31,962 nucleotides of DNA. Source: a virus. Numbering within the stretch: the stretch's first letter is position 1; each line of letters begins with the position of its first letter. Of this stretch, positions 1-31,962 are shown piece after piece. The DNA lies in IMG/VR virus record IMGVR_UViG_3300045988_073522, positions 1 through 31,962 of that record. The stretch is one strand, 5' to 3'. Made by a program: the position numbers and the translations under genes. The notes beneath the pieces are model-generated. The model worked only from the letters and a program-made list of their open reading frames with translations. It was not told where the DNA came from and made no database searches.

Positions 1-1479
1 ACTCCAGTCATTGAAGAAAGTAATTGGTTTTTCATTTCCACTAGATGTTATCAAAGTAAATGGTTTCAAATATTCTGGAGATATTATAGTTTTAGAAGTA
101 TTAAATATAATACCATTAGATAGATAATTCTCAGCTACATTATTTAATAGAAACTCTACTCTATCAGTTTCTGGATATTTATAAGCCTTGCCAGCATAAA
201 CCATATCTCCTGCATAATCTAGATGATATTCAATAAAATCTGAACTGATTATCTCATTCCAAACATAATCTTTCCAAATAGGAGATATATCAGATTTAAC
301 AGATTGTGTAATATTAATAGATAAATTAATAATACTTGAACTATTCTTTATAACAGATACTCCAATAGTTGCTTTTCTGGAAGATAATCCTGAATTTTCT
401 GCAATGTTCAAACTAATAGTTGCTACACCTTGAGGATTCACAGTTATCTTCTGTCCACTAATCCAACCTACAGGAATGCTAAATACAACATCATCTAAGT
501 TGTTTGAGCCTGTACCAGTTATATTTAATGTAGATGCAGTTCAACTTACTTCATAATTAGTATTAGGAATCATTAAAGATGTTGCAGCTTGTTTAATTGG
601 AACTGTAGCTTCAAGAGTATAACCTCCAGAAGTTGTTGCAGTAACCATTGCACTAAACTCCAAATTATTAGTAGTTTTATTCTCTGGAACAGTTAATACA
701 AAATAGTTATCAACAATATCCTTTTTAATATTACTAGCTTGAGGGCAGGTGACATTAAATGAGGTAATTGTTTCTTCTGCTTTAGTTGTACTTAAATGGA
801 ATTCTTCAGTAACAAAAGCAGATGCTCCATAAGTTCCAGATGAAGGAGTTACTACTAGCTTTAAATCTTCTGGAGTATTACTTTTTTCAATTTTAAAGCC
901 GTAACTATAACTAATAAATTTATTAGTATCATAATAAGCTCCTAATTGGATAGTTCCAATTAAATCTGTATTTCATTGAGTATTAGCTCTTACTGTAAAT
1001 TTAAACTTAATAGAGCAAGAATCCCAATCCAGAACTTCCATATTAACTAAAGCTGTAGCATTAACAACTGCTGCATTTCATTTAATAATATCTGATCTAT
1101 TTAATATATACTCTACTGTATATTCTCCACCAGTATTTGGTACTTTAATGGTGCCATTAGCAGGATAATATCCAGGAGCTTTACTATGTAAATTAATTGG
1201 TAAATCTTCCTCTAATAAAGCAGTAGTAATGCCTCTAGGATAAAAATGAAATACAGTAGAAGAATCAGTAGTTATTGTTGTAGGAGATAAAAATTGTATT
1301 GTACATCCAGAAGTACTAGGCTCTTGTATAGTTACCTCTAAAGGCCCTTCTTCAGTATAATCATCTCCCCAAGCCCAATAATCATATTCTCCAGTAATTC
1401 CCCATCCAGGATTATTCCATTTAACAGGAAAACTCCTTGATGCGTTATATATTCCTAATTTACTTGGTATAAATGCCAT
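1..1479 (-). CDS. Tail/baseplate-associated structural protein; C-terminus lies beyond the window start (493 codons visible); 3 in-frame TGA read as sense
   Basis: ATG at 1479-1477. Hand translation of this frame down to position 1 meets no TAA/TAG, only TGA at 1078-1080, 973-975 and 541-543. Track ORF 1078..1479 is only the N-terminus. S/T/N/G-rich composition; function inferred from composition and context only. Confidence 0.75.
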
Positions 1480-1481
1480 TT

Positions 1482-1970
1482 TTAAAAGTTTTTAAATACA
1501 TAATAATCTACTTGTCCTTGAAGATCTTTAGTTATAGCATCATCAAGAAGCTCCATATAGTTATTTTCTATATATTCTATAGTATTTGATAATGGATGTT
1601 TACCTTGAATTCCTTGAAGATGTATCTTCCTCCCAATTAAATATGTAAGCTGATCTATTGTTGGTAACTTACCATTATAAGGTCTGGGAATAATTGGCTT
1701 AGTTTTAATCCAACTCTTTATATCATTAAGTGGAGGGAACTTACCAGAATGTCTGCCTTCTTCAACGTATTTCCAATAATCTAATAAACTAACATTAACT
1801 TCATAATCCCCATTTTGGGTCTCAACAATGTAATTTAAACTATTACCTAATAATCCAGTATCATCAGTCCTTGTTTGAACCAATTCCTGTCTATATAAAG
1901 AAATTATGAGTTCTCCTCAACGTCTTAATAACTCATTTAAATTTGGGAAATTTAGTTCTTGAATATTCAT
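1482..1970 (-). CDS. Hypothetical virion protein, 162 aa (weak resemblance to HK97 gp10-type tail-completion proteins)
   Basis: Real ATG at 1970-1968 (the track start at 1883 is a TTG). One in-frame TGA at 1917-1919; TAA stop at 1482-1484. First gene downstream of element copy 1. 'YWKYVEEGRHSGKFPP' is the only functional hint. Confidence 0.65.
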
Positions 1971-2013
1971 TTTTGTTAAAATATATTAATTTATAGGTTA
2001 GTATCTAAACACA

Positions 2014-2036
2014 AATAGGGAGACTTACTCCCTATT
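2014..2036 (-). terminator. Stem-loop AATAGGGAG-N5-CTCCCTATT, followed on the minus strand by TGTGTTT
   Basis: Perfect 9-bp inverted repeat read directly. Sits between element copy 1 and the ATG at 1970. Confidence 0.4.
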
Positions 2037-2040
2037 AAGT

Positions 2041-2089
2041 GTCAAGTTTTTTACTCAAATTTAGTAGTTAAAATAAATAAAAACTGACA
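2041..2089 (-). repeat. Conserved intergenic element, copy 1 (49 nt)
   Basis: Plus strand: gtcaagttttttactcaaatttagtagttaaaataaataaaaactgaca. The first 17 nt are identical in all four copies; the terminal TGACA is the inverted complement of the leading TGTCA. The minus-strand reading contains TAAATTTG (TAnnTTTG). Confidence 0.8.
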
Positions 2090-2091
2090 TT

Positions 2092-2409
2092 TTAATGTTT
2101 TCGTTTTCATTCTTCAATTTGTCTATTTTCTTCATTAGCTTTATCTATAACATAACAAATTGTATTTAAGAACTCTTTAATTTGCATATCATAAACTTGA
2201 TGCCAATTAAATTTAGTAACCTCACTTACTTTATCTATTCAGATAATTCAGCTTCATTTTTGAGTAAAAGGAGTAACCGTCTCATCTGTATCAGACTCCT
2301 TAGAATCTTTCTCCTTTCTAATTTGTTCTTTGTTTTCTTCAATTTCTTCTTCATCTCTCTTTCCGAAGAGTGAAGGGTACTCAGAGTTGATAGTCGCAAT
2401 AAGTTTACA
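2092..2409 (-). CDS. -1 frame continuation of the 2876 gene (fusion about 261 aa) reached by slippage at the T9 run
   Basis: The -1 frame has no TAA/TAG from 2451 down to the TAA at 2092-2094. It contains 4 TGA (2254, 2248, 2239, 2107). It encodes an acidic linker followed by '...KFNWHQVYDMQIKEFLNTICYVIDKANEE...', which reads like real protein. Confidence 0.45.
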
Positions 2410-2876
2410 AAAAAAAACATTATATCTGAAAATACATCAATTGTTAAATGATTATTCAAAAACTCTGCTTCATCCAAAGGATCATAATCTTCTCCATACT
2501 TCTTACCTTCTGGTAATAAAAAGCAAGCAGCTAGATTTGGCATATAATCATCATACTTCTTATAAAAATTCTGGAAGTCTATGTATTGACTTGCAGTCAT
2601 CTTATTAACATTAAAAAAGACTTTATATTCCCTGTCTCCAATAATATATTTAGTTTCTGGAGTTTTAGGTTTATATGTACTCTCTACAAATTTAAGATTG
2701 TTAATTAATTCTTGTAATTTATTCAGCTCCATATTTTGAATTTCTTCTAAAGAAATATCACTAAGTACAGATACCATAGCTAAATTCATATCTAATTCAT
2801 TTTCTCATTCTTTTCTAATTACATCCAATAGTTTTCTATAATGAGCTAAATTCATTTCATTCCAAGATTTTATCAT
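2235..2876 (-). CDS. Hypothetical protein, zero-frame product (213 aa), possible assembly chaperone
   Basis: ATG at 2876-2874, 1 nt after the terL TAG (the track start at 2789 is an internal Met). TGA at 2805-2807 read through; TAG stop at 2235-2237. The last ~57 aa after the T9 run are K/R/L-rich and look out of frame. Confidence 0.6.
2409..2417 (-). other. Homopolymer T9 (mRNA sense AUG UUU UUU UUU GUA): candidate -1 slippery site
   Basis: Nine consecutive A on the plus strand at 2409-2417. It is exactly where the zero frame starts to look non-protein-like and the -1 frame starts to look protein-like. Confidence 0.45.
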
Positions 2877-2877
2877 A

Positions 2878-4125
2878 CTATTTAAATTTAATATTATAAT
2901 GTCCTTTAGTTGTATTTAATGAGTCATAGGCTAGCATTAATGAAATTACTGTATCATCATTAAATCCAGATGGAGCATTATAACTAATATTTCCAGTTTT
3001 TGGATTATATGAAGCTTCATATAGTCTTAACTCATTTAAAAGTTTATCATCTTTTAATAATCCTATCTTTTCATTCTCCAAAGCAGCTTGAAGCTTATTA
3101 ACTATATCTGCCTTACTCTTATTAGTAGTTAAGAATCGTATAATCCTGATTTTCGGATTCTTCTGAACTAACATATCATAGAAGACACTACCAATTGAGT
3201 TTTGTTCAACTTGCACAATCTTTATAAATCCTTGATACTCAGTTAGTATATTTGTTAATAAATCAACTTGCTCTGTTGGAGTTTTATCGTTAAAATACTT
3301 TATAAAGACCATTTGCCCAGATTCATTTAAAGCAGTAACACAAGTATAGTCTTTACCACTCCCAGTAGCCCAGTCTATTCCTATATAAAGACTCTGATAA
3401 TCTGGTTTTTTCTCAATTATGCAATTAGCTATATTATTAAATAAACATCCATCATCATCTGCAAATTCCCCTAAGTATTCGGTTCTAAATTTATTTTTTG
3501 AGGTTGTAAGTCGATACATCTCTAACTTCTCTTTATCTAAAAGCATAGATGTATCTTCTAAAGCTCAATCAAATGATTTATAGAACTTGTCATATTTCGG
3601 ATCTAACCCTTTAGTAAAGCAGTCATAAAAGAAACCCTCTCGGAACCTTGGAGTACTAATAATTAATATTGGAGCAGACCACACATCAGTAGTAGGTTTA
3701 ATAATTTCAAATACTTCATCTTTTAAGTAAGCAGCCTCATCTAATACAAGTAATCCACTTACAGAGAATCCTCGTAACGAATCCATTTGTTCTCCAGATC
3801 TAAATAATATAGAACTGCCATTATTAAACTCTAATTCAAGCAAAGTTTCATTCTTACGTTTAAGAATATCTGCTTCAGCTATAGCATTAACTATTTCTTT
3901 AAACACTTTTCTTGATTGCCCAAGAGTAGGTTCTACTATACAATTGACTGTTTTTGGATAGTTAATTGCAAATCGTAATAATTCATTTTCAGCTAAGAAA
4001 GATTTACCTACTTGTCGTTTAGCTTTAATTGTAAATATCCTTCCAGATCTATAAGCATCTGCCATAGCTATATGAACCTTATATTGGTACATAAATGGCC
4101 TATATCCTTTATATATCCTTGTCAT
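2878..4125 (-). CDS. terL: Terminase large subunit (415 aa)
   Basis: Track ORFs 3565..4125 and 2878..3546 share a frame and are separated only by TGA at 3565-3567 (...KSFD-W-ALEDTSMLLD...). Walker A 'KRQVGKSF', Walker B 'LLVLDEAAY', nuclease motifs 'IGIDWATGSGKDYT' and 'FNDDTVISL'. TAG stop at 2878. Confidence 0.85.
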
Positions 4126-4561
4126 TTATAATAGGATCTCCAAATTTAAATTGGCATTCATTATTTTGAATATTAACTTGAATTTCTGGTTGATTTAATC
4201 CAAACATAGAATTTATTGTTTTAATAACCTCAGTAGCAGATCTTACATCATTTTTACTAATAGCAATATCCAACAATGTTTCCAATCTTGTTAATTGTAT
4301 ATGTCTTAAATTCTTTATAAGATTATCGTTTTTATCTGCAATAATCTTATAAGCTTCTCTAATATATTTAGCAGCAGTAGTTTGCCCAACTCCATATTTA
4401 GTTTGAAGTTCCTCACTTACTTTATTTCTGGACCACCCTTTATTAAATAATCTTGCTGCATAAAGATATTTAGTTTTTTGTTCGTCTATTTGATCCTCTT
4501 TTACTTCTTCCTTTTTCGGTCTCCCTATTTTCTTCGGCAGTTCCTGATTCTTTACTTTCAT
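4109..4561 (-). CDS. terS: Putative terminase small subunit (150 aa)
   Basis: Basic N-terminus plus an HTH-like 'GWSRNKVSEELQTKYGVGQTTAAKYIREA'. Lies directly upstream of terL and overlaps it by 17 nt. TAA stop, no TGA. Assigned by position and architecture. Confidence 0.5.
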   Translation of the reverse strand: MKVKNQELPKKIGRPKKEEVKEDQIDEQKTKYLYAARLFNKGWSRNKVSEELQTKYGVGQTTAAKYIREAYKIIADKNDNLIKNLRHIQLTRLETLLDIAISKNDVRSATEVIKTINSMFGLNQPEIQVNIQNNECQFKFGDPIINDKDI

Positions 4562-4805
4562 TTTCCTTTAGTTTTTCTTGATATTCAAAATAGATTGGGG
4601 CAATCCTCTTTATAAGATTAAGTATACAAGTAGCACAAGCTACGCTCATTCTATATTCTTGTTCAATTAAATATTCATAAATCTCTTTAAGCTTAATTAC
4701 ATCCTGCTTTTGTACATTTCTGCAATAATTAGACTTAGTTGCAGTTACAAATCTATCTTCAAATCCTCTTAAATATTTAAACTGCTCTTCTGTTAATTGT
4801 TTCAT
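4470..4805 (-). CDS. Hypothetical protein (111 aa)
   Basis: ATG at 4805, TAA at 4470, no TGA. The last 92 nt overlap the terS start in another frame, so the real C-terminus is uncertain. Confidence 0.5.
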   Translation of the reverse strand: MKQLTEEQFKYLRGFEDRFVTATKSNYCRNVQKQDVIKLKEIYEYLIEQEYRMSVACATCILNLIKRIAPIYFEYQEKLKENESKESGTAEENRETEKGRSKRGSNRRTKN

Positions 4806-4894
4806 AATTAGCGCTTTTTAGTATAAGTAAATATAGAAATTAACTTTCCATTCTTGTAGTGATAAATAACTTCTGTTTCCATAAAATATAATTT

Positions 4895-5224
4895 TTAATT
4901 AATAAGTTTGTATATAACATCTATCAGCTTAGTAGATGCATCTTTTAATAATATCATAATATCTTTAATAATTGGAGTCATAAATGCTAATAGTGCAATA
5001 TACCCAACCATTAAAATTGAAAATTGACTTGTAATAAGAATATATATTAATCCAATTCACCAAGTCATACATAAACTGCAATCTAAAGGTTTTAGTCTTC
5101 AATCTTCTTTATAAGGTATACCTTTAAATAGTCTTTTTCAAATACTGTGTTTAAAACTATCCAAAGCCCCAGATAAATCAATTATAAAGACTATTATTAC
5201 TGCTATTATAAATAATTCTAACAT
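4895..5224 (-). CDS. Small membrane protein (109 aa, about 3 hydrophobic segments)
   Basis: Absent from the track because of TGAs at 5138-5140, 5099-5101 and 5057-5059. ATG at 5224, TAA at 4895-4897. Hydrophobic runs 'LELFIIAVIIVFII', 'MTWWIGLIYILI' and 'ILMVGYIALLAF'. Confidence 0.6.
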
Positions 5225-5463
5225 AATCTCTCTCTTATTTGTTTAATAAATCTTTGAATTGTAGTATGACTAATTCCTAATATTCTTCCCACTTCTCTAT
5301 AACTGTGATATTCAGCATATAATATGATTACTGTCTTATCTGCCTTATTAAGCTCAAGTCATTTTGGATATATACTTAATAGTCTATCATCCATATTTGT
5401 AAACATACTATAGTCTATTTCATACTCAGTAAGTAAATCGTCAATATTAATCTTCCGTTTCAT
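5218..5463 (-). CDS. Sigma-70 region-4-like HTH protein (81 aa)
   Basis: Absent from the track (TGA at 5359-5361). ATG at 5463, TAG at 5218-5220. 'VIILYAEYHSYREVGRILGISHTTIQRFIKQIRERL' resembles sigma region 4.2 / LuxR-type HTH. Confidence 0.55.
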
Positions 5464-5755
5464 TTAATCAATCCTCCAATTCGTCATTTTGTTGTTCAAG
5501 TGGTTCTTTAACAATCTCATAATATTTCTTATAGGTATAGTAATATCTACTTGTTTTACTAAACCAATAATTCTTAAATAATCTTGTAATCCAAAATTTC
5601 AATTCATTTTTGCTATCAAGCTGATTTAATTTTGGATTTGAATACTCTAGTATTTCTACAAAAATCATTTGAACACAGTCATCATCTGCACCAAATTTTT
5701 GCTTAAGTTCCATAATAAATGGATAGTACTTTTCTACAATTTCGTTATTACTCAT
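5447..5755 (-). CDS. Sigma-70 region-2-like protein (102 aa, ECF-like)
   Basis: Track ORF 5468..5755 ends at a TGA. Read-through adds WLNETED and then TAA at 5447-5449. 'DDCVQMIFVEIL' and 'LKFWITRLFKNYWF' resemble regions 2.1-2.4. Confidence 0.55.
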
Positions 5756-6242
5756 ATGTTCACATATATCCTCCTGCTGTTTTTCGCTGCCCTTTAAGAA
5801 CCTTTACAATATTTCTAGATTGTATATTTAGTTCTCTCTCAGCATCTATTGCTGAATCCCATCTTTTAATAACTATTCCATTTAGTAATTGCAGTATTGG
5901 TTTCTTATGACTATATCCAGCTCGCAGATTATGAGTTCCATAATTATTATTATAATTATAAGTACACCATTCTAAATTACTTACATTATTATTTGATTTA
6001 TTTTCATCCTTATGATTTATACAAGGATAGTTATTCGGATTAGATATAAAAGTTTCAGCTACTAATCTATGTATATAACACTTCTTTTTCAAATTTTTAT
6101 TATATAATGTTACTGTAAAGTACCCATTAGTTTTTACTTGAGGTTTTAACCTCTTTGGAACTGATGCTCTTAAACTTCATATTGAGCCATCAGTTCCAAT
6201 TTGGTAGTTTTCAAAATTAAGTATTCTTTTATAGGCTATCAT
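5748..6242 (-). CDS. HNH homing endonuclease, copy 1 (164 aa)
   Basis: ATG at 6242 (the track start at 6092 is a TTG). TGAs at 6177 and 5760; TAA at 5748. N-terminal 'FENYQIGTDGSIWS', HNH core 'HRLVAETFISNP..INHKDENKSNNNVSNLEWC', tail 'GGYMWTYE'. Confidence 0.8.
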
Positions 6243-6666
6243 TTGCTATATAATTACTAAATTCTGTATTTACATCTATCTTAATGGCTTTCTTTAAAGA
6301 CAACTCTGTTTTTAATGAATAGCCATAAGTTCCTCCAAAATCTGTTGTAGAACAACCATATTTCATAGAATCCTTTATAAAGGCTTGTTTTATATCTTTA
6401 AATATATATACTCCATCATCAAATATTATTACTAATATAGAATTATTTCTTGATAGCATATCAAATTTATCCCTATTAATAATAGTGGTTGGATATTTAT
6501 TAGAATTAAATCTTCTCCTTTTAACTTCAATTATATAATCAATTCCATTCCAATTAAATGTTCCATCATATCTGGAGTAATCGTCTTTACATCATTCTAT
6601 GTCTATATTAAATTTCTCTTTAAATAGATTCTTTGTAAAGACTAAGCTTCTTATATCTGTTTTCAT
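6229..6666 (-). CDS. Hypothetical protein, possible PD-(D/E)xK-type nuclease (145 aa)
   Basis: ATG at 6666-6664 (the track start at 6459 is an internal Met). TGA at 6592-6594; TAA at 6229. 'RYDG...IDYIIEVKRR' looks like a D...ExK core; the functional call is weak. Confidence 0.55.
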
Positions 6667-6905
6667 TATTTTATATTATTAATTTTAAGTGTTAAATCAC
6701 AATATTCTTCATATAAATTAGATACTTCTTCACTTGCTGGATTAATCCACATTACTGAATCTAATTTATGTTTTAATTCTGCTCTTTCTAATCTTAATTC
6801 AAATGTTTTATGTTGTCTTTCCTGATAGACTTCATTTACTCTAAAACCTGCAACAATTGAAGATGCAATTAAAAGACCAACTAAAATTTTATTTATTTTT
6901 TTCAT
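6666..6905 (-). CDS. Small membrane-anchored protein (79 aa)
   Basis: N-terminal hydrophobic anchor 'ILVGLLIASSIVAGF' followed by a charged helix. First gene after the promoter at 6949-6980. Its TAA overlaps the next ATG (TAATG). Confidence 0.6.
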   Translation of the reverse strand: MKKINKILVGLLIASSIVAGFRVNEVYQERQHKTFELRLERAELKHKLDSVMWINPASEEVSNLYEEYCDLTLKINNIK

Positions 6906-6943
6906 AATTTTATTATTTATAAGTTAATACTTGTTTATTATTG

Positions 6944-6999
6944 TACTACAAAGATAATACATTTTTATTCAATTTCCAAATTTTTTAGGTATTATTTTT
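6944..6999. repeat. Left arm of the inverted repeat (promoter duplicate)
   Basis: The reverse complement shares the blocks AAAAATAATACC, TTTGGAAATT and ATGTATTATCTTTGTAGTA with 7591-7646. Confidence 0.7.
6949..6980 (-). promoter_or_regulatory. Bacteroidetes-type promoter: TTTG-N20-TATCTTTG
   Basis: Minus-strand reading is tttg gaaattgaataaaaatgtat tatctttg, about 40 nt upstream of the ATG at 6905. Matches the TTTG(-33)/TAnnTTTG(-7) consensus with a 20-nt spacer. Confidence 0.5.
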
Positions 7000-7056
7000 A
7001 TTATTTTCAAAAAAATATTACTATTTGTATTTTTATTATATATTAATAAAAACAAT

Positions 7057-7542
7057 ATGATTTACGTAATTAAATTAACTAAAACGAATTTTATTAAAGT
7101 TGGTTACACTACTAATATAAGTGGCAGACTAACTGCTTATAAAAATACTATTCCAAATGAGATGATAGAATTTTTTATAGCAAAAGAAGGAAATAGAGAT
7201 GATGAAAATTATTATAGAGATAAATATAGAGCATATAAAACTAAGAGTAATTCAGAATGGTTAAAACTTCCAGATGAATTAATTGTAGAGCTATTAGCAG
7301 ATTTTAAGAGTGCAAATAATATAAAAATAAATAAACAAAGCAAAAAAGAATGATATAATGAGAATATAGATAAATTAGTAGAATTGTGCTTATCTGGAGT
7401 ATCATTAAATAGAGCTGCAATTCAATTAAATGCACTAAATTGAGACTGAATAAAATATGCTAATCAAAGATACGAAAAAGAGAATGGCAAAAAATTAACA
7501 AAACTTTGGGTAAGAAAAATCAAGAAAAGTTTTGCAGAATAA
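7057..7542 (+). CDS. GIY-YIG-superfamily (T5orf172/MUG113-like) protein with a C-terminal HTH-like tail (161 aa)
   Basis: Track ORF 7057..7353 stops at a TGA. Read-through of TGAs at 7351, 7441 and 7447 gives '...LNWDWIKYANQRYEKENGKKL...' up to TAA at 7540-7542. 'IYVIKL..IKVGYT..R..Y....SEWLKL' fits the family. Confidence 0.6.
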
Positions 7543-7561
7543 AAATTTATTATTATATTTG
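7531..7561 (+). promoter_or_regulatory. Bacteroidetes-type promoter: TTTG-N19-TATATTTG
   Basis: tttg cagaataaaaatttattat tatatttg, read directly. Overlaps the end of the 7057 gene. Confidence 0.4.
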
Positions 7562-7590
7562 TAGTGTAAAGAAAAAAATAATTTTTTATT

Positions 7591-7646
7591 AAAAATAATA
7601 CCCGAATTATTTGGAAATTTAATTTTTATGTATTATCTTTGTAGTA
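7591..7646. repeat. Right arm of the inverted repeat (promoter duplicate)
   Basis: Shares a 19-nt identical block atgtattatctttgtagta (7628-7646), plus tttggaaatt and aaaaataatacc, with the reverse complement of 6944-6999. Confidence 0.7.
7610..7641 (+). promoter_or_regulatory. Bacteroidetes-type promoter: TTTG-N20-TATCTTTG
   Basis: tttg gaaatttaatttttatgtat tatctttg. Same boxes and spacing as the minus-strand promoter at 6949-6980. Confidence 0.5.
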
Positions 7647-7669
7647 TGAAACTAAAACTAATAATTCTA

Positions 7670-7695
7670 GGCAGGTGAAAATCCTGCCACTTTTT
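7670..7695 (+). terminator. Rho-independent-type terminator GGCAGG-N7-CCTGCC + ACTTTTT
   Basis: 6-bp GC-rich stem followed by a T5 tract on the plus strand. Lies downstream of the 7610-7641 promoter and upstream of element copy 2. Confidence 0.55.
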
Positions 7696-7705
7696 GAATC
7701 TTACT

Positions 7706-7754
7706 GTCAAGTTTTTTACTCAAATTTAGTAGTAAGAAAATAAAAATATTGACA
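7706..7754 (-). repeat. Conserved intergenic element, copy 2 (49 nt); the only copy inside the plus-strand block
   Basis: gtcaagttttttactcaaatttagtagtaagaaaataaaaatattgaca. The first 28 nt are identical to copy 1. Same orientation as the other copies even though both flanking genes are on the plus strand. Confidence 0.8.
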
Positions 7755-7784
7755 AAAACTTTAACTATTTAAATTATTAAAATT

Positions 7785-9506
7785 ATGAAAACATATTTAA
7801 ACAATTTGATTAATGAGTTGCCAACTAACTGTTTATTTGATAAAGGAAAAGTTGGATGTGGAGGAACTTCAATGGCAATTGAATGTAATAAGCCTTATGT
7901 TATTTGTGTTCCATTTACTAGCTTAGTTGAAAATAAACTTCAACAATATCCAAATGAAAGACGTACTGAGAAGATATTTGGAGTTTATGCTGGAGTTACT
8001 ATTAAAGAGATTAAAGATTACGTAGAGAGTGTTAAATGTCCTAAAATTATTGTTACATATAACTCACTTCCAAAAGTTATTTCTGCAGTTAATACTAAAG
8101 AATATAGTTTATTAGTAGATGAATATCATATACTATTTAATCAGTATAGCTTTAGAAAGGATGCTATTAAACCTGTTTTAGAGAACTATGAATTATTTAA
8201 AGATTTTACATTTATGACTGCTACTCCTCTTGAAGAAGAGTTTGTATTAGATGAATTAAAAGATTTAGAATTAGTAAAGCAAGAATGGGATGATGTTATT
8301 GAAACCAAGGTACAAGCCGTTAAATGTAAGAATGTTGAAGCTTCAACTATTAAATTAATTAATGCTGTTCTTAATAATCAAGTCGAAGGTAATGTTTATA
8401 TATTTGTAAATTCTGTAGACTTTATAAAGAATCTTATTCAGAAAGCTAAACTTACAGAAGAGAATACCAGAGTTATATATTCCAAAAACAATAAAACCAA
8501 ATTATCAATTCATAATTCTACAGTATTAGATGAACCTAAGAAAATAAATTTATTAACTTCTACAGTATTTGAAGGTTCTGATATTTATGATGAAAATGGA
8601 AGAATTGTAGTAGTAAGTGATGCTCAAAAAGCACAAACTCTTCTTGACATCTCAACTTCAATCCAACAGATTGCTGGCAGAATTAGAAATAGTAAATATT
8701 TAAACTGGATAACTCATCTTTACTCAGCAACAAGATATGCAGATATTAGTTATGAAGACTTTAAAAAGAAGAATATCCAGAATATTGAGGAAACTAAGAT
8801 TGCTGTAGATGCTTACAATGCAATGCCTGAAGTTGCAAGAAAGAAACTTAAAGAATTTACATCTGATACTTATATCCAAGTAAATGATGATTTTACATTT
8901 ACATTTGATCCAAATATGGCTAAGGTAGATATTTTTAACTTTAAAGTGACAAGAGGTTTATATTCTATTAGAACGAATCTTAATAAAGAATATATAAAGA
9001 ACGGATTTAAAAAAGTAGTAGAATGTGAAGACAACTCTATTAAGATTGATTTTGAATCTGATAATAAACCATTTAAAGAACTAATTAAAGAAGTTAGAAC
9101 AGAATGGGAAAATAAATTTAAACTGAATACTCCACTCTTAAATGATGCTATTATTAAATATCCTTGGTTACCAGAAGCTATTAGTAAATTAGGATTCGAA
9201 AAGATGGCAAGCTTGAAATATTGCATTTCGGATATTAAAGATGCTCTATTAAAGAAATCAAATAAAAGTGCAGATAATAAAGCAGCTAAGAAGTTAAATC
9301 AATCAATTACTCTTGGAATGTGGTATTCTAACGCTGATATTAAAAAGTTTGTTAAAGAAGCTTATGAAATTAGTGATATTACTATTACTCCAAAAGCAAC
9401 AGAAATTGATAAATATTATGAAGTTAAAAAATGCCAGAAAAGAGTAAATGGTAAACAAACTGAAGGTTATGTAATTATTAATAAAAAGTTTGTATTTAAT
9501 AAATAA
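7785..9506 (+). CDS. Superfamily-2 (DExH-type) helicase, 573 aa
   Basis: Intact in the standard code; all 5 Trp are TGG. 'GKVGCGGTS' (Walker A-like), 'LLVDEYH' (DExH), 'FMTATP' (motif III), 'TSTVFEGSDI' (V), 'QQIAGRIRN' (VI). TAA stop. Confidence 0.75.
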   Translation: MKTYLNNLINELPTNCLFDKGKVGCGGTSMAIECNKPYVICVPFTSLVENKLQQYPNERRTEKIFGVYAGVTIKEIKDYVESVKCPKIIVTYNSLPKVISAVNTKEYSLLVDEYHILFNQYSFRKDAIKPVLENYELFKDFTFMTATPLEEEFVLDELKDLELVKQEWDDVIETKVQAVKCKNVEASTIKLINAVLNNQVEGNVYIFVNSVDFIKNLIQKAKLTEENTRVIYSKNNKTKLSIHNSTVLDEPKKINLLTSTVFEGSDIYDENGRIVVVSDAQKAQTLLDISTSIQQIAGRIRNSKYLNWITHLYSATRYADISYEDFKKKNIQNIEETKIAVDAYNAMPEVARKKLKEFTSDTYIQVNDDFTFTFDPNMAKVDIFNFKVTRGLYSIRTNLNKEYIKNGFKKVVECEDNSIKIDFESDNKPFKELIKEVRTEWENKFKLNTPLLNDAIIKYPWLPEAISKLGFEKMASLKYCISDIKDALLKKSNKSADNKAAKKLNQSITLGMWYSNADIKKFVKEAYEISDITITPKATEIDKYYEVKKCQKRVNGKQTEGYVIINKKFVFNK

Positions 9507-9520
9507 AAATATTATATTTG
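9489..9520 (+). promoter_or_regulatory. Bacteroidetes-type promoter: TTTG-N20-TATATTTG, ending 4 nt before the ATG at 9525
   Basis: tttg tatttaataaataaaaatat tatatttg, read directly at the 3' end of the helicase gene. Confidence 0.45.
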
Positions 9521-9524
9521 TGAT

Positions 9525-9686
9525 ATGGAAGGAGATATTAAAGAAACAATTAAACAAACAGAAGAGTATATTAAAGAATTGGATAAATGAATACTTGAGT
9601 GTAAAGAAGCTACTAAAAGATTTGGTGATATTATAGATAAAGTATTAAAAAATAAAGATTATATGTTTATTTCTAAATTTGATTAA
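9525..9686 (+). CDS. Small hypothetical protein (53 aa)
   Basis: ATG at 9525, in-frame TGA at 9588-9590 (...ELDK-W-ILECKEA...), TAA at 9684-9686. Not in the track. Confidence 0.45.
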
Positions 9687-9688
9687 TT

Positions 9689-9829
9689 ATGGATGATTAT
9701 TTATTTAAAAAGCTTGAAGAACTAGAATACAGAATAGTTCAACTAGAAAACCAGAATAGAGGTTTAGTTTGGGAAGAAGTAGAAGAAATGCCAAAACCAG
9801 AAATTCCTAATGTAACATATACTGACTAA
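9689..9829 (+). CDS. Small hypothetical protein (46 aa, coiled-coil-like)
   Basis: ATG at 9689, 2 nt after the previous stop. TAA at 9827-9829. MDDYLFKKLEELEYRIVQLENQNRGLVWEE... Confidence 0.4.
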   Translation: MDDYLFKKLEELEYRIVQLENQNRGLVWEEVEEMPKPEIPNVTYTD

Positions 9830-9830
9830 T

Positions 9831-9974
9831 ATGAAATATCAAACCTATAAAGTATGCATAAATGGAGTGTATTATGTATATGTAATACCAGAAAATAGTA
9901 GGTTTTTAGTGGACTTACAAACAGGAGATTTAATACCTAAAGAAGATGATAAATTATTTGAAATGATGGAATAA
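9831..9974 (+). CDS. Small hypothetical protein (47 aa)
   Basis: ATG at 9831, 1 nt after the previous stop. TAA at 9972-9974. Tight head-to-tail packing with the two preceding small ORFs. Confidence 0.4.
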   Translation: MKYQTYKVCINGVYYVYVIPENSRFLVDLQTGDLIPKEDDKLFEMME

Positions 9975-9980
9975 ATGAAA

Positions 9981-10004
9981 ATAGGAGGGCATAAACCCTC
10001 CTAT
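9981..10004. terminator. Bidirectional stem-loop ATAGGAGGG-N6-CCCTCCTAT between convergent gene blocks
   Basis: Perfect 9-bp stem. Located between the plus-strand stop at 9974 and the minus-strand stop at 10011, with T-rich sequence on both sides. Confidence 0.6.
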
Positions 10005-10010
10005 TTCTGT

Positions 10011-10580
10011 TTAAGCGTATTTTCAAATGTATCCTTTAGATGTTTGCTTTAATCCACTACATACTCTACTAATGGCTCCTCTATCAGTTCCTACTGCATT
10101 AGCCGCTTCAGTACAGCTTTCATATTCCTTAATAAAGTTTCCCTCTAAATCATATTGTAAAACCTTTTTACATCTTTTCTTATTATGAATTTCATTACTA
10201 ATCTTCCAAGGCAAACTATATAAATGTTTCTTACCTTTATTTGATTCTGATAGTTTCTTTCTTCATTCTGTAGAAAATTTTATTCCATAGTTGCCACCTT
10301 CACCTCCTGGCTTCAAGTTTAAACACATTGGATCTACTTCCCATTTATCTCCTATTAATTCATACTCCTTTTTAGATAATTCATCTGAATCATTACAGAA
10401 TGCAATTATTTCTTTTTTATATGCATTAGGAAATCTTTTATAGTAGTTCTTAATAATTTTACCAGAACCTTTATATGGATCTTTATATGGGTCTTTTCCT
10501 TTATAAATACGCTTACCAATGTAATATTTTCCTCTCAATGAGCCAGCAGTTAAATAAATTTTATAACAATAGTAAAACAT
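10011..10580 (-). CDS. GIY-YIG homing endonuclease, copy 1 (189 aa)
   Basis: Track ORFs 10263..10580 and 10023..10214 share a frame. They are joined across TGA 10263 and extended past TGA 10023 to TAA 10011. 'YCYKIYL..GKYYIGKR', NUMOD3-like 'WRKKLSESNKGKKH', C-terminal 'SKGYIWKYA'. Confidence 0.8.
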
Positions 10581-11032
10581 TATATAATTGTAAATTTCTG
10601 TCTTCTCTGCAAACCCTCTTTATTCTTCAGTCCTAAATGAATTCAACTAGCTATTCCATTTCTAGGTTTCTCATAAATAAGTTGATCAAAATCATACTTT
10701 TCAATAGCTTCAGTAATCCAAACCTGAAATTCTTTCATTTGGCCGTTACTTGGAATTATATCTGCTGCATATCCTGTTAGATGGGCAGATGTCAAAGATC
10801 CTCCTACAGCTTTATTAAGCTCATTACATCTATAACCTGAATTCACACTTATTGCTGGATTCCCCAACCGATTAACATCACAATACTCTGCCCAATCACT
10901 TCTTAATGGGTCTAAAAGTTTCTCGACTAACTCTATAAGGTGTTCAGTAATCTCTTTATTTGGAGTATTATCTATCTTCTTAATAGAAGCTGTATCAGAT
11001 CTTGTTAATTCACTAATAGTAAAATATTTCAT
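10580..11032 (-). CDS. Endolysin, zinc peptidase M15 family (150 aa)
   Basis: 'SGYRCNELNKAVGGSLTSAHLTGYAADI' gives the H-x6-D zinc ligands. The track ORF stops at TGA 10643. Read-through gives 'IAS-W-IHLGLKNKEGLQRRQKFTII' up to TAA 10580, supplying the expected C-terminal His. Confidence 0.8.
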
Positions 11033-11193
11033 TATTTAATAATATCTTTAAGCATAGTATAACGGTAAAATAAATGACATCCTGCACCAAGTGCTATGAG
11101 TACTAATGTAATCCAAAATGGAATTACTTTTACCATTAAAAATACTAAGATTATAATTACTATTGCTATTAAATATTTCATCCAATATTTCAT
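11032..11193 (-). CDS. Holin-like small membrane protein (53 aa, 2 hydrophobic helices)
   Basis: ATG at 11193. TAA at 11034-11032 overlaps the endolysin ATG (TAATG). Helices 'YLIAIVIIILVFLMV' and 'FWITLVLIALGAG'. Too short for the track. Confidence 0.5.
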   Translation of the reverse strand: MKYWMKYLIAIVIIILVFLMVKVIPFWITLVLIALGAGCHLFYRYTMLKDIIK

Positions 11194-11196
11194 AAC

Positions 11197-11850
11197 TTAT
11201 TTATTTAAAATTATACTTACTTTAATTCCTGCATCTCTTAGTTTTACTCAAGTATCAACTGGCATCTCATTATCACAATAAGATAAGCCTAAAATTCCAA
11301 TATCTCTATCTTCTGATTTTAAATAGAATATTGCAATCTTATTAACATCATTAGATTTAAATGTATAATACATTCTTCTATCTAATTCCTTTATATCTTC
11401 AACATCTCCAAATCATCCTCCTTTTTTAGATGTTTCCAATATAAATAAATAATCAGATAATAGGAAGTCTTTATAGTGACTTGAAACTGGAGCAACTCCA
11501 GGTTCTGTTTCTTCACTATTCATAATTCCATAAGTGAATGGTAATCCTCCTAATCCTGAAGTGCCATTATGATACTCAATAACTCAAGCTCTATCTGCAT
11601 TCGTATCATTTAAAAGGTCTTTAAGGATATATCTAACCTTAAGATCCGCTTCTTGTCGTATTACTTGATTAGTATTATGAACTGTTTCTATATAACTTAC
11701 AACTTTATCATATATTATTCCTGGATTAGTACTTATAATTATTACATAAGAAATAAATATAAATCCAAATCCACCTTTAATTATTTTCCACAGTCCATAT
11801 TTATCTACTCATTCTAATACCTTTCCAAACCAGTTTAATTTATTTTCCAT
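11197..11850 (-). CDS. Membrane-anchored hypothetical protein (217 aa), lysis-cassette neighbour
   Basis: Absent from the track because of 4 in-frame TGAs (LEW, RAW, GGW, DTW). ATG at 11850 overlaps the upstream TAA (TAATG); TAA at 11197-11199. N-terminal hydrophobic 'GGFGFIFISYVIIIS'. Confidence 0.65.
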
Positions 11851-12275
11851 TACATATTATCAGAACAAGTACCCAGAGTGTTGTCTACAGCTAAATCAAC
11901 TCTAACAAATACTCCAGTACAAATATCTTTGAACTTCTGATAAAATGGAGTAAAAATTAAAGGATAAGAAATATCAACTTCTGGATATTGGTTATTAAAT
12001 CGGTTAATTATATTAGTTAATGCTAATATTCCAGCTGATTGCTCTTCAAGCTGATTATTATCAGTCTCATCCCATCTTGCTATAAAATAGAGATTTAAAG
12101 AGTAAGTAATAGTATCCTCATCCATATTAAATGTATTTGGAGTTATATAAAATACATTATATTCAATAGTTGGGATACTATTAAGTTCATATATATCCTT
12201 ACTTCCTACAAAATTAATATTGGGTTCTTCAAGAGCACAAGCTTTTAAATTGTTTATTAATTCAAAATACGTCAT
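11850..12275 (-). CDS. Hypothetical structural protein (141 aa), head-tail joining region
   Basis: The likely start is ATG 12275 (MTYFELINN...), 1 nt after the upstream TAA. The longer track N-terminus (to 12377) overlaps the upstream gene in another frame. No TGA. Confidence 0.6.
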   Translation of the reverse strand: MTYFELINNLKACALEEPNINFVGSKDIYELNSIPTIEYNVFYITPNTFNMDEDTITYSLNLYFIARWDETDNNQLEEQSAGILALTNIINRFNNQYPEVDISYPLIFTPFYQKFKDICTGVFVRVDLAVDNTLGTCSDNM

Positions 12276-12276
12276 T

Positions 12277-12954
12277 TTACTTACTCTTTTTATTGTTATC
12301 ACTTGAAGGGAAATCATAAGCTCTTTGCAGAGGACCTTCACAAGAATTATATCTCCAACCTTTACCTCTAGCTCCACCTAACCAAATAGTGCAAGATGAA
12401 CTTGAATACATATTTGGATACATATCTTTAAGAGGTTTATAAGAATACAATTCAGGAAAATCATTATAATATGTAATTACCCAATTTTGCAATCTAGTTT
12501 TAAAGAAATCTGCTTTATCTCTATAATACTTCTTAATAAGATTAACTTGATTAATATCAGAAGTTAAATCTTTCTCATCATCAGTCCTCATAACCCCAAA
12601 ATTACTCAGCTTAAATGAGATGGGTATAGTAATCTCACTTAATACTTGATAAAGTAAATAAGGCTGAATATAGTAATCTAGCAATTCTTTATATCTATGA
12701 TTTTCTGGGTCATCTATTGAAGTAGGATCATAAATAGGAGGTTCTATTGGATGAACTGGTTTATTTGGATCTTTTCAATCAATTACTAATTTCTGAATCT
12801 TTTCTAAGAGCTTAGTTCCAATTAATGACTGAAGCTCAATATCTTGTGCAAGTTTAATTGCTGACTGAAGATATTTACCAGAAACATTATTGTCTAAATT
12901 GGATTCTGATTTTATATAATCTTCAGATATTAATAGTACATTTCTATATTCCAT
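12277..12954 (-). CDS. Hypothetical protein (225 aa), possible head-tail connector/head-completion protein
   Basis: ATG at 12954 (the track start at 12684 is a TTG). TGA at 12775-12777; TAA at 12277. 'SGKYLQSAIKLAQDIELQSLIGTKLLEKI' resembles gp6-like connector N-termini; the functional call is weak. Confidence 0.6.
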
Positions 12955-13597
12955 AATAATATTTATAATTTTTGCAGGGTTTATTTTTTCTACAAGATCT
13001 AGATATACTAGAAGAATCTACATTATTCTTCTCTCCAGCTTCCTTAGCTGATTTATACTCACAAATAAAATTACCATCTAAATCATACTTATATACTTTT
13101 TTGCACTGACGTTCTGAAATTAGTTGTTTTTCTTTATCTGAGAGTTTCATACCTTTATTTCAAGGAGTTTTGCCTAATCTTGCCTCCCTCATTTTACGCT
13201 TGCTTTCATCTGAATGCTGTTTACCATAAAATGAGTTATTTTCTCCTGATCTTATAATTCTAAGACTATCTTTATAATCTTGTGAAAAAGAATATCCACA
13301 AGTACCGTCTCCTCCATCAGTTAAATTATACCCATATTTTGGATTTCTAGTATTATACTTATAAATCAGAATCTTTTCTAAAGTCTTAGCACAAGCTTCT
13401 GGAAGATTATCTCTAATTATAATATGCTCAAAATTATCTCAACCATATTTTTTAATTGCTCTGCTAAAATAAAGATTATTCTTGTAACCTTGACCTTTAG
13501 TTCCCCATCTATTATTTAAAGTAAGTGATGTTATTCCAAAATATAATTTATTATCAGCTATATTCTTATGGCAGTACACTGTATAATTATTCAACAT
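12944..13597 (-). CDS. GIY-YIG homing endonuclease, copy 3 (about 217 aa)
   Basis: Only the C-terminal 68 aa are in the track. Upstream read-through of TGAs at 13160 and 13439 gives 'YTVYCHKNIADNKLYFGIT', 'YGWDNFEHIII' and 'YGYNLTDGGDG'. ATG at 13597 (or 13606); TAG at 12944. Confidence 0.75.
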
Positions 13598-14678
13598 TTT
13601 CTGCATTGTCTGACATTCCTTTTGGAGTTAAACTAAATGGTTCAATAGTAATACTATTCTTAATGCCGAAGATTTTATCAAATGAGTCACAAATTTCTGA
13701 TTGTATTGGGCGTACAAAAGTACGATTATATAGCTTAAATGCTTCATTAAACTCATTTTCATTAAATCCTGAGCTATAGTTTAAACCGAACAACGAAGGA
13801 TTAGCTCTGAAGGCACAGAATATTTGATCTCTGGTTCTCTCAGATAATGATTGATATTTCTCATCAAAATCATCAGAATCTAATCTTTCAATAGTAGTCT
13901 TATTTGCCTCATCTGCATTATATGAAATCAATATTCTGCCAGCATTCTGATAACCAGAGAACTTCTCATTAATATTCCTCTCAATCTCCTCTCTAATTTC
14001 ATCTGTAGGTTCCCCATTATTAAAGTTAATAATAAGATTACCCATAAATCCATTATTGATGTTATTTAAATGGAATTCATTAATATTTTTCTCAGTTTCA
14101 CAAGATAAAATAGCAGCTCCATAAACAGGAATAGGATATACTCCTCTTGTTATATAACCTTTATTATAAAATATACTAGCTGGATTTTCATCCCCAGCTC
14201 CAAATTTTGGATATTTTATAGCTTTTACAGACCAAGCTGTCCAATCAGTTGCATAATATAATATATCATTCTTTTCGCTTGACCTTACATTCATAAAATC
14301 AATATGATATATCTCTGCAACTCTTCCGAGCATATCTCTAATTACTTGGATAGCATAACCTCCAAATATCATCTTATCAATAGTGATTTTTCTCATTATA
14401 TCAACTATTGTTTCACCTTTCTTGTTTACAACTACTTCAAATCCTGGAGCATTACATTTAACATCGTTACCAACAATAAAGTCAGCAGAACCATTAATAA
14501 TGGATTGGAGAGTGGCAACATTTAAATATAAATCCCATAGATATAATGGATATTTGTTATCTTCTCCCCACATTACATAATCTTTTCCCCTCACTTTAGT
14601 TTCTGTAGGTAATACGATATTACTTGCAATAAATGGATCAATAGCACTTAACTGAACTTTTGTTTTATTTTCGCTCAT
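13587..14678 (-). CDS. Putative portal protein (363 aa)
   Basis: Intact ORF with all 4 Trp as TGG. N-terminal 'VMWGEDNKYPLYLWDLYLNVATLQSIINGSADFIVGNDV' recalls PBSX/HK97-type portals. Called from motif memory only. Confidence 0.55.
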   Translation of the reverse strand: MSENKTKVQLSAIDPFIASNIVLPTETKVRGKDYVMWGEDNKYPLYLWDLYLNVATLQSIINGSADFIVGNDVKCNAPGFEVVVNKKGETIVDIMRKITIDKMIFGGYAIQVIRDMLGRVAEIYHIDFMNVRSSEKNDILYYATDWTAWSVKAIKYPKFGAGDENPASIFYNKGYITRGVYPIPVYGAAILSCETEKNINEFHLNNINNGFMGNLIINFNNGEPTDEIREEIERNINEKFSGYQNAGRILISYNADEANKTTIERLDSDDFDEKYQSLSERTRDQIFCAFRANPSLFGLNYSSGFNENEFNEAFKLYNRTFVRPIQSEICDSFDKIFGIKNSITIEPFSLTPKGMSDNAENVE

Positions 14679-15057
14679 AACTTACGTATGTATTAGGTTT
14701 GTCGTATTGATAATTATTATTCTCATAATCTCCAATTCTTATTAATCCTGTTCCCAATATAGGTATTGGTTTACCAGCAACTAATATCTGAGTACCATTA
14801 GTAAGAGTATTATTATATGTAACCAGAATAACTGGATTGCCATATAACTCTGATCTAAATGGATTGTTTACATCAACTATAACTTGAAATTTATTTGGAT
14901 TAGTAAATAAAATATATTGATATTCACCGTCTCTCATTCCTTCTTGAAGTGTAATATCAAACTTATAGTAGATATTCTCAGAATAATTCTGATTTTCAAG
15001 ATTAAATGTATAAACTTCTTTAGTAGTTGTATTTTGCATTAATAAAGTATAATTCAT
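14665..15057 (-). CDS. Hypothetical virion protein (130 aa)
   Basis: ATG at 15057, TAA at 14665, no TGA. First gene downstream of element copy 3. Confidence 0.6.
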   Translation of the reverse strand: MNYTLLMQNTTTKEVYTFNLENQNYSENIYYKFDITLQEGMRDGEYQYILFTNPNKFQVIVDVNNPFRSELYGNPVILVTYNNTLTNGTQILVAGKPIPILGTGLIRIGDYENNNYQYDKPNTYVSYERK

Positions 15058-15133
15058 ATTTTACAGCAATTTACATTAGTTTTACATATCTTTTTCTTAA
15101 AATATAAACCAATTTACTAATGTATTAAAATAA

Positions 15134-15159
15134 TTAAAGGAGACCTAAGCCTCCTTTAA
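15134..15159 (-). terminator. Stem-loop TTAAAGGAG-N8-CTCCTTTAA, followed on the minus strand by TTATTTTAAT
   Basis: Perfect 9-bp inverted repeat, 1 nt from element copy 3. Confidence 0.4.
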
Positions 15160-15160
15160 T

Positions 15161-15209
15161 GTCAAGTTTTTTACTCACTCAAAGTACTAAGAAAAAATAA
15201 AAACTGACA
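15161..15209 (-). repeat. Conserved intergenic element, copy 3 (49 nt)
   Basis: gtcaagttttttactcactcaaagtactaagaaaaaataaaaactgaca. In minus-strand sense it begins 5 nt after the TAA of the upstream gene. Confidence 0.8.
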
Positions 15210-15213
15210 AAAA

Positions 15214-16233
15214 TTATGCTGATGCTAAAGTTCAGTTTTTAGATGCAGCTAATGATTTCTGTTCCTCAGTAAGTGCATTATAAACATCTGCTGCAAATTG
15301 AATGGTTTGAGATACTTCTCCAGTTAAATCAGCAGCTTTATTTAGAATATTATCAATAGCCAAAGAATTAAGACTTGGCAGTTTACTTAAATCTAAATAC
15401 GTTTTTAACCCTACTATTCCTCCCATATCAGTTATATAAGTATTATCGGAAGATCAGCTATAAAATGGCCAATTAGAAAAGTTTTGTCCTGCTGCACTTA
15501 TATTTGTAACATCTCATTCAGGAAGTTCAGTTATATTATCAGGCAATTGTTCGTAGAATCCTCCTATTTCCATATTAATTACATTACCCGTAATATTAAA
15601 TTTCATAGTTGGTAATATTGTCACTCTATCTTTTTGAACTCCAGTAAACATACTAGACATAAGAATTGAACAACTTGGTCTAGAACTATTAAACTCAATT
15701 TCATTTACATTAATAACAGAGTATGCAAAAGTATTGGTAAAACTAGAATTACCATTCTCTTCAATAATAAATTTTTGAATTATTGGAGAACTGTCTTGTA
15801 TTTGAGTATTATAAAAAGCAAAGTTAGCACTGCTACAATATATTTCTGCTGGAAATAAAATATCAGAACATCTAATTTGATAAAAAGTATACTCTAAATT
15901 ATAATTCAAAATATTAAATAGACTATTTAAATTTATTGTTATGCCATTTAAATTTGCTTCTTGAAAAAATCATTTTGTAGAACTAGTATCATCAAATGAA
16001 TATGTAACATTATCATATTGTTCTTGTGTCATACTAGAATGTGCAAATGTTAATCCATAATCATTTAAATTAATCTTTCCTCCACTACCTCCAGAAATCT
16101 GTCCTATCTTATCTGCATAGCTTCTAAAGGTATCGGAATCTGATACAGCAACACCTTTAGCTACAATAGCATCTTTAATGGCACTCTTAGTACCTTCAAG
16201 ATACGTTAATTTATCAGAAATTGTATTTGCCAT
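15214..16233 (-). CDS. Fibre/receptor-binding-like protein (339 aa)
   Basis: Track ORFs 15970..16233, 15514..15909 and 15232..15426 are one frame. They are joined by TGAs at 15970, 15514, 15454 and 15232, ending at TAA 15214. N-terminal 'KSAIKDAIVAKGVAVSDSDTFRSYADKIGQI'; C-terminal 'EEQKSLAASKNW'. Confidence 0.75.
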
Positions 16234-16234
16234 A

Positions 16235-16756
16235 TTAGATATATTTAAATTTTACCCCTTTATAAGTGTCTGTTCTTCCTTTAAGACAATCTATAACTCT
16301 ACTATGAGTATACCCATCTATTGATGTTTCAATTGCATTTTTATATGTTTTAACTAGTAAATCATTAATAAATAGCCCTACAGGTTTACTAATTTTATCA
16401 ATACATCTATTTATTCTAGTTCCATATGTATTATTATACTTTGCATCACATCATTCTAAATTTTCTACCCTATTATCTGTCTTATTTTCATTTATATGGT
16501 TAACATATGGTAGATTGTCAGGATTTGGAATAAATGCTTCTGCTACTAGTCTGTGAACTTTAATAGCTTTAGGTTTATCTAAGCCAGATACTAGAATTAC
16601 ATAATTATAGCCATATTTATCTATATGCGGTTTTAGCTTTTTATGTATTTGTTTTCTGGTTCTTCCAATAGAATCTTTAAAAGTCAATGGGTTACTATAT
16701 ACATCTCCTGTAGAAGATACACTATAGTTAGGATAATTTGTTAATACTCTATTCAT
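16235..16756 (-). CDS. HNH homing endonuclease, copy 2 (173 aa)
   Basis: Start at ATG 16756 ([14 protein letters not shown]...). The track ORF stops at TGA 16451 right after 'RVENLE'. Read-through gives '[11 protein letters not shown]...KGVKFKYI' up to TAA 16235. Core '[25 protein letters not shown]'. Confidence 0.8.
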
Positions 16757-17408
16757 TTGGAATTTCACCATTAATTGTATCAAGAGTAGTTGAAATATTA
16801 CCAATCTGAGCTTGAATTGCTGAGATTTCTCCATCTAACTCTGTCATCTTTGTATTATATGCATCTGTAGTTACATAGTTTGATAACTCACTTTTATCTG
16901 CTTTAAGTGCAACTTCATCTTTAGTAGCTAATCCAGATACATCAGGAATCTTATTCTCTACAGTTGTAAGCTCTTCTTTAGTAGCAAAATCACTAGTATC
17001 AGGAATTTCTGCTTTAGTTGCATAATTACTTAAATCTACAGATAGTTGCAAACCTTCTCCATTTCTATGTAAAGATAGAGGTTGATTAGCTTGGAATACT
17101 TCCATCTTAGAAGTTTCTAACTCCTCAACTTCCCCTTTAAGATTAGTAATCTCTGTATTAATTGGAACAAGCTTAGCATCTATAGATTGATCTACTAAAG
17201 GAGGAACTTGATCTTCAATACTTTCTGTTACTTTAGTATTAATTAACTCTTCTGCTTTCTCCTCAGAAATGTAATTACCTTTAGGTTGGAATCTTTCATC
17301 TGCTTCAATCTTAGTATAAGAACCAACAGGAAGTTGTCCAGATTCAATACCACATTTCTTACTAACATAGAAAGTTTGTGTATTTTTAGTATTCTTAAGT
17401 ATAATCAT
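16749..17408 (-). CDS. Tail fibre protein with coiled-coil repeats (219 aa)
   Basis: Intact ORF, TAG at 16749. '[26 protein letters not shown]...' repeats are shared with the 800-aa fibre. Confidence 0.7.
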
Positions 17409-17410
17409 AA

Positions 17411-17647
17411 TTATCTAACTTTTATTGATTCCTCATACTCTTTAGAAGCTTTAATAGCTAATTCTTTATATTCAGCATCTTTATCTAAAGAGACTTCTGA
17501 TAGATGCTCTAAATCGCAACTTAAAGGACAGATACATTCGGTAAATGAACTATATGTTTTAATATCCATTCCTTCTTTATAGTTAGTAAGTACATAACCT
17601 TCTTCTGGACTAACTACTTTATATTTTTCTTTAATTTCAATTTTCAT
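17411..17647 (-). CDS. Hypothetical protein (78 aa)
   Basis: Preferred start is ATG 17647 (MKIEIKEKY...), 3 nt after the upstream TAA at 17650. The track start at 17674 overlaps the upstream gene. Confidence 0.5.
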   Translation of the reverse strand: MKIEIKEKYKVVSPEEGYVLTNYKEGMDIKTYSSFTECICPLSCDLEHLSEVSLDKDAEYKELAIKASKEYEESIKVR

Positions 17648-17649
17648 AA

Positions 17650-18771
17650 TTATGCAACTCGATTTATACTTCAATTCTTTGAAGCTATTAATGATTTCTG
17701 TTCATTTGTAAGTTTATCATATGCAGTAGATTTTAATGATATACTTGTATAAGAAGCTACTGCTGTGCCAATAGATTCTGCTATAGTTTGTAATGAATCC
17801 GTAGATAGATTTGGAGATTGTGCAAAATAAAGAATTCCTCCTTTAGTTAAACTCTCTCCTAATCCATTTAAAGCTCCTACAGTAACTAATTCTGGACAAT
17901 TTGCAGCAAAACTAGTACAATCTGTAACAAGATGACAATCTATTTCTGGTGTAGCTGTTAATCTACTACAAGTACTAAACATATAGCTTATATCTGTAAT
18001 TCCAGTAAAGGTAAAATTACTTGGAATAGTTGTTAGATATAATGCTCTATGAAACATATGATTACAATCTCCTTTAAAGGGAATATTAATCGTTATATTA
18101 TCTATATTAGTAGCTCCATCAGCTGTATCTGCAAATGCCCATTTTGGATCTACTAATACAAGATTTTGAAAATTATTCATTACAGAGAAATCATTATTAT
18201 CTATTTTTACTCCAATAAATAAATAATTTGCACTTACTTCTTTAGTAGTTGTAGGTATTTTAACATTAGATAAAGTAGCACTATGTATTGTTTGACCCCA
18301 AAATTGAGATTCACTAGACCATCTTCCATATGCTTCATTAAGATTAGTAATCTCCTGGTTATTTAGATCAAAATGAGATGTGTTAAAAAACCCTCCTTTT
18401 CTACTTAAATCTCCACTATTTAACTTTACATCTGCATATGTTTGAGCAGAACCTATAATACTACAAAGAGGTACACCATCTATATTAAGGGCTAATTCAC
18501 TTAAATCAGCAGTGAAGCTAATTACTGTAGAATTAGAACCAGATCCTCTACCCATTCAATCCCTTTGTATATCATTTATAGTTCCATCATAACTGCTAAA
18601 TACATAACTGCAAGGATCAACTATTGTAGTACCTTGAGGAACTGGATTAGCAACTGTAACCATCTGTGGATTACAAGGATTGATAGGCCAGACTTTGGTA
18701 CTGCCGACATAAATAGCAGTACCTTGTCTGTCACCTACATAAAATGTTTTTAAATCATCTCTAATATTCAT
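17650..18771 (-). CDS. Fibre/receptor-binding-like protein (373 aa)
   Basis: Track ORFs 18556..18771 and 17671..18555 are adjacent and in frame (…IQRD-TGA-MGRGSG…). The second TGA at 17671 follows 'EQKSLIASKN', and the reading continues WSINRVA to TAA 17650. Confidence 0.75.
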
Positions 18772-18772
18772 A

Positions 18773-21175
18773 TTATTCTACAATTAAATATTGTGTATTA
18801 GGATCTTTAGTTGATAAACCATCATACTCTGATTGAGTTAGAACAGTAATAGTATTTATTTGAGGTTGGGTTCCAGTTCCAGCTTCAATATAGTTTCCAG
18901 CAGGCTGAATACCTAAATCTGATAAACTCTTATTGCCAGATAACTCAACAGAATTAATCTGAGGTTTATTTGTTAACTGAGTATAGTCAGTAGTCCCTCC
19001 ACCTCCAGATATTTCGAGATTACCTTCTCCTAAAATACTTTCACCATTAATAGTCTTTATATTAGTCCCAGAGACTAATTGCTCTTGATAACTATGATAA
19101 CTAGTATCTGCTGATACTCCAGTTGGAGTAATAGTAGTTTGAACCAAAGTATGATTAGCTGTAGTACTTTCAAAATGGAAAGTAGCTTGAATATTTTCTC
19201 CTGAAACAAAACATACTTCTGGAGCTGCTATATCACCATAACCTAGAATATTTACATAATAAAGCTCAAATGGTGTTTTATTAGCTATAGCATTCTTAAC
19301 AGCAGCGAAATCTCCAGAAAGATGAGTAGTGGAATTTATAAATAGAAATGGAATATTAGAACCACTTTCAATTTCTATATTACCTTCTCCAAGTAAAGAC
19401 TGACTATTGATTGTTTTGATATTAGTTCCACTTACAAGTAAATCTTGCTTAGTAGCCATCTCTTTATCAAGTGAATCAATCTTATTTCCATCTTCTTCTT
19501 GCTTTGTTTTAATAATTGATATGTCTGAAGTATTAGTTGCTACTTGAGTAGATAAAGATTCTACCACAGAAGAATCAGCTTTACCAGCAAGTTCTGTTTT
19601 TGTTGCATAATCTCCTACAGGCTGTTTAGTAGCAAGCTGCTCATCAACATAAGTCTTATCTGCTTTACCTGCTAAATCTCCAGAAACCTCTGCTTCAGTT
19701 ACAAAGTTAGAATCATTAGTAAGCTCACTAACTTTAGTTGGAATATCACTCTTTAAAGCATAATCTCCTTTATCTTGTTTTAGATCTATTTTTCCTTCTA
19801 AAGAAGTTTCTAATGTATTAACCTTATCATTAGTTGCATAAGTAGATAAATCTACAGATAATTGAGTCTTATCTTCATTAAAAGCTAATGGAGCTTGAGG
19901 AGCAAATACTCCTTGTTTTTCCTCAAGTTTGGCATCTACTTCTTCTTTAGTATATCCTTTATTAATAAGATCAATCTCAGTAACTTTAACAGTCATATTA
20001 CCATTATTTACTAAGATTGCATTAATAACTACTAATACACCATTATCTTGGAAATAATAGCCATATAAATCAATAGTTTCAGGATGTTCAATAGTTGCAA
20101 CAGGAATAACTATAATATCACCTTTATATGTAATCTGGCAGAATAAATAGAAGTCCAGATTAGTTCTAATAAAGTCATAGATATGTTTCTGTCTTACAGG
20201 ATCATTCTCATCTAAATTAAGTAAGAAATGATTCTCAAAAGCAGAGATTACATTATCTATAATAGATATATTCTTTCCTGCTGTAAGCGTTCCCTGTTTT
20301 GAAGCTATCTCTTTATTAATAGCTGTATTTAAAGCATCAATTTCAGCTTTGGTATATTTATCTGCTAATTGTGCGTATAGAGGGCCATTAACAATACCAG
20401 CTTGGTTAGTCTCTGTATTATATATTGGAAGTTCAACTGCTTCTCCAGTTTGATTACCAAATACAGGAGCTAAAGTAACTTTAGATGGGACTGATTGAAT
20501 ATTAATGGCAGGTACGATTGAAGCTGCTCCAGATAATTCAGTTCCATTTAAAGATGGTTTGTTACGAATAGTATTATAATCTGCAGAAATAGTATTCTCT
20601 TCAATTACTATACCATCACCTTGGTTTAATTTATTCTGTTTAGAATTTATTGCACTTTCAGTAGCTTCTTTTGTAAGATAATTATCTTCAACTCATTTTT
20701 CAGTAGCATATCCATCTAAGCTACTAATAAACCCACTATCATTAGTTAATTGTGAAGTTTTTGTTGGTATCTCAGATTTATCAGCTTTATTGGCAACTGC
20801 ATCTGAAATTTCAGTTGTAACCTCTTCTTTAGTTGGATAATCAGCTAATCGTTCAGTTATCTGATTATCAATATTTTCAGCACTTGGAATAGTACTCTTT
20901 ATTTGCTCTAACTCAGAATTAATAGTAACAATATCTTCAGATGACGCTAATCCCAACTCTTCTGAAGTCATATTACCATTTAACTCAATACTATTGATCT
21001 CAGGTTTATTCTGAAGATCAAAATAGCTATTAGTAGCTAACTGAGAACCATCCATAACCTTAACTTCATCATCCTTGTCAATAACAATAACTTTAGTCAC
21101 ATTTGACTTATCTATTGTTTCGACTTCAAGGACATTAAGATAAGGAAGAATTGTCTTTTCAGTTTCGTTTGCCAT
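18773..21175 (-). CDS. Long tail fibre (800 aa)
   Basis: 20693..21175 and 18773..19996 share a frame. By hand translation the 696-nt gap between them contains no TAA/TAG. The single TGA at 20693 reads '...GYATEK-W-VEDNYLTKEA'. Internal repeats 'KP(E/Q)INS(I/V)EL(N/S)GN' and 'LVSGTNIKTIN'. Confidence 0.75.
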
Positions 21176-21218
21176 ATTATTTTTCTATAAAATATAAATT
21201 ATTCATTATGTGGTATAT

Positions 21219-21255
21219 AAACAAAATAAGGGGCAAGTAAATTAATACTCGCCCC
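21219..21255 (-). terminator. Rho-independent terminator after the tail-tube gene
   Basis: Minus-strand reading: GGGGCGAGT-attaattt-ACTTGCCCC (one G-U pair) followed by TTATTTTGTTT. Confidence 0.65.
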
Positions 21256-21266
21256 TCTTTCTGTTA

Positions 21267-21791
21267 TTAAGCACCTACAACGCTTTGGATAGCTTCTGCA
21301 GATAACTCATAAGGATAAGAATCTGAATCTGTTGAAAGTGTCAGAGTATAAGCATTCTGATCACCTTTAGCAGTACCAGTAACACCCGTACCAGCGGAAG
21401 CGCTTACATAATCATCTTTACCTAAGAACCAATACTTACCATTGCTATCTTCAACAACAACTGCAAGCTGACCAATTGATAAAGCTGCAATCTCTACTCG
21501 TTTTGCTGTTTCCATCTTTGTAAATACAAGAGCAAGCTCATTACTTACATAATTAACACCAGCACTTTCATCTACATTTAAAGTTGAGGTTAGAGAACCA
21601 GTAGCCTTTCTAAATTGGTAGTTATACCATTTAGCTGAAGACTCAAGAGTAATAGCTGAAATCATATTGCTCTCAGGATCAACCGTTACACTTTTAACAT
21701 CTGCATACTGGGTAATCCATACCTGTTTGATTCCACCCAATGAAGGTTGGCAATCAAGTGTGATTCCTGCGATAGTTATTAAACAAGCCAT
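21267..21791 (-). CDS. Putative major tail (tube) protein (174 aa)
   Basis: Intact ORF, 3 Trp all TGG, GC-richer than its surroundings. Lies directly after the capsid gene and is followed by a strong terminator. The sequence pattern resembles siphovirus tube proteins. Confidence 0.55.
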   Translation of the reverse strand: MACLITIAGITLDCQPSLGGIKQVWITQYADVKSVTVDPESNMISAITLESSAKWYNYQFRKATGSLTSTLNVDESAGVNYVSNELALVFTKMETAKRVEIAALSIGQLAVVVEDSNGKYWFLGKDDYVSASAGTGVTGTAKGDQNAYTLTLSTDSDSYPYELSAEAIQSVVGA

Positions 21792-21831
21792 AATTTCAAT
21801 ATCATTTAGAAGTTAATAAAATCTATTGAAA

Positions 21832-22737
21832 TTAAGCCTTGGCGCCTAATACTACTTCGTCAGGGAAAGCAACTTGTACACCAGCGTTAAATTCAATAGC
21901 TAATCTGAACTCGCGGAAATCCTGTGAATACCACAATTCGAATTTCTCTTCATCGTTCATCATATCTACACCATAGAAGAAGTTCTTGTCTAACTGACCA
22001 GCAACAATCTTATCAGTTCCATTAAGACCATTAACAGCAATAACCTTAACCTGTGAACCAGGAAGATAAATCTCACCATTAAGGCTCTCTCCGCTATAGT
22101 GGAAATAGTTCTTCTCAACAAGTTCATTTACGAACTTACGGAACATATCGGCACCAACAAGAATCGAAGCACCATCAAGAACCTTCTCAGGAATTGCATT
22201 ATAAACTGCCATAATATCAGTATAGGCAGATTCTCCAGCAATTTCTACATCTACAGTACCATTATCAGCAGCAAGAATCTTAAGCAGACCATCAAAATAC
22301 TTCAAGTTATTAGTTTCTGAAGCCGTATCACCCTGCCAGATAGCTACCTCAATAGCCTCTTTTACGTTCTCTACAACAGCATTTACGAAATCCTCTTCAA
22401 AAGGAAGAGTCTTCTGACCAGCGGCTACCTTAACTGCATACTGAGTCCAGTATTTCAGCATAGCCTTATCGCAATATGCCATATTAATCTTAATATTACC
22501 AGTCTTAAGAATTCTCTGAGAAAGAGTCTGAGTTCCAGCCTCATCCCAACCACAAGTAAGACCATCACCGAACTGAACATCGGTAGATAACAGGTTAAGA
22601 GCAGCATCAGTTTTAATATCTGTCTGAAGATTAAACAAACTTGCACTCTTAGCTTTTAAAACCGCTTCCTTAATAAGAGGGAGACGTCTTTGCTCCACAT
22701 AAGCAGGAAGAGTTGTCATTACAGGACTATTTGCCAT
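21832..22737 (-). CDS. Major capsid protein (301 aa)
   Basis: Intact ORF, 4 Trp all TGG, clearly higher GC. Follows the protease and scaffold-like genes in the canonical order. Confidence 0.7.
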   Translation of the reverse strand: MANSPVMTTLPAYVEQRRLPLIKEAVLKAKSASLFNLQTDIKTDAALNLLSTDVQFGDGLTCGWDEAGTQTLSQRILKTGNIKINMAYCDKAMLKYWTQYAVKVAAGQKTLPFEEDFVNAVVENVKEAIEVAIWQGDTASETNNLKYFDGLLKILAADNGTVDVEIAGESAYTDIMAVYNAIPEKVLDGASILVGADMFRKFVNELVEKNYFHYSGESLNGEIYLPGSQVKVIAVNGLNGTDKIVAGQLDKNFFYGVDMMNDEEKFELWYSQDFREFRLAIEFNAGVQVAFPDEVVLGAKA

Positions 22738-22758
22738 AATTATTTAAAATTTTATAAA

Positions 22759-23373
22759 TTAACCAATAAAGTTTTTAAGCTTTCTATCTATTTCTGCTAT
22801 TCCACTTATAGGAGCAGTTGTTTTATTTTCGAGTGTTTCCTCTGCTGAAAAAGCAGCACTCATCTTACTCATTTTTTCTACAGTCTTTTCAGTAGCTTCT
22901 GACTTTCCTTCAAGTTCTGCTACTTTCTTAACAAGCTTATCTACAATATCATAGAGCTCATTAATTTCGCGATGAATAGCGTCGATTGCATCAGTCTCAG
23001 TTTCTTTAACACCGTCTGTTTCAACAGCAGGATCAGCAACTTCCTCAGCTTTTACTCTCTTAGTTCCACAAGCAGCATCAACCTCAACAGTTCTCATACC
23101 CTCATCTGGATCAACTTCAGCTTTAGGATCAGTAATGGACTCTACTTTACCGTCTTTAACAACAATAGTTTTGCCATCTTCGGTAACATACTCACCATCA
23201 GCAGCAGGTGCATATTCGCCAGTATCAGTATCCATTGTATATACACTCATACCTGCCCTTAGATCCTCATCCTCACTACCATCGTAAGTTAGAACTCCAG
23301 CACTAGTCTTAACATCGTTAAATTTTGCTAAGAGTTTACTAAGTTCGATTCTCAGTTTAGTTAATTTGTTCAT
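22759..23373 (-). CDS. Scaffolding-like acidic coiled-coil protein (204 aa)
   Basis: Very D/E/K-rich with helical N- and C-terminal segments. Located between the protease and the capsid gene. TAA stop. Confidence 0.55.
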   Translation of the reverse strand: MNKLTKLRIELSKLLAKFNDVKTSAGVLTYDGSEDEDLRAGMSVYTMDTDTGEYAPAADGEYVTEDGKTIVVKDGKVESITDPKAEVDPDEGMRTVEVDAACGTKRVKAEEVADPAVETDGVKETETDAIDAIHREINELYDIVDKLVKKVAELEGKSEATEKTVEKMSKMSAAFSAEETLENKTTAPISGIAEIDRKLKNFIG

Positions 23374-23968
23374 ACTTAAATTTAAAATTTTTATGATAGT
23401 TTTGTTTATTTTTGCAACATTTTATAATAGCACTATGATCAAAATTTCCGTTTCTTTCAGCGTCCATAGCAGATTTCCAAGTGCATATATAAGTATCATT
23501 AATATCTGTCATAATTATACGTTTACTTACTTTTTCTTTCTGCTGTTCAGTTTGTTTAGTTCCCAATCTACATTCTCTTAACTTTAATTTTGTTTCATCC
23601 TTTAATACTCTTCCAGACTGTTTTAAAGACATTTTGTGTTTAGATTCTTCACTGTGTTTAAATCCAGTATTAGAACCTCCACCTTCATTTAAATTATAAC
23701 CATTATTTAATGTATCAAATAACTGAATATATTTAATTTCTGCATTATTTAGTTGTCTTTTCAATAATTCTGTAGAAGAACAACAAAAGATTTGAAGAAT
23801 TTCCCATTTAAAGTTATTGAATCCATATTTCCTAATCGCTCTATGAAAATATGTAAGATTAGAACTGTATTTATGTTCATTCTTTCTTCTCAAGAAATTA
23901 TTTGTTTGTCCTACATATTTATTGCCATTTATAAGATTTGTTGCTAGATATATAACTCCACTATACAT
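23357..23968 (-). CDS. GIY-YIG homing endonuclease, copy 2 (203 aa)
   Basis: 'GVIYLATNLINGNKYVGQT', 'RRKNEH', 'YGFNNFKWEIL', 'GYNLNEGGG'. C-terminal module 'ICTWKSAMDAE..SAIIKCCKNKQNYHKNFKFKY'. Inserted between the protease and scaffold genes. Confidence 0.85.
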   Translation of the reverse strand: MYSGVIYLATNLINGNKYVGQTNNFLRRKNEHKYSSNLTYFHRAIRKYGFNNFKWEILQIFCCSSTELLKRQLNNAEIKYIQLFDTLNNGYNLNEGGGSNTGFKHSEESKHKMSLKQSGRVLKDETKLKLRECRLGTKQTEQQKEKVSKRIIMTDINDTYICTWKSAMDAERNGNFDHSAIIKCCKNKQNYHKNFKFKYEQIN

Positions 23969-23969
23969 T

Positions 23970-24560
23970 CTATTTAACTCTTTTTATTTTTCTCAACATT
24001 TTTTGAATCTCTTTAAGTTCCTCATATTCATCAGATTGTCTTTCTAAAGTAAACAATCCCTCAATAGATAACCCTTTAAACTTTCCAGCTTTAATTGCAT
24101 CCCATATAACAGGATTATTTACTTTATAAGTAGCAAATAATGAACCATCTGGACAATCAGCAAATTCAACTGGATTAATTCCTCTATCTATATCTTTAAC
24201 ATATAGTTCTTGAAGAATTATTCCAGGAATTACTGAATCTTCCAAATGTTCAATATTTACATCAGTAGTTCTCTTATCATACATCATTTTTTCAGCCATT
24301 AAACGGAGAGTTTCTTTATCATATTGAATATAATATTCTCCGTTTTTACTATCCCGTCTAAATATAGGTATATCACATACCATTAAACAAGAAGTAACTA
24401 TATGTTTTTCTTCATCCATCGAGAACTTCTGAGATTCCCCAAAAGCAAGCCAATTAACTTGGGTTGCAGGTTTACTGGTCAATGCTACGAACTCTATTCC
24501 ATCACAATCATCAGCAATAATTGCTTGATATAATGGAAGATCATTATACATTTTTTCCAT
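23970..24560 (-). CDS. Putative prohead protease (XkdF-like, 196 aa)
   Basis: Sits upstream of scaffold/capsid. 'HIVTSCLMVCDIPIFRRDSKNGEYYIQYDKETLRLMAEKMM...VNIEH' recalls the XkdF-type family. TAG stop, no TGA. Confidence 0.5.
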   Translation of the reverse strand: MEKMYNDLPLYQAIIADDCDGIEFVALTSKPATQVNWLAFGESQKFSMDEEKHIVTSCLMVCDIPIFRRDSKNGEYYIQYDKETLRLMAEKMMYDKRTTDVNIEHLEDSVIPGIILQELYVKDIDRGINPVEFADCPDGSLFATYKVNNPVIWDAIKAGKFKGLSIEGLFTLERQSDEYEELKEIQKMLRKIKRVK

Positions 24561-24640
24561 TTTTTATTAATATATAAGCTATTTTAAAAATGTAATATTG
24601 TTACAATCTTTTATTTTTATATATTTATATACTATCAAAT

Positions 24641-24688
24641 GTCAAGTTTTTTACTCAAATTTGTATCTAAGATAAATAAATTTTGACA
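24641..24688 (-). repeat. Conserved intergenic element, copy 4 (48 nt)
   Basis: gtcaagttttttactcaaatttgtatctaagataaataaattttgaca, upstream (minus-strand sense) of the protease gene. Confidence 0.8.
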
Positions 24689-24691
24689 TAG

Positions 24692-24735
24692 CACTACTAT
24701 ATAAGCACTGATAATCAGCAACTTACATAGTAGTG
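24692..24735 (-). other. Long hairpin CACTACTAT-N26-ATAGTAGTG with an inner palindrome CTGAT-t-ATCAG
   Basis: 9-bp perfect outer stem read directly. Lies between the stop of the TMP-like gene (24756) and element copy 4. Confidence 0.5.
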
Positions 24736-24755
24736 TGTCAGAAATTTTACTCACT

Positions 24756-27437
24756 TTAGAAACTTGCATTTGATTCTGTAACTGCAACTTTAGTTTGAGC
24801 ATTAGTAATATCACTCTCAACTACATAGCATTTAACAGGTTCATTTAATAAATCAGTCTCTTTATCACCAAGTAAGTTTCGAGTGTATTCTACAGGAGTA
24901 GTGTTTAAAGCAGCAGGTGCTGCAACAGATGCAGAAGCAGAAGATGCAGATGCTCCACTAGTTTCATCTACTTCTCAAATCTTTTTAACATTAGCTATAC
25001 CAGCTGCAATTGCTGCAGCAGCGGCGGCAGCACCTAAAGCTGGACCTACAACTGGAATACCAGCCATTGCAGAATAAGCACTGTTAGCTGCACTATATGT
25101 ATCAATTAAAGCTTGAGCTGTTGCGAATCCTTTACCTACTTTACTTTCCTCTCCTCATATAGTTGCCATACTTCCTGCAACCTTTGATGCTAGATCAAGG
25201 CGAGCTTTTATAGATTCTTGATATTGCTTATTAACATTTTCTCTAACTTTGTTTTTCTTATTTTCTCTGTCTATTTCATTTTCAGTTAATTGCTCATCAA
25301 TAGAATCTAATTCTAGTTTAATAAGTTTTCTCTGATCAGCTGTTAAAGTCTCATTTTCTAATTGTTTTAATAGAAAAGACTTCTGCTCCTCCAATCTTGT
25401 TTTTATTTGATTATTATATTTATCTATAGAACCTTCTTCAGTATCTGTTCCTAATAAACGATCTTTATATCCCTCTATGTCTTTTTTGCTTGAATAAGAG
25501 AACTCACCACTTAATCCAAATATTTTGGCAAATCCTTGTGTATATTGAGTTTTAGGAATTTCTAAAGATGGATCTTTTATATCATACCTTGCCTCGCGCA
25601 TTCTTTTTAACTCAGTCTGCAGATCATCTCAAGCTTTATCCGCAGCACTTTTTCTTGCATTTTCTTCATCTTCTCTAGCCTTATCTCTAATTTTCTTCAG
25701 CTCTTCTTGATGCCAAGCCTCAACTTCTTCAAGACTTCTATTATTTTTAATAGCTAGCGCTAATAGTCTAATATATTCATCTTCAAGTTCGTCTACGGGA
25801 TTTTTGGCATTTAGTCTATTCTGTAACCATACATCAAACTCATTTATTTCTTCTTTAGCCTGTGTAGTGTTATTTTTAATGACTTCTATGTCAAAAAATC
25901 CTCCATATTTCTTATTAAGCTCAGCCACATCTTCAAACATCTTTCTGAGTCTTTCTTCTATTTCTCTGTTTAAGTCTGAAAGCTCATTATAAGTGTTTTC
26001 TTTGTTTTGTTTAGTATATTCATATATCTGACCTTGATAGTCCTTCCAAAACATTGCGGTGGCTTTAAATGCTTGCCAAGCAGACGCTTCTCCAAAATTA
26101 GTATCTTCTATCTTATTTTCAAGCTCAGAACGTTTATTTAAATACTCTTCGTAGATTTTAATTGCTTGCTCCTCTATAGCTTGAGCTTTGGCTCTTGCTG
26201 TTAAAGCAGCTACATAATTTCCAGTATTATTAATAAATGCGTCTTCTGCTTGAGCTACAGTGTTAATATTTAAACCAGTCTCTTTAATCTTATCTGCATA
26301 TTTATTAAGGAACTCTTGTTTAGCATCAGCTGAATCTCCAACTCTTTCATATGCTATCTGAAGCTCTTTAAATATAGCAATAGACTTAGAAGAAATTTGA
26401 TTAGTAGCATCAGTGATAGATTTTCTAAATTCTTCTTGCTCTTTAGCAGCTGTTCTTATAGAAGATACATAATCTATTACCTTATTAATAGCTAATCCAA
26501 TAGCTGTAGCTAAAGCTATCCATACTGTTACATTACCAATAGTTTTAAGAGCTGTAGTTGCTTTTGAAAATGCTGTAGTTGCCTTAGCAGCTTGTGAAGT
26601 CCCATCTGCCAGCCCTTTCGCAGCATCTGCTTGTTTATTCAATGCTGCTGCAATTGCTGGAGAATTCCTTTTTAATCTCTCTAACTCTTCACTGGTGACT
26701 TTCATACTGTTAGCAGAATTCTTAACAGTATCATTAAATTTGCCAACTATGGGAATGGTATTAGATACACTCTTATTAGTAGCAGATATTTCAGCAGGAG
26801 TGCCCATTACTCCTTGAATCATACCTCCTTTAAAATTAATATTGGTGCCTTCTAAATCCTTGACTACTTTAGAGATATTACCTAATTCAGTTCCAACATT
26901 ACCAACAGATGTGCCAATGCCATTAAGCTTAGATGCATCAATCTGATTAAGATTTTTGGCAGCATTATTCAACCCTGTATTAAATGGAGAGATAAAATCA
27001 GTTAATTTCTTAAACCAATTACCTAAAGTAGGCAATTCTTCTAATAAATCTTTTATACCTCCAATACCTTGTACTAATGCAATAGATGACTGTAACTTAA
27101 CCATTACTTTATTTAAATCTTCTGATTCTTTCCCAAATAAAGTAATAGCAGCAGTTGCAGCTCCATATCCACTGGCCAAACCAGTGGATATTTTAGCTAC
27201 ACTTTCAAACCTTTGAGCAGTAGTTCTTGAAGATCTTGCTATCTGCTCATTAATTTTATTGAACTCTGATTGTCTTTTACCTAGTAATGCAAGAGTTTCA
27301 TTATATTCCTTAGTACCAATCTCTAAATCATTCAGAGAACTAGATAATGCGTCAATATCTTTCTTTAAAGAGTTTATTGATTTATTACTTGATTTAGTAT
27401 CAATACTAATAACCTTTTTAATTTCTGTTTGTGCCAT
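24756..27437 (-). CDS. Tape-measure-like protein (893 aa)
   Basis: Track ORFs 25629..27437 and 25155..25601 are in the same frame. They are joined across TGA 25629, then read through TGAs at 25155 and 24975 to TAA 24756. Long coiled-coil regions, hydrophobic 'VTVWIALATAIGLAI', Ala/Ser-rich C-terminus. Confidence 0.7.
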
Positions 27438-30400
27438 TAGATTGTAATATTTTTAACAGTATCTTCTGTTAGTGTTAAATTCTCTGTATATTTAACTGTT
27501 CCTGTAGGTCCATCAGTCACTTCAAATTTAAACTGAACACCTTTTTGAGCATATATTCTATAATTTCCATTATCCTGCATATAAGCCACATTCAAGAAGT
27601 TATCGTTTTCTGTAAGTATCTGATTTACCCCAGTTGGTATAGTGCCACTTGGAGTTTCTAATTTGCCTGTAATAAGAACAGCTTTATTTGGGTCTGGAGT
27701 TTGAGTAAACATACATTTAGGACCATCTACGCCTCCTTGTTTATAAAGACTAAAGTAGAAACTCCTTTGATTATATGTAGTATTCTCATTATAAGTAACT
27801 GTTAATTCTGTTTCTCCAGGTTGCCCAGATTCAGGTGTAATGCTTACAATTTCATTTGGACTATATCATCCTAATTCTCAAGGAATATTAGAAGTAACTG
27901 TAATCTTTTTAGTCCCAGCTTTATAATCTACAACTGGATCTGAATCATCAAATGATATATATTCACCTAGATTTTGAACTCCAGCTAAATAACTATTAAT
28001 ATCTTGAACTTTAATAAATTCACATCTAACTGTAGAATCTGAATTAATATCATAAGCATCAATCTTATTAAGTATCCAGTAAGAATCTTCAAAATAATAG
28101 AACTGTCTAAGTAAATCATACTTAACATCTAAATCATCCAATCTTACAAAACAAGTAACTTTCTTAGTATTAACATCAAATTGATCATTATAAAATTCAC
28201 TTCAGAATCTACTATAAATAGTACTTCCGATATTATAAGTTATATCATCAATATAAATCTCTTGTGGTAATCCAAAATCTCAAGAAGCAGTAACATTAGA
28301 GGACGAAACGGTATACCTTGTAAATTGAGGTAATACAGTTCTCTTTATAGCAATTTTATTCCCACTAATATCTTTCTCACTTTTAGTAGATATATAACAC
28401 ATTTCCTGATCATTTAATATGTTCATTTCTGTAAGATCATCTGTAATTCAATATGTTACTTCATTTCCTTTTACATCAGTTAAAGGAACATTACCGTTAA
28501 AGAATACTAGGGATTGAGAGATATCCTCTAAAGATTCCTCATTACCATCAATTGAGAAAAATACATTTTTGGCAAATATATCATTACCTGCGATTTTATA
28601 TCATTCTGTGGTTTTAGAGGGATCTATAAAATTAGCTCCGTATAACTCTTGATCTATAGTCTTAAGTTCAGTAGTGCTATTATTAAATAATGTATAGGTA
28701 ATATTATCATTCATAAATGCAGGAACTACAAGGGAAGAAGAATTGTAAAAATTTCTAAAATATTTATTTCTCCATCTTGCAGAAACTATATTTTCATATA
28801 TATTATCACTATACAGTTCAGTTGTTTCAGAATTAAAATTATAACCAGTATTTAATCTTTGTTGACCATATAATATAGAATATTCCTTATTGTATTTTTT
28901 ATAAAAATAAGTTTCTGGACCTTCAGAACTCATTCTATATCACTTCTTATCAAATAATATTGGATTTACATTGAAATCTTTAGAATAATCTATTCTCTTA
29001 CTCCAATCAGAGATTATATTCTTAAAGAAATTATTTCTAGTATATATTCTAATTGTTTTACTATCAATATCTTTTGTAAAATATAACCCAAATAGTTTTG
29101 CATAACTCAATAAGTAATCAGCAGGAGATTGTTCTGTTTTTAATAATAATTTTTTAGTTAATAATGCATTACTTTGAAGTACCTCTGTAGAAGTAGTAAT
29201 TTCAATGGGAGAAGTAAGATCTACTATAAGATCTCCTTTTGGAATAGCTTGGTAATCCTCTCCTCTTTCTATTACTTCACTTAATAATCCAGTAGGGCGA
29301 ACACTATTTCCAGTAGATCATACAACATTAAGTTTAATTTTAATTTTATTAATTGGAATTTTAAAATTTGTAATATTAATAACAAAATCATTAGTTAATG
29401 AAGAAGTATCATAAAATACATTATTTTGAAAATACCCAAAATGATTAACCCCATTAGCTATAGGATGTGAGTAGGTTCCTGAATTTGTAAATCTATGTAT
29501 TTCAGAAGTATAAATAGTATCATCTACTTCATTAGTAATTGTTAGCCAAACATCAGCGTATCCTCTATATGCTGAATAAAAAGGAGGAGCAGAGGAGCTA
29601 AAATACCTTCTAAATCCAAAAAAATATCTATCCCCAACATTTCCTGCAGTTCGATTAAACTTTAACTTAAAATAAAAAGTTGTAGAAAGGCTTTTTCTAA
29701 ATCCAGCCTCACTTAAATCAATTATTCCAGAATCGTAAACAATATCAGGTGATGCAATGGATAATTTTAAAGGACTTGATGTAGATTCTCCTTTATTTAT
29801 ACCTACCTGATAATTATATTTACTATCTTCTACTAAAAAGCCAGATTCTGTTACATCTTCTTCGTCACTTACTAGATTAGATAATAAAGGTAAAGCTACA
29901 AAGGATTTACTTCAATACGGATTATTTCAATTAAAAAATGAAGGATCAAATACTACATCATATCCAGAATTCTCTTTTCTACAGATAGTTTCAATTAACT
30001 TACTCAATTTTAAAGCTGGCCTTTGCATATAACTTCTAAGATCTCTCATCTCCCATTCTGTATATGCTCTATTTAATTTAGCTAATCCATACCCATTATA
30101 AGGTGTATATGTAACTCCTGAATCTGTCTTACTAGTAGGAAATATACTATTTTCATTAGTATTTATTAAACAAGTTTCATTATCAAAATCTTCATATAAA
30201 CCATTATATGCTGGAATAAATGTCAAATAATCATATATTTGACTTCCTTCATTCGTTTTACTTCAGTCAAAACAAGTATTTACAAAATCTTTGTTAATAT
30301 AAAAATTAAGTTCAGTATCAGCAGGAAGTGTATTCCCATCTTCATCAGTTACAAAGTATTGTAAATCAGCAAGAGTCCTAATAGTACCATCTTCTTTATA

Positions 30401-30793
30401 TTTAAGTCCATAGAAGAAATCTCCTAATCCTCCATATAAAGTAATATTATAAGTAATGACAGCTTGTTTTATAGATATACTATTTAATTGCATATATCCA
30501 GATTCAACTAAATAGTCATTATTATAGATTCCAAAATCAACTCGTTTTGAAGGATCAAAATATACTCCAGAGAAATTACCTTCTTTTATATGGAGAAATC
30601 TATCTAACTTATAAATCTCTCCAAAAATCTTATTATTATTTTTGTCTCCTGGAATGCTTATAGTCTTACTGAATGAATTTTTTACTATTGTTGGATTCTG
30701 AAAATCTTCTACAGTATAAGTCATTGGTAATGATATGCCTTCAGAACAATGTACTTCTTTTCCTGCAATAAATAATTTAATATTTTTACGCAT
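27437..30793 (-). CDS. Large tail/baseplate-associated structural protein (1118 aa)
   Basis: Five track ORFs (30263.., 29927.., 28601.., 27878.., 27437..) and all gaps between them are one frame. Hand translation of every gap found only TGA: 30263, 29927, 29912, 29318, 28940, 28601, 28448, 28280, 28202, 27878, 27866. ATG at 30793; TAA at 27437. Confidence 0.75.
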
Positions 30794-31265
30794 ATTTTCA
30801 AATATATCCTTTATGTTGTGAAATATTACCAATACAACACTGTCCTATATTTTGGGGAACAAACCCATATTTTTTAGTATCAGCAATTGAATTTCATCTC
30901 TTTATAAAAGTGCCATCTAAGCTTTCCTGTATTACAGGTTTTTTATTATTATTTAATCTATTTCCATAAGTAACATTATATTGAGCTGTACATCATTCTA
31001 AATTATCAACCCTATTATCCTCCTTTATCTCATTTATATGATTTACTTGTGGTAAGTTTTCTACGTTTGGAATAAACGCTTCTGCAACTAATCTATGAAT
31101 ATTGAATCACTTGCCAGACTTATTCTTTCACAATTGAACTTTTGTATATCCAGCTGGAGTATATCCACTCTTCAGTTCTTTATTGTTTTTTATAGAGAAG
31201 ACTTTACCAGTATTACTTATCTGGTAAAGTCCCTCATATCCTTTAATGTCTTTATATACTTCCAT
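30786..31265 (-). CDS. HNH homing endonuclease, copy 3 (159 aa)
   Basis: Absent from the track because of 5 in-frame TGAs. ATG at 31265: '[24 protein letters not shown]', '[37 protein letters not shown]', ending 'HKGYIWKYA'. TAA at 30786. Confidence 0.8.
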
Positions 31266-31267
31266 AA

Positions 31268-31962
31268 TTATTTACGATAAGTATCTTGAGAAGCTTCTAC
31301 ATTAATTGTATAATAGAACTTGTTTTTACCTTGATTAGTATAAGTTTTATATTCACAATTTGTATCTGTAATCAATACTGGAGTGATAGTATTATCTTTA
31401 AGATTATGCAAATATACTTTAGTACTCTCAATTAGATTAAACATCTTAGAAGCTTGAATATCATTTAAATAACCAGTATAAAGAACCCAGCTTGAAGTTA
31501 TAGTATTCAAATACTTATTTCTTGCAAACTCTTGTGATGTATTTAATACCTTACGAGTATATGTTTCAGATTTAATCTCATCATTCTTTTTAACATTACC
31601 CTCAACAAGTAATGAATCTCATCCACCTGCTGAATTAGTATAATACAACACATAATCTTTACCTGTAGTATCTATATCATATCTAATCTGTCTATCACTA
31701 ATATTTCCACCTTCTACAAATCCTACTATTAAATAGCTTCCACAAGACCATAATTTATTACTTAAATCTTCTGTATATGTATATCCATTAATTCCAGAAT
31801 TTAAACTAATATCCATAGCAGATTGTACTCCATCTATATAAAAGAATCTATTAATAACTCCAGTTCCAGTTGGTAGAATTCAACTTGATACTAAATACTG
31901 CCTTGGATCAACTAAACCAGTAATAGGATCACTTAACATAGTGCCTTTAGTTAGATCTCTAT
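31268..31962 (-). CDS. Virion structural protein of the tail/baseplate module; N-terminus lies beyond the window end
   Basis: Track ORFs 31619..31816 and 31268..31510 are one frame, joined by TGA 31619. The frame stays open past TGA 31880 to the window edge. TAA at 31268. Confidence 0.65.

Follow-up and report, generated by a model that had tools for sequence, protein, structure and literature searches.

Our analysis of a 31,962-nt window (29.4% G+C; the whole stretch of DNA analysed) from an uncultivated tailed phage of the human gut establishes, from reading frames and alignments, that this phage translates UGA as tryptophan and terminates translation with UAA and UAG only. The explanation that we favour as a whole, with a probability of roughly 0.9, is that the genome is complete, that UGA means tryptophan in it, that the decoding agent comes from outside the phage or is of an unrecognisable kind, and that the host most likely belongs to the Bacteroidota and uses the standard code.

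The window is the whole circular genome of ~32 kb minus ~7 nt at the window ends. Both ends are bridged in relatives within a single 726-aa gene, and a 31,976-bp scaffold that is 100% identical carries an N-gap falling exactly at the window ends. Contigs of relatives measure 29-33 kb, and the phage is abundant, reaching up to 323x coverage and at least 100 assembly blocks. ORFs bounded by TAA or TAG tile the minus strand, the sole plus-strand unit being 7057-9975, and a terminator-like hairpin with a 13-bp stem (9978..10007) marks the point where the plus- and minus-strand units converge. No integrase was found in the window.

Gene models with first-ATG starts, at least 80 aa and only TAA or TAG as stops (n = 37; 10,129 codons) covered ~90% of the window. 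Of these models, 23 (62%) contain TGA in frame, 56 codons in all; they correspond to 22 genes, a single gene being split by the window ends into the first and last models. Small ORFs hold two or three further TGA codons, so that the count of about 60 TGAs in 24 gene models given by an earlier sequence-only reading was essentially right. As that reading had also claimed, the rebuilt frames are free of internal TAA and TAG (0 in 10,129 codons); in the other two frames of these genes the TAA/TAG/TGA counts are 402/337/121 and 878/220/570. Every complete model ends in TAA or TAG, with TAG at exactly the six positions it had named (2235, 2878, 5218, 12944, 16749 and 23970) and TAA elsewhere. TGA is unused as a terminator, the only ambiguous case being the one at 5468, which is a possible stop because the TAA follows six codons later and the ATG of the following gene (5463) begins 2 nt downstream of it. 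The joins proposed at 3565 in terL, at 25629, 25155 and 24975 in the tape-measure-like gene, and between 18556..18771 and 17671..18555 were all correct, and the one correction concerns 15214..16233, which was described as three fragments and comprises five, given its four TGA codons.

Greedy ATG-to-stop calling gave a coding density of 0.56 under table 11, which rose to 0.85 once TGA counted as sense and stayed at 0.56 when TAG did. Reading TGA as sense extended the longest stop-free frame from 639 to 1135 codons, well past shuffled controls (100 dinucleotide shuffles; longest table-4 ORF mean 134 codons, maximum 195). Pfam domains also span TGA sites, with the Terminase_6N match (residues 37-231) running across TGA residue 187 and the HNH_3 match across the NLE-TGA-C motif. 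The features of the window are as follows.

1..1479, minus strand: virion gene of the tail/baseplate region, N-terminal 492 of 726 aa; TGA at 1078, 973, 541
1482..1970, minus strand: neck or tail-completion-like protein, 162 aa, weak phrog_5 match; TGA at 1917
2235..2876, minus strand: 213-aa protein; TGA at 2805
2878..4125, minus strand: large terminase (terL), 415 aa; TGA at 3565 (residue 187, within the Terminase_6N match)
4895..5224, minus strand: 109-aa membrane protein; TGA at 5138, 5099, 5057
5218..5463, minus strand: HTH / sigma-70 region-4-like regulator, 81 aa; TGA at 5359
5447..5755, minus strand: 102-aa protein; TGA at 5468
5748..6242, minus strand: HNH/NUMOD4 homing endonuclease, NLEWC spelled with TGG; TGA at 6177, 5760
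6229..6666, minus strand: 145-aa protein; TGA at 6592
7057..7542, plus strand: protein of 161 aa in the plus-strand unit; TGA at 7351, 7441, 7447
7785..9506, plus strand: SF2 helicase, 573 aa, probably a replication/origin helicase; TGA-free
9525..9974, plus strand: three small ORFs of 53, 46 and 47 aa; in-frame TGA in the first
10011..10580, minus strand: GIY-YIG-type / NUMOD1 homing endonuclease; TGA at 10263, 10023
10580..11032, minus strand: Peptidase_M15_3 endolysin; TGA at 10643
11032..11193, minus strand: holin-like ORF, 53 aa, two putative membrane stretches, directly upstream of the endolysin; TGA-free
11197..11850, minus strand: 217-aa protein; TGA at 11809, 11584, 11413, 11248
12277..12954, minus strand: DUF6712 protein; TGA at 12775
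12944..13606, minus strand: GIY-YIG/NUMOD3 homing endonuclease; TGA at 13439, 13160
13587..14678, minus strand: portal protein; no TGA (0/4 Trp codons)
15214..16233, minus strand: tail-fibre-region protein, 339 aa; TGA at 15970, 15514, 15454, 15232
16235..16834, minus strand: HNH homing endonuclease, real start probably ~16756; TGA at 16451 within an NLE-W-C motif
17650..18771, minus strand: tail protein, 373 aa; TGA at 18556, 17671
18773..21175, minus strand: tail fibre, 800 aa; TGA at 20693
21267..24560, minus strand: head-module block (174-aa protein, putative major capsid protein, scaffold-like protein, GIY-YIG endonuclease, S78-type protease); TGA in 0/11 Trp codons
24756..27437, minus strand: tape-measure-like protein, 893 aa; TGA at 25629, 25155, 24975
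27437..30793, minus strand: distal tail protein, 1118 aa; eleven TGA at 30263, 29927, 29912, 29318, 28940, 28601, 28448, 28280, 28202, 27878, 27866
30786..31265, minus strand: HNH/NUMOD4 homing endonuclease (Pfam); TGA at 31128, 31107, 30993, 30894, 30798
31268..31960, minus strand: C-terminal 230 aa of the 726-aa virion gene; TGA at 31880, 31619

Within this list, the capsid protein is putative and assigned by position only, and the 53-aa ORF appears holin-like from its position and hydrophobic sequence. The helicase was modelled with AlphaFold (pLDDT 82), and its structure resembles DEAD/Snf2/Mfd/UL9-type helicases; this ordinary SF2 enzyme is the only large TGA-free non-structural gene, and no candidate code-switch gene was recognised.

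Comparison with ~85 related loci revealed that TGA sites of the window carry TGA 1352 times, TGG 336 times and TAT 43 times, with GGN absent among the common alternatives, and that TGG sites carry TGG 2293 times and TGA 234 times. At least one relative switches between TGA and TGG at 34 of the 56 TGA sites and 43 of the 73 TGG sites (77/129 overall), including the sites at 973 and 541 in the 726-aa gene. The 27 alignable TGA sites correspond to W, F or Y in standard-code relatives and the I-HmuI structure, giving BLOSUM62 sums of +36 for W, +24 for Y, +16 for F and -61 for G, with Gly opposite in 4 of 245 residue pairs. At residue 187 of terL, relatives that are at least 63% identical have W and standard-code relatives at ~50% identity have F, and residue 56 of the 109-aa membrane protein is W in 11/11 standard-code relatives. 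Likewise, relatives have W at residue 864 of the 1118-aa tail protein (9/9) and at the endolysin site 10643 (2/2), mostly Y or W at residues 294 and 618 of the tail protein, and Y, W, F or L at 1917 in the neck-like protein. Conserved tryptophan motifs (NLEWC and GY.W.Y) are spelled with TGA, and among the internal HNH paralogues NLEWC is spelled with TGG in one gene and with TGA in two, with W in I-HmuI at the NLE-TGA-C site. In the HNH/NUMOD4 gene at 30786..31265 all five Trp positions are TGA, lying opposite F, T, W, Y and F of I-HmuI (1U3E). TGG alone makes up 0.72% of codons, and TGG plus TGA 1.28%, a normal tryptophan content. Together, the codon swaps, the BLOSUM62 fit and the tryptophan content support the earlier proposal that TGA is decoded as Trp, and homologues almost never place Gly at these sites. 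The base after TGA is C in 1 of 56 cases; this absence of a leaky-termination bias argues against simple context-dependent read-through. Published proteomic validation of phage recoding covers TAG to Gln only (PMC9523058).

TGA is nevertheless not a free synonym of TGG, as its share of the Trp codons is 43%, compared with 70-96% for the A-ending codon in other NNA/NNG pairs (p = 3e-10). The helicase uses TGA in 0/5 Trp codons in the window and 2/181 across the lineage, the putative capsid gene in 1/144 and the 174-aa head-module gene in 2/110 across the lineage, and the lineage-wide TGA fraction is 0.10 for both portal and S78-type protease. A helicase homologue in a TAG-recoded prophage is also free of the recoded stop. 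Among the genes that do carry TGA are the HTH regulator and one that lies in the plus-strand unit.

No tRNA was found in the complete genome by ARAGORN, relaxed ARAGORN or Rfam at E<=1, nor in the ~85 loci of close relatives, and as a positive control a tRNA(CUA) was detected in a TAG-recoded distant relative (L014). One relaxed 'tRNA-SeC' call (12740-12837) was rejected, its stems being mismatched and its folding z-score -0.41. Neither a release factor nor a Trp-tRNA synthetase was matched in partial scans against Pfam, PHROG and NCBIfam. The sequence-only reading saw no suppressor tRNA or release-factor gene, which holds, and this absence carries more weight than that reading could tell, since the window turned out to be a whole genome. 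Whatever decodes UGA must therefore be supplied in trans or escape recognition by the tools used. Detectable Sup-TCA tRNAs have been reported in only 35% (Borges preprint, 10.1101/2021.08.26.457843) or 15% (PMC11210395) of code-4 phages. The phage would thereby conform to what has been described for recoded gut phages: the early replication helicase would be readable under the standard code and the most heavily expressed head genes would avoid TGA too, while tail, lysis, regulatory and homing-endonuclease genes would require TGA read-through, which would tie the expression of this last group to a cell state that reads UGA as Trp. Such a state might arise from near-cognate reading by host tRNA-Trp(CCA), if some unrecognised phage product disables RF2 or outcompetes it, from a suppressor that the host or a co-resident TGA-recoded phage provides, or from an undetectable non-canonical RNA.

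The host is most likely a standard-code Bacteroidota member, as indirect evidence suggests. GGAG precedes only 3/37 genes; syntenic standard-code relatives (TerL ~50% identical, 31% G+C) carry Bacteroidota-type Arm-DNA-bind_5 / Phage_int_SAM_5 integrases; and TerL relatives lie within Bacteroides MAG contigs of 189 kb and 587 kb. The TAG-recoded prophage with the helicase homologue (L243) adjoins tRNA-Thr in a standard-code chromosome, another helicase homologue adjoins BACON-domain genes, and the holin and M15 endolysin pair implies a walled host. The tail-fibre module shared with a TGA-recoded crAss-like phage and the under-use of TGA point the same way. We found no CRISPR spacer match to the lineage or integrated copy of it that would link it directly to a host.

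Phages of Mycoplasma and Spiroplasma mirror the code of their hosts, and a host natively using table 4 (no RF2, with tRNA-Trp(UCA)) would let this phage do the same without any switch. Such a host would equally lead one to expect the missing suppressor tRNA throughout the lineage, TGA in 62% of genes, regulators included, and the lack of context bias after TGA, and the table-4 phages in INPHARED, which mostly infect Mollicutes (PMC11210395), count in its favour as well. The under-use of TGA relative to neutral expectation and its near-absence from the helicase and main head genes make this reading rather unlikely, as do the lack of Shine-Dalgarno sites, the Bacteroidota-type integrases and recoded prophages in standard-code chromosomes among relatives, and the standard-code early genes of a crAss-like phage that shares fibre DNA with the lineage. 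The holin and peptidoglycan peptidase cassette speaks against wall-less Mollicutes, and we know of no walled gut bacterium that uses code 4.

That crAss-like phage suggests another arrangement, in which our phage lacks decoding of its own and needs a TGA-recoded crAss-like phage, or a resident element, to switch UGA. Fibre orthologues in some related small-phage genomes contain 0.4-1.7 kb stretches that are 92-94% identical in DNA to the TGA-recoded crAss-like fibre gene; the window's own 800-aa fibre is similar to it at the protein level, and shares a C-terminal segment that lies next to the crAss-like fibre in a contig of 148.6 kb. The crAss-like part of this contig is 99.6% identical to other members of that lineage up to a junction at the fibre gene, beyond which the contig continues as the small-phage genome. 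These links would imply a shared host and co-infection. The partner has an early block in standard code and a late block in TGA code and encodes a tmRNA-like gene and at least 14 tRNA species; Sup-TCA tRNAs are on record for TGA-recoded crAss-like phages (PMC7886860; PMC12386605). However, scanning 64 kb of the partner turned up no tRNA(UCA), the 148.6-kb contig is perhaps an assembly chimera, and the coverage and number of assembly blocks look like those of an autonomous phage, so that strict dependence on a helper seems improbable.

Decoding of TGA as glycine (table 25) in an Absconditabacteria/Gracilibacteria host, whose phages occur in human microbiomes (PMC10746230), would fit a sense TGA with no encoded tRNA, but the scarcity of Gly in the aligned residues (BLOSUM sum -61 vs +36 for W), the swapping of TGA with TGG rather than GGN and the W motifs spelled with TGA leave it almost no probability. 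Sequencing or assembly errors, pseudogenes, selenocysteine or rare programmed read-through would have nothing beyond the bare in-frame TGA to recommend them and are just as negligible, given frames interrupted by TGA and never by TAA or TAG, sites conserved or TGG-swapped in dozens of independent assemblies, aromatic rather than Cys residues in alignment, no tRNA-Sec, and 56 sites, 11 of them in one essential tail gene, which low-efficiency read-through or Sec could not accommodate.

Our preferred reading, a complete phage decoding UGA as Trp in a standard-code Bacteroidota host, places it among code-4 gut phages that are already known, and the earlier remark that stop-codon recoding is not new was right (Borges preprint 10.1101/2021.08.26.457843; PMC7886860; PMC11210395). 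The Agate and Jade clades (TGA to Trp; 10.1101/2021.08.26.457843) likewise align TGA to Trp, stop at TAA/TAG only, have low G+C, recode structural and lysis genes and keep a replication gene in standard code, and here close standard-code relatives (L094-L096) rarely use TGA as a stop (1 of 10-17 stops). Their genomes are 127-200 kb versus 32 kb, and unlike them our phage lacks Sup-TCA tRNA, RF1 and TrpRS and has several of its most expressed virion genes TGA-free rather than TGA-rich. The small (~34 kb) Garnet and Amethyst phages of Borges et al. are similar in size and in the fraction of recoded genes (71% vs 62% here); they share a Bacteroidota association, with a Garnet prophage found in Prevotella (10.1101/2021.08.26.457843), and temperate, integrase-bearing relatives that include the TAG-recoded prophage, whereas their described representatives are TAG-recoded, our lineage uses TGA and the window has no integrase. 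TGA-recoded crAss-like phages (Yutin et al., PMC7886860; Zeta group 'Lera', PMC12386605) likewise read TGA as Trp in late genes, inhabit the human gut with Bacteroidota hosts and show a reported mismatch between recoding and detectable suppressor tRNAs, and small-phage genomes of our lineage share fibre-gene DNA with one such crAss-like lineage; the crAss-like phages differ in unrelated virion genes, 85-170 kb genomes, large tRNA arrays and clearly block-wise code use. Mollicutes phages on host table 4 also lack a suppressor tRNA, in contrast to which our phage has a holin and an M15 peptidoglycan peptidase, no Shine-Dalgarno sites, Bacteroidota-type relatives and TGA as a strongly under-used rather than dominant Trp codon. 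Table-25 phages (PMC10746230) similarly use TGA as sense and rely on host decoding, with Gly as the meaning, which is excluded here.

More tentatively, and with rather long odds, a standard-code Bacteroidota cell may be brought to read UGA as Trp by an unrecognised non-tRNA mechanism, for instance through an early protein neutralising RF2 or redirecting the tRNA-Trp of the host, or the phage may free-ride on the switch of a co-infecting crAss-like phage. The recoding is of interest chiefly for annotating this genome and as a compact model for decoding in phages of this type, and, if free-riding were true, there would be a guild of phages with a common alternative code that exchange tail-fibre modules.

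Across 37 gene models (first-ATG starts, at least 80 aa; 10,129 codons), TGA occurred in frame 56 times, in 23 of the models, and TAA or TAG not once; the two off-frames of the same genes held TAA/TAG/TGA at counts of 402/337/121 and 878/220/570. Re-calling revealed a greedy coding density of 0.56 under table 11 (the standard code), 0.85 with TGA as sense and 0.56 with TAG as sense, and the longest frame lengthened from 639 codons to 1135; none of 100 dinucleotide shuffles exceeded 195. As the sequence-only reading had it, each complete gene terminates with TAA or TAG (TAG at 2235, 2878, 5218, 12944, 16749 and 23970), and its joins at 3565, at 25629, 25155 and 24975, and at 18556 and 17671 are correct; 15214-16233 is likewise a TGA-joined gene, but with four TGA codons rather than the two that its proposed three fragments implied. 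Public gene calls of relatives give equal protein lengths (726, 1118, 415, 301 and others) and were evidently made with TGA as sense. At one place, TGA 5468-5470 in gene 5447-5755, TGA could equally terminate: it lies six codons before TAA and 2 nt upstream of the next ATG (5463), with GGAGG just before.

Four independent lines agree that TGA is Trp; the earlier proposal was right in both its observation and its interpretation. In close relatives (about 85 loci, nucleotide identity 72-100%), TGA sites of the window were occupied by TGA 1352 times, TGG 336 times and TAT 43 times, and its TGG sites by TGG 2293 times and TGA 234 times; at least one relative carries the other of the two codons at 34 of the 56 TGA and 43 of the 73 TGG sites. 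Distant homologues (tblastn, 80 distant, mostly standard-code loci) and the I-HmuI structure place W, F or Y at most of 27 sites, with an invariant W at three TGA sites (9/9, 11/11 and 2/2 homologues), and BLOSUM62 scores summed over TGA sites favored W (+36) over Y (+24), F (+16) and G (-61). Paralogous HNH genes spell a shared NLEWC motif with either TGG or TGA, and Trp content rises from 0.72% of codons with TGG alone to 1.28% with both. Because these four lines agree, table 25 (TGA as Gly), selenocysteine, assembly errors and occasional read-through are excluded; published proteomic validation of recoding covers TAG as Gln only (PMC9523058).

The window (31,962 bp, 29.4% G+C, the plus strand richer in T than in A and in C than in G) is a whole genome. 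Its left-end ORF (1-1479) and right-end ORF (31268-31960) correspond in relatives to a single 726-aa gene, from which about 7 nt are missing at the ends (the two 'YK' codons plus the first base of the Asp codon that follows); one relative's DNA spans both ends with a 10-nt gap, the N-gap of a 100% identical 31,976-bp human-gut scaffold falls at exactly this place, and ENA, Logan and IMG/VR contain related contigs of 29-33 kb. The putative capsid protein sequence was found in at least 100 assembly blocks, human gut metagenomes included, one of them at 323x coverage (ERZ505314). The minus strand is nearly gap-free with ORFs delimited by TAA and TAG alone, a single plus-strand unit occupies 7057-9975, and the gene content is that of a tailed phage.

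Features of the window, with the lineage TGA fraction (TGA at orthologous Trp sites across relatives) where counted
7785-9506, plus strand: 573-aa predicted SF2 helicase, TGA-free in the window; 2/181
6666-6905: TGA-free early gene; 0/44
4109-4805: TGA-free early gene
Putative capsid gene; 1/144
174-aa head-module gene; 2/110
Portal; 0.10
Protease, S78-type as seen in relatives; 0.10
Large terminase, from Terminase_6N/6C
Tape-measure-like gene
800-aa fibre, from Phage_tail_C in relatives; fibres 0.84-1.0
Peptidase_M15_3 endolysin, preceded by a 53-aa holin-like ORF
HTH/sigma-like regulator; 0.86
5748-6242, 10011-10580, 12944-13606, 16235-16834, 23357-23968 and 30786-31265: six homing endonucleases (three HNH/NUMOD4, three GIY-YIG/NUMOD); most 0.45-1.0
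9978-10007: hairpin with a 13-bp stem between the end of the plus-strand unit and the convergent minus-strand genes, likely a bidirectional terminator

Homing-endonuclease presence varies among otherwise near-identical relatives, and most such genes are TGA-rich; one HNH gene, for example, separates those for the 726-aa and 1118-aa proteins in the related loci L086, L087 and L090 and is missing from L082-L085. Three non-coding gaps of 195-264 nt (1971-2234, 7543-7784 and 24561-24755) are conserved in place among relatives, and ARAGORN, Rfam and a promoter/terminator scan found no known RNA in them; a small terminator-like hairpin lies at 7670-7688. PHROG, NCBIfam and PDB sequence searches with the unknown proteins returned almost no matches, and megablast against GenBank phages returned none for the window or for its crAss-like partner. 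A protein-mode TerL search of GenBank phages yielded only relatives with less than 30% identity, from Thermus, haloarchaeal and jumbo phages, a result uninformative as to the host.

Evaluating codon usage revealed that TGA is not a neutral synonym of TGG, with a 43% share of Trp codons against 70-96% for the A-ending codon in other NNA/NNG pairs (binomial p = 3e-10). Heterogeneity among genes was weakly significant in the window alone (permutation p = 0.04) and becomes convincing only with the lineage-wide counts. The base following TGA carried no leaky-context signal. The 7785-9506 product is called a helicase on the strength of its AlphaFold model (pLDDT 82), for which the matches were helicases of DEAD, Snf2, Mfd and HSV UL9 type; a role for this large TGA-free gene as a translation-linked factor was rejected, as its predicted structure is that of a generic SF2 helicase with no tie to translation.

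Searches for decoding genes bore out the sequence-only reading's report of no suppressor tRNA: ARAGORN and Rfam (E<=1) found no tRNA in the window, two sub-threshold snoRNA matches from Rfam being taken as chance. With ARAGORN relaxed (thresholds 80-90%, introns permitted, mitochondrial mode), the only calls were scattered ones within coding sequence, which we judged junk; one of them, a 'tRNA-SeC(tca)' at 12740-12837, was rejected because its stems are mismatched and its folding z-score is -0.41. No tRNA was found in about 85 loci of close and intermediate relatives, which include two further code-4 lineages (TerL 56% and 63% identical); as a positive control, L014, a TAG-recoded distant relative, shows tRNA(CUA). 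Family searches, which covered most but not all proteins, found no release factor or aminoacyl-tRNA synthetase. A phage with table-4-type recoding and without a recognisable suppressor tRNA is established; a suppressor tRNA with a UCA anticodon (Sup-TCA) is detectable in 35% (Borges et al. preprint) or 15% (PMC11210395) of code-4 phages.

An attractive though unlikely candidate is a helper relation in which a large TGA-recoded crAss-like phage would supply UGA decoding to the small phage. The two meet in a 148.6-kb IMG/VR contig (3300045988_175865) holding one small-phage copy and about 117 kb of crAss-like phage whose TerL matches crAss-family records; with a single copy flanked by crAss-like DNA, a host contig or concatemer was rejected. 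The junction sits inside a fibre gene with an overlap of only about 6 nt, and the contig probably arose as a chimeric assembly across a recombinant fibre. The crAss-like fibre gene recurs, over 0.4-1.7 kb at 92-94% nucleotide identity, in two ordinary small-phage contigs, and the window's own fibre matches it only at about 37% protein identity over 158 residues plus a repeated motif (fibre-sharing loci: window 18773-21175; L172:1-9300, L177:1-1682, L173:6199-6631 and L188:15641-20065). Fibre DNA common to both phages indicates that fibre modules pass between the two lineages, which presumably infect the same host. The partner (IMG/VR 3300045988_141593, 156017, 173136 and others) is itself TGA-recoded block by block, with 87 TGA versus 24 TGG in a late block and 16 versus 52 in the tRNA-rich early block, implying a host in which the standard code is in use when infection begins. 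Against the helper relation, about 64 kb of partner scanned held no tRNA(UCA) or tRNA-Trp among many other tRNAs, which comprised at least 14 species beside a tmRNA-like gene (ARAGORN tag peptide AKNTVRKMANKVMPLATPMRAQVAFAA*; L231:8417-8838, L224:18560-18981 and L221:19176-19579).

We put at roughly two in three the probability that the host is a standard-code member of the Bacteroidota and that recoding proceeds as proposed for other gut phages. GGAG precedes only 3 of 37 genes, and the A/T-rich leaders resemble those of Bacteroidota. Syntenic relatives whose TerL is about 50% identical follow the standard code, have very rare TGA stops and carry Arm-DNA-bind_5/Phage_int_SAM_5 integrases; TerL relatives at 39% identity lie within 189-kb and 587-kb Bacteroides MAG contigs, Bacteroidia bins make up 8 of the 12 best genome hits, and a further helicase homologue adjoins BACON-domain genes. 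The Bacteroidota -7 motif TAnnTTTG showed no overall enrichment (54 found versus 48.6 expected), though a few copies are intergenic and correctly oriented, and was left out of the host evidence. Under the switched-state model for recoded gut phages (Borges preprint; PMC7886860), expression of TGA-containing genes would depend on a switched cell state, and the early helicase would stay readable. The main rival, a natively code-4 host, is unlikely: TGA is under-used, a lysis cassette is present, Shine-Dalgarno sites are absent and relatives occur in a standard-code setting.

Distant relatives sharing the terminase or helicase families (L014, L015 and L243) are TAG-recoded (code 15), which means that stop codons have been reassigned repeatedly within the wider group. 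L243, a prophage with a 45%-identical helicase homologue, reaches a density of 0.85 with TAG as sense versus 0.53 under table 11, has its integration site next to tRNA-Thr(CGT) on a standard-code chromosome (38-40% G+C), and likewise keeps its helicase and integrase free of the recoded stop. The nearest standard-code relatives (L094-L096, L003 and L009; 30-32% G+C) use a TGA stop in 0-1 of 10-17 genes, which fits loss of TGA stops preceding capture as a sense codon.

Table 11 splits the terminase, tape-measure and 1118-aa tail genes, and table 4 is therefore required for annotation, clustering and host prediction of this abundant human-gut phage. The phenomenon is, as the first reading allowed, not new; code-4 phages mostly without detectable Sup-TCA are already in the literature (Borges preprint; PMC11210395), and the lineage is already in public catalogues with table-4 gene calls; nothing known is overturned. 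The decoding of recoded phages that carry no suppressor tRNA is a recognised problem in the field. The lineage offers a compact test case, being complete at 32 kb with dozens of natural variants, no tRNA lineage-wide, clear per-gene TGA avoidance and a TGA-recoded crAss-like phage probably in the same host, and its main value is as a small, complete system for tRNA-independent recoding.

Follow-up and report, generated by a model that had tools for sequence, protein, structure and literature searches.

We identified a short intergenic element, named E here, that can fold into an imperfect hairpin and is present in four copies in the 31,962-nt viral sequence under study (IMG/VR record IMGVR_UViG_3300045988_073522, hereafter the window). 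E is carried at five fixed sites in about 40 related viral contigs of approximately 30 kb, and it is lineage-specific. Its hairpin structure is well supported but not proven. We tentatively favor a role for E as an RNA hairpin of transcript boundaries, which would take part in RNase III-type processing or stabilization of the transcripts, or would modulate their termination. A transcribed boundary hairpin would best fit the available evidence because of the covarying stem, the strand preference of the RNA fold, the position of E relative to stop codons and terminators, and the retention of its core. We infer from the sequences both that RNA is the active form of E and what this RNA would do.

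To our knowledge, little is known about the organization of transcription in uncultured, stop-codon-recoded phages of gut-type Bacteroidota. Together with its adjacent terminators and the TTATATWTTA boxes described below, E provides a concrete map of five transcription-unit boundaries. Moreover, it is a small, mutable hairpin suited to reporter tests. Should E prove to be a processing or antitermination signal, it would give access to the control of late genes in this lineage; should it be just a palindrome prone to recombination, it would nonetheless mark the places of exchange in these highly mosaic genomes.

Gene Map and Copies of E in the Window

The genes of the window are broken under the standard genetic code. 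With TGA read as a sense codon, the genes tile, and ORFs of 100 aa or longer hold 10,580 amino acids instead of 6,422. TGA was aligned with TGG-encoded Trp in the motifs of paralogous homing endonucleases (NLEWC, GYIWKYA), indicating that TGA codes for Trp in the window. This recoding had not been recognized in the earlier gene reading, and any annotation of the window depends on it. With genes called under code 4, the non-coding share of the window was 3.9%, all four copies of E were intergenic, and leftward genes spanned the whole window except for a region at about 7.0 to 10.0 kb.

We searched the window for the 17-mer GTCAAGTTTTTTACTCA shared by the copies. The window contains exactly four copies (starts at 2041, 7706, 15161, and 24641), all on the plus strand and none in coding sequence, and no further copy was found there when up to three mismatches were allowed. 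Shuffled controls gave 0.28 expected matches, and none of 100 shuffles reached four. A covariance model (CM) run on the window retrieved these four copies alone (E-values of 2e-13 to 8e-11), the next-best matches being the opposite strands of the same copies. Hence, the four conserved intergenic copies are real. When the four regions were aligned, the conserved block was followed by a variable hexamer, GTA, an A-rich stretch, and (C/T)TGACA. The inverted pentamers TGTCA/TGACA that had been reported to bound the elements are indeed present.

The four copies, each with the exact 17-mer, are predicted to form the hairpin on the minus strand. E1 (positions 2040 to 2089, TGTCAG...TGAGTAAAAAACTTGACA on the hairpin-forming strand) is located 2 nt past the stop codon of 2092-2187, a small ORF with a protein product conserved among relatives. 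It matched the CM with 79.8 bits (E-value 1.8e-13) and had an RNA fold of -10.2 kcal/mol (z -2.7). E2 (7705 to 7754; 69.9 bits, RNA fold of -9.9 kcal/mol) has plus-strand genes on both sides, to which it is antisense, and ends 30 nt before the ATG of 7785-9506, confirming that the second copy lies inside a plus-strand block. Its orientation was identical in the 11 related contigs that cover this site. E3 (15160 to 15209; 72.9 bits), 4 nt past the stop codon of 15214-16233, adjoins a predicted terminator (T3, see below), and the two fold together at -26.2 kcal/mol (z -5.4). Finally, the 49-nt E4 (24640 to 24688; 66.6 bits) lies between an 893-aa gene (24756-27437), 67 nt past its stop codon, and the protease gene. 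The minus-strand stop-codon contexts described before for E1, E3, and E4 are thus correct under code 4.

Predicted Hairpin Structure and Compensatory Changes

The 32 alleles compared are predicted to fold as imperfect hairpins on the TGAGTAAAAA strand, which corresponds to the minus strand of the window and is referred to as the sense strand. In sense order, TGTnnn is followed by a U-rich run, a loop containing (T/A)AC and five to six variable bases, TGAGTAAAAA(A), and nnnACA. The basal stem of 6 bp (TGTnnn/nnnACA) is followed by a small bulge and by an upper stem of about 10 bp, formed between the U-rich UUUUUAUUU on the 5' side and the conserved UGAGUAAAAA on the 3' side, with two G.U pairs. 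The loop of 8 to 16 nt holds the conserved (U/A)AC. The earlier note had seen the inverted repeat in the terminal pentamers but had missed the covarying hairpin that extends beyond them.

Basal arms were counted directly, in place of a covariation score from the CM alignment. Among the 32 distinct alleles, the arms were TGTCAG/TTGACA in 11, TGTCAA/TTGACA in 8, TGTAAC/GTTACA in 5, TGTCTA/TAGACA in 3, and TGTCTA/TTGACA in 5, the latter having one mismatched basal pair. Joint changes were found in the three pairs beside TGT/ACA (CAA/TTG, AAC/GTT, and CTA/TAG), and none of the 32 alleles combined AAC with TTG or CAA with GTT. Since arm types vary between sites within one genome, the pairing appears to be maintained rather than the arm sequence or a protein half-site. 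Independent compensatory events are few and come from two lineages. In the CM-fitted alignment (150 matches, 43 distinct), 87% of the cells pair, compared with 44 to 56% when the partners were slid. The formal covariation statistic of this alignment is weak, with changes on both sides at one pair only, partly because the aligner gapped the arms of clade 2.

The structural case for the hairpin comes from the relatives, not from the isolated window copies. Window alleles form 16 to 17 pairs with a bulge or internal loop and fold modestly in isolation (RNA, -9.9 to -11.5 kcal/mol, z -1.8 to -2.8). The common alleles of relatives at sites 1 and 5 have stems of 16 to 20 bp (-13.7 to -16.4 kcal/mol), and the TGTAAC/GTTACA allele at site 4 of the clade with 81% protease identity folds into a perfect stem of 21 bp (-22.9 kcal/mol, z -7.9). 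RNA folding favored the TGAGTAAAAA strand in all 18 alleles tested, by about 1 to 7 kcal/mol, because the Gs of UGAGU pair with U. With DNA parameters, folds of the window copies were weak (-4.7 to -6.3 kcal/mol, z about -1), without strand asymmetry. The invariant TGAGTAAAAA arm is conserved beyond what pairing alone requires.

Position and Proposed Role of E at Transcript Boundaries

Sense-oriented E is found 0 to 10 nt past a stop codon at sites 1, 3, and 5, as well as at site 4 of clade 2. Another clade lacks 15214-16834, so that its E of site 3 immediately follows a different upstream gene. Terminator-like GC-rich hairpins, as predicted by a terminator scan, adjoin three of the four window copies, all on the same side of their E. 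T1 (2014 to 2036, minus strand) is a GC-rich hairpin with a U tract located 3 nt sense-downstream of E1, and it is kept beside E in both orientation alleles of site 1. T2 (7670 to 7697, plus strand) consists of a GGCAGG/CCTGCC hairpin and a plus-strand T tract, and is conserved in relatives whose upstream genes differ. T3 (15133 to 15160, minus strand), also predicted by folding, has a 12-bp hairpin and a U tract, and directly adjoins E3. These are three of the five convincing terminators of the window; the other two (21228-21257 and 9978-10007) have no E, and there is no GC terminator at E4 or site 5.

The usual order for leftward genes is a stop codon, E, a GC-rich hairpin with a U tract, a TTATATWTTA box, and an ATG. 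As the earlier note had suggested and our data support, E is a conserved, phage-specific intergenic element at transcription-unit boundaries. It would be one part of a composite cassette between units, with a spacing of 0 to 10 nt from stop codon to E and of 0 to 17 nt from E to the GC-rich hairpin. E would be transcribed as the 3' end or an intercistronic part of long leftward transcripts and would act as RNA. Its most likely role would be that of a double-stranded processing or stabilizing site, such as those cut by the host RNase III in T7; alternatively, the hairpin may modulate the adjacent terminator.

Several observations do not sit well with this proposal. Of the six site alleles, four read in the direction of the local genes, but E2 and the inverted allele of site 1 are antisense, and the transcript-boundary role leaves these two unexplained. 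When folded, the plus-strand RNA at E2 gave no E hairpin. The inversion of site 1 in 12 to 13 contigs is incompatible with a strictly strand-specific RNA role at all sites. Moreover, RNase III would not explain the invariant UGAGUAAAAA/TGAGTAAAAA arm. The five mismatched alleles and the two terminators without E also count against it, as does a clade with 85% TerL identity in which the copies of sites 1 and 2 are degenerate (TTTAAAG..., with TTACA or TGAGA replacing TGAGT) and T1 is missing; E is thus dispensable in this clade.

Distribution of E Among Related Viruses

An 18-mer search of IMG/VR retrieved 56 stretches, nearly all of them from contigs of approximately 30 kb in one data set. Searches with the protease and TerL added two clades, with 81% protease identity and 82 to 89% TerL identity. 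Megablast of the first 25 kb of the window against cultured phages gave no match, and the closest TerL of a cultured phage found by tblastn had less than 30% identity, leaving no annotated relative to borrow from. The covariance model and a repeat search found no E in the distant relatives examined (TerL 42 to 43%, protease 32 to 33%). Of note, one distant relative (L141) has repeated Bacteroidota-type promoters in place of E.

The exact 18-mer gave only 25 unrelated, chance-level single matches in 185,579 bacterial and archaeal species genomes (GTDB representatives), and a host repeat, a prophage source, and a CRISPR-repeat mimic with the E core were rejected on this basis. Rfam covariance models did not match E in the window; raising the E-value to 1 returned two chance snoRNA matches elsewhere. 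A looser pattern, TTTTTATT-N14-24-TGAGTAAAAA, matched terminator T runs followed by ATGAGTAAAAA gene starts outside the family, not hairpins. As this IMG/VR search found no second phage group carrying E, a partner protein could not be inferred from co-occurrence. A coding function was also rejected, ATGAGTAAAAAG in clade 2 opening just a short, non-conserved ORF.

In relatives, the length of E ranges from 45 to 51 nt with a run of five or six A residues, and variants of the 17-mer include TGAGTAAAAAGGTTACA and TGAGTAAAAAGTAGACA. Hence, the fixed-length spacer and the invariant 17-mer described from the window hold for its four copies but not for the whole family. Likewise, the co-orientation of the window copies is not general: site 1 has the orientation of the window in 14 contigs and the opposite one in the 12 to 13 contigs mentioned above, and four contigs carry a fifth copy, absent from the window, on the other strand. 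This fifth copy comes 2 nt past the stop codon of the 7785-9506 homologue, and the next small gene follows after 20 nt; at the corresponding place, the window has a host-type (Bacteroidota-type) promoter.

Signs of Exchange Between Copies and a Possible Role at the DNA Level

The variation between alleles also bears on another explanation, in which E is a DNA-level quasi-palindrome with little or no regulatory role, that is, a recombination-prone linker or a selfish repeat. Such a sequence would spread and homogenize by gene conversion or template switching between copies and co-infecting relatives, like the PeSL cassettes of T4-type phages. We consider it unlikely, even though the signs of exchange are several. 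At site 1, E alone has been swapped for an inverted copy of the other arm type (AAC/GTT) between flanks that are collinear and sometimes near-identical. The two orientations are different alleles, in arms and loops, and not flips of one sequence; an inverton was rejected for this reason. Hybrid alleles such as TGTCTA...TTGACA occur, and the fifth copy is present in only some contigs. The loop variants AAATTT, which shortens the stem, and AAAAGT segregate at sites 1, 2, and 4 among near-identical genomes, indicating non-allelic conversion. The same aberrant 5' arm (TTTAAAG) is shared by two sites of the TerL-85% clade, and identity jumps were observed beside E3 and E4.

However, a mobile or selfish repeat would have to account for the presence of just four to five copies, always at the same five sites, and for the lack of matches above chance level in the bacterial and archaeal genomes. 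No transposase was found, and inspection of the flanks of all E alleles revealed no direct repeat that would represent a target-site duplication. Breakpoints of identity occur at many gene boundaries without specific enrichment at E, so no E-specific signal can be claimed, and indels such as 15214-16834 do not lie between two direct copies. The core of E is retained where the flanking intergenic DNA has diverged beyond alignment between clades, and the bias toward G.U pairs would be left unexplained.

Promoter or Activator Site as an Alternative

Judged by its sequence, E does not look like the promoter of the next unit. Four Bacteroidota-type promoters (TTTG-N17-21-TAnnTTTG) were found in the window at 6949-6980 (minus strand), 7531-7561, 7610-7641, and 9489-9520 (plus strand). 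All are in the early region and bear no likeness to E; two of them form a 70-nt inverted repeat (6934-7003/7587-7656). None of the four was found at a copy of E in this pattern scan, which requires a -33 TTTG at a spacing of 17 to 21 nt. The earlier note had read a perfect -7 box, TAAATTTG, in the first two copies. This box is allele-specific and lies within the variable hairpin loop, where near-identical relatives have TAAAAGTG at the same sites and other alleles have TTTGAGTG, AAATATG, TTAGTTG, or TTAAAGTG. Sigma-70-type matches were fewer in the window than in shuffles, and the only one touching a copy (TTGACA-17-AATTAT at E2) is not conserved in relatives. Reading the terminal TTGACA as a sigma-70 -35 element was also rejected: a conserved -10 is missing, and other alleles have GTTACA or TAGACA in this arm.

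A phage-specific middle or late promoter, or an activator site bound by the HTH protein encoded at 5218-5463, appears quite improbable. It would account for copies located upstream of gene groups, for the lack of a host-type promoter for the late units, and for the extra copy that takes the place of the Bacteroidota-type promoter of the window in four contigs. It would also suit E2, which is downstream of a terminator-like hairpin and close to the next ATG, and an activator site could tolerate inversion. On the other hand, the GC-rich hairpin and U tract separate E from the next ATG at sites 1 and 3, the distance from E to the ATG varies from 20 to more than 100 nt, and the unit starts at 21175 and about 4891 have a TTATATWTTA box and no E. 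The -7-like box is not conserved, the different arm types within one genome argue against recognition of half-sites, and covariation points to a folded single strand. Furthermore, the sigma-like proteins proposed at 5218-5755 proved weakly founded. The early leftward operon does encode 5218-5463, a generic HTH protein with a borderline match to Sigma70_r4_2 (E-value 5e-6), but the region-2-like ORF has no detectable sigma homology, and 5447-5755 had no match in Pfam, PHROG, or PDB.

Possible Recognition by a Phage Factor

The conserved UGAGUAAAAA arm could also make E the recognition hairpin of a phage-encoded switch in TGA-recoded Bacteroidota phages, as a strand-specific RNA or ssDNA signal. 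A phage factor would bind E and couple the read-through or processing of the adjacent terminator to the early-to-late transition. We regard this as speculative and of low probability; if true, it would represent a new antitermination or processing class unrelated to nut, put, or the T7 R sites. No nuclease, antiterminator, or RNA-binding protein was recognizable among ten early-region proteins using Pfam and PHROGs.

A cis-acting antitermination RNA resembling lambda nut or HK022 put is very doubtful. After transcribing E, RNA polymerase, perhaps together with a phage protein, would read through the next terminator and join the units late in infection. A single transcript from the early promoter at 6949-6980 could in principle span all leftward units, E is 0 to 17 nt sense-upstream of a terminator-like hairpin at sites 1, 2, and 3, and its sequence-conserved arm suits recognition by a factor. 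Nevertheless, E has no similarity to boxA/boxB or put and no Rfam match, and neither Pfam nor PHROGs revealed an N- or Q-like protein. Terminators are lacking behind E4 and site 5, two other terminators have no E, and the inverted allele of site 1 would be non-functional. Least probable is a strand-specific ssDNA hairpin in replication, such as an ssi-like signal for lagging-strand priming: the four window copies are on one strand whatever the gene direction, and orientation switches across the 573-aa helicase-like gene (the 7785-9506 homologue) in the fifth-copy contigs, as around an origin, but four co-oriented copies have a chance probability of 1/8, the inversion at site 1 breaks the pattern, hairpins calculated with DNA parameters are weak and show no strand preference, and neither a primase nor a replication origin was identified.

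Comparison With Known Intergenic Repeats

Returning to the transcript-boundary role, the closest parallels in form and placement are the RNase III processing hairpins of T7 (R0.3 to R18.5). As with E, these hairpins of about 20 bp, interrupted by bulges or internal loops, recur as several related copies in intercistronic and unit-end positions, and within one phage lineage they share both sequence and structure. Most E alleles have stems of 16 to 21 bp, near the approximately 20 bp of double-stranded RNA of RNase III sites, and the intergenic position of all copies corresponds to that of such sites. The likeness is one of form and placement: E has no sequence relation to the T7 R sites, its host is probably a member of the Bacteroidota, its stem is AU-only with one strongly conserved arm, and two of its site alleles are antisense to local transcription.

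The PeSLs of T4-type phages are also conserved composite intergenic repeats, and they contain a strong sigma-70-type early promoter and flank ORFans in dozens of copies (PMC2839356, PMC4122927). In both they and the E cassettes, an AT-rich segment is joined to a stem-loop of the terminator type, putative in the case of E, and to the beginning of the following gene, with G.T pairs in the stems. Both are tied to mosaic exchange between close relatives. Hybrid alleles and common loop variants indicate exchange between the copies of E. In contrast, E has no conserved host-type promoter, it is found in four to five copies at fixed sites between core virion modules, and its conserved part is a separate AU hairpin beside the terminator. 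As E is unrelated in sequence to the T7 sites and lacks the early promoter that defines PeSLs, it belongs to neither group. We file it as a new, lineage-specific example of repeated intergenic phage hairpins, putatively regulatory.

REP/BIME and Correia elements are small palindromic repeats or MITE-like elements of bacteria. E resembles them in being a short imperfect palindrome with TGT...ACA ends, in its intergenic location, and in varying between genomes in both orientation and presence. It differs in its very low copy number, in having neither target duplication nor cognate transposase, and in being absent from the bacterial genomes searched. With regard to the housekeeping promoters of Bacteroidota (-33 TTTG/-7 TAnnTTTG), three window copies contain TAAATTTG or CAAATTTG, but this box is lost in near-identical relatives and there is no -33 element.

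Putative Start Boxes and a Half-Element Beside E

The sequence TTATAT(A/T)TTA, or a near match, is found downstream of terminators and close to the first ATG of units. At site 1, TATATTTTA (1977 to 1985, minus strand) is downstream of T1 and 6 nt before the ATG of 1482-1970, and ATATATTTTA is conserved in three otherwise divergent alleles of this site. At site 3, TTATATTTTA (15098 to 15107, minus strand) is downstream of T3 and 40 nt before the ATG of 14665-15057. At site 4, TTATATATTA (24568 to 24577, minus strand) is 62 nt downstream of E4 and 7 nt before the protease ATG, and the 81% clade has CTATATATTA at this position. Five of the six TTATATWTTA-type matches in the window are non-coding (4882-4891, 7036-7045, 15098-15107, 21188-21197, and 24568-24577). 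Because this count is not above chance (3.1 expected), we treat the box as a lead toward a possible alternative unit-start signal.

Beside E4, we also observed a half-element, AGTGAGTAAAATTTCTGACA (24736 to 24755, minus strand), read from the sequence. It resembles the 3' arm of E and is located immediately past the stop codon of 24756-27437; the clade that has E 10 nt past this stop codon does not carry it. A long hairpin (24692 to 24735, minus strand) was predicted by folding between the half-element and E4. The fold of 24689-24758 on the minus strand, which spans the half-element, reached -26.4 kcal/mol (z -4.9), with nearly all of the energy coming from this long hairpin.

Early control region, genetic code and host

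An inverted repeat of 70 nt, whose arms at 6934-7003 and 7587-7656 are 80% complementary, was found to be made up of a Bacteroidota-type promoter (TTTGGAAATT...TATCTTTGTAGTA) present in two divergently oriented copies, and the pattern TTTG-N-TAnnTTTG was also matched close by at 7531-7561 and 9489-9520. Together, these promoter copies and the two nearby matches mark an early control region and suggest that the host belongs to the Bacteroidota. TGA is read as Trp across the whole window, in early-region and virion genes alike, and ARAGORN found no tRNA genes in the 32 kb. The protein encoded at 10580-11032 was labeled as M15-type peptidoglycan peptidase-like by inspection of its sequence, which would argue against a wall-less host using code 4.

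Downstream of the two early plus-strand promoters, we observed a terminator-like hairpin within approximately 25 nt, the second copy of the AU-rich hairpin element (E2) and then the 573-aa helicase-like gene. The resulting leader of approximately 137 nt (7648-7784) resembles an attenuator or, alternatively, a short RNA.

Candidate late signal

The box TTATAT(A/T)TTA occurs on the plus strand at 7036-7045 and on the minus strand at 4882-4891, 15098-15107, 21188-21197 and 24568-24577, with a variant, TATATTTTA, at 1977-1985 (minus strand). Five of the six TTATAT(A/T)TTA matches sit in non-coding DNA, which represents 3.9% of the window. In each predicted unit, the box precedes the first start codon by 6 to 76 nt, and it is a candidate for a late promoter or for a signal that starts translation.

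Homing-endonuclease-like genes and mosaicism

Seven free-standing homing-endonuclease-like genes were counted in 32 kb, several of which are missing or swapped in relatives. Inspection of the protein sequences gave three HNH paralogues (5748-6242, 16235-16834 and 30786-31265), which correspond to the 150-nt repeat family D1, and three GIY-YIG-like genes (10011-10580, 12944-13606 and 23357-23968); a family search supports only the seventh label, the T5orf172 gene at 7057-7542. A 51-aa gene replaces the latter in the related contig L126, and 15214-16834 is missing in the clade of contig L047. The population is strongly mosaic, with identity jumping at many gene boundaries. In contig 134784 (L079), 5' of the protease gene, window-type sequence and the type of the clade at 81% protease identity cross over approximately 45 nt downstream of E4, the fourth element copy. 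The exact 18-mer core of the element was also found within 7388-7440 of an unrelated 50-kb viral contig (L027), beside a tRNA-like T arm (GCAGGTTCAAGTCCTGCCC), an occurrence that we judged to be a chance match.

Overlapping and small ORFs

The region-2-like ORF at 5447-5755 and the HTH/region-4-like ORF at 5218-5463 overlap by 17 nt (5447-5463), an arrangement also present in contigs L126 and L135. They could represent one protein split in two, or a sigma-like protein with a frameshift. Finally, a small conserved ORF at 2092-2237 (31 aa from ATG) begins in a different frame beside the end of 2235-2876; it may be a gene in its own right, or it may extend the upstream protein through a frameshift.

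Follow-up and report, generated by a model that had tools for sequence, protein, structure and literature searches.

A complete human-gut tailed-phage genome with mobile homing endonucleases in which TGA very probably encodes tryptophan

The closest described counterparts of the phage analysed here are the code-4 gut phages of Borges et al. (bioRxiv 10.1101/2021.08.26.457843), specifically the small clades Garnet and Amethyst (~34 kb) and Topaz (~22 kb), to which it is likened by its features rather than by terminase placement. Both come from human or animal guts, are low in GC, carry TGA codons that align to Trp, and have close standard-code and TAG-recoded relatives within the lineage; in both, TGA stops are rare in the standard-code relatives and recoding is uneven over the genes. 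Unlike in those phages, the TGA-free genes of the present one include the late, highly expressed capsid module and not replication genes alone. Most code-4 gut phages have no detectable suppressor tRNA, which was found in 35% of them, or in 15% according to another survey (PMC11210395). Recoding of TGA to Trp is thus already known among gut phages, and public protein sets translate the present phage with W.

Two further groups of phages offer a comparison. Mycoplasma phages MAV1 and P1, whose hosts natively use code 4, likewise have in-frame TGA for Trp, no phage tRNA and a GC content of 27-29%; however, TGA makes up 77% and 95% of their Trp codons, respectively, and equals or exceeds TGG in every Trp-containing gene, as opposed to 43% and gene-specific avoidance here. 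In addition, the annotated products in the MAV1 and P1 records include no cell-wall hydrolase, whereas the present phage has a Peptidase_M15_3 protein. The code-25 phages of Absconditabacteria and Gracilibacteria are similar to it in their in-frame TGA codons, low GC and human-associated microbiome, but in those phages TGA means Gly, whereas the TGA sites considered here align to Trp or other aromatic residues.

As for its homing endonucleases, the best characterized relative is I-HmuI of Bacillus phage SPO1 (PDB 1U3E), which the HNH3 protein matches over its full length (residues 4-158, E 9.5e-23). In both, a NUMOD4-like N-terminus is followed by an HNH(N) core, in which NL.W is conserved, and by a helix-turn-helix module at the C-terminus that ends in G-Y-x-aromatic-x-Y, a likeness that is sequence-based and from which nicking is only predicted. 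The I-HmuI gene resides in a group I intron that interrupts a DNA polymerase gene; here, by contrast, the endonuclease genes stand free between other genes, HNH3 lying exactly at a tail-gene start codon. GIY2 and GIY3 match Pfam GIY-YIG and resemble, by profile, free-standing GIY-YIG endonucleases of the Seg / I-TevI type with NUMOD1/NUMOD3; NUMOD3 is clear in GIY2 and partial in GIY3, and NUMOD1 is found in GIY1 and GIY2. GIY1, taken in an earlier note on this DNA as the first GIY-YIG copy, departs from that type in having no Pfam GIY-YIG match at E<0.01 and only a NUMOD1 and an I-HmuI NUMOD-like domain.

The window, by which we mean the whole analysed stretch of 31,962 nucleotides (1..31962), is of human faecal origin and constitutes a complete, circularly permuted tailed-phage genome of ~32 kb and 29% GC, with almost every gene on the minus strand; its end-to-start junction is contiguous with the related loci L002, L006 and L009, at 96-99% over 3 kb. 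Treating TGA as a sense codon increases the summed length of ORFs of 100 aa or more from 9021 to 12956 aa, and that of the longest ORF from 639 to 1135 aa. The resulting code-4 gene model, which is 93% coding, has 56 in-frame TGA codons in 23 genes and 73 TGG codons, so that TGA accounts for 43% of Trp codons and is present in 23 of the 32 genes with any Trp codon; its genes tile without fusions and end in 29 TAA, 6 TAG and no TGA. Because the model presumes that TGA is sense, the zero count of TGA terminators is a consistency check and no independent proof. Considered together with the comparisons below, the sequence very probably represents the entire genome of a tailed phage from the human gut, as yet uncultured, that uses code 4 (TGA = Trp, with TAA and TAG alone terminating), carries mobile homing endonucleases and would have its UGA decoding supplied by the infected cell. 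Annotation requires translation table 4, since table 11 breaks most of the long genes, including those for the tail, the terminase and the homing endonucleases.

Table 1. Positions, strand and main characteristics of the genes discussed in the text.
Feature	Coordinates	Strand	Characteristics
HNH1	5748-6242	-	HNH homing endonuclease; Pfam I-HmuI_NUMOD-like 6e-8, HNH_3 1.6e-5
573-aa gene	7785..9506	+	0 TGA, 5 TGG
GIY1	10011..10580	-	GIY-YIG-like homing endonuclease; Pfam NUMOD1 3e-10; C-terminal module ends GYIWKYA
Peptidase_M15_3 cell-wall hydrolase, candidate endolysin	10580..11032	-	Pfam PF08291 3e-14; 1 TGA
GIY2	12944..13606	-	GIY-YIG / NUMOD3 / NUMOD1 homing endonuclease; Y at both Trp columns of C-terminal module
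HNH2	16235-16756	-	HNH homing endonuclease; Pfam HNH_3 5.7e-8
Putative major capsid protein	21832..22737	-	0 TGA, 4 TGG; 92%-identical P0132 (DAV62050.1) named 'Major capsid protein' in NCBI nr
GIY3	23357..23968	-	GIY-YIG homing endonuclease within head module; Pfam GIY-YIG 3e-8
Tail protein, 1118 aa	27437..30793	-	11 in-frame TGA, largest single recoded gene; start codon overlaps HNH3 end
HNH3	30786-31265	-	I-HmuI-like free-standing HNH homing endonuclease; Pfam NUMOD4 4e-11, HNH_3 3.5e-10; PDB 1U3E 9.5e-23

The alternation of TGA and TGG is most directly seen in the three HNH genes, for which translation and a codon-aware MAFFT alignment confirmed all coordinates and codons. The Trp of NLEWC is encoded by TGG in HNH1 (5967-5969), where the plus-strand string acaccattctaaatt at 5964-5978 is unique in the window, and by TGA in both HNH2 (16451-16453) and HNH3 (30993-30995); in the IKRW column, TGG of HNH1 (5859-5861) faces TAT in HNH2 and TGA in HNH3 (30894-30896); and in the C-terminal GY.W.Y column, HNH1 and HNH3 have TGA (5760-5762 and 30798-30800) and HNH2 has TTT. 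The single TGA of HNH2 is therefore that of NLEWC, with Y and F in the other two Trp columns, whereas HNH3 has five in-frame TGA and no TGG, the remaining two TGAs being located at 31107-31109 and 31128-31130. The TGA at 5760-5762 encodes the Trp of the HNH1 C-terminal sequence GYMWTYE, and the other TGA of this gene is at 6177-6179. In the three-way alignment, 8 of the 10 residues opposite a TGA are W, Y or F, compared to an aromatic background of 11.5% (binomial p ~1e-6).

A second comparison extends beyond the HNH genes. HNH3 ends its GYIWKYA with GGA TAT ATT TGA AAA TAT GCG and a stop, and GIY1 with GGA TAC ATT TGA AAA TAC GCT and a stop (TGA at 10023-10025), so that the TGA is common to both and is surrounded by three synonymous differences. 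This module belongs to a predicted NUMOD-type C-terminal DNA-binding domain that the six-module codon alignment finds in all three HNH and all three GIY genes; within it, GIY3, which has no TGA and two TGG, carries TGG in the IKRW column and F in the last one. HNH3 consists of NUMOD4, HNH_3 and a C-terminal NUMOD-like, predicted DNA-binding module. HNH_3 passes the Pfam cut-off in all three copies, NUMOD4 does so in HNH3 and stays below it in HNH1 and HNH2, and the I-HmuI NUMOD-like domain is matched, among the HNH copies, in HNH1 alone.

These readings bear out what the earlier note had proposed from the letters alone for the NLEWC and IKRW codons, as well as for the GYIWKYA ends with their common TGA. 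Its alignment of the three genes along 'HRLVAE...NLEWC' also stands in the codon alignment, except that the third copy reads NV rather than NP in 'FI.NP'; and the three genes contain eight TGAs instead of the four that had been counted, with extra ones at 6177-6179, 31107-31109 and 31128-31130, the rest of that call being sound. The copies it calls paralogues are homing endonuclease genes, probably each mobile in its own right, and not simple in-genome duplicates. Comparing such copies within one genome is a valid, database-free route to calling a TGA reassignment.

Evidence for mobility comes from related phages. HNH1 and HNH3 are each carried by some near-identical relatives and cleanly missing, with intact flanks, from others, which in the case of HNH3 are many, this presence/absence comparison being confined to HNH1 and HNH3 as no relative locus covers the flanks of HNH2. 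The HNH3 insertion coincides precisely with the ATG of the tail gene lying downstream, and the junction without it reads ...CGTAAATAATTATGAGAAAGAATATT.... All three GIY genes vary in presence among strains: GIY1 is carried by L009, L010 and L017 and is missing elsewhere with its flanks intact, and GIY3 is missing, again with intact flanks, from L022. The HNH copies share just 38-43% protein identity and so are not the product of a recent duplication. By these comparisons, HNH1, HNH3 and the three GIY genes are homing endonuclease insertions that move independently of one another, HNH2 probably being one as well, and for this reason the TGA/TGG alternation at their conserved Trp positions reads as ordinary synonymous variation under code 4.

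Use of TGA is uneven over the genome. Across relatives, TGA/TGG counts, which are not phylogenetically independent, are 65/0 for HNH3 and 36/2 for the tail fibre, against 1 TGA and 263 TGG in the capsid gene (66 loci) and 1 TGA and 159 TGG in the 573-aa gene (34 loci). The capsid label follows from gene order, the preceding genes being those of a prohead protease (Peptidase_S78_2) and of an acidic, scaffold-like protein, and from the source annotation of the 92%-identical protein; Pfam and PHROGs gave no function or families of unknown function, and a PDB sequence profile search gave chance matches only. The cluster to which this capsid protein belongs has hundreds of member sequences. The 573-aa protein, possibly early or replication-related, matched neither Pfam nor PHROG. 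From these counts we infer selection against TGA in the capsid genes and in the 573-aa gene on the plus strand, TGA and TGG being freely exchanged in the rest of the genome; the grouping used for the capsid-gene test was chosen post hoc, and a global heterogeneity test on the window alone gives p=0.04. TGA is also present in the terminase and endolysin genes and in regulatory-looking ones (sigma/HTH protein, T5orf172), so that a simple division into early genes in the standard code and late recoded ones does not fit.

No tRNA is encoded by the phage: ARAGORN finds none in the window, nor in any TGA-recoded relative among 157 loci (2.46 Mb), in which its only two calls fall in the other relatives L142 and L152. 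No suppressor tRNA, release factor or TrpRS was found in ~100 related contigs, and a Pfam scan that covered 36 of the 37 modelled proteins with 78 aa or more (all but that of a doubtful overlapping ORF at 4470-4805) detected neither a release factor nor an aaRS domain. A tRNA-Sec was likewise not found in the window by ARAGORN or Rfam, the latter yielding no credible match but two weak chance snoRNA matches below the gathering score. Region 9450-10060, which contains a terminator hairpin and three short ORFs on the plus strand, gave noise only when rescanned with Rfam at E up to 10. As for a hidden suppressor tRNA, lowering the ARAGORN threshold produced 8-83 calls; a TCA anticodon occurs in two of them, which were rejected as AT-rich pseudo-structures with 7% GC and broken stems.

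Decoding would require a UGA-reading tRNA-Trp and RF2 activity that is low or absent at this codon; as the phage encodes neither of these, both would have to be supplied by the infected cell. Since TGA appears to be kept out of the capsid and 573-aa genes but interchanges freely elsewhere, we lean, by a little, towards TGA decoding that is conditional or limiting, the situation in those recoded gut phages whose hosts are presumed to use the standard code, over a phage that mirrors a natively code-4 host. Some observations run counter to a standard-code host, namely the occurrence of TGA in 23 of the 32 Trp-containing genes, regulatory-looking ones included, and the ~100 related contigs devoid of a suppressor tRNA; moreover, an essential tail gene with 11 TGAs calls for efficient decoding.

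That the phage mirrors the code of its host, a bacterium natively using code 4 that lacks RF2 and reads UGA by a tRNA-Trp(UCA) or a tRNA-Trp(CCA), so that nothing phage-specific is needed, is the strongest alternative and, in our estimate, somewhat short of an even chance. It agrees with the complete genome and ~2.4 Mb of related loci having no tRNA, release factor or TrpRS, and with the spread of TGA over 23 genes of all functional classes, one tail gene containing 11 TGAs; walled, low-GC code-4 gut bacteria do exist (the Eggerthellaceae Equivita and Gorillivita, 31-40% GC; PMC13462651), and Cook et al. pointed out that many predicted code-4 phages may merely share the code of their host (PMC11210395). 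Yet TGA amounts to just 43% of Trp codons at 29% GC and is nearly missing from capsid genes throughout the clade, whereas phages of true code-4 hosts use it, at the same GC, for 77-95% of Trp codons and in every gene. In addition, the nearest relatives use the standard code, one relative being TAG-recoded with its own suppressor tRNA, the known code-4 Eggerthellaceae were not found in humans, and the candidate endolysin speaks against wall-less Mycoplasmatales.

The latter point rests on the Peptidase_M15_3 candidate endolysin, which suggests a host with peptidoglycan and so argues against a wall-less Mycoplasma. Other searches were less informative as to the host. A 12 kb megablast query had no match among cultured phages (INPHARED), and the terminase is <30% identical to that of any cultured phage and thus gives no host clue. 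A terminase scan for prophages in GTDB species genomes found nothing, and terminase and capsid-profile scans of GTDB genomes revealed no prophage of the recoded clade; the capsid-profile scan returned only standard-code relatives at 33-54% identity, mostly on contigs of phage size that had been binned into unrelated MAGs, among them Faecalimonas, Bacteroidaceae and Methanosphaera, and the bins therefore cannot be trusted to indicate a host. A 148 kb IMG/VR contig, 3300045988_175865, which carries a relative and resembled a possible prophage within host DNA, is joined, through an overlap of just ~6 nt, to a phage family of ~168 kb that is likewise TGA-recoded; the contig is most likely an assembly chimera and carries no host information.

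Within the lineage, the standard-code relative L061 (28% GC) has no in-frame TGA in 3882 aligned residues and only 2 TGA stops out of 27, and L142 is TAG-recoded and has its own tRNA with a CTA anticodon. By sequence comparison the phage is nested among such standard-code and TAG-recoded relatives, and the recoding arose within a standard-code lineage. Only tentatively, and with less confidence than for either reading above, the clade of ~30 kb human-gut phages that read TGA as Trp without a suppressor tRNA, release factor or synthetase of their own, and that keep TGA from their capsid genes, may be proposed either to infect an unrecognised walled gut bacterium that natively reads UGA as Trp, or to recode a standard-code host with no tRNA of their own, for instance with RF2 blocked and UGA read by the host tRNA-Trp, possibly in a form whose anticodon stem has 4 bp. 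TGA reassignment as such is nothing new, and the lineage is one very common in the human gut; having no detectable means of its own for decoding TGA, and keeping TGA from its capsid genes, it offers a compact ~32 kb model for the translation of recoded phages without their own suppressor tRNA, and for their hosts.

The identity of the inserted residue was assessed by searching for HNH3 homologues with the five TGAs of the query masked as X, so that the search was not biased by W. Among 118 outside homologues, the NLEWC column contains W in 105, Y in 8 and F in 5 (W 89%), the IKRW column W in 95, Y in 20 and F in 3 (81%), and the GYIWKY column W in 117 and F in 1 (99%), with no Gly in any of them. 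Many of these database sequences may come from code-4 contigs, which is mitigated by standard-code loci and by I-HmuI: in the sequence of its solved structure (1U3E), the NLEW position is occupied by W, and the remaining two by Y and F. The alignment check proposed in the earlier note thus places the TGAs in conserved columns occupied mostly by W, and its preference for Trp over Gly, Sec or termination agrees with this outcome.

Glycine, as in the code-25 phages, which do occur in human microbiomes and would suit a genome low in GC, is effectively refuted by those Gly-free columns and by a comparison to standard-code relatives for which TGA was masked along with TGG: of 37 TGA sites, 12 have W as their plurality residue, much as do 13 of 45 TGG sites, and just 2 of the 37 have Gly. 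In the tail protein, sites 618 and 864 face W in 7/9 and 9/11 standard-code relatives. Among related phages, moreover, a TGA of the window stands opposite TGG 125 times and a TGG opposite TGA 75 times, adding up to 200 exchanges; the second partner codon of TGA in close relatives is TAT (35), and GGN is essentially absent.

Just as improbable is that TGA is a genuine stop, with the affected genes being pseudogenes or fragments, or rescued by rare readthrough or selenocysteine. ORFs are indeed fragmented under code 11, as decaying mobile-element genes can look, and the HNH3 cluster includes at least one public gene call, P0242, that is cut short at 115 aa. Against this, the 56 in-frame TGAs sit in essential genes such as the terminase, tail and endolysin, the frame is kept on both sides of every one, and amino-acid conservation runs on across 441 TGA sites that are conserved in relatives; the same picture emerges from dozens of independent assemblies, and the coding density and absence of TGA terminators under code 4 point the same way. 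Sec sites, besides needing the tRNA-Sec that was not detected, would align to Cys and not to Trp. The alignments thus support excluding termination, Gly and Sec, for practical purposes, as meanings of TGA. Finally, a sequencing or assembly error, for which nothing speaks beyond the single-base difference between TGG and TGA, is refuted by the recurrence of the same TGAs in many independently assembled contigs (IMG/VR, ENA, Logan), the HNH3 protein cluster alone being represented on >350 contigs.

Reading TGA as a sense codon raises the summed length of open reading frames (ORFs) of at least 100 aa in the window from 9021 to 12956 residues and that of the longest ORF from 639 to 1135, with little gain when TAG is treated in the same way. 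Under genetic code 4 (TGA = Trp), the window becomes a tailed-phage genome with a coding fraction of 93% and nearly all of its genes on the minus strand, in which a large terminase, a portal, an XkdF-type prohead protease, a fibre with a tail-tip domain and a Peptidase_M15_3 wall hydrolase can be recognised; 56 TGA and 73 TGG codons lie in frame, and genes end in TAA (29) or TAG (6), never in TGA. The four intervals singled out in the earlier note translate into clean homing-endonuclease-like proteins interrupted solely by TGA. A MAFFT alignment by codon of the HNH endonuclease genes bears out its claim that the conserved Trp of NLEWC is TGG in copy 1 and TGA in copies 2 and 3, and that of IKRW is TGG in copy 1 and TGA in copy 3; the plus-strand string quoted for copy 1 occurs once, at 5964-5978. 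The three genes contain eight TGAs altogether, more than had been listed, and 8 of the 10 residues opposite a TGA in their alignment are W, Y or F (p ~1e-6 against an aromatic background of 11.5%).

Features of the window, codons at three aligned Trp columns of the HNH genes, and TGA/TGG counts over relative loci, which are phylogenetically non-independent
Feature	Position (strand)	HNH1	HNH2	HNH3	TGA/TGG, relative loci
HNH1	5748-6242 (-)
HNH2	16235-16756 (-)
HNH3	30786-31265 (-)				65 / 0
GIY1	10011-10580 (-)
GIY2	12944-13606 (-)
GIY3	23357-23968 (-)
NLEWC Trp		TGG 5967-5969	TGA 16451-16453	TGA 30993-30995
IKRW Trp		TGG 5859-5861	TAT	TGA 30894-30896
C-terminal GY.W.Y Trp		TGA 5760-5762	TTT	TGA 30798-30800
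Putative major capsid protein	21832-22737 (-)				1 / 263
Capsid neighbour	21267-21791				3 / 196
Scaffold-like protein					0 / 44
573-aa gene	7785-9506 (+)				1 / 159
Tail fibre					36 / 2
1118-aa tail protein	27437-30793 (-)				298 / 282
T5orf172 gene	7057-7542
TGA-free regions	21267-24560, 13587-14678, 7785-9506
Assembly junction	31940-31962 joined to 1-10
Split 728-aa gene	31268-31939 + 1-1479
Three small ORFs	9507-10010 (+)
Hairpin AGGAGGG...CCCTCCT	9983-10002

In an alignment of the six C-terminal modules, one from each HNH and GIY-YIG-type gene, the first Trp column reads W(TGG)/Y/TGA/Y/Y/W(TGG) and the second TGA/F/TGA/TGA/Y/F. As had been proposed, HNH3 and GIY1 share a GYIWKYA end with a common TGA flanked by three synonymous differences (GGA TAT ATT TGA AAA TAT GCG and GGA TAC ATT TGA AAA TAC GCT, respectively).

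The identity of the encoded residue emerges from a search of 5.8 billion proteins with HNH3, whose five TGAs were entered as X to keep W from steering the outcome. Over 118 matches, counted after near-identical ones had been left out, W dominates the NLEWC (W105/Y8/F5), IKRW (W95/Y20/F3) and last (W117/F1) columns and Gly is found at none of the three; the other two TGA positions vary, one being mainly Y. The solved structure of I-HmuI (PDB 1U3E), which aligns with HNH3 end to end (E = 9.5e-23), shows W at the NLEWC column and Y and F at the other two. All three HNH copies exceed the Pfam HNH_3 cut-off, that of NUMOD4 is passed by HNH3 only, and HNH1 matches the I-HmuI NUMOD-like domain. When both TGA and TGG were masked, the plurality residue in standard-code relatives was W at 12 of 37 TGA sites and at 13 of 45 TGG sites, so that TGA sites behave as Trp sites; G was the plurality residue at two TGA sites.

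IMG/VR contains dozens of 29-32 kb contigs with 57-100% protein identity to the window, most of them from dataset 3300045988, described in one paper as a co-assembly of human faecal samples. In these relatives, window TGAs stand opposite TGA in 441 cases, TGG in 125 and TAT in 35, with essentially no Gly codons, and window TGGs stand opposite TGA in 75. The comparisons with relatives, those of standard code included, and the masked homologue search together settle, at the level of sequence, the assignment of TGA to Trp; they rule out Gly (code 25), Sec and termination as readings, and sequencing error as well. The observation of the earlier note is confirmed by the codon alignment, and its preference for Trp is supported by the W of homologues at the conserved columns.

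More distant relatives (~30-49% identity, GC 28-63%) contain no in-frame TGA and hence use the standard code. One of them, L061 (IMGVR_UViG_3300029905_000019; ~30 kb, 28% GC), lacks in-frame TGA throughout 3882 aligned residues and has only 2 TGAs among its 27 stops, which fits a proposed route in which a rare stop is depleted and afterwards reassigned. Another locus, L142 (JAEEVN010000017.1, from a bin labelled 'Bacillales bacterium'; ~43% identity, 30% GC), carries in-frame TAGs in the portal gene (4) and in connector homologues (3 and 1), none in its capsid gene, and a tRNA with a CTA anticodon (8781-8868); it thus belongs to the wider lineage as a phage that is recoded at TAG and brings along its own amber suppressor. 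In IMGVR_UViG_3300045988_175865 (148 kb; L117/L134, ~99.8-148.6 kb; L126-L139), a relative of the window is joined to a ~168 kb phage family that is also TGA-recoded and has 5-10 TGAs in each tail-fibre gene. The overlap at the join is just ~6 nt, the fibre genes of the two parts have one common domain only (37-39% identity), and the contig is probably an assembly chimera; it shows that this faecal dataset also contains a second, far larger code-4 phage.

The genes of the window differ widely in their use of TGA, and the pattern recurs across relatives, in which tail, fibre and endonuclease genes have 40-100% TGA. In the window, the head module (putative capsid, scaffold-like protein, protease and GIY3) and the 573-aa gene together have 0 TGA and 16 TGG, and the portal 0 and 4. 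Within the window alone, a post-hoc grouping of genes gives 0/22 versus 56/51 (Fisher p = 1e-6), and a global permutation test of heterogeneity p = 0.04. The distribution suggests that TGA is selected against where genes are expressed highly or early.

A scan of 2.46 Mb of loci with ARAGORN and Rfam, followed by rescans at low thresholds, yielded two tRNA calls, in L142 and L152, neither of which is TGA-recoded, and none in the window or its TGA-recoded relatives. Among 36 of the 37 modelled proteins (a doubtful overlapping ORF, 4470-4805, was left out), no release factor, tRNA synthetase or integrase domain was detected. A UGA-reading tRNA-Trp would thus have to be supplied by the infected cell. 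The unevenness bears on whether that cell natively uses code 4: in the Mycoplasma phages MAV1 and P1, which have true code-4 hosts and similar GC, TGA makes up 77% and 95% of Trp codons, as opposed to 43% in the window, and at least equals TGG in every Trp-containing gene. This lower share, the uneven use and the TAG-recoded L142 match what has been published on gut phage lineages in which codes 11, 15 and 4 are mixed: these are thought to infect standard-code hosts, and most lack a detectable suppressor tRNA. Limiting or conditional decoding of TGA is accordingly given a little better than an even chance; a native code-4 host, with somewhat less than an even chance, nevertheless remains a serious contender, since TGA is spread over 23 genes from every class, one essential gene alone having 11, and since walled, low-GC, natively code-4 gut Eggerthellaceae have recently been described, albeit not from humans (PMC13462651). 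Moreover, UGA can be read by bacterial tRNA-Trp(CCA) whose anticodon stem has 4 bp. The Peptidase_M15_3 protein, a candidate endolysin, argues against wall-less Mycoplasmatales as host.

TGA-to-Trp recoding is established in gut phages, and the earlier note presents a correct, neatly argued case of it; what remains of interest is that the phage has no tRNA of its own, that its capsid genes selectively avoid TGA, and which host it infects. Proteins of this phage already appear in a public collection translated with W (P0001), and the capsid protein is 92% identical to DAV62050.1 in NCBI nr ('MAG TPA: Major capsid protein [Caudoviricetes sp.]'). Some public gene calls in the HNH3 cluster are shortened (P0242, 115 aa, JGI/IMG), as standard-code gene calling would produce, a cause that is here conjectural. 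The lineage has no cultured relatives, and its terminase is <30% identical to that of any INPHARED phage.

At 38-43% identity, the three HNH copies are old, independent sequences. Among near-identical genomes, five endonuclease genes (the sixth is HNH2, whose flanks are covered by no relative locus) and the T5orf172 gene vary in presence, mostly with clean absences and intact flanks. Where HNH3 is missing, an upstream stop is followed by TT and the tail-gene start ATG AGA AAG AAT; in the window, the ATG of HNH3 occupies exactly that position and the 1118-aa tail gene restarts with ATG CGT AAA AAT, overlapping the last HNH3 codons, so that AGA AAG beside the insertion has become CGT AAA. Such presence/absence and exact insertion are what marks out homing endonuclease genes of the free-standing type. 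The copies described as paralogues are independent mobile insertions, adapted to or circulating in a code-4 gene pool, rather than duplicates that arose inside this genome.

The end and start of the window are contiguous with three related contigs (L002, L006, L009; 3 kb, 96-99% identity), which indicates that it is complete and circularly permuted, a circular assembly having been linearised. The junction is short by ~7 nt relative to these contigs, artificially splitting a gene that relatives have as one ORF of 728 aa (L022 7812-9998). A seeming 500-nt gap holds three small ORFs of ~46-53 aa, with a TGA in frame in the first of them, followed by a strong terminator-like hairpin at which plus- and minus-strand gene blocks converge.
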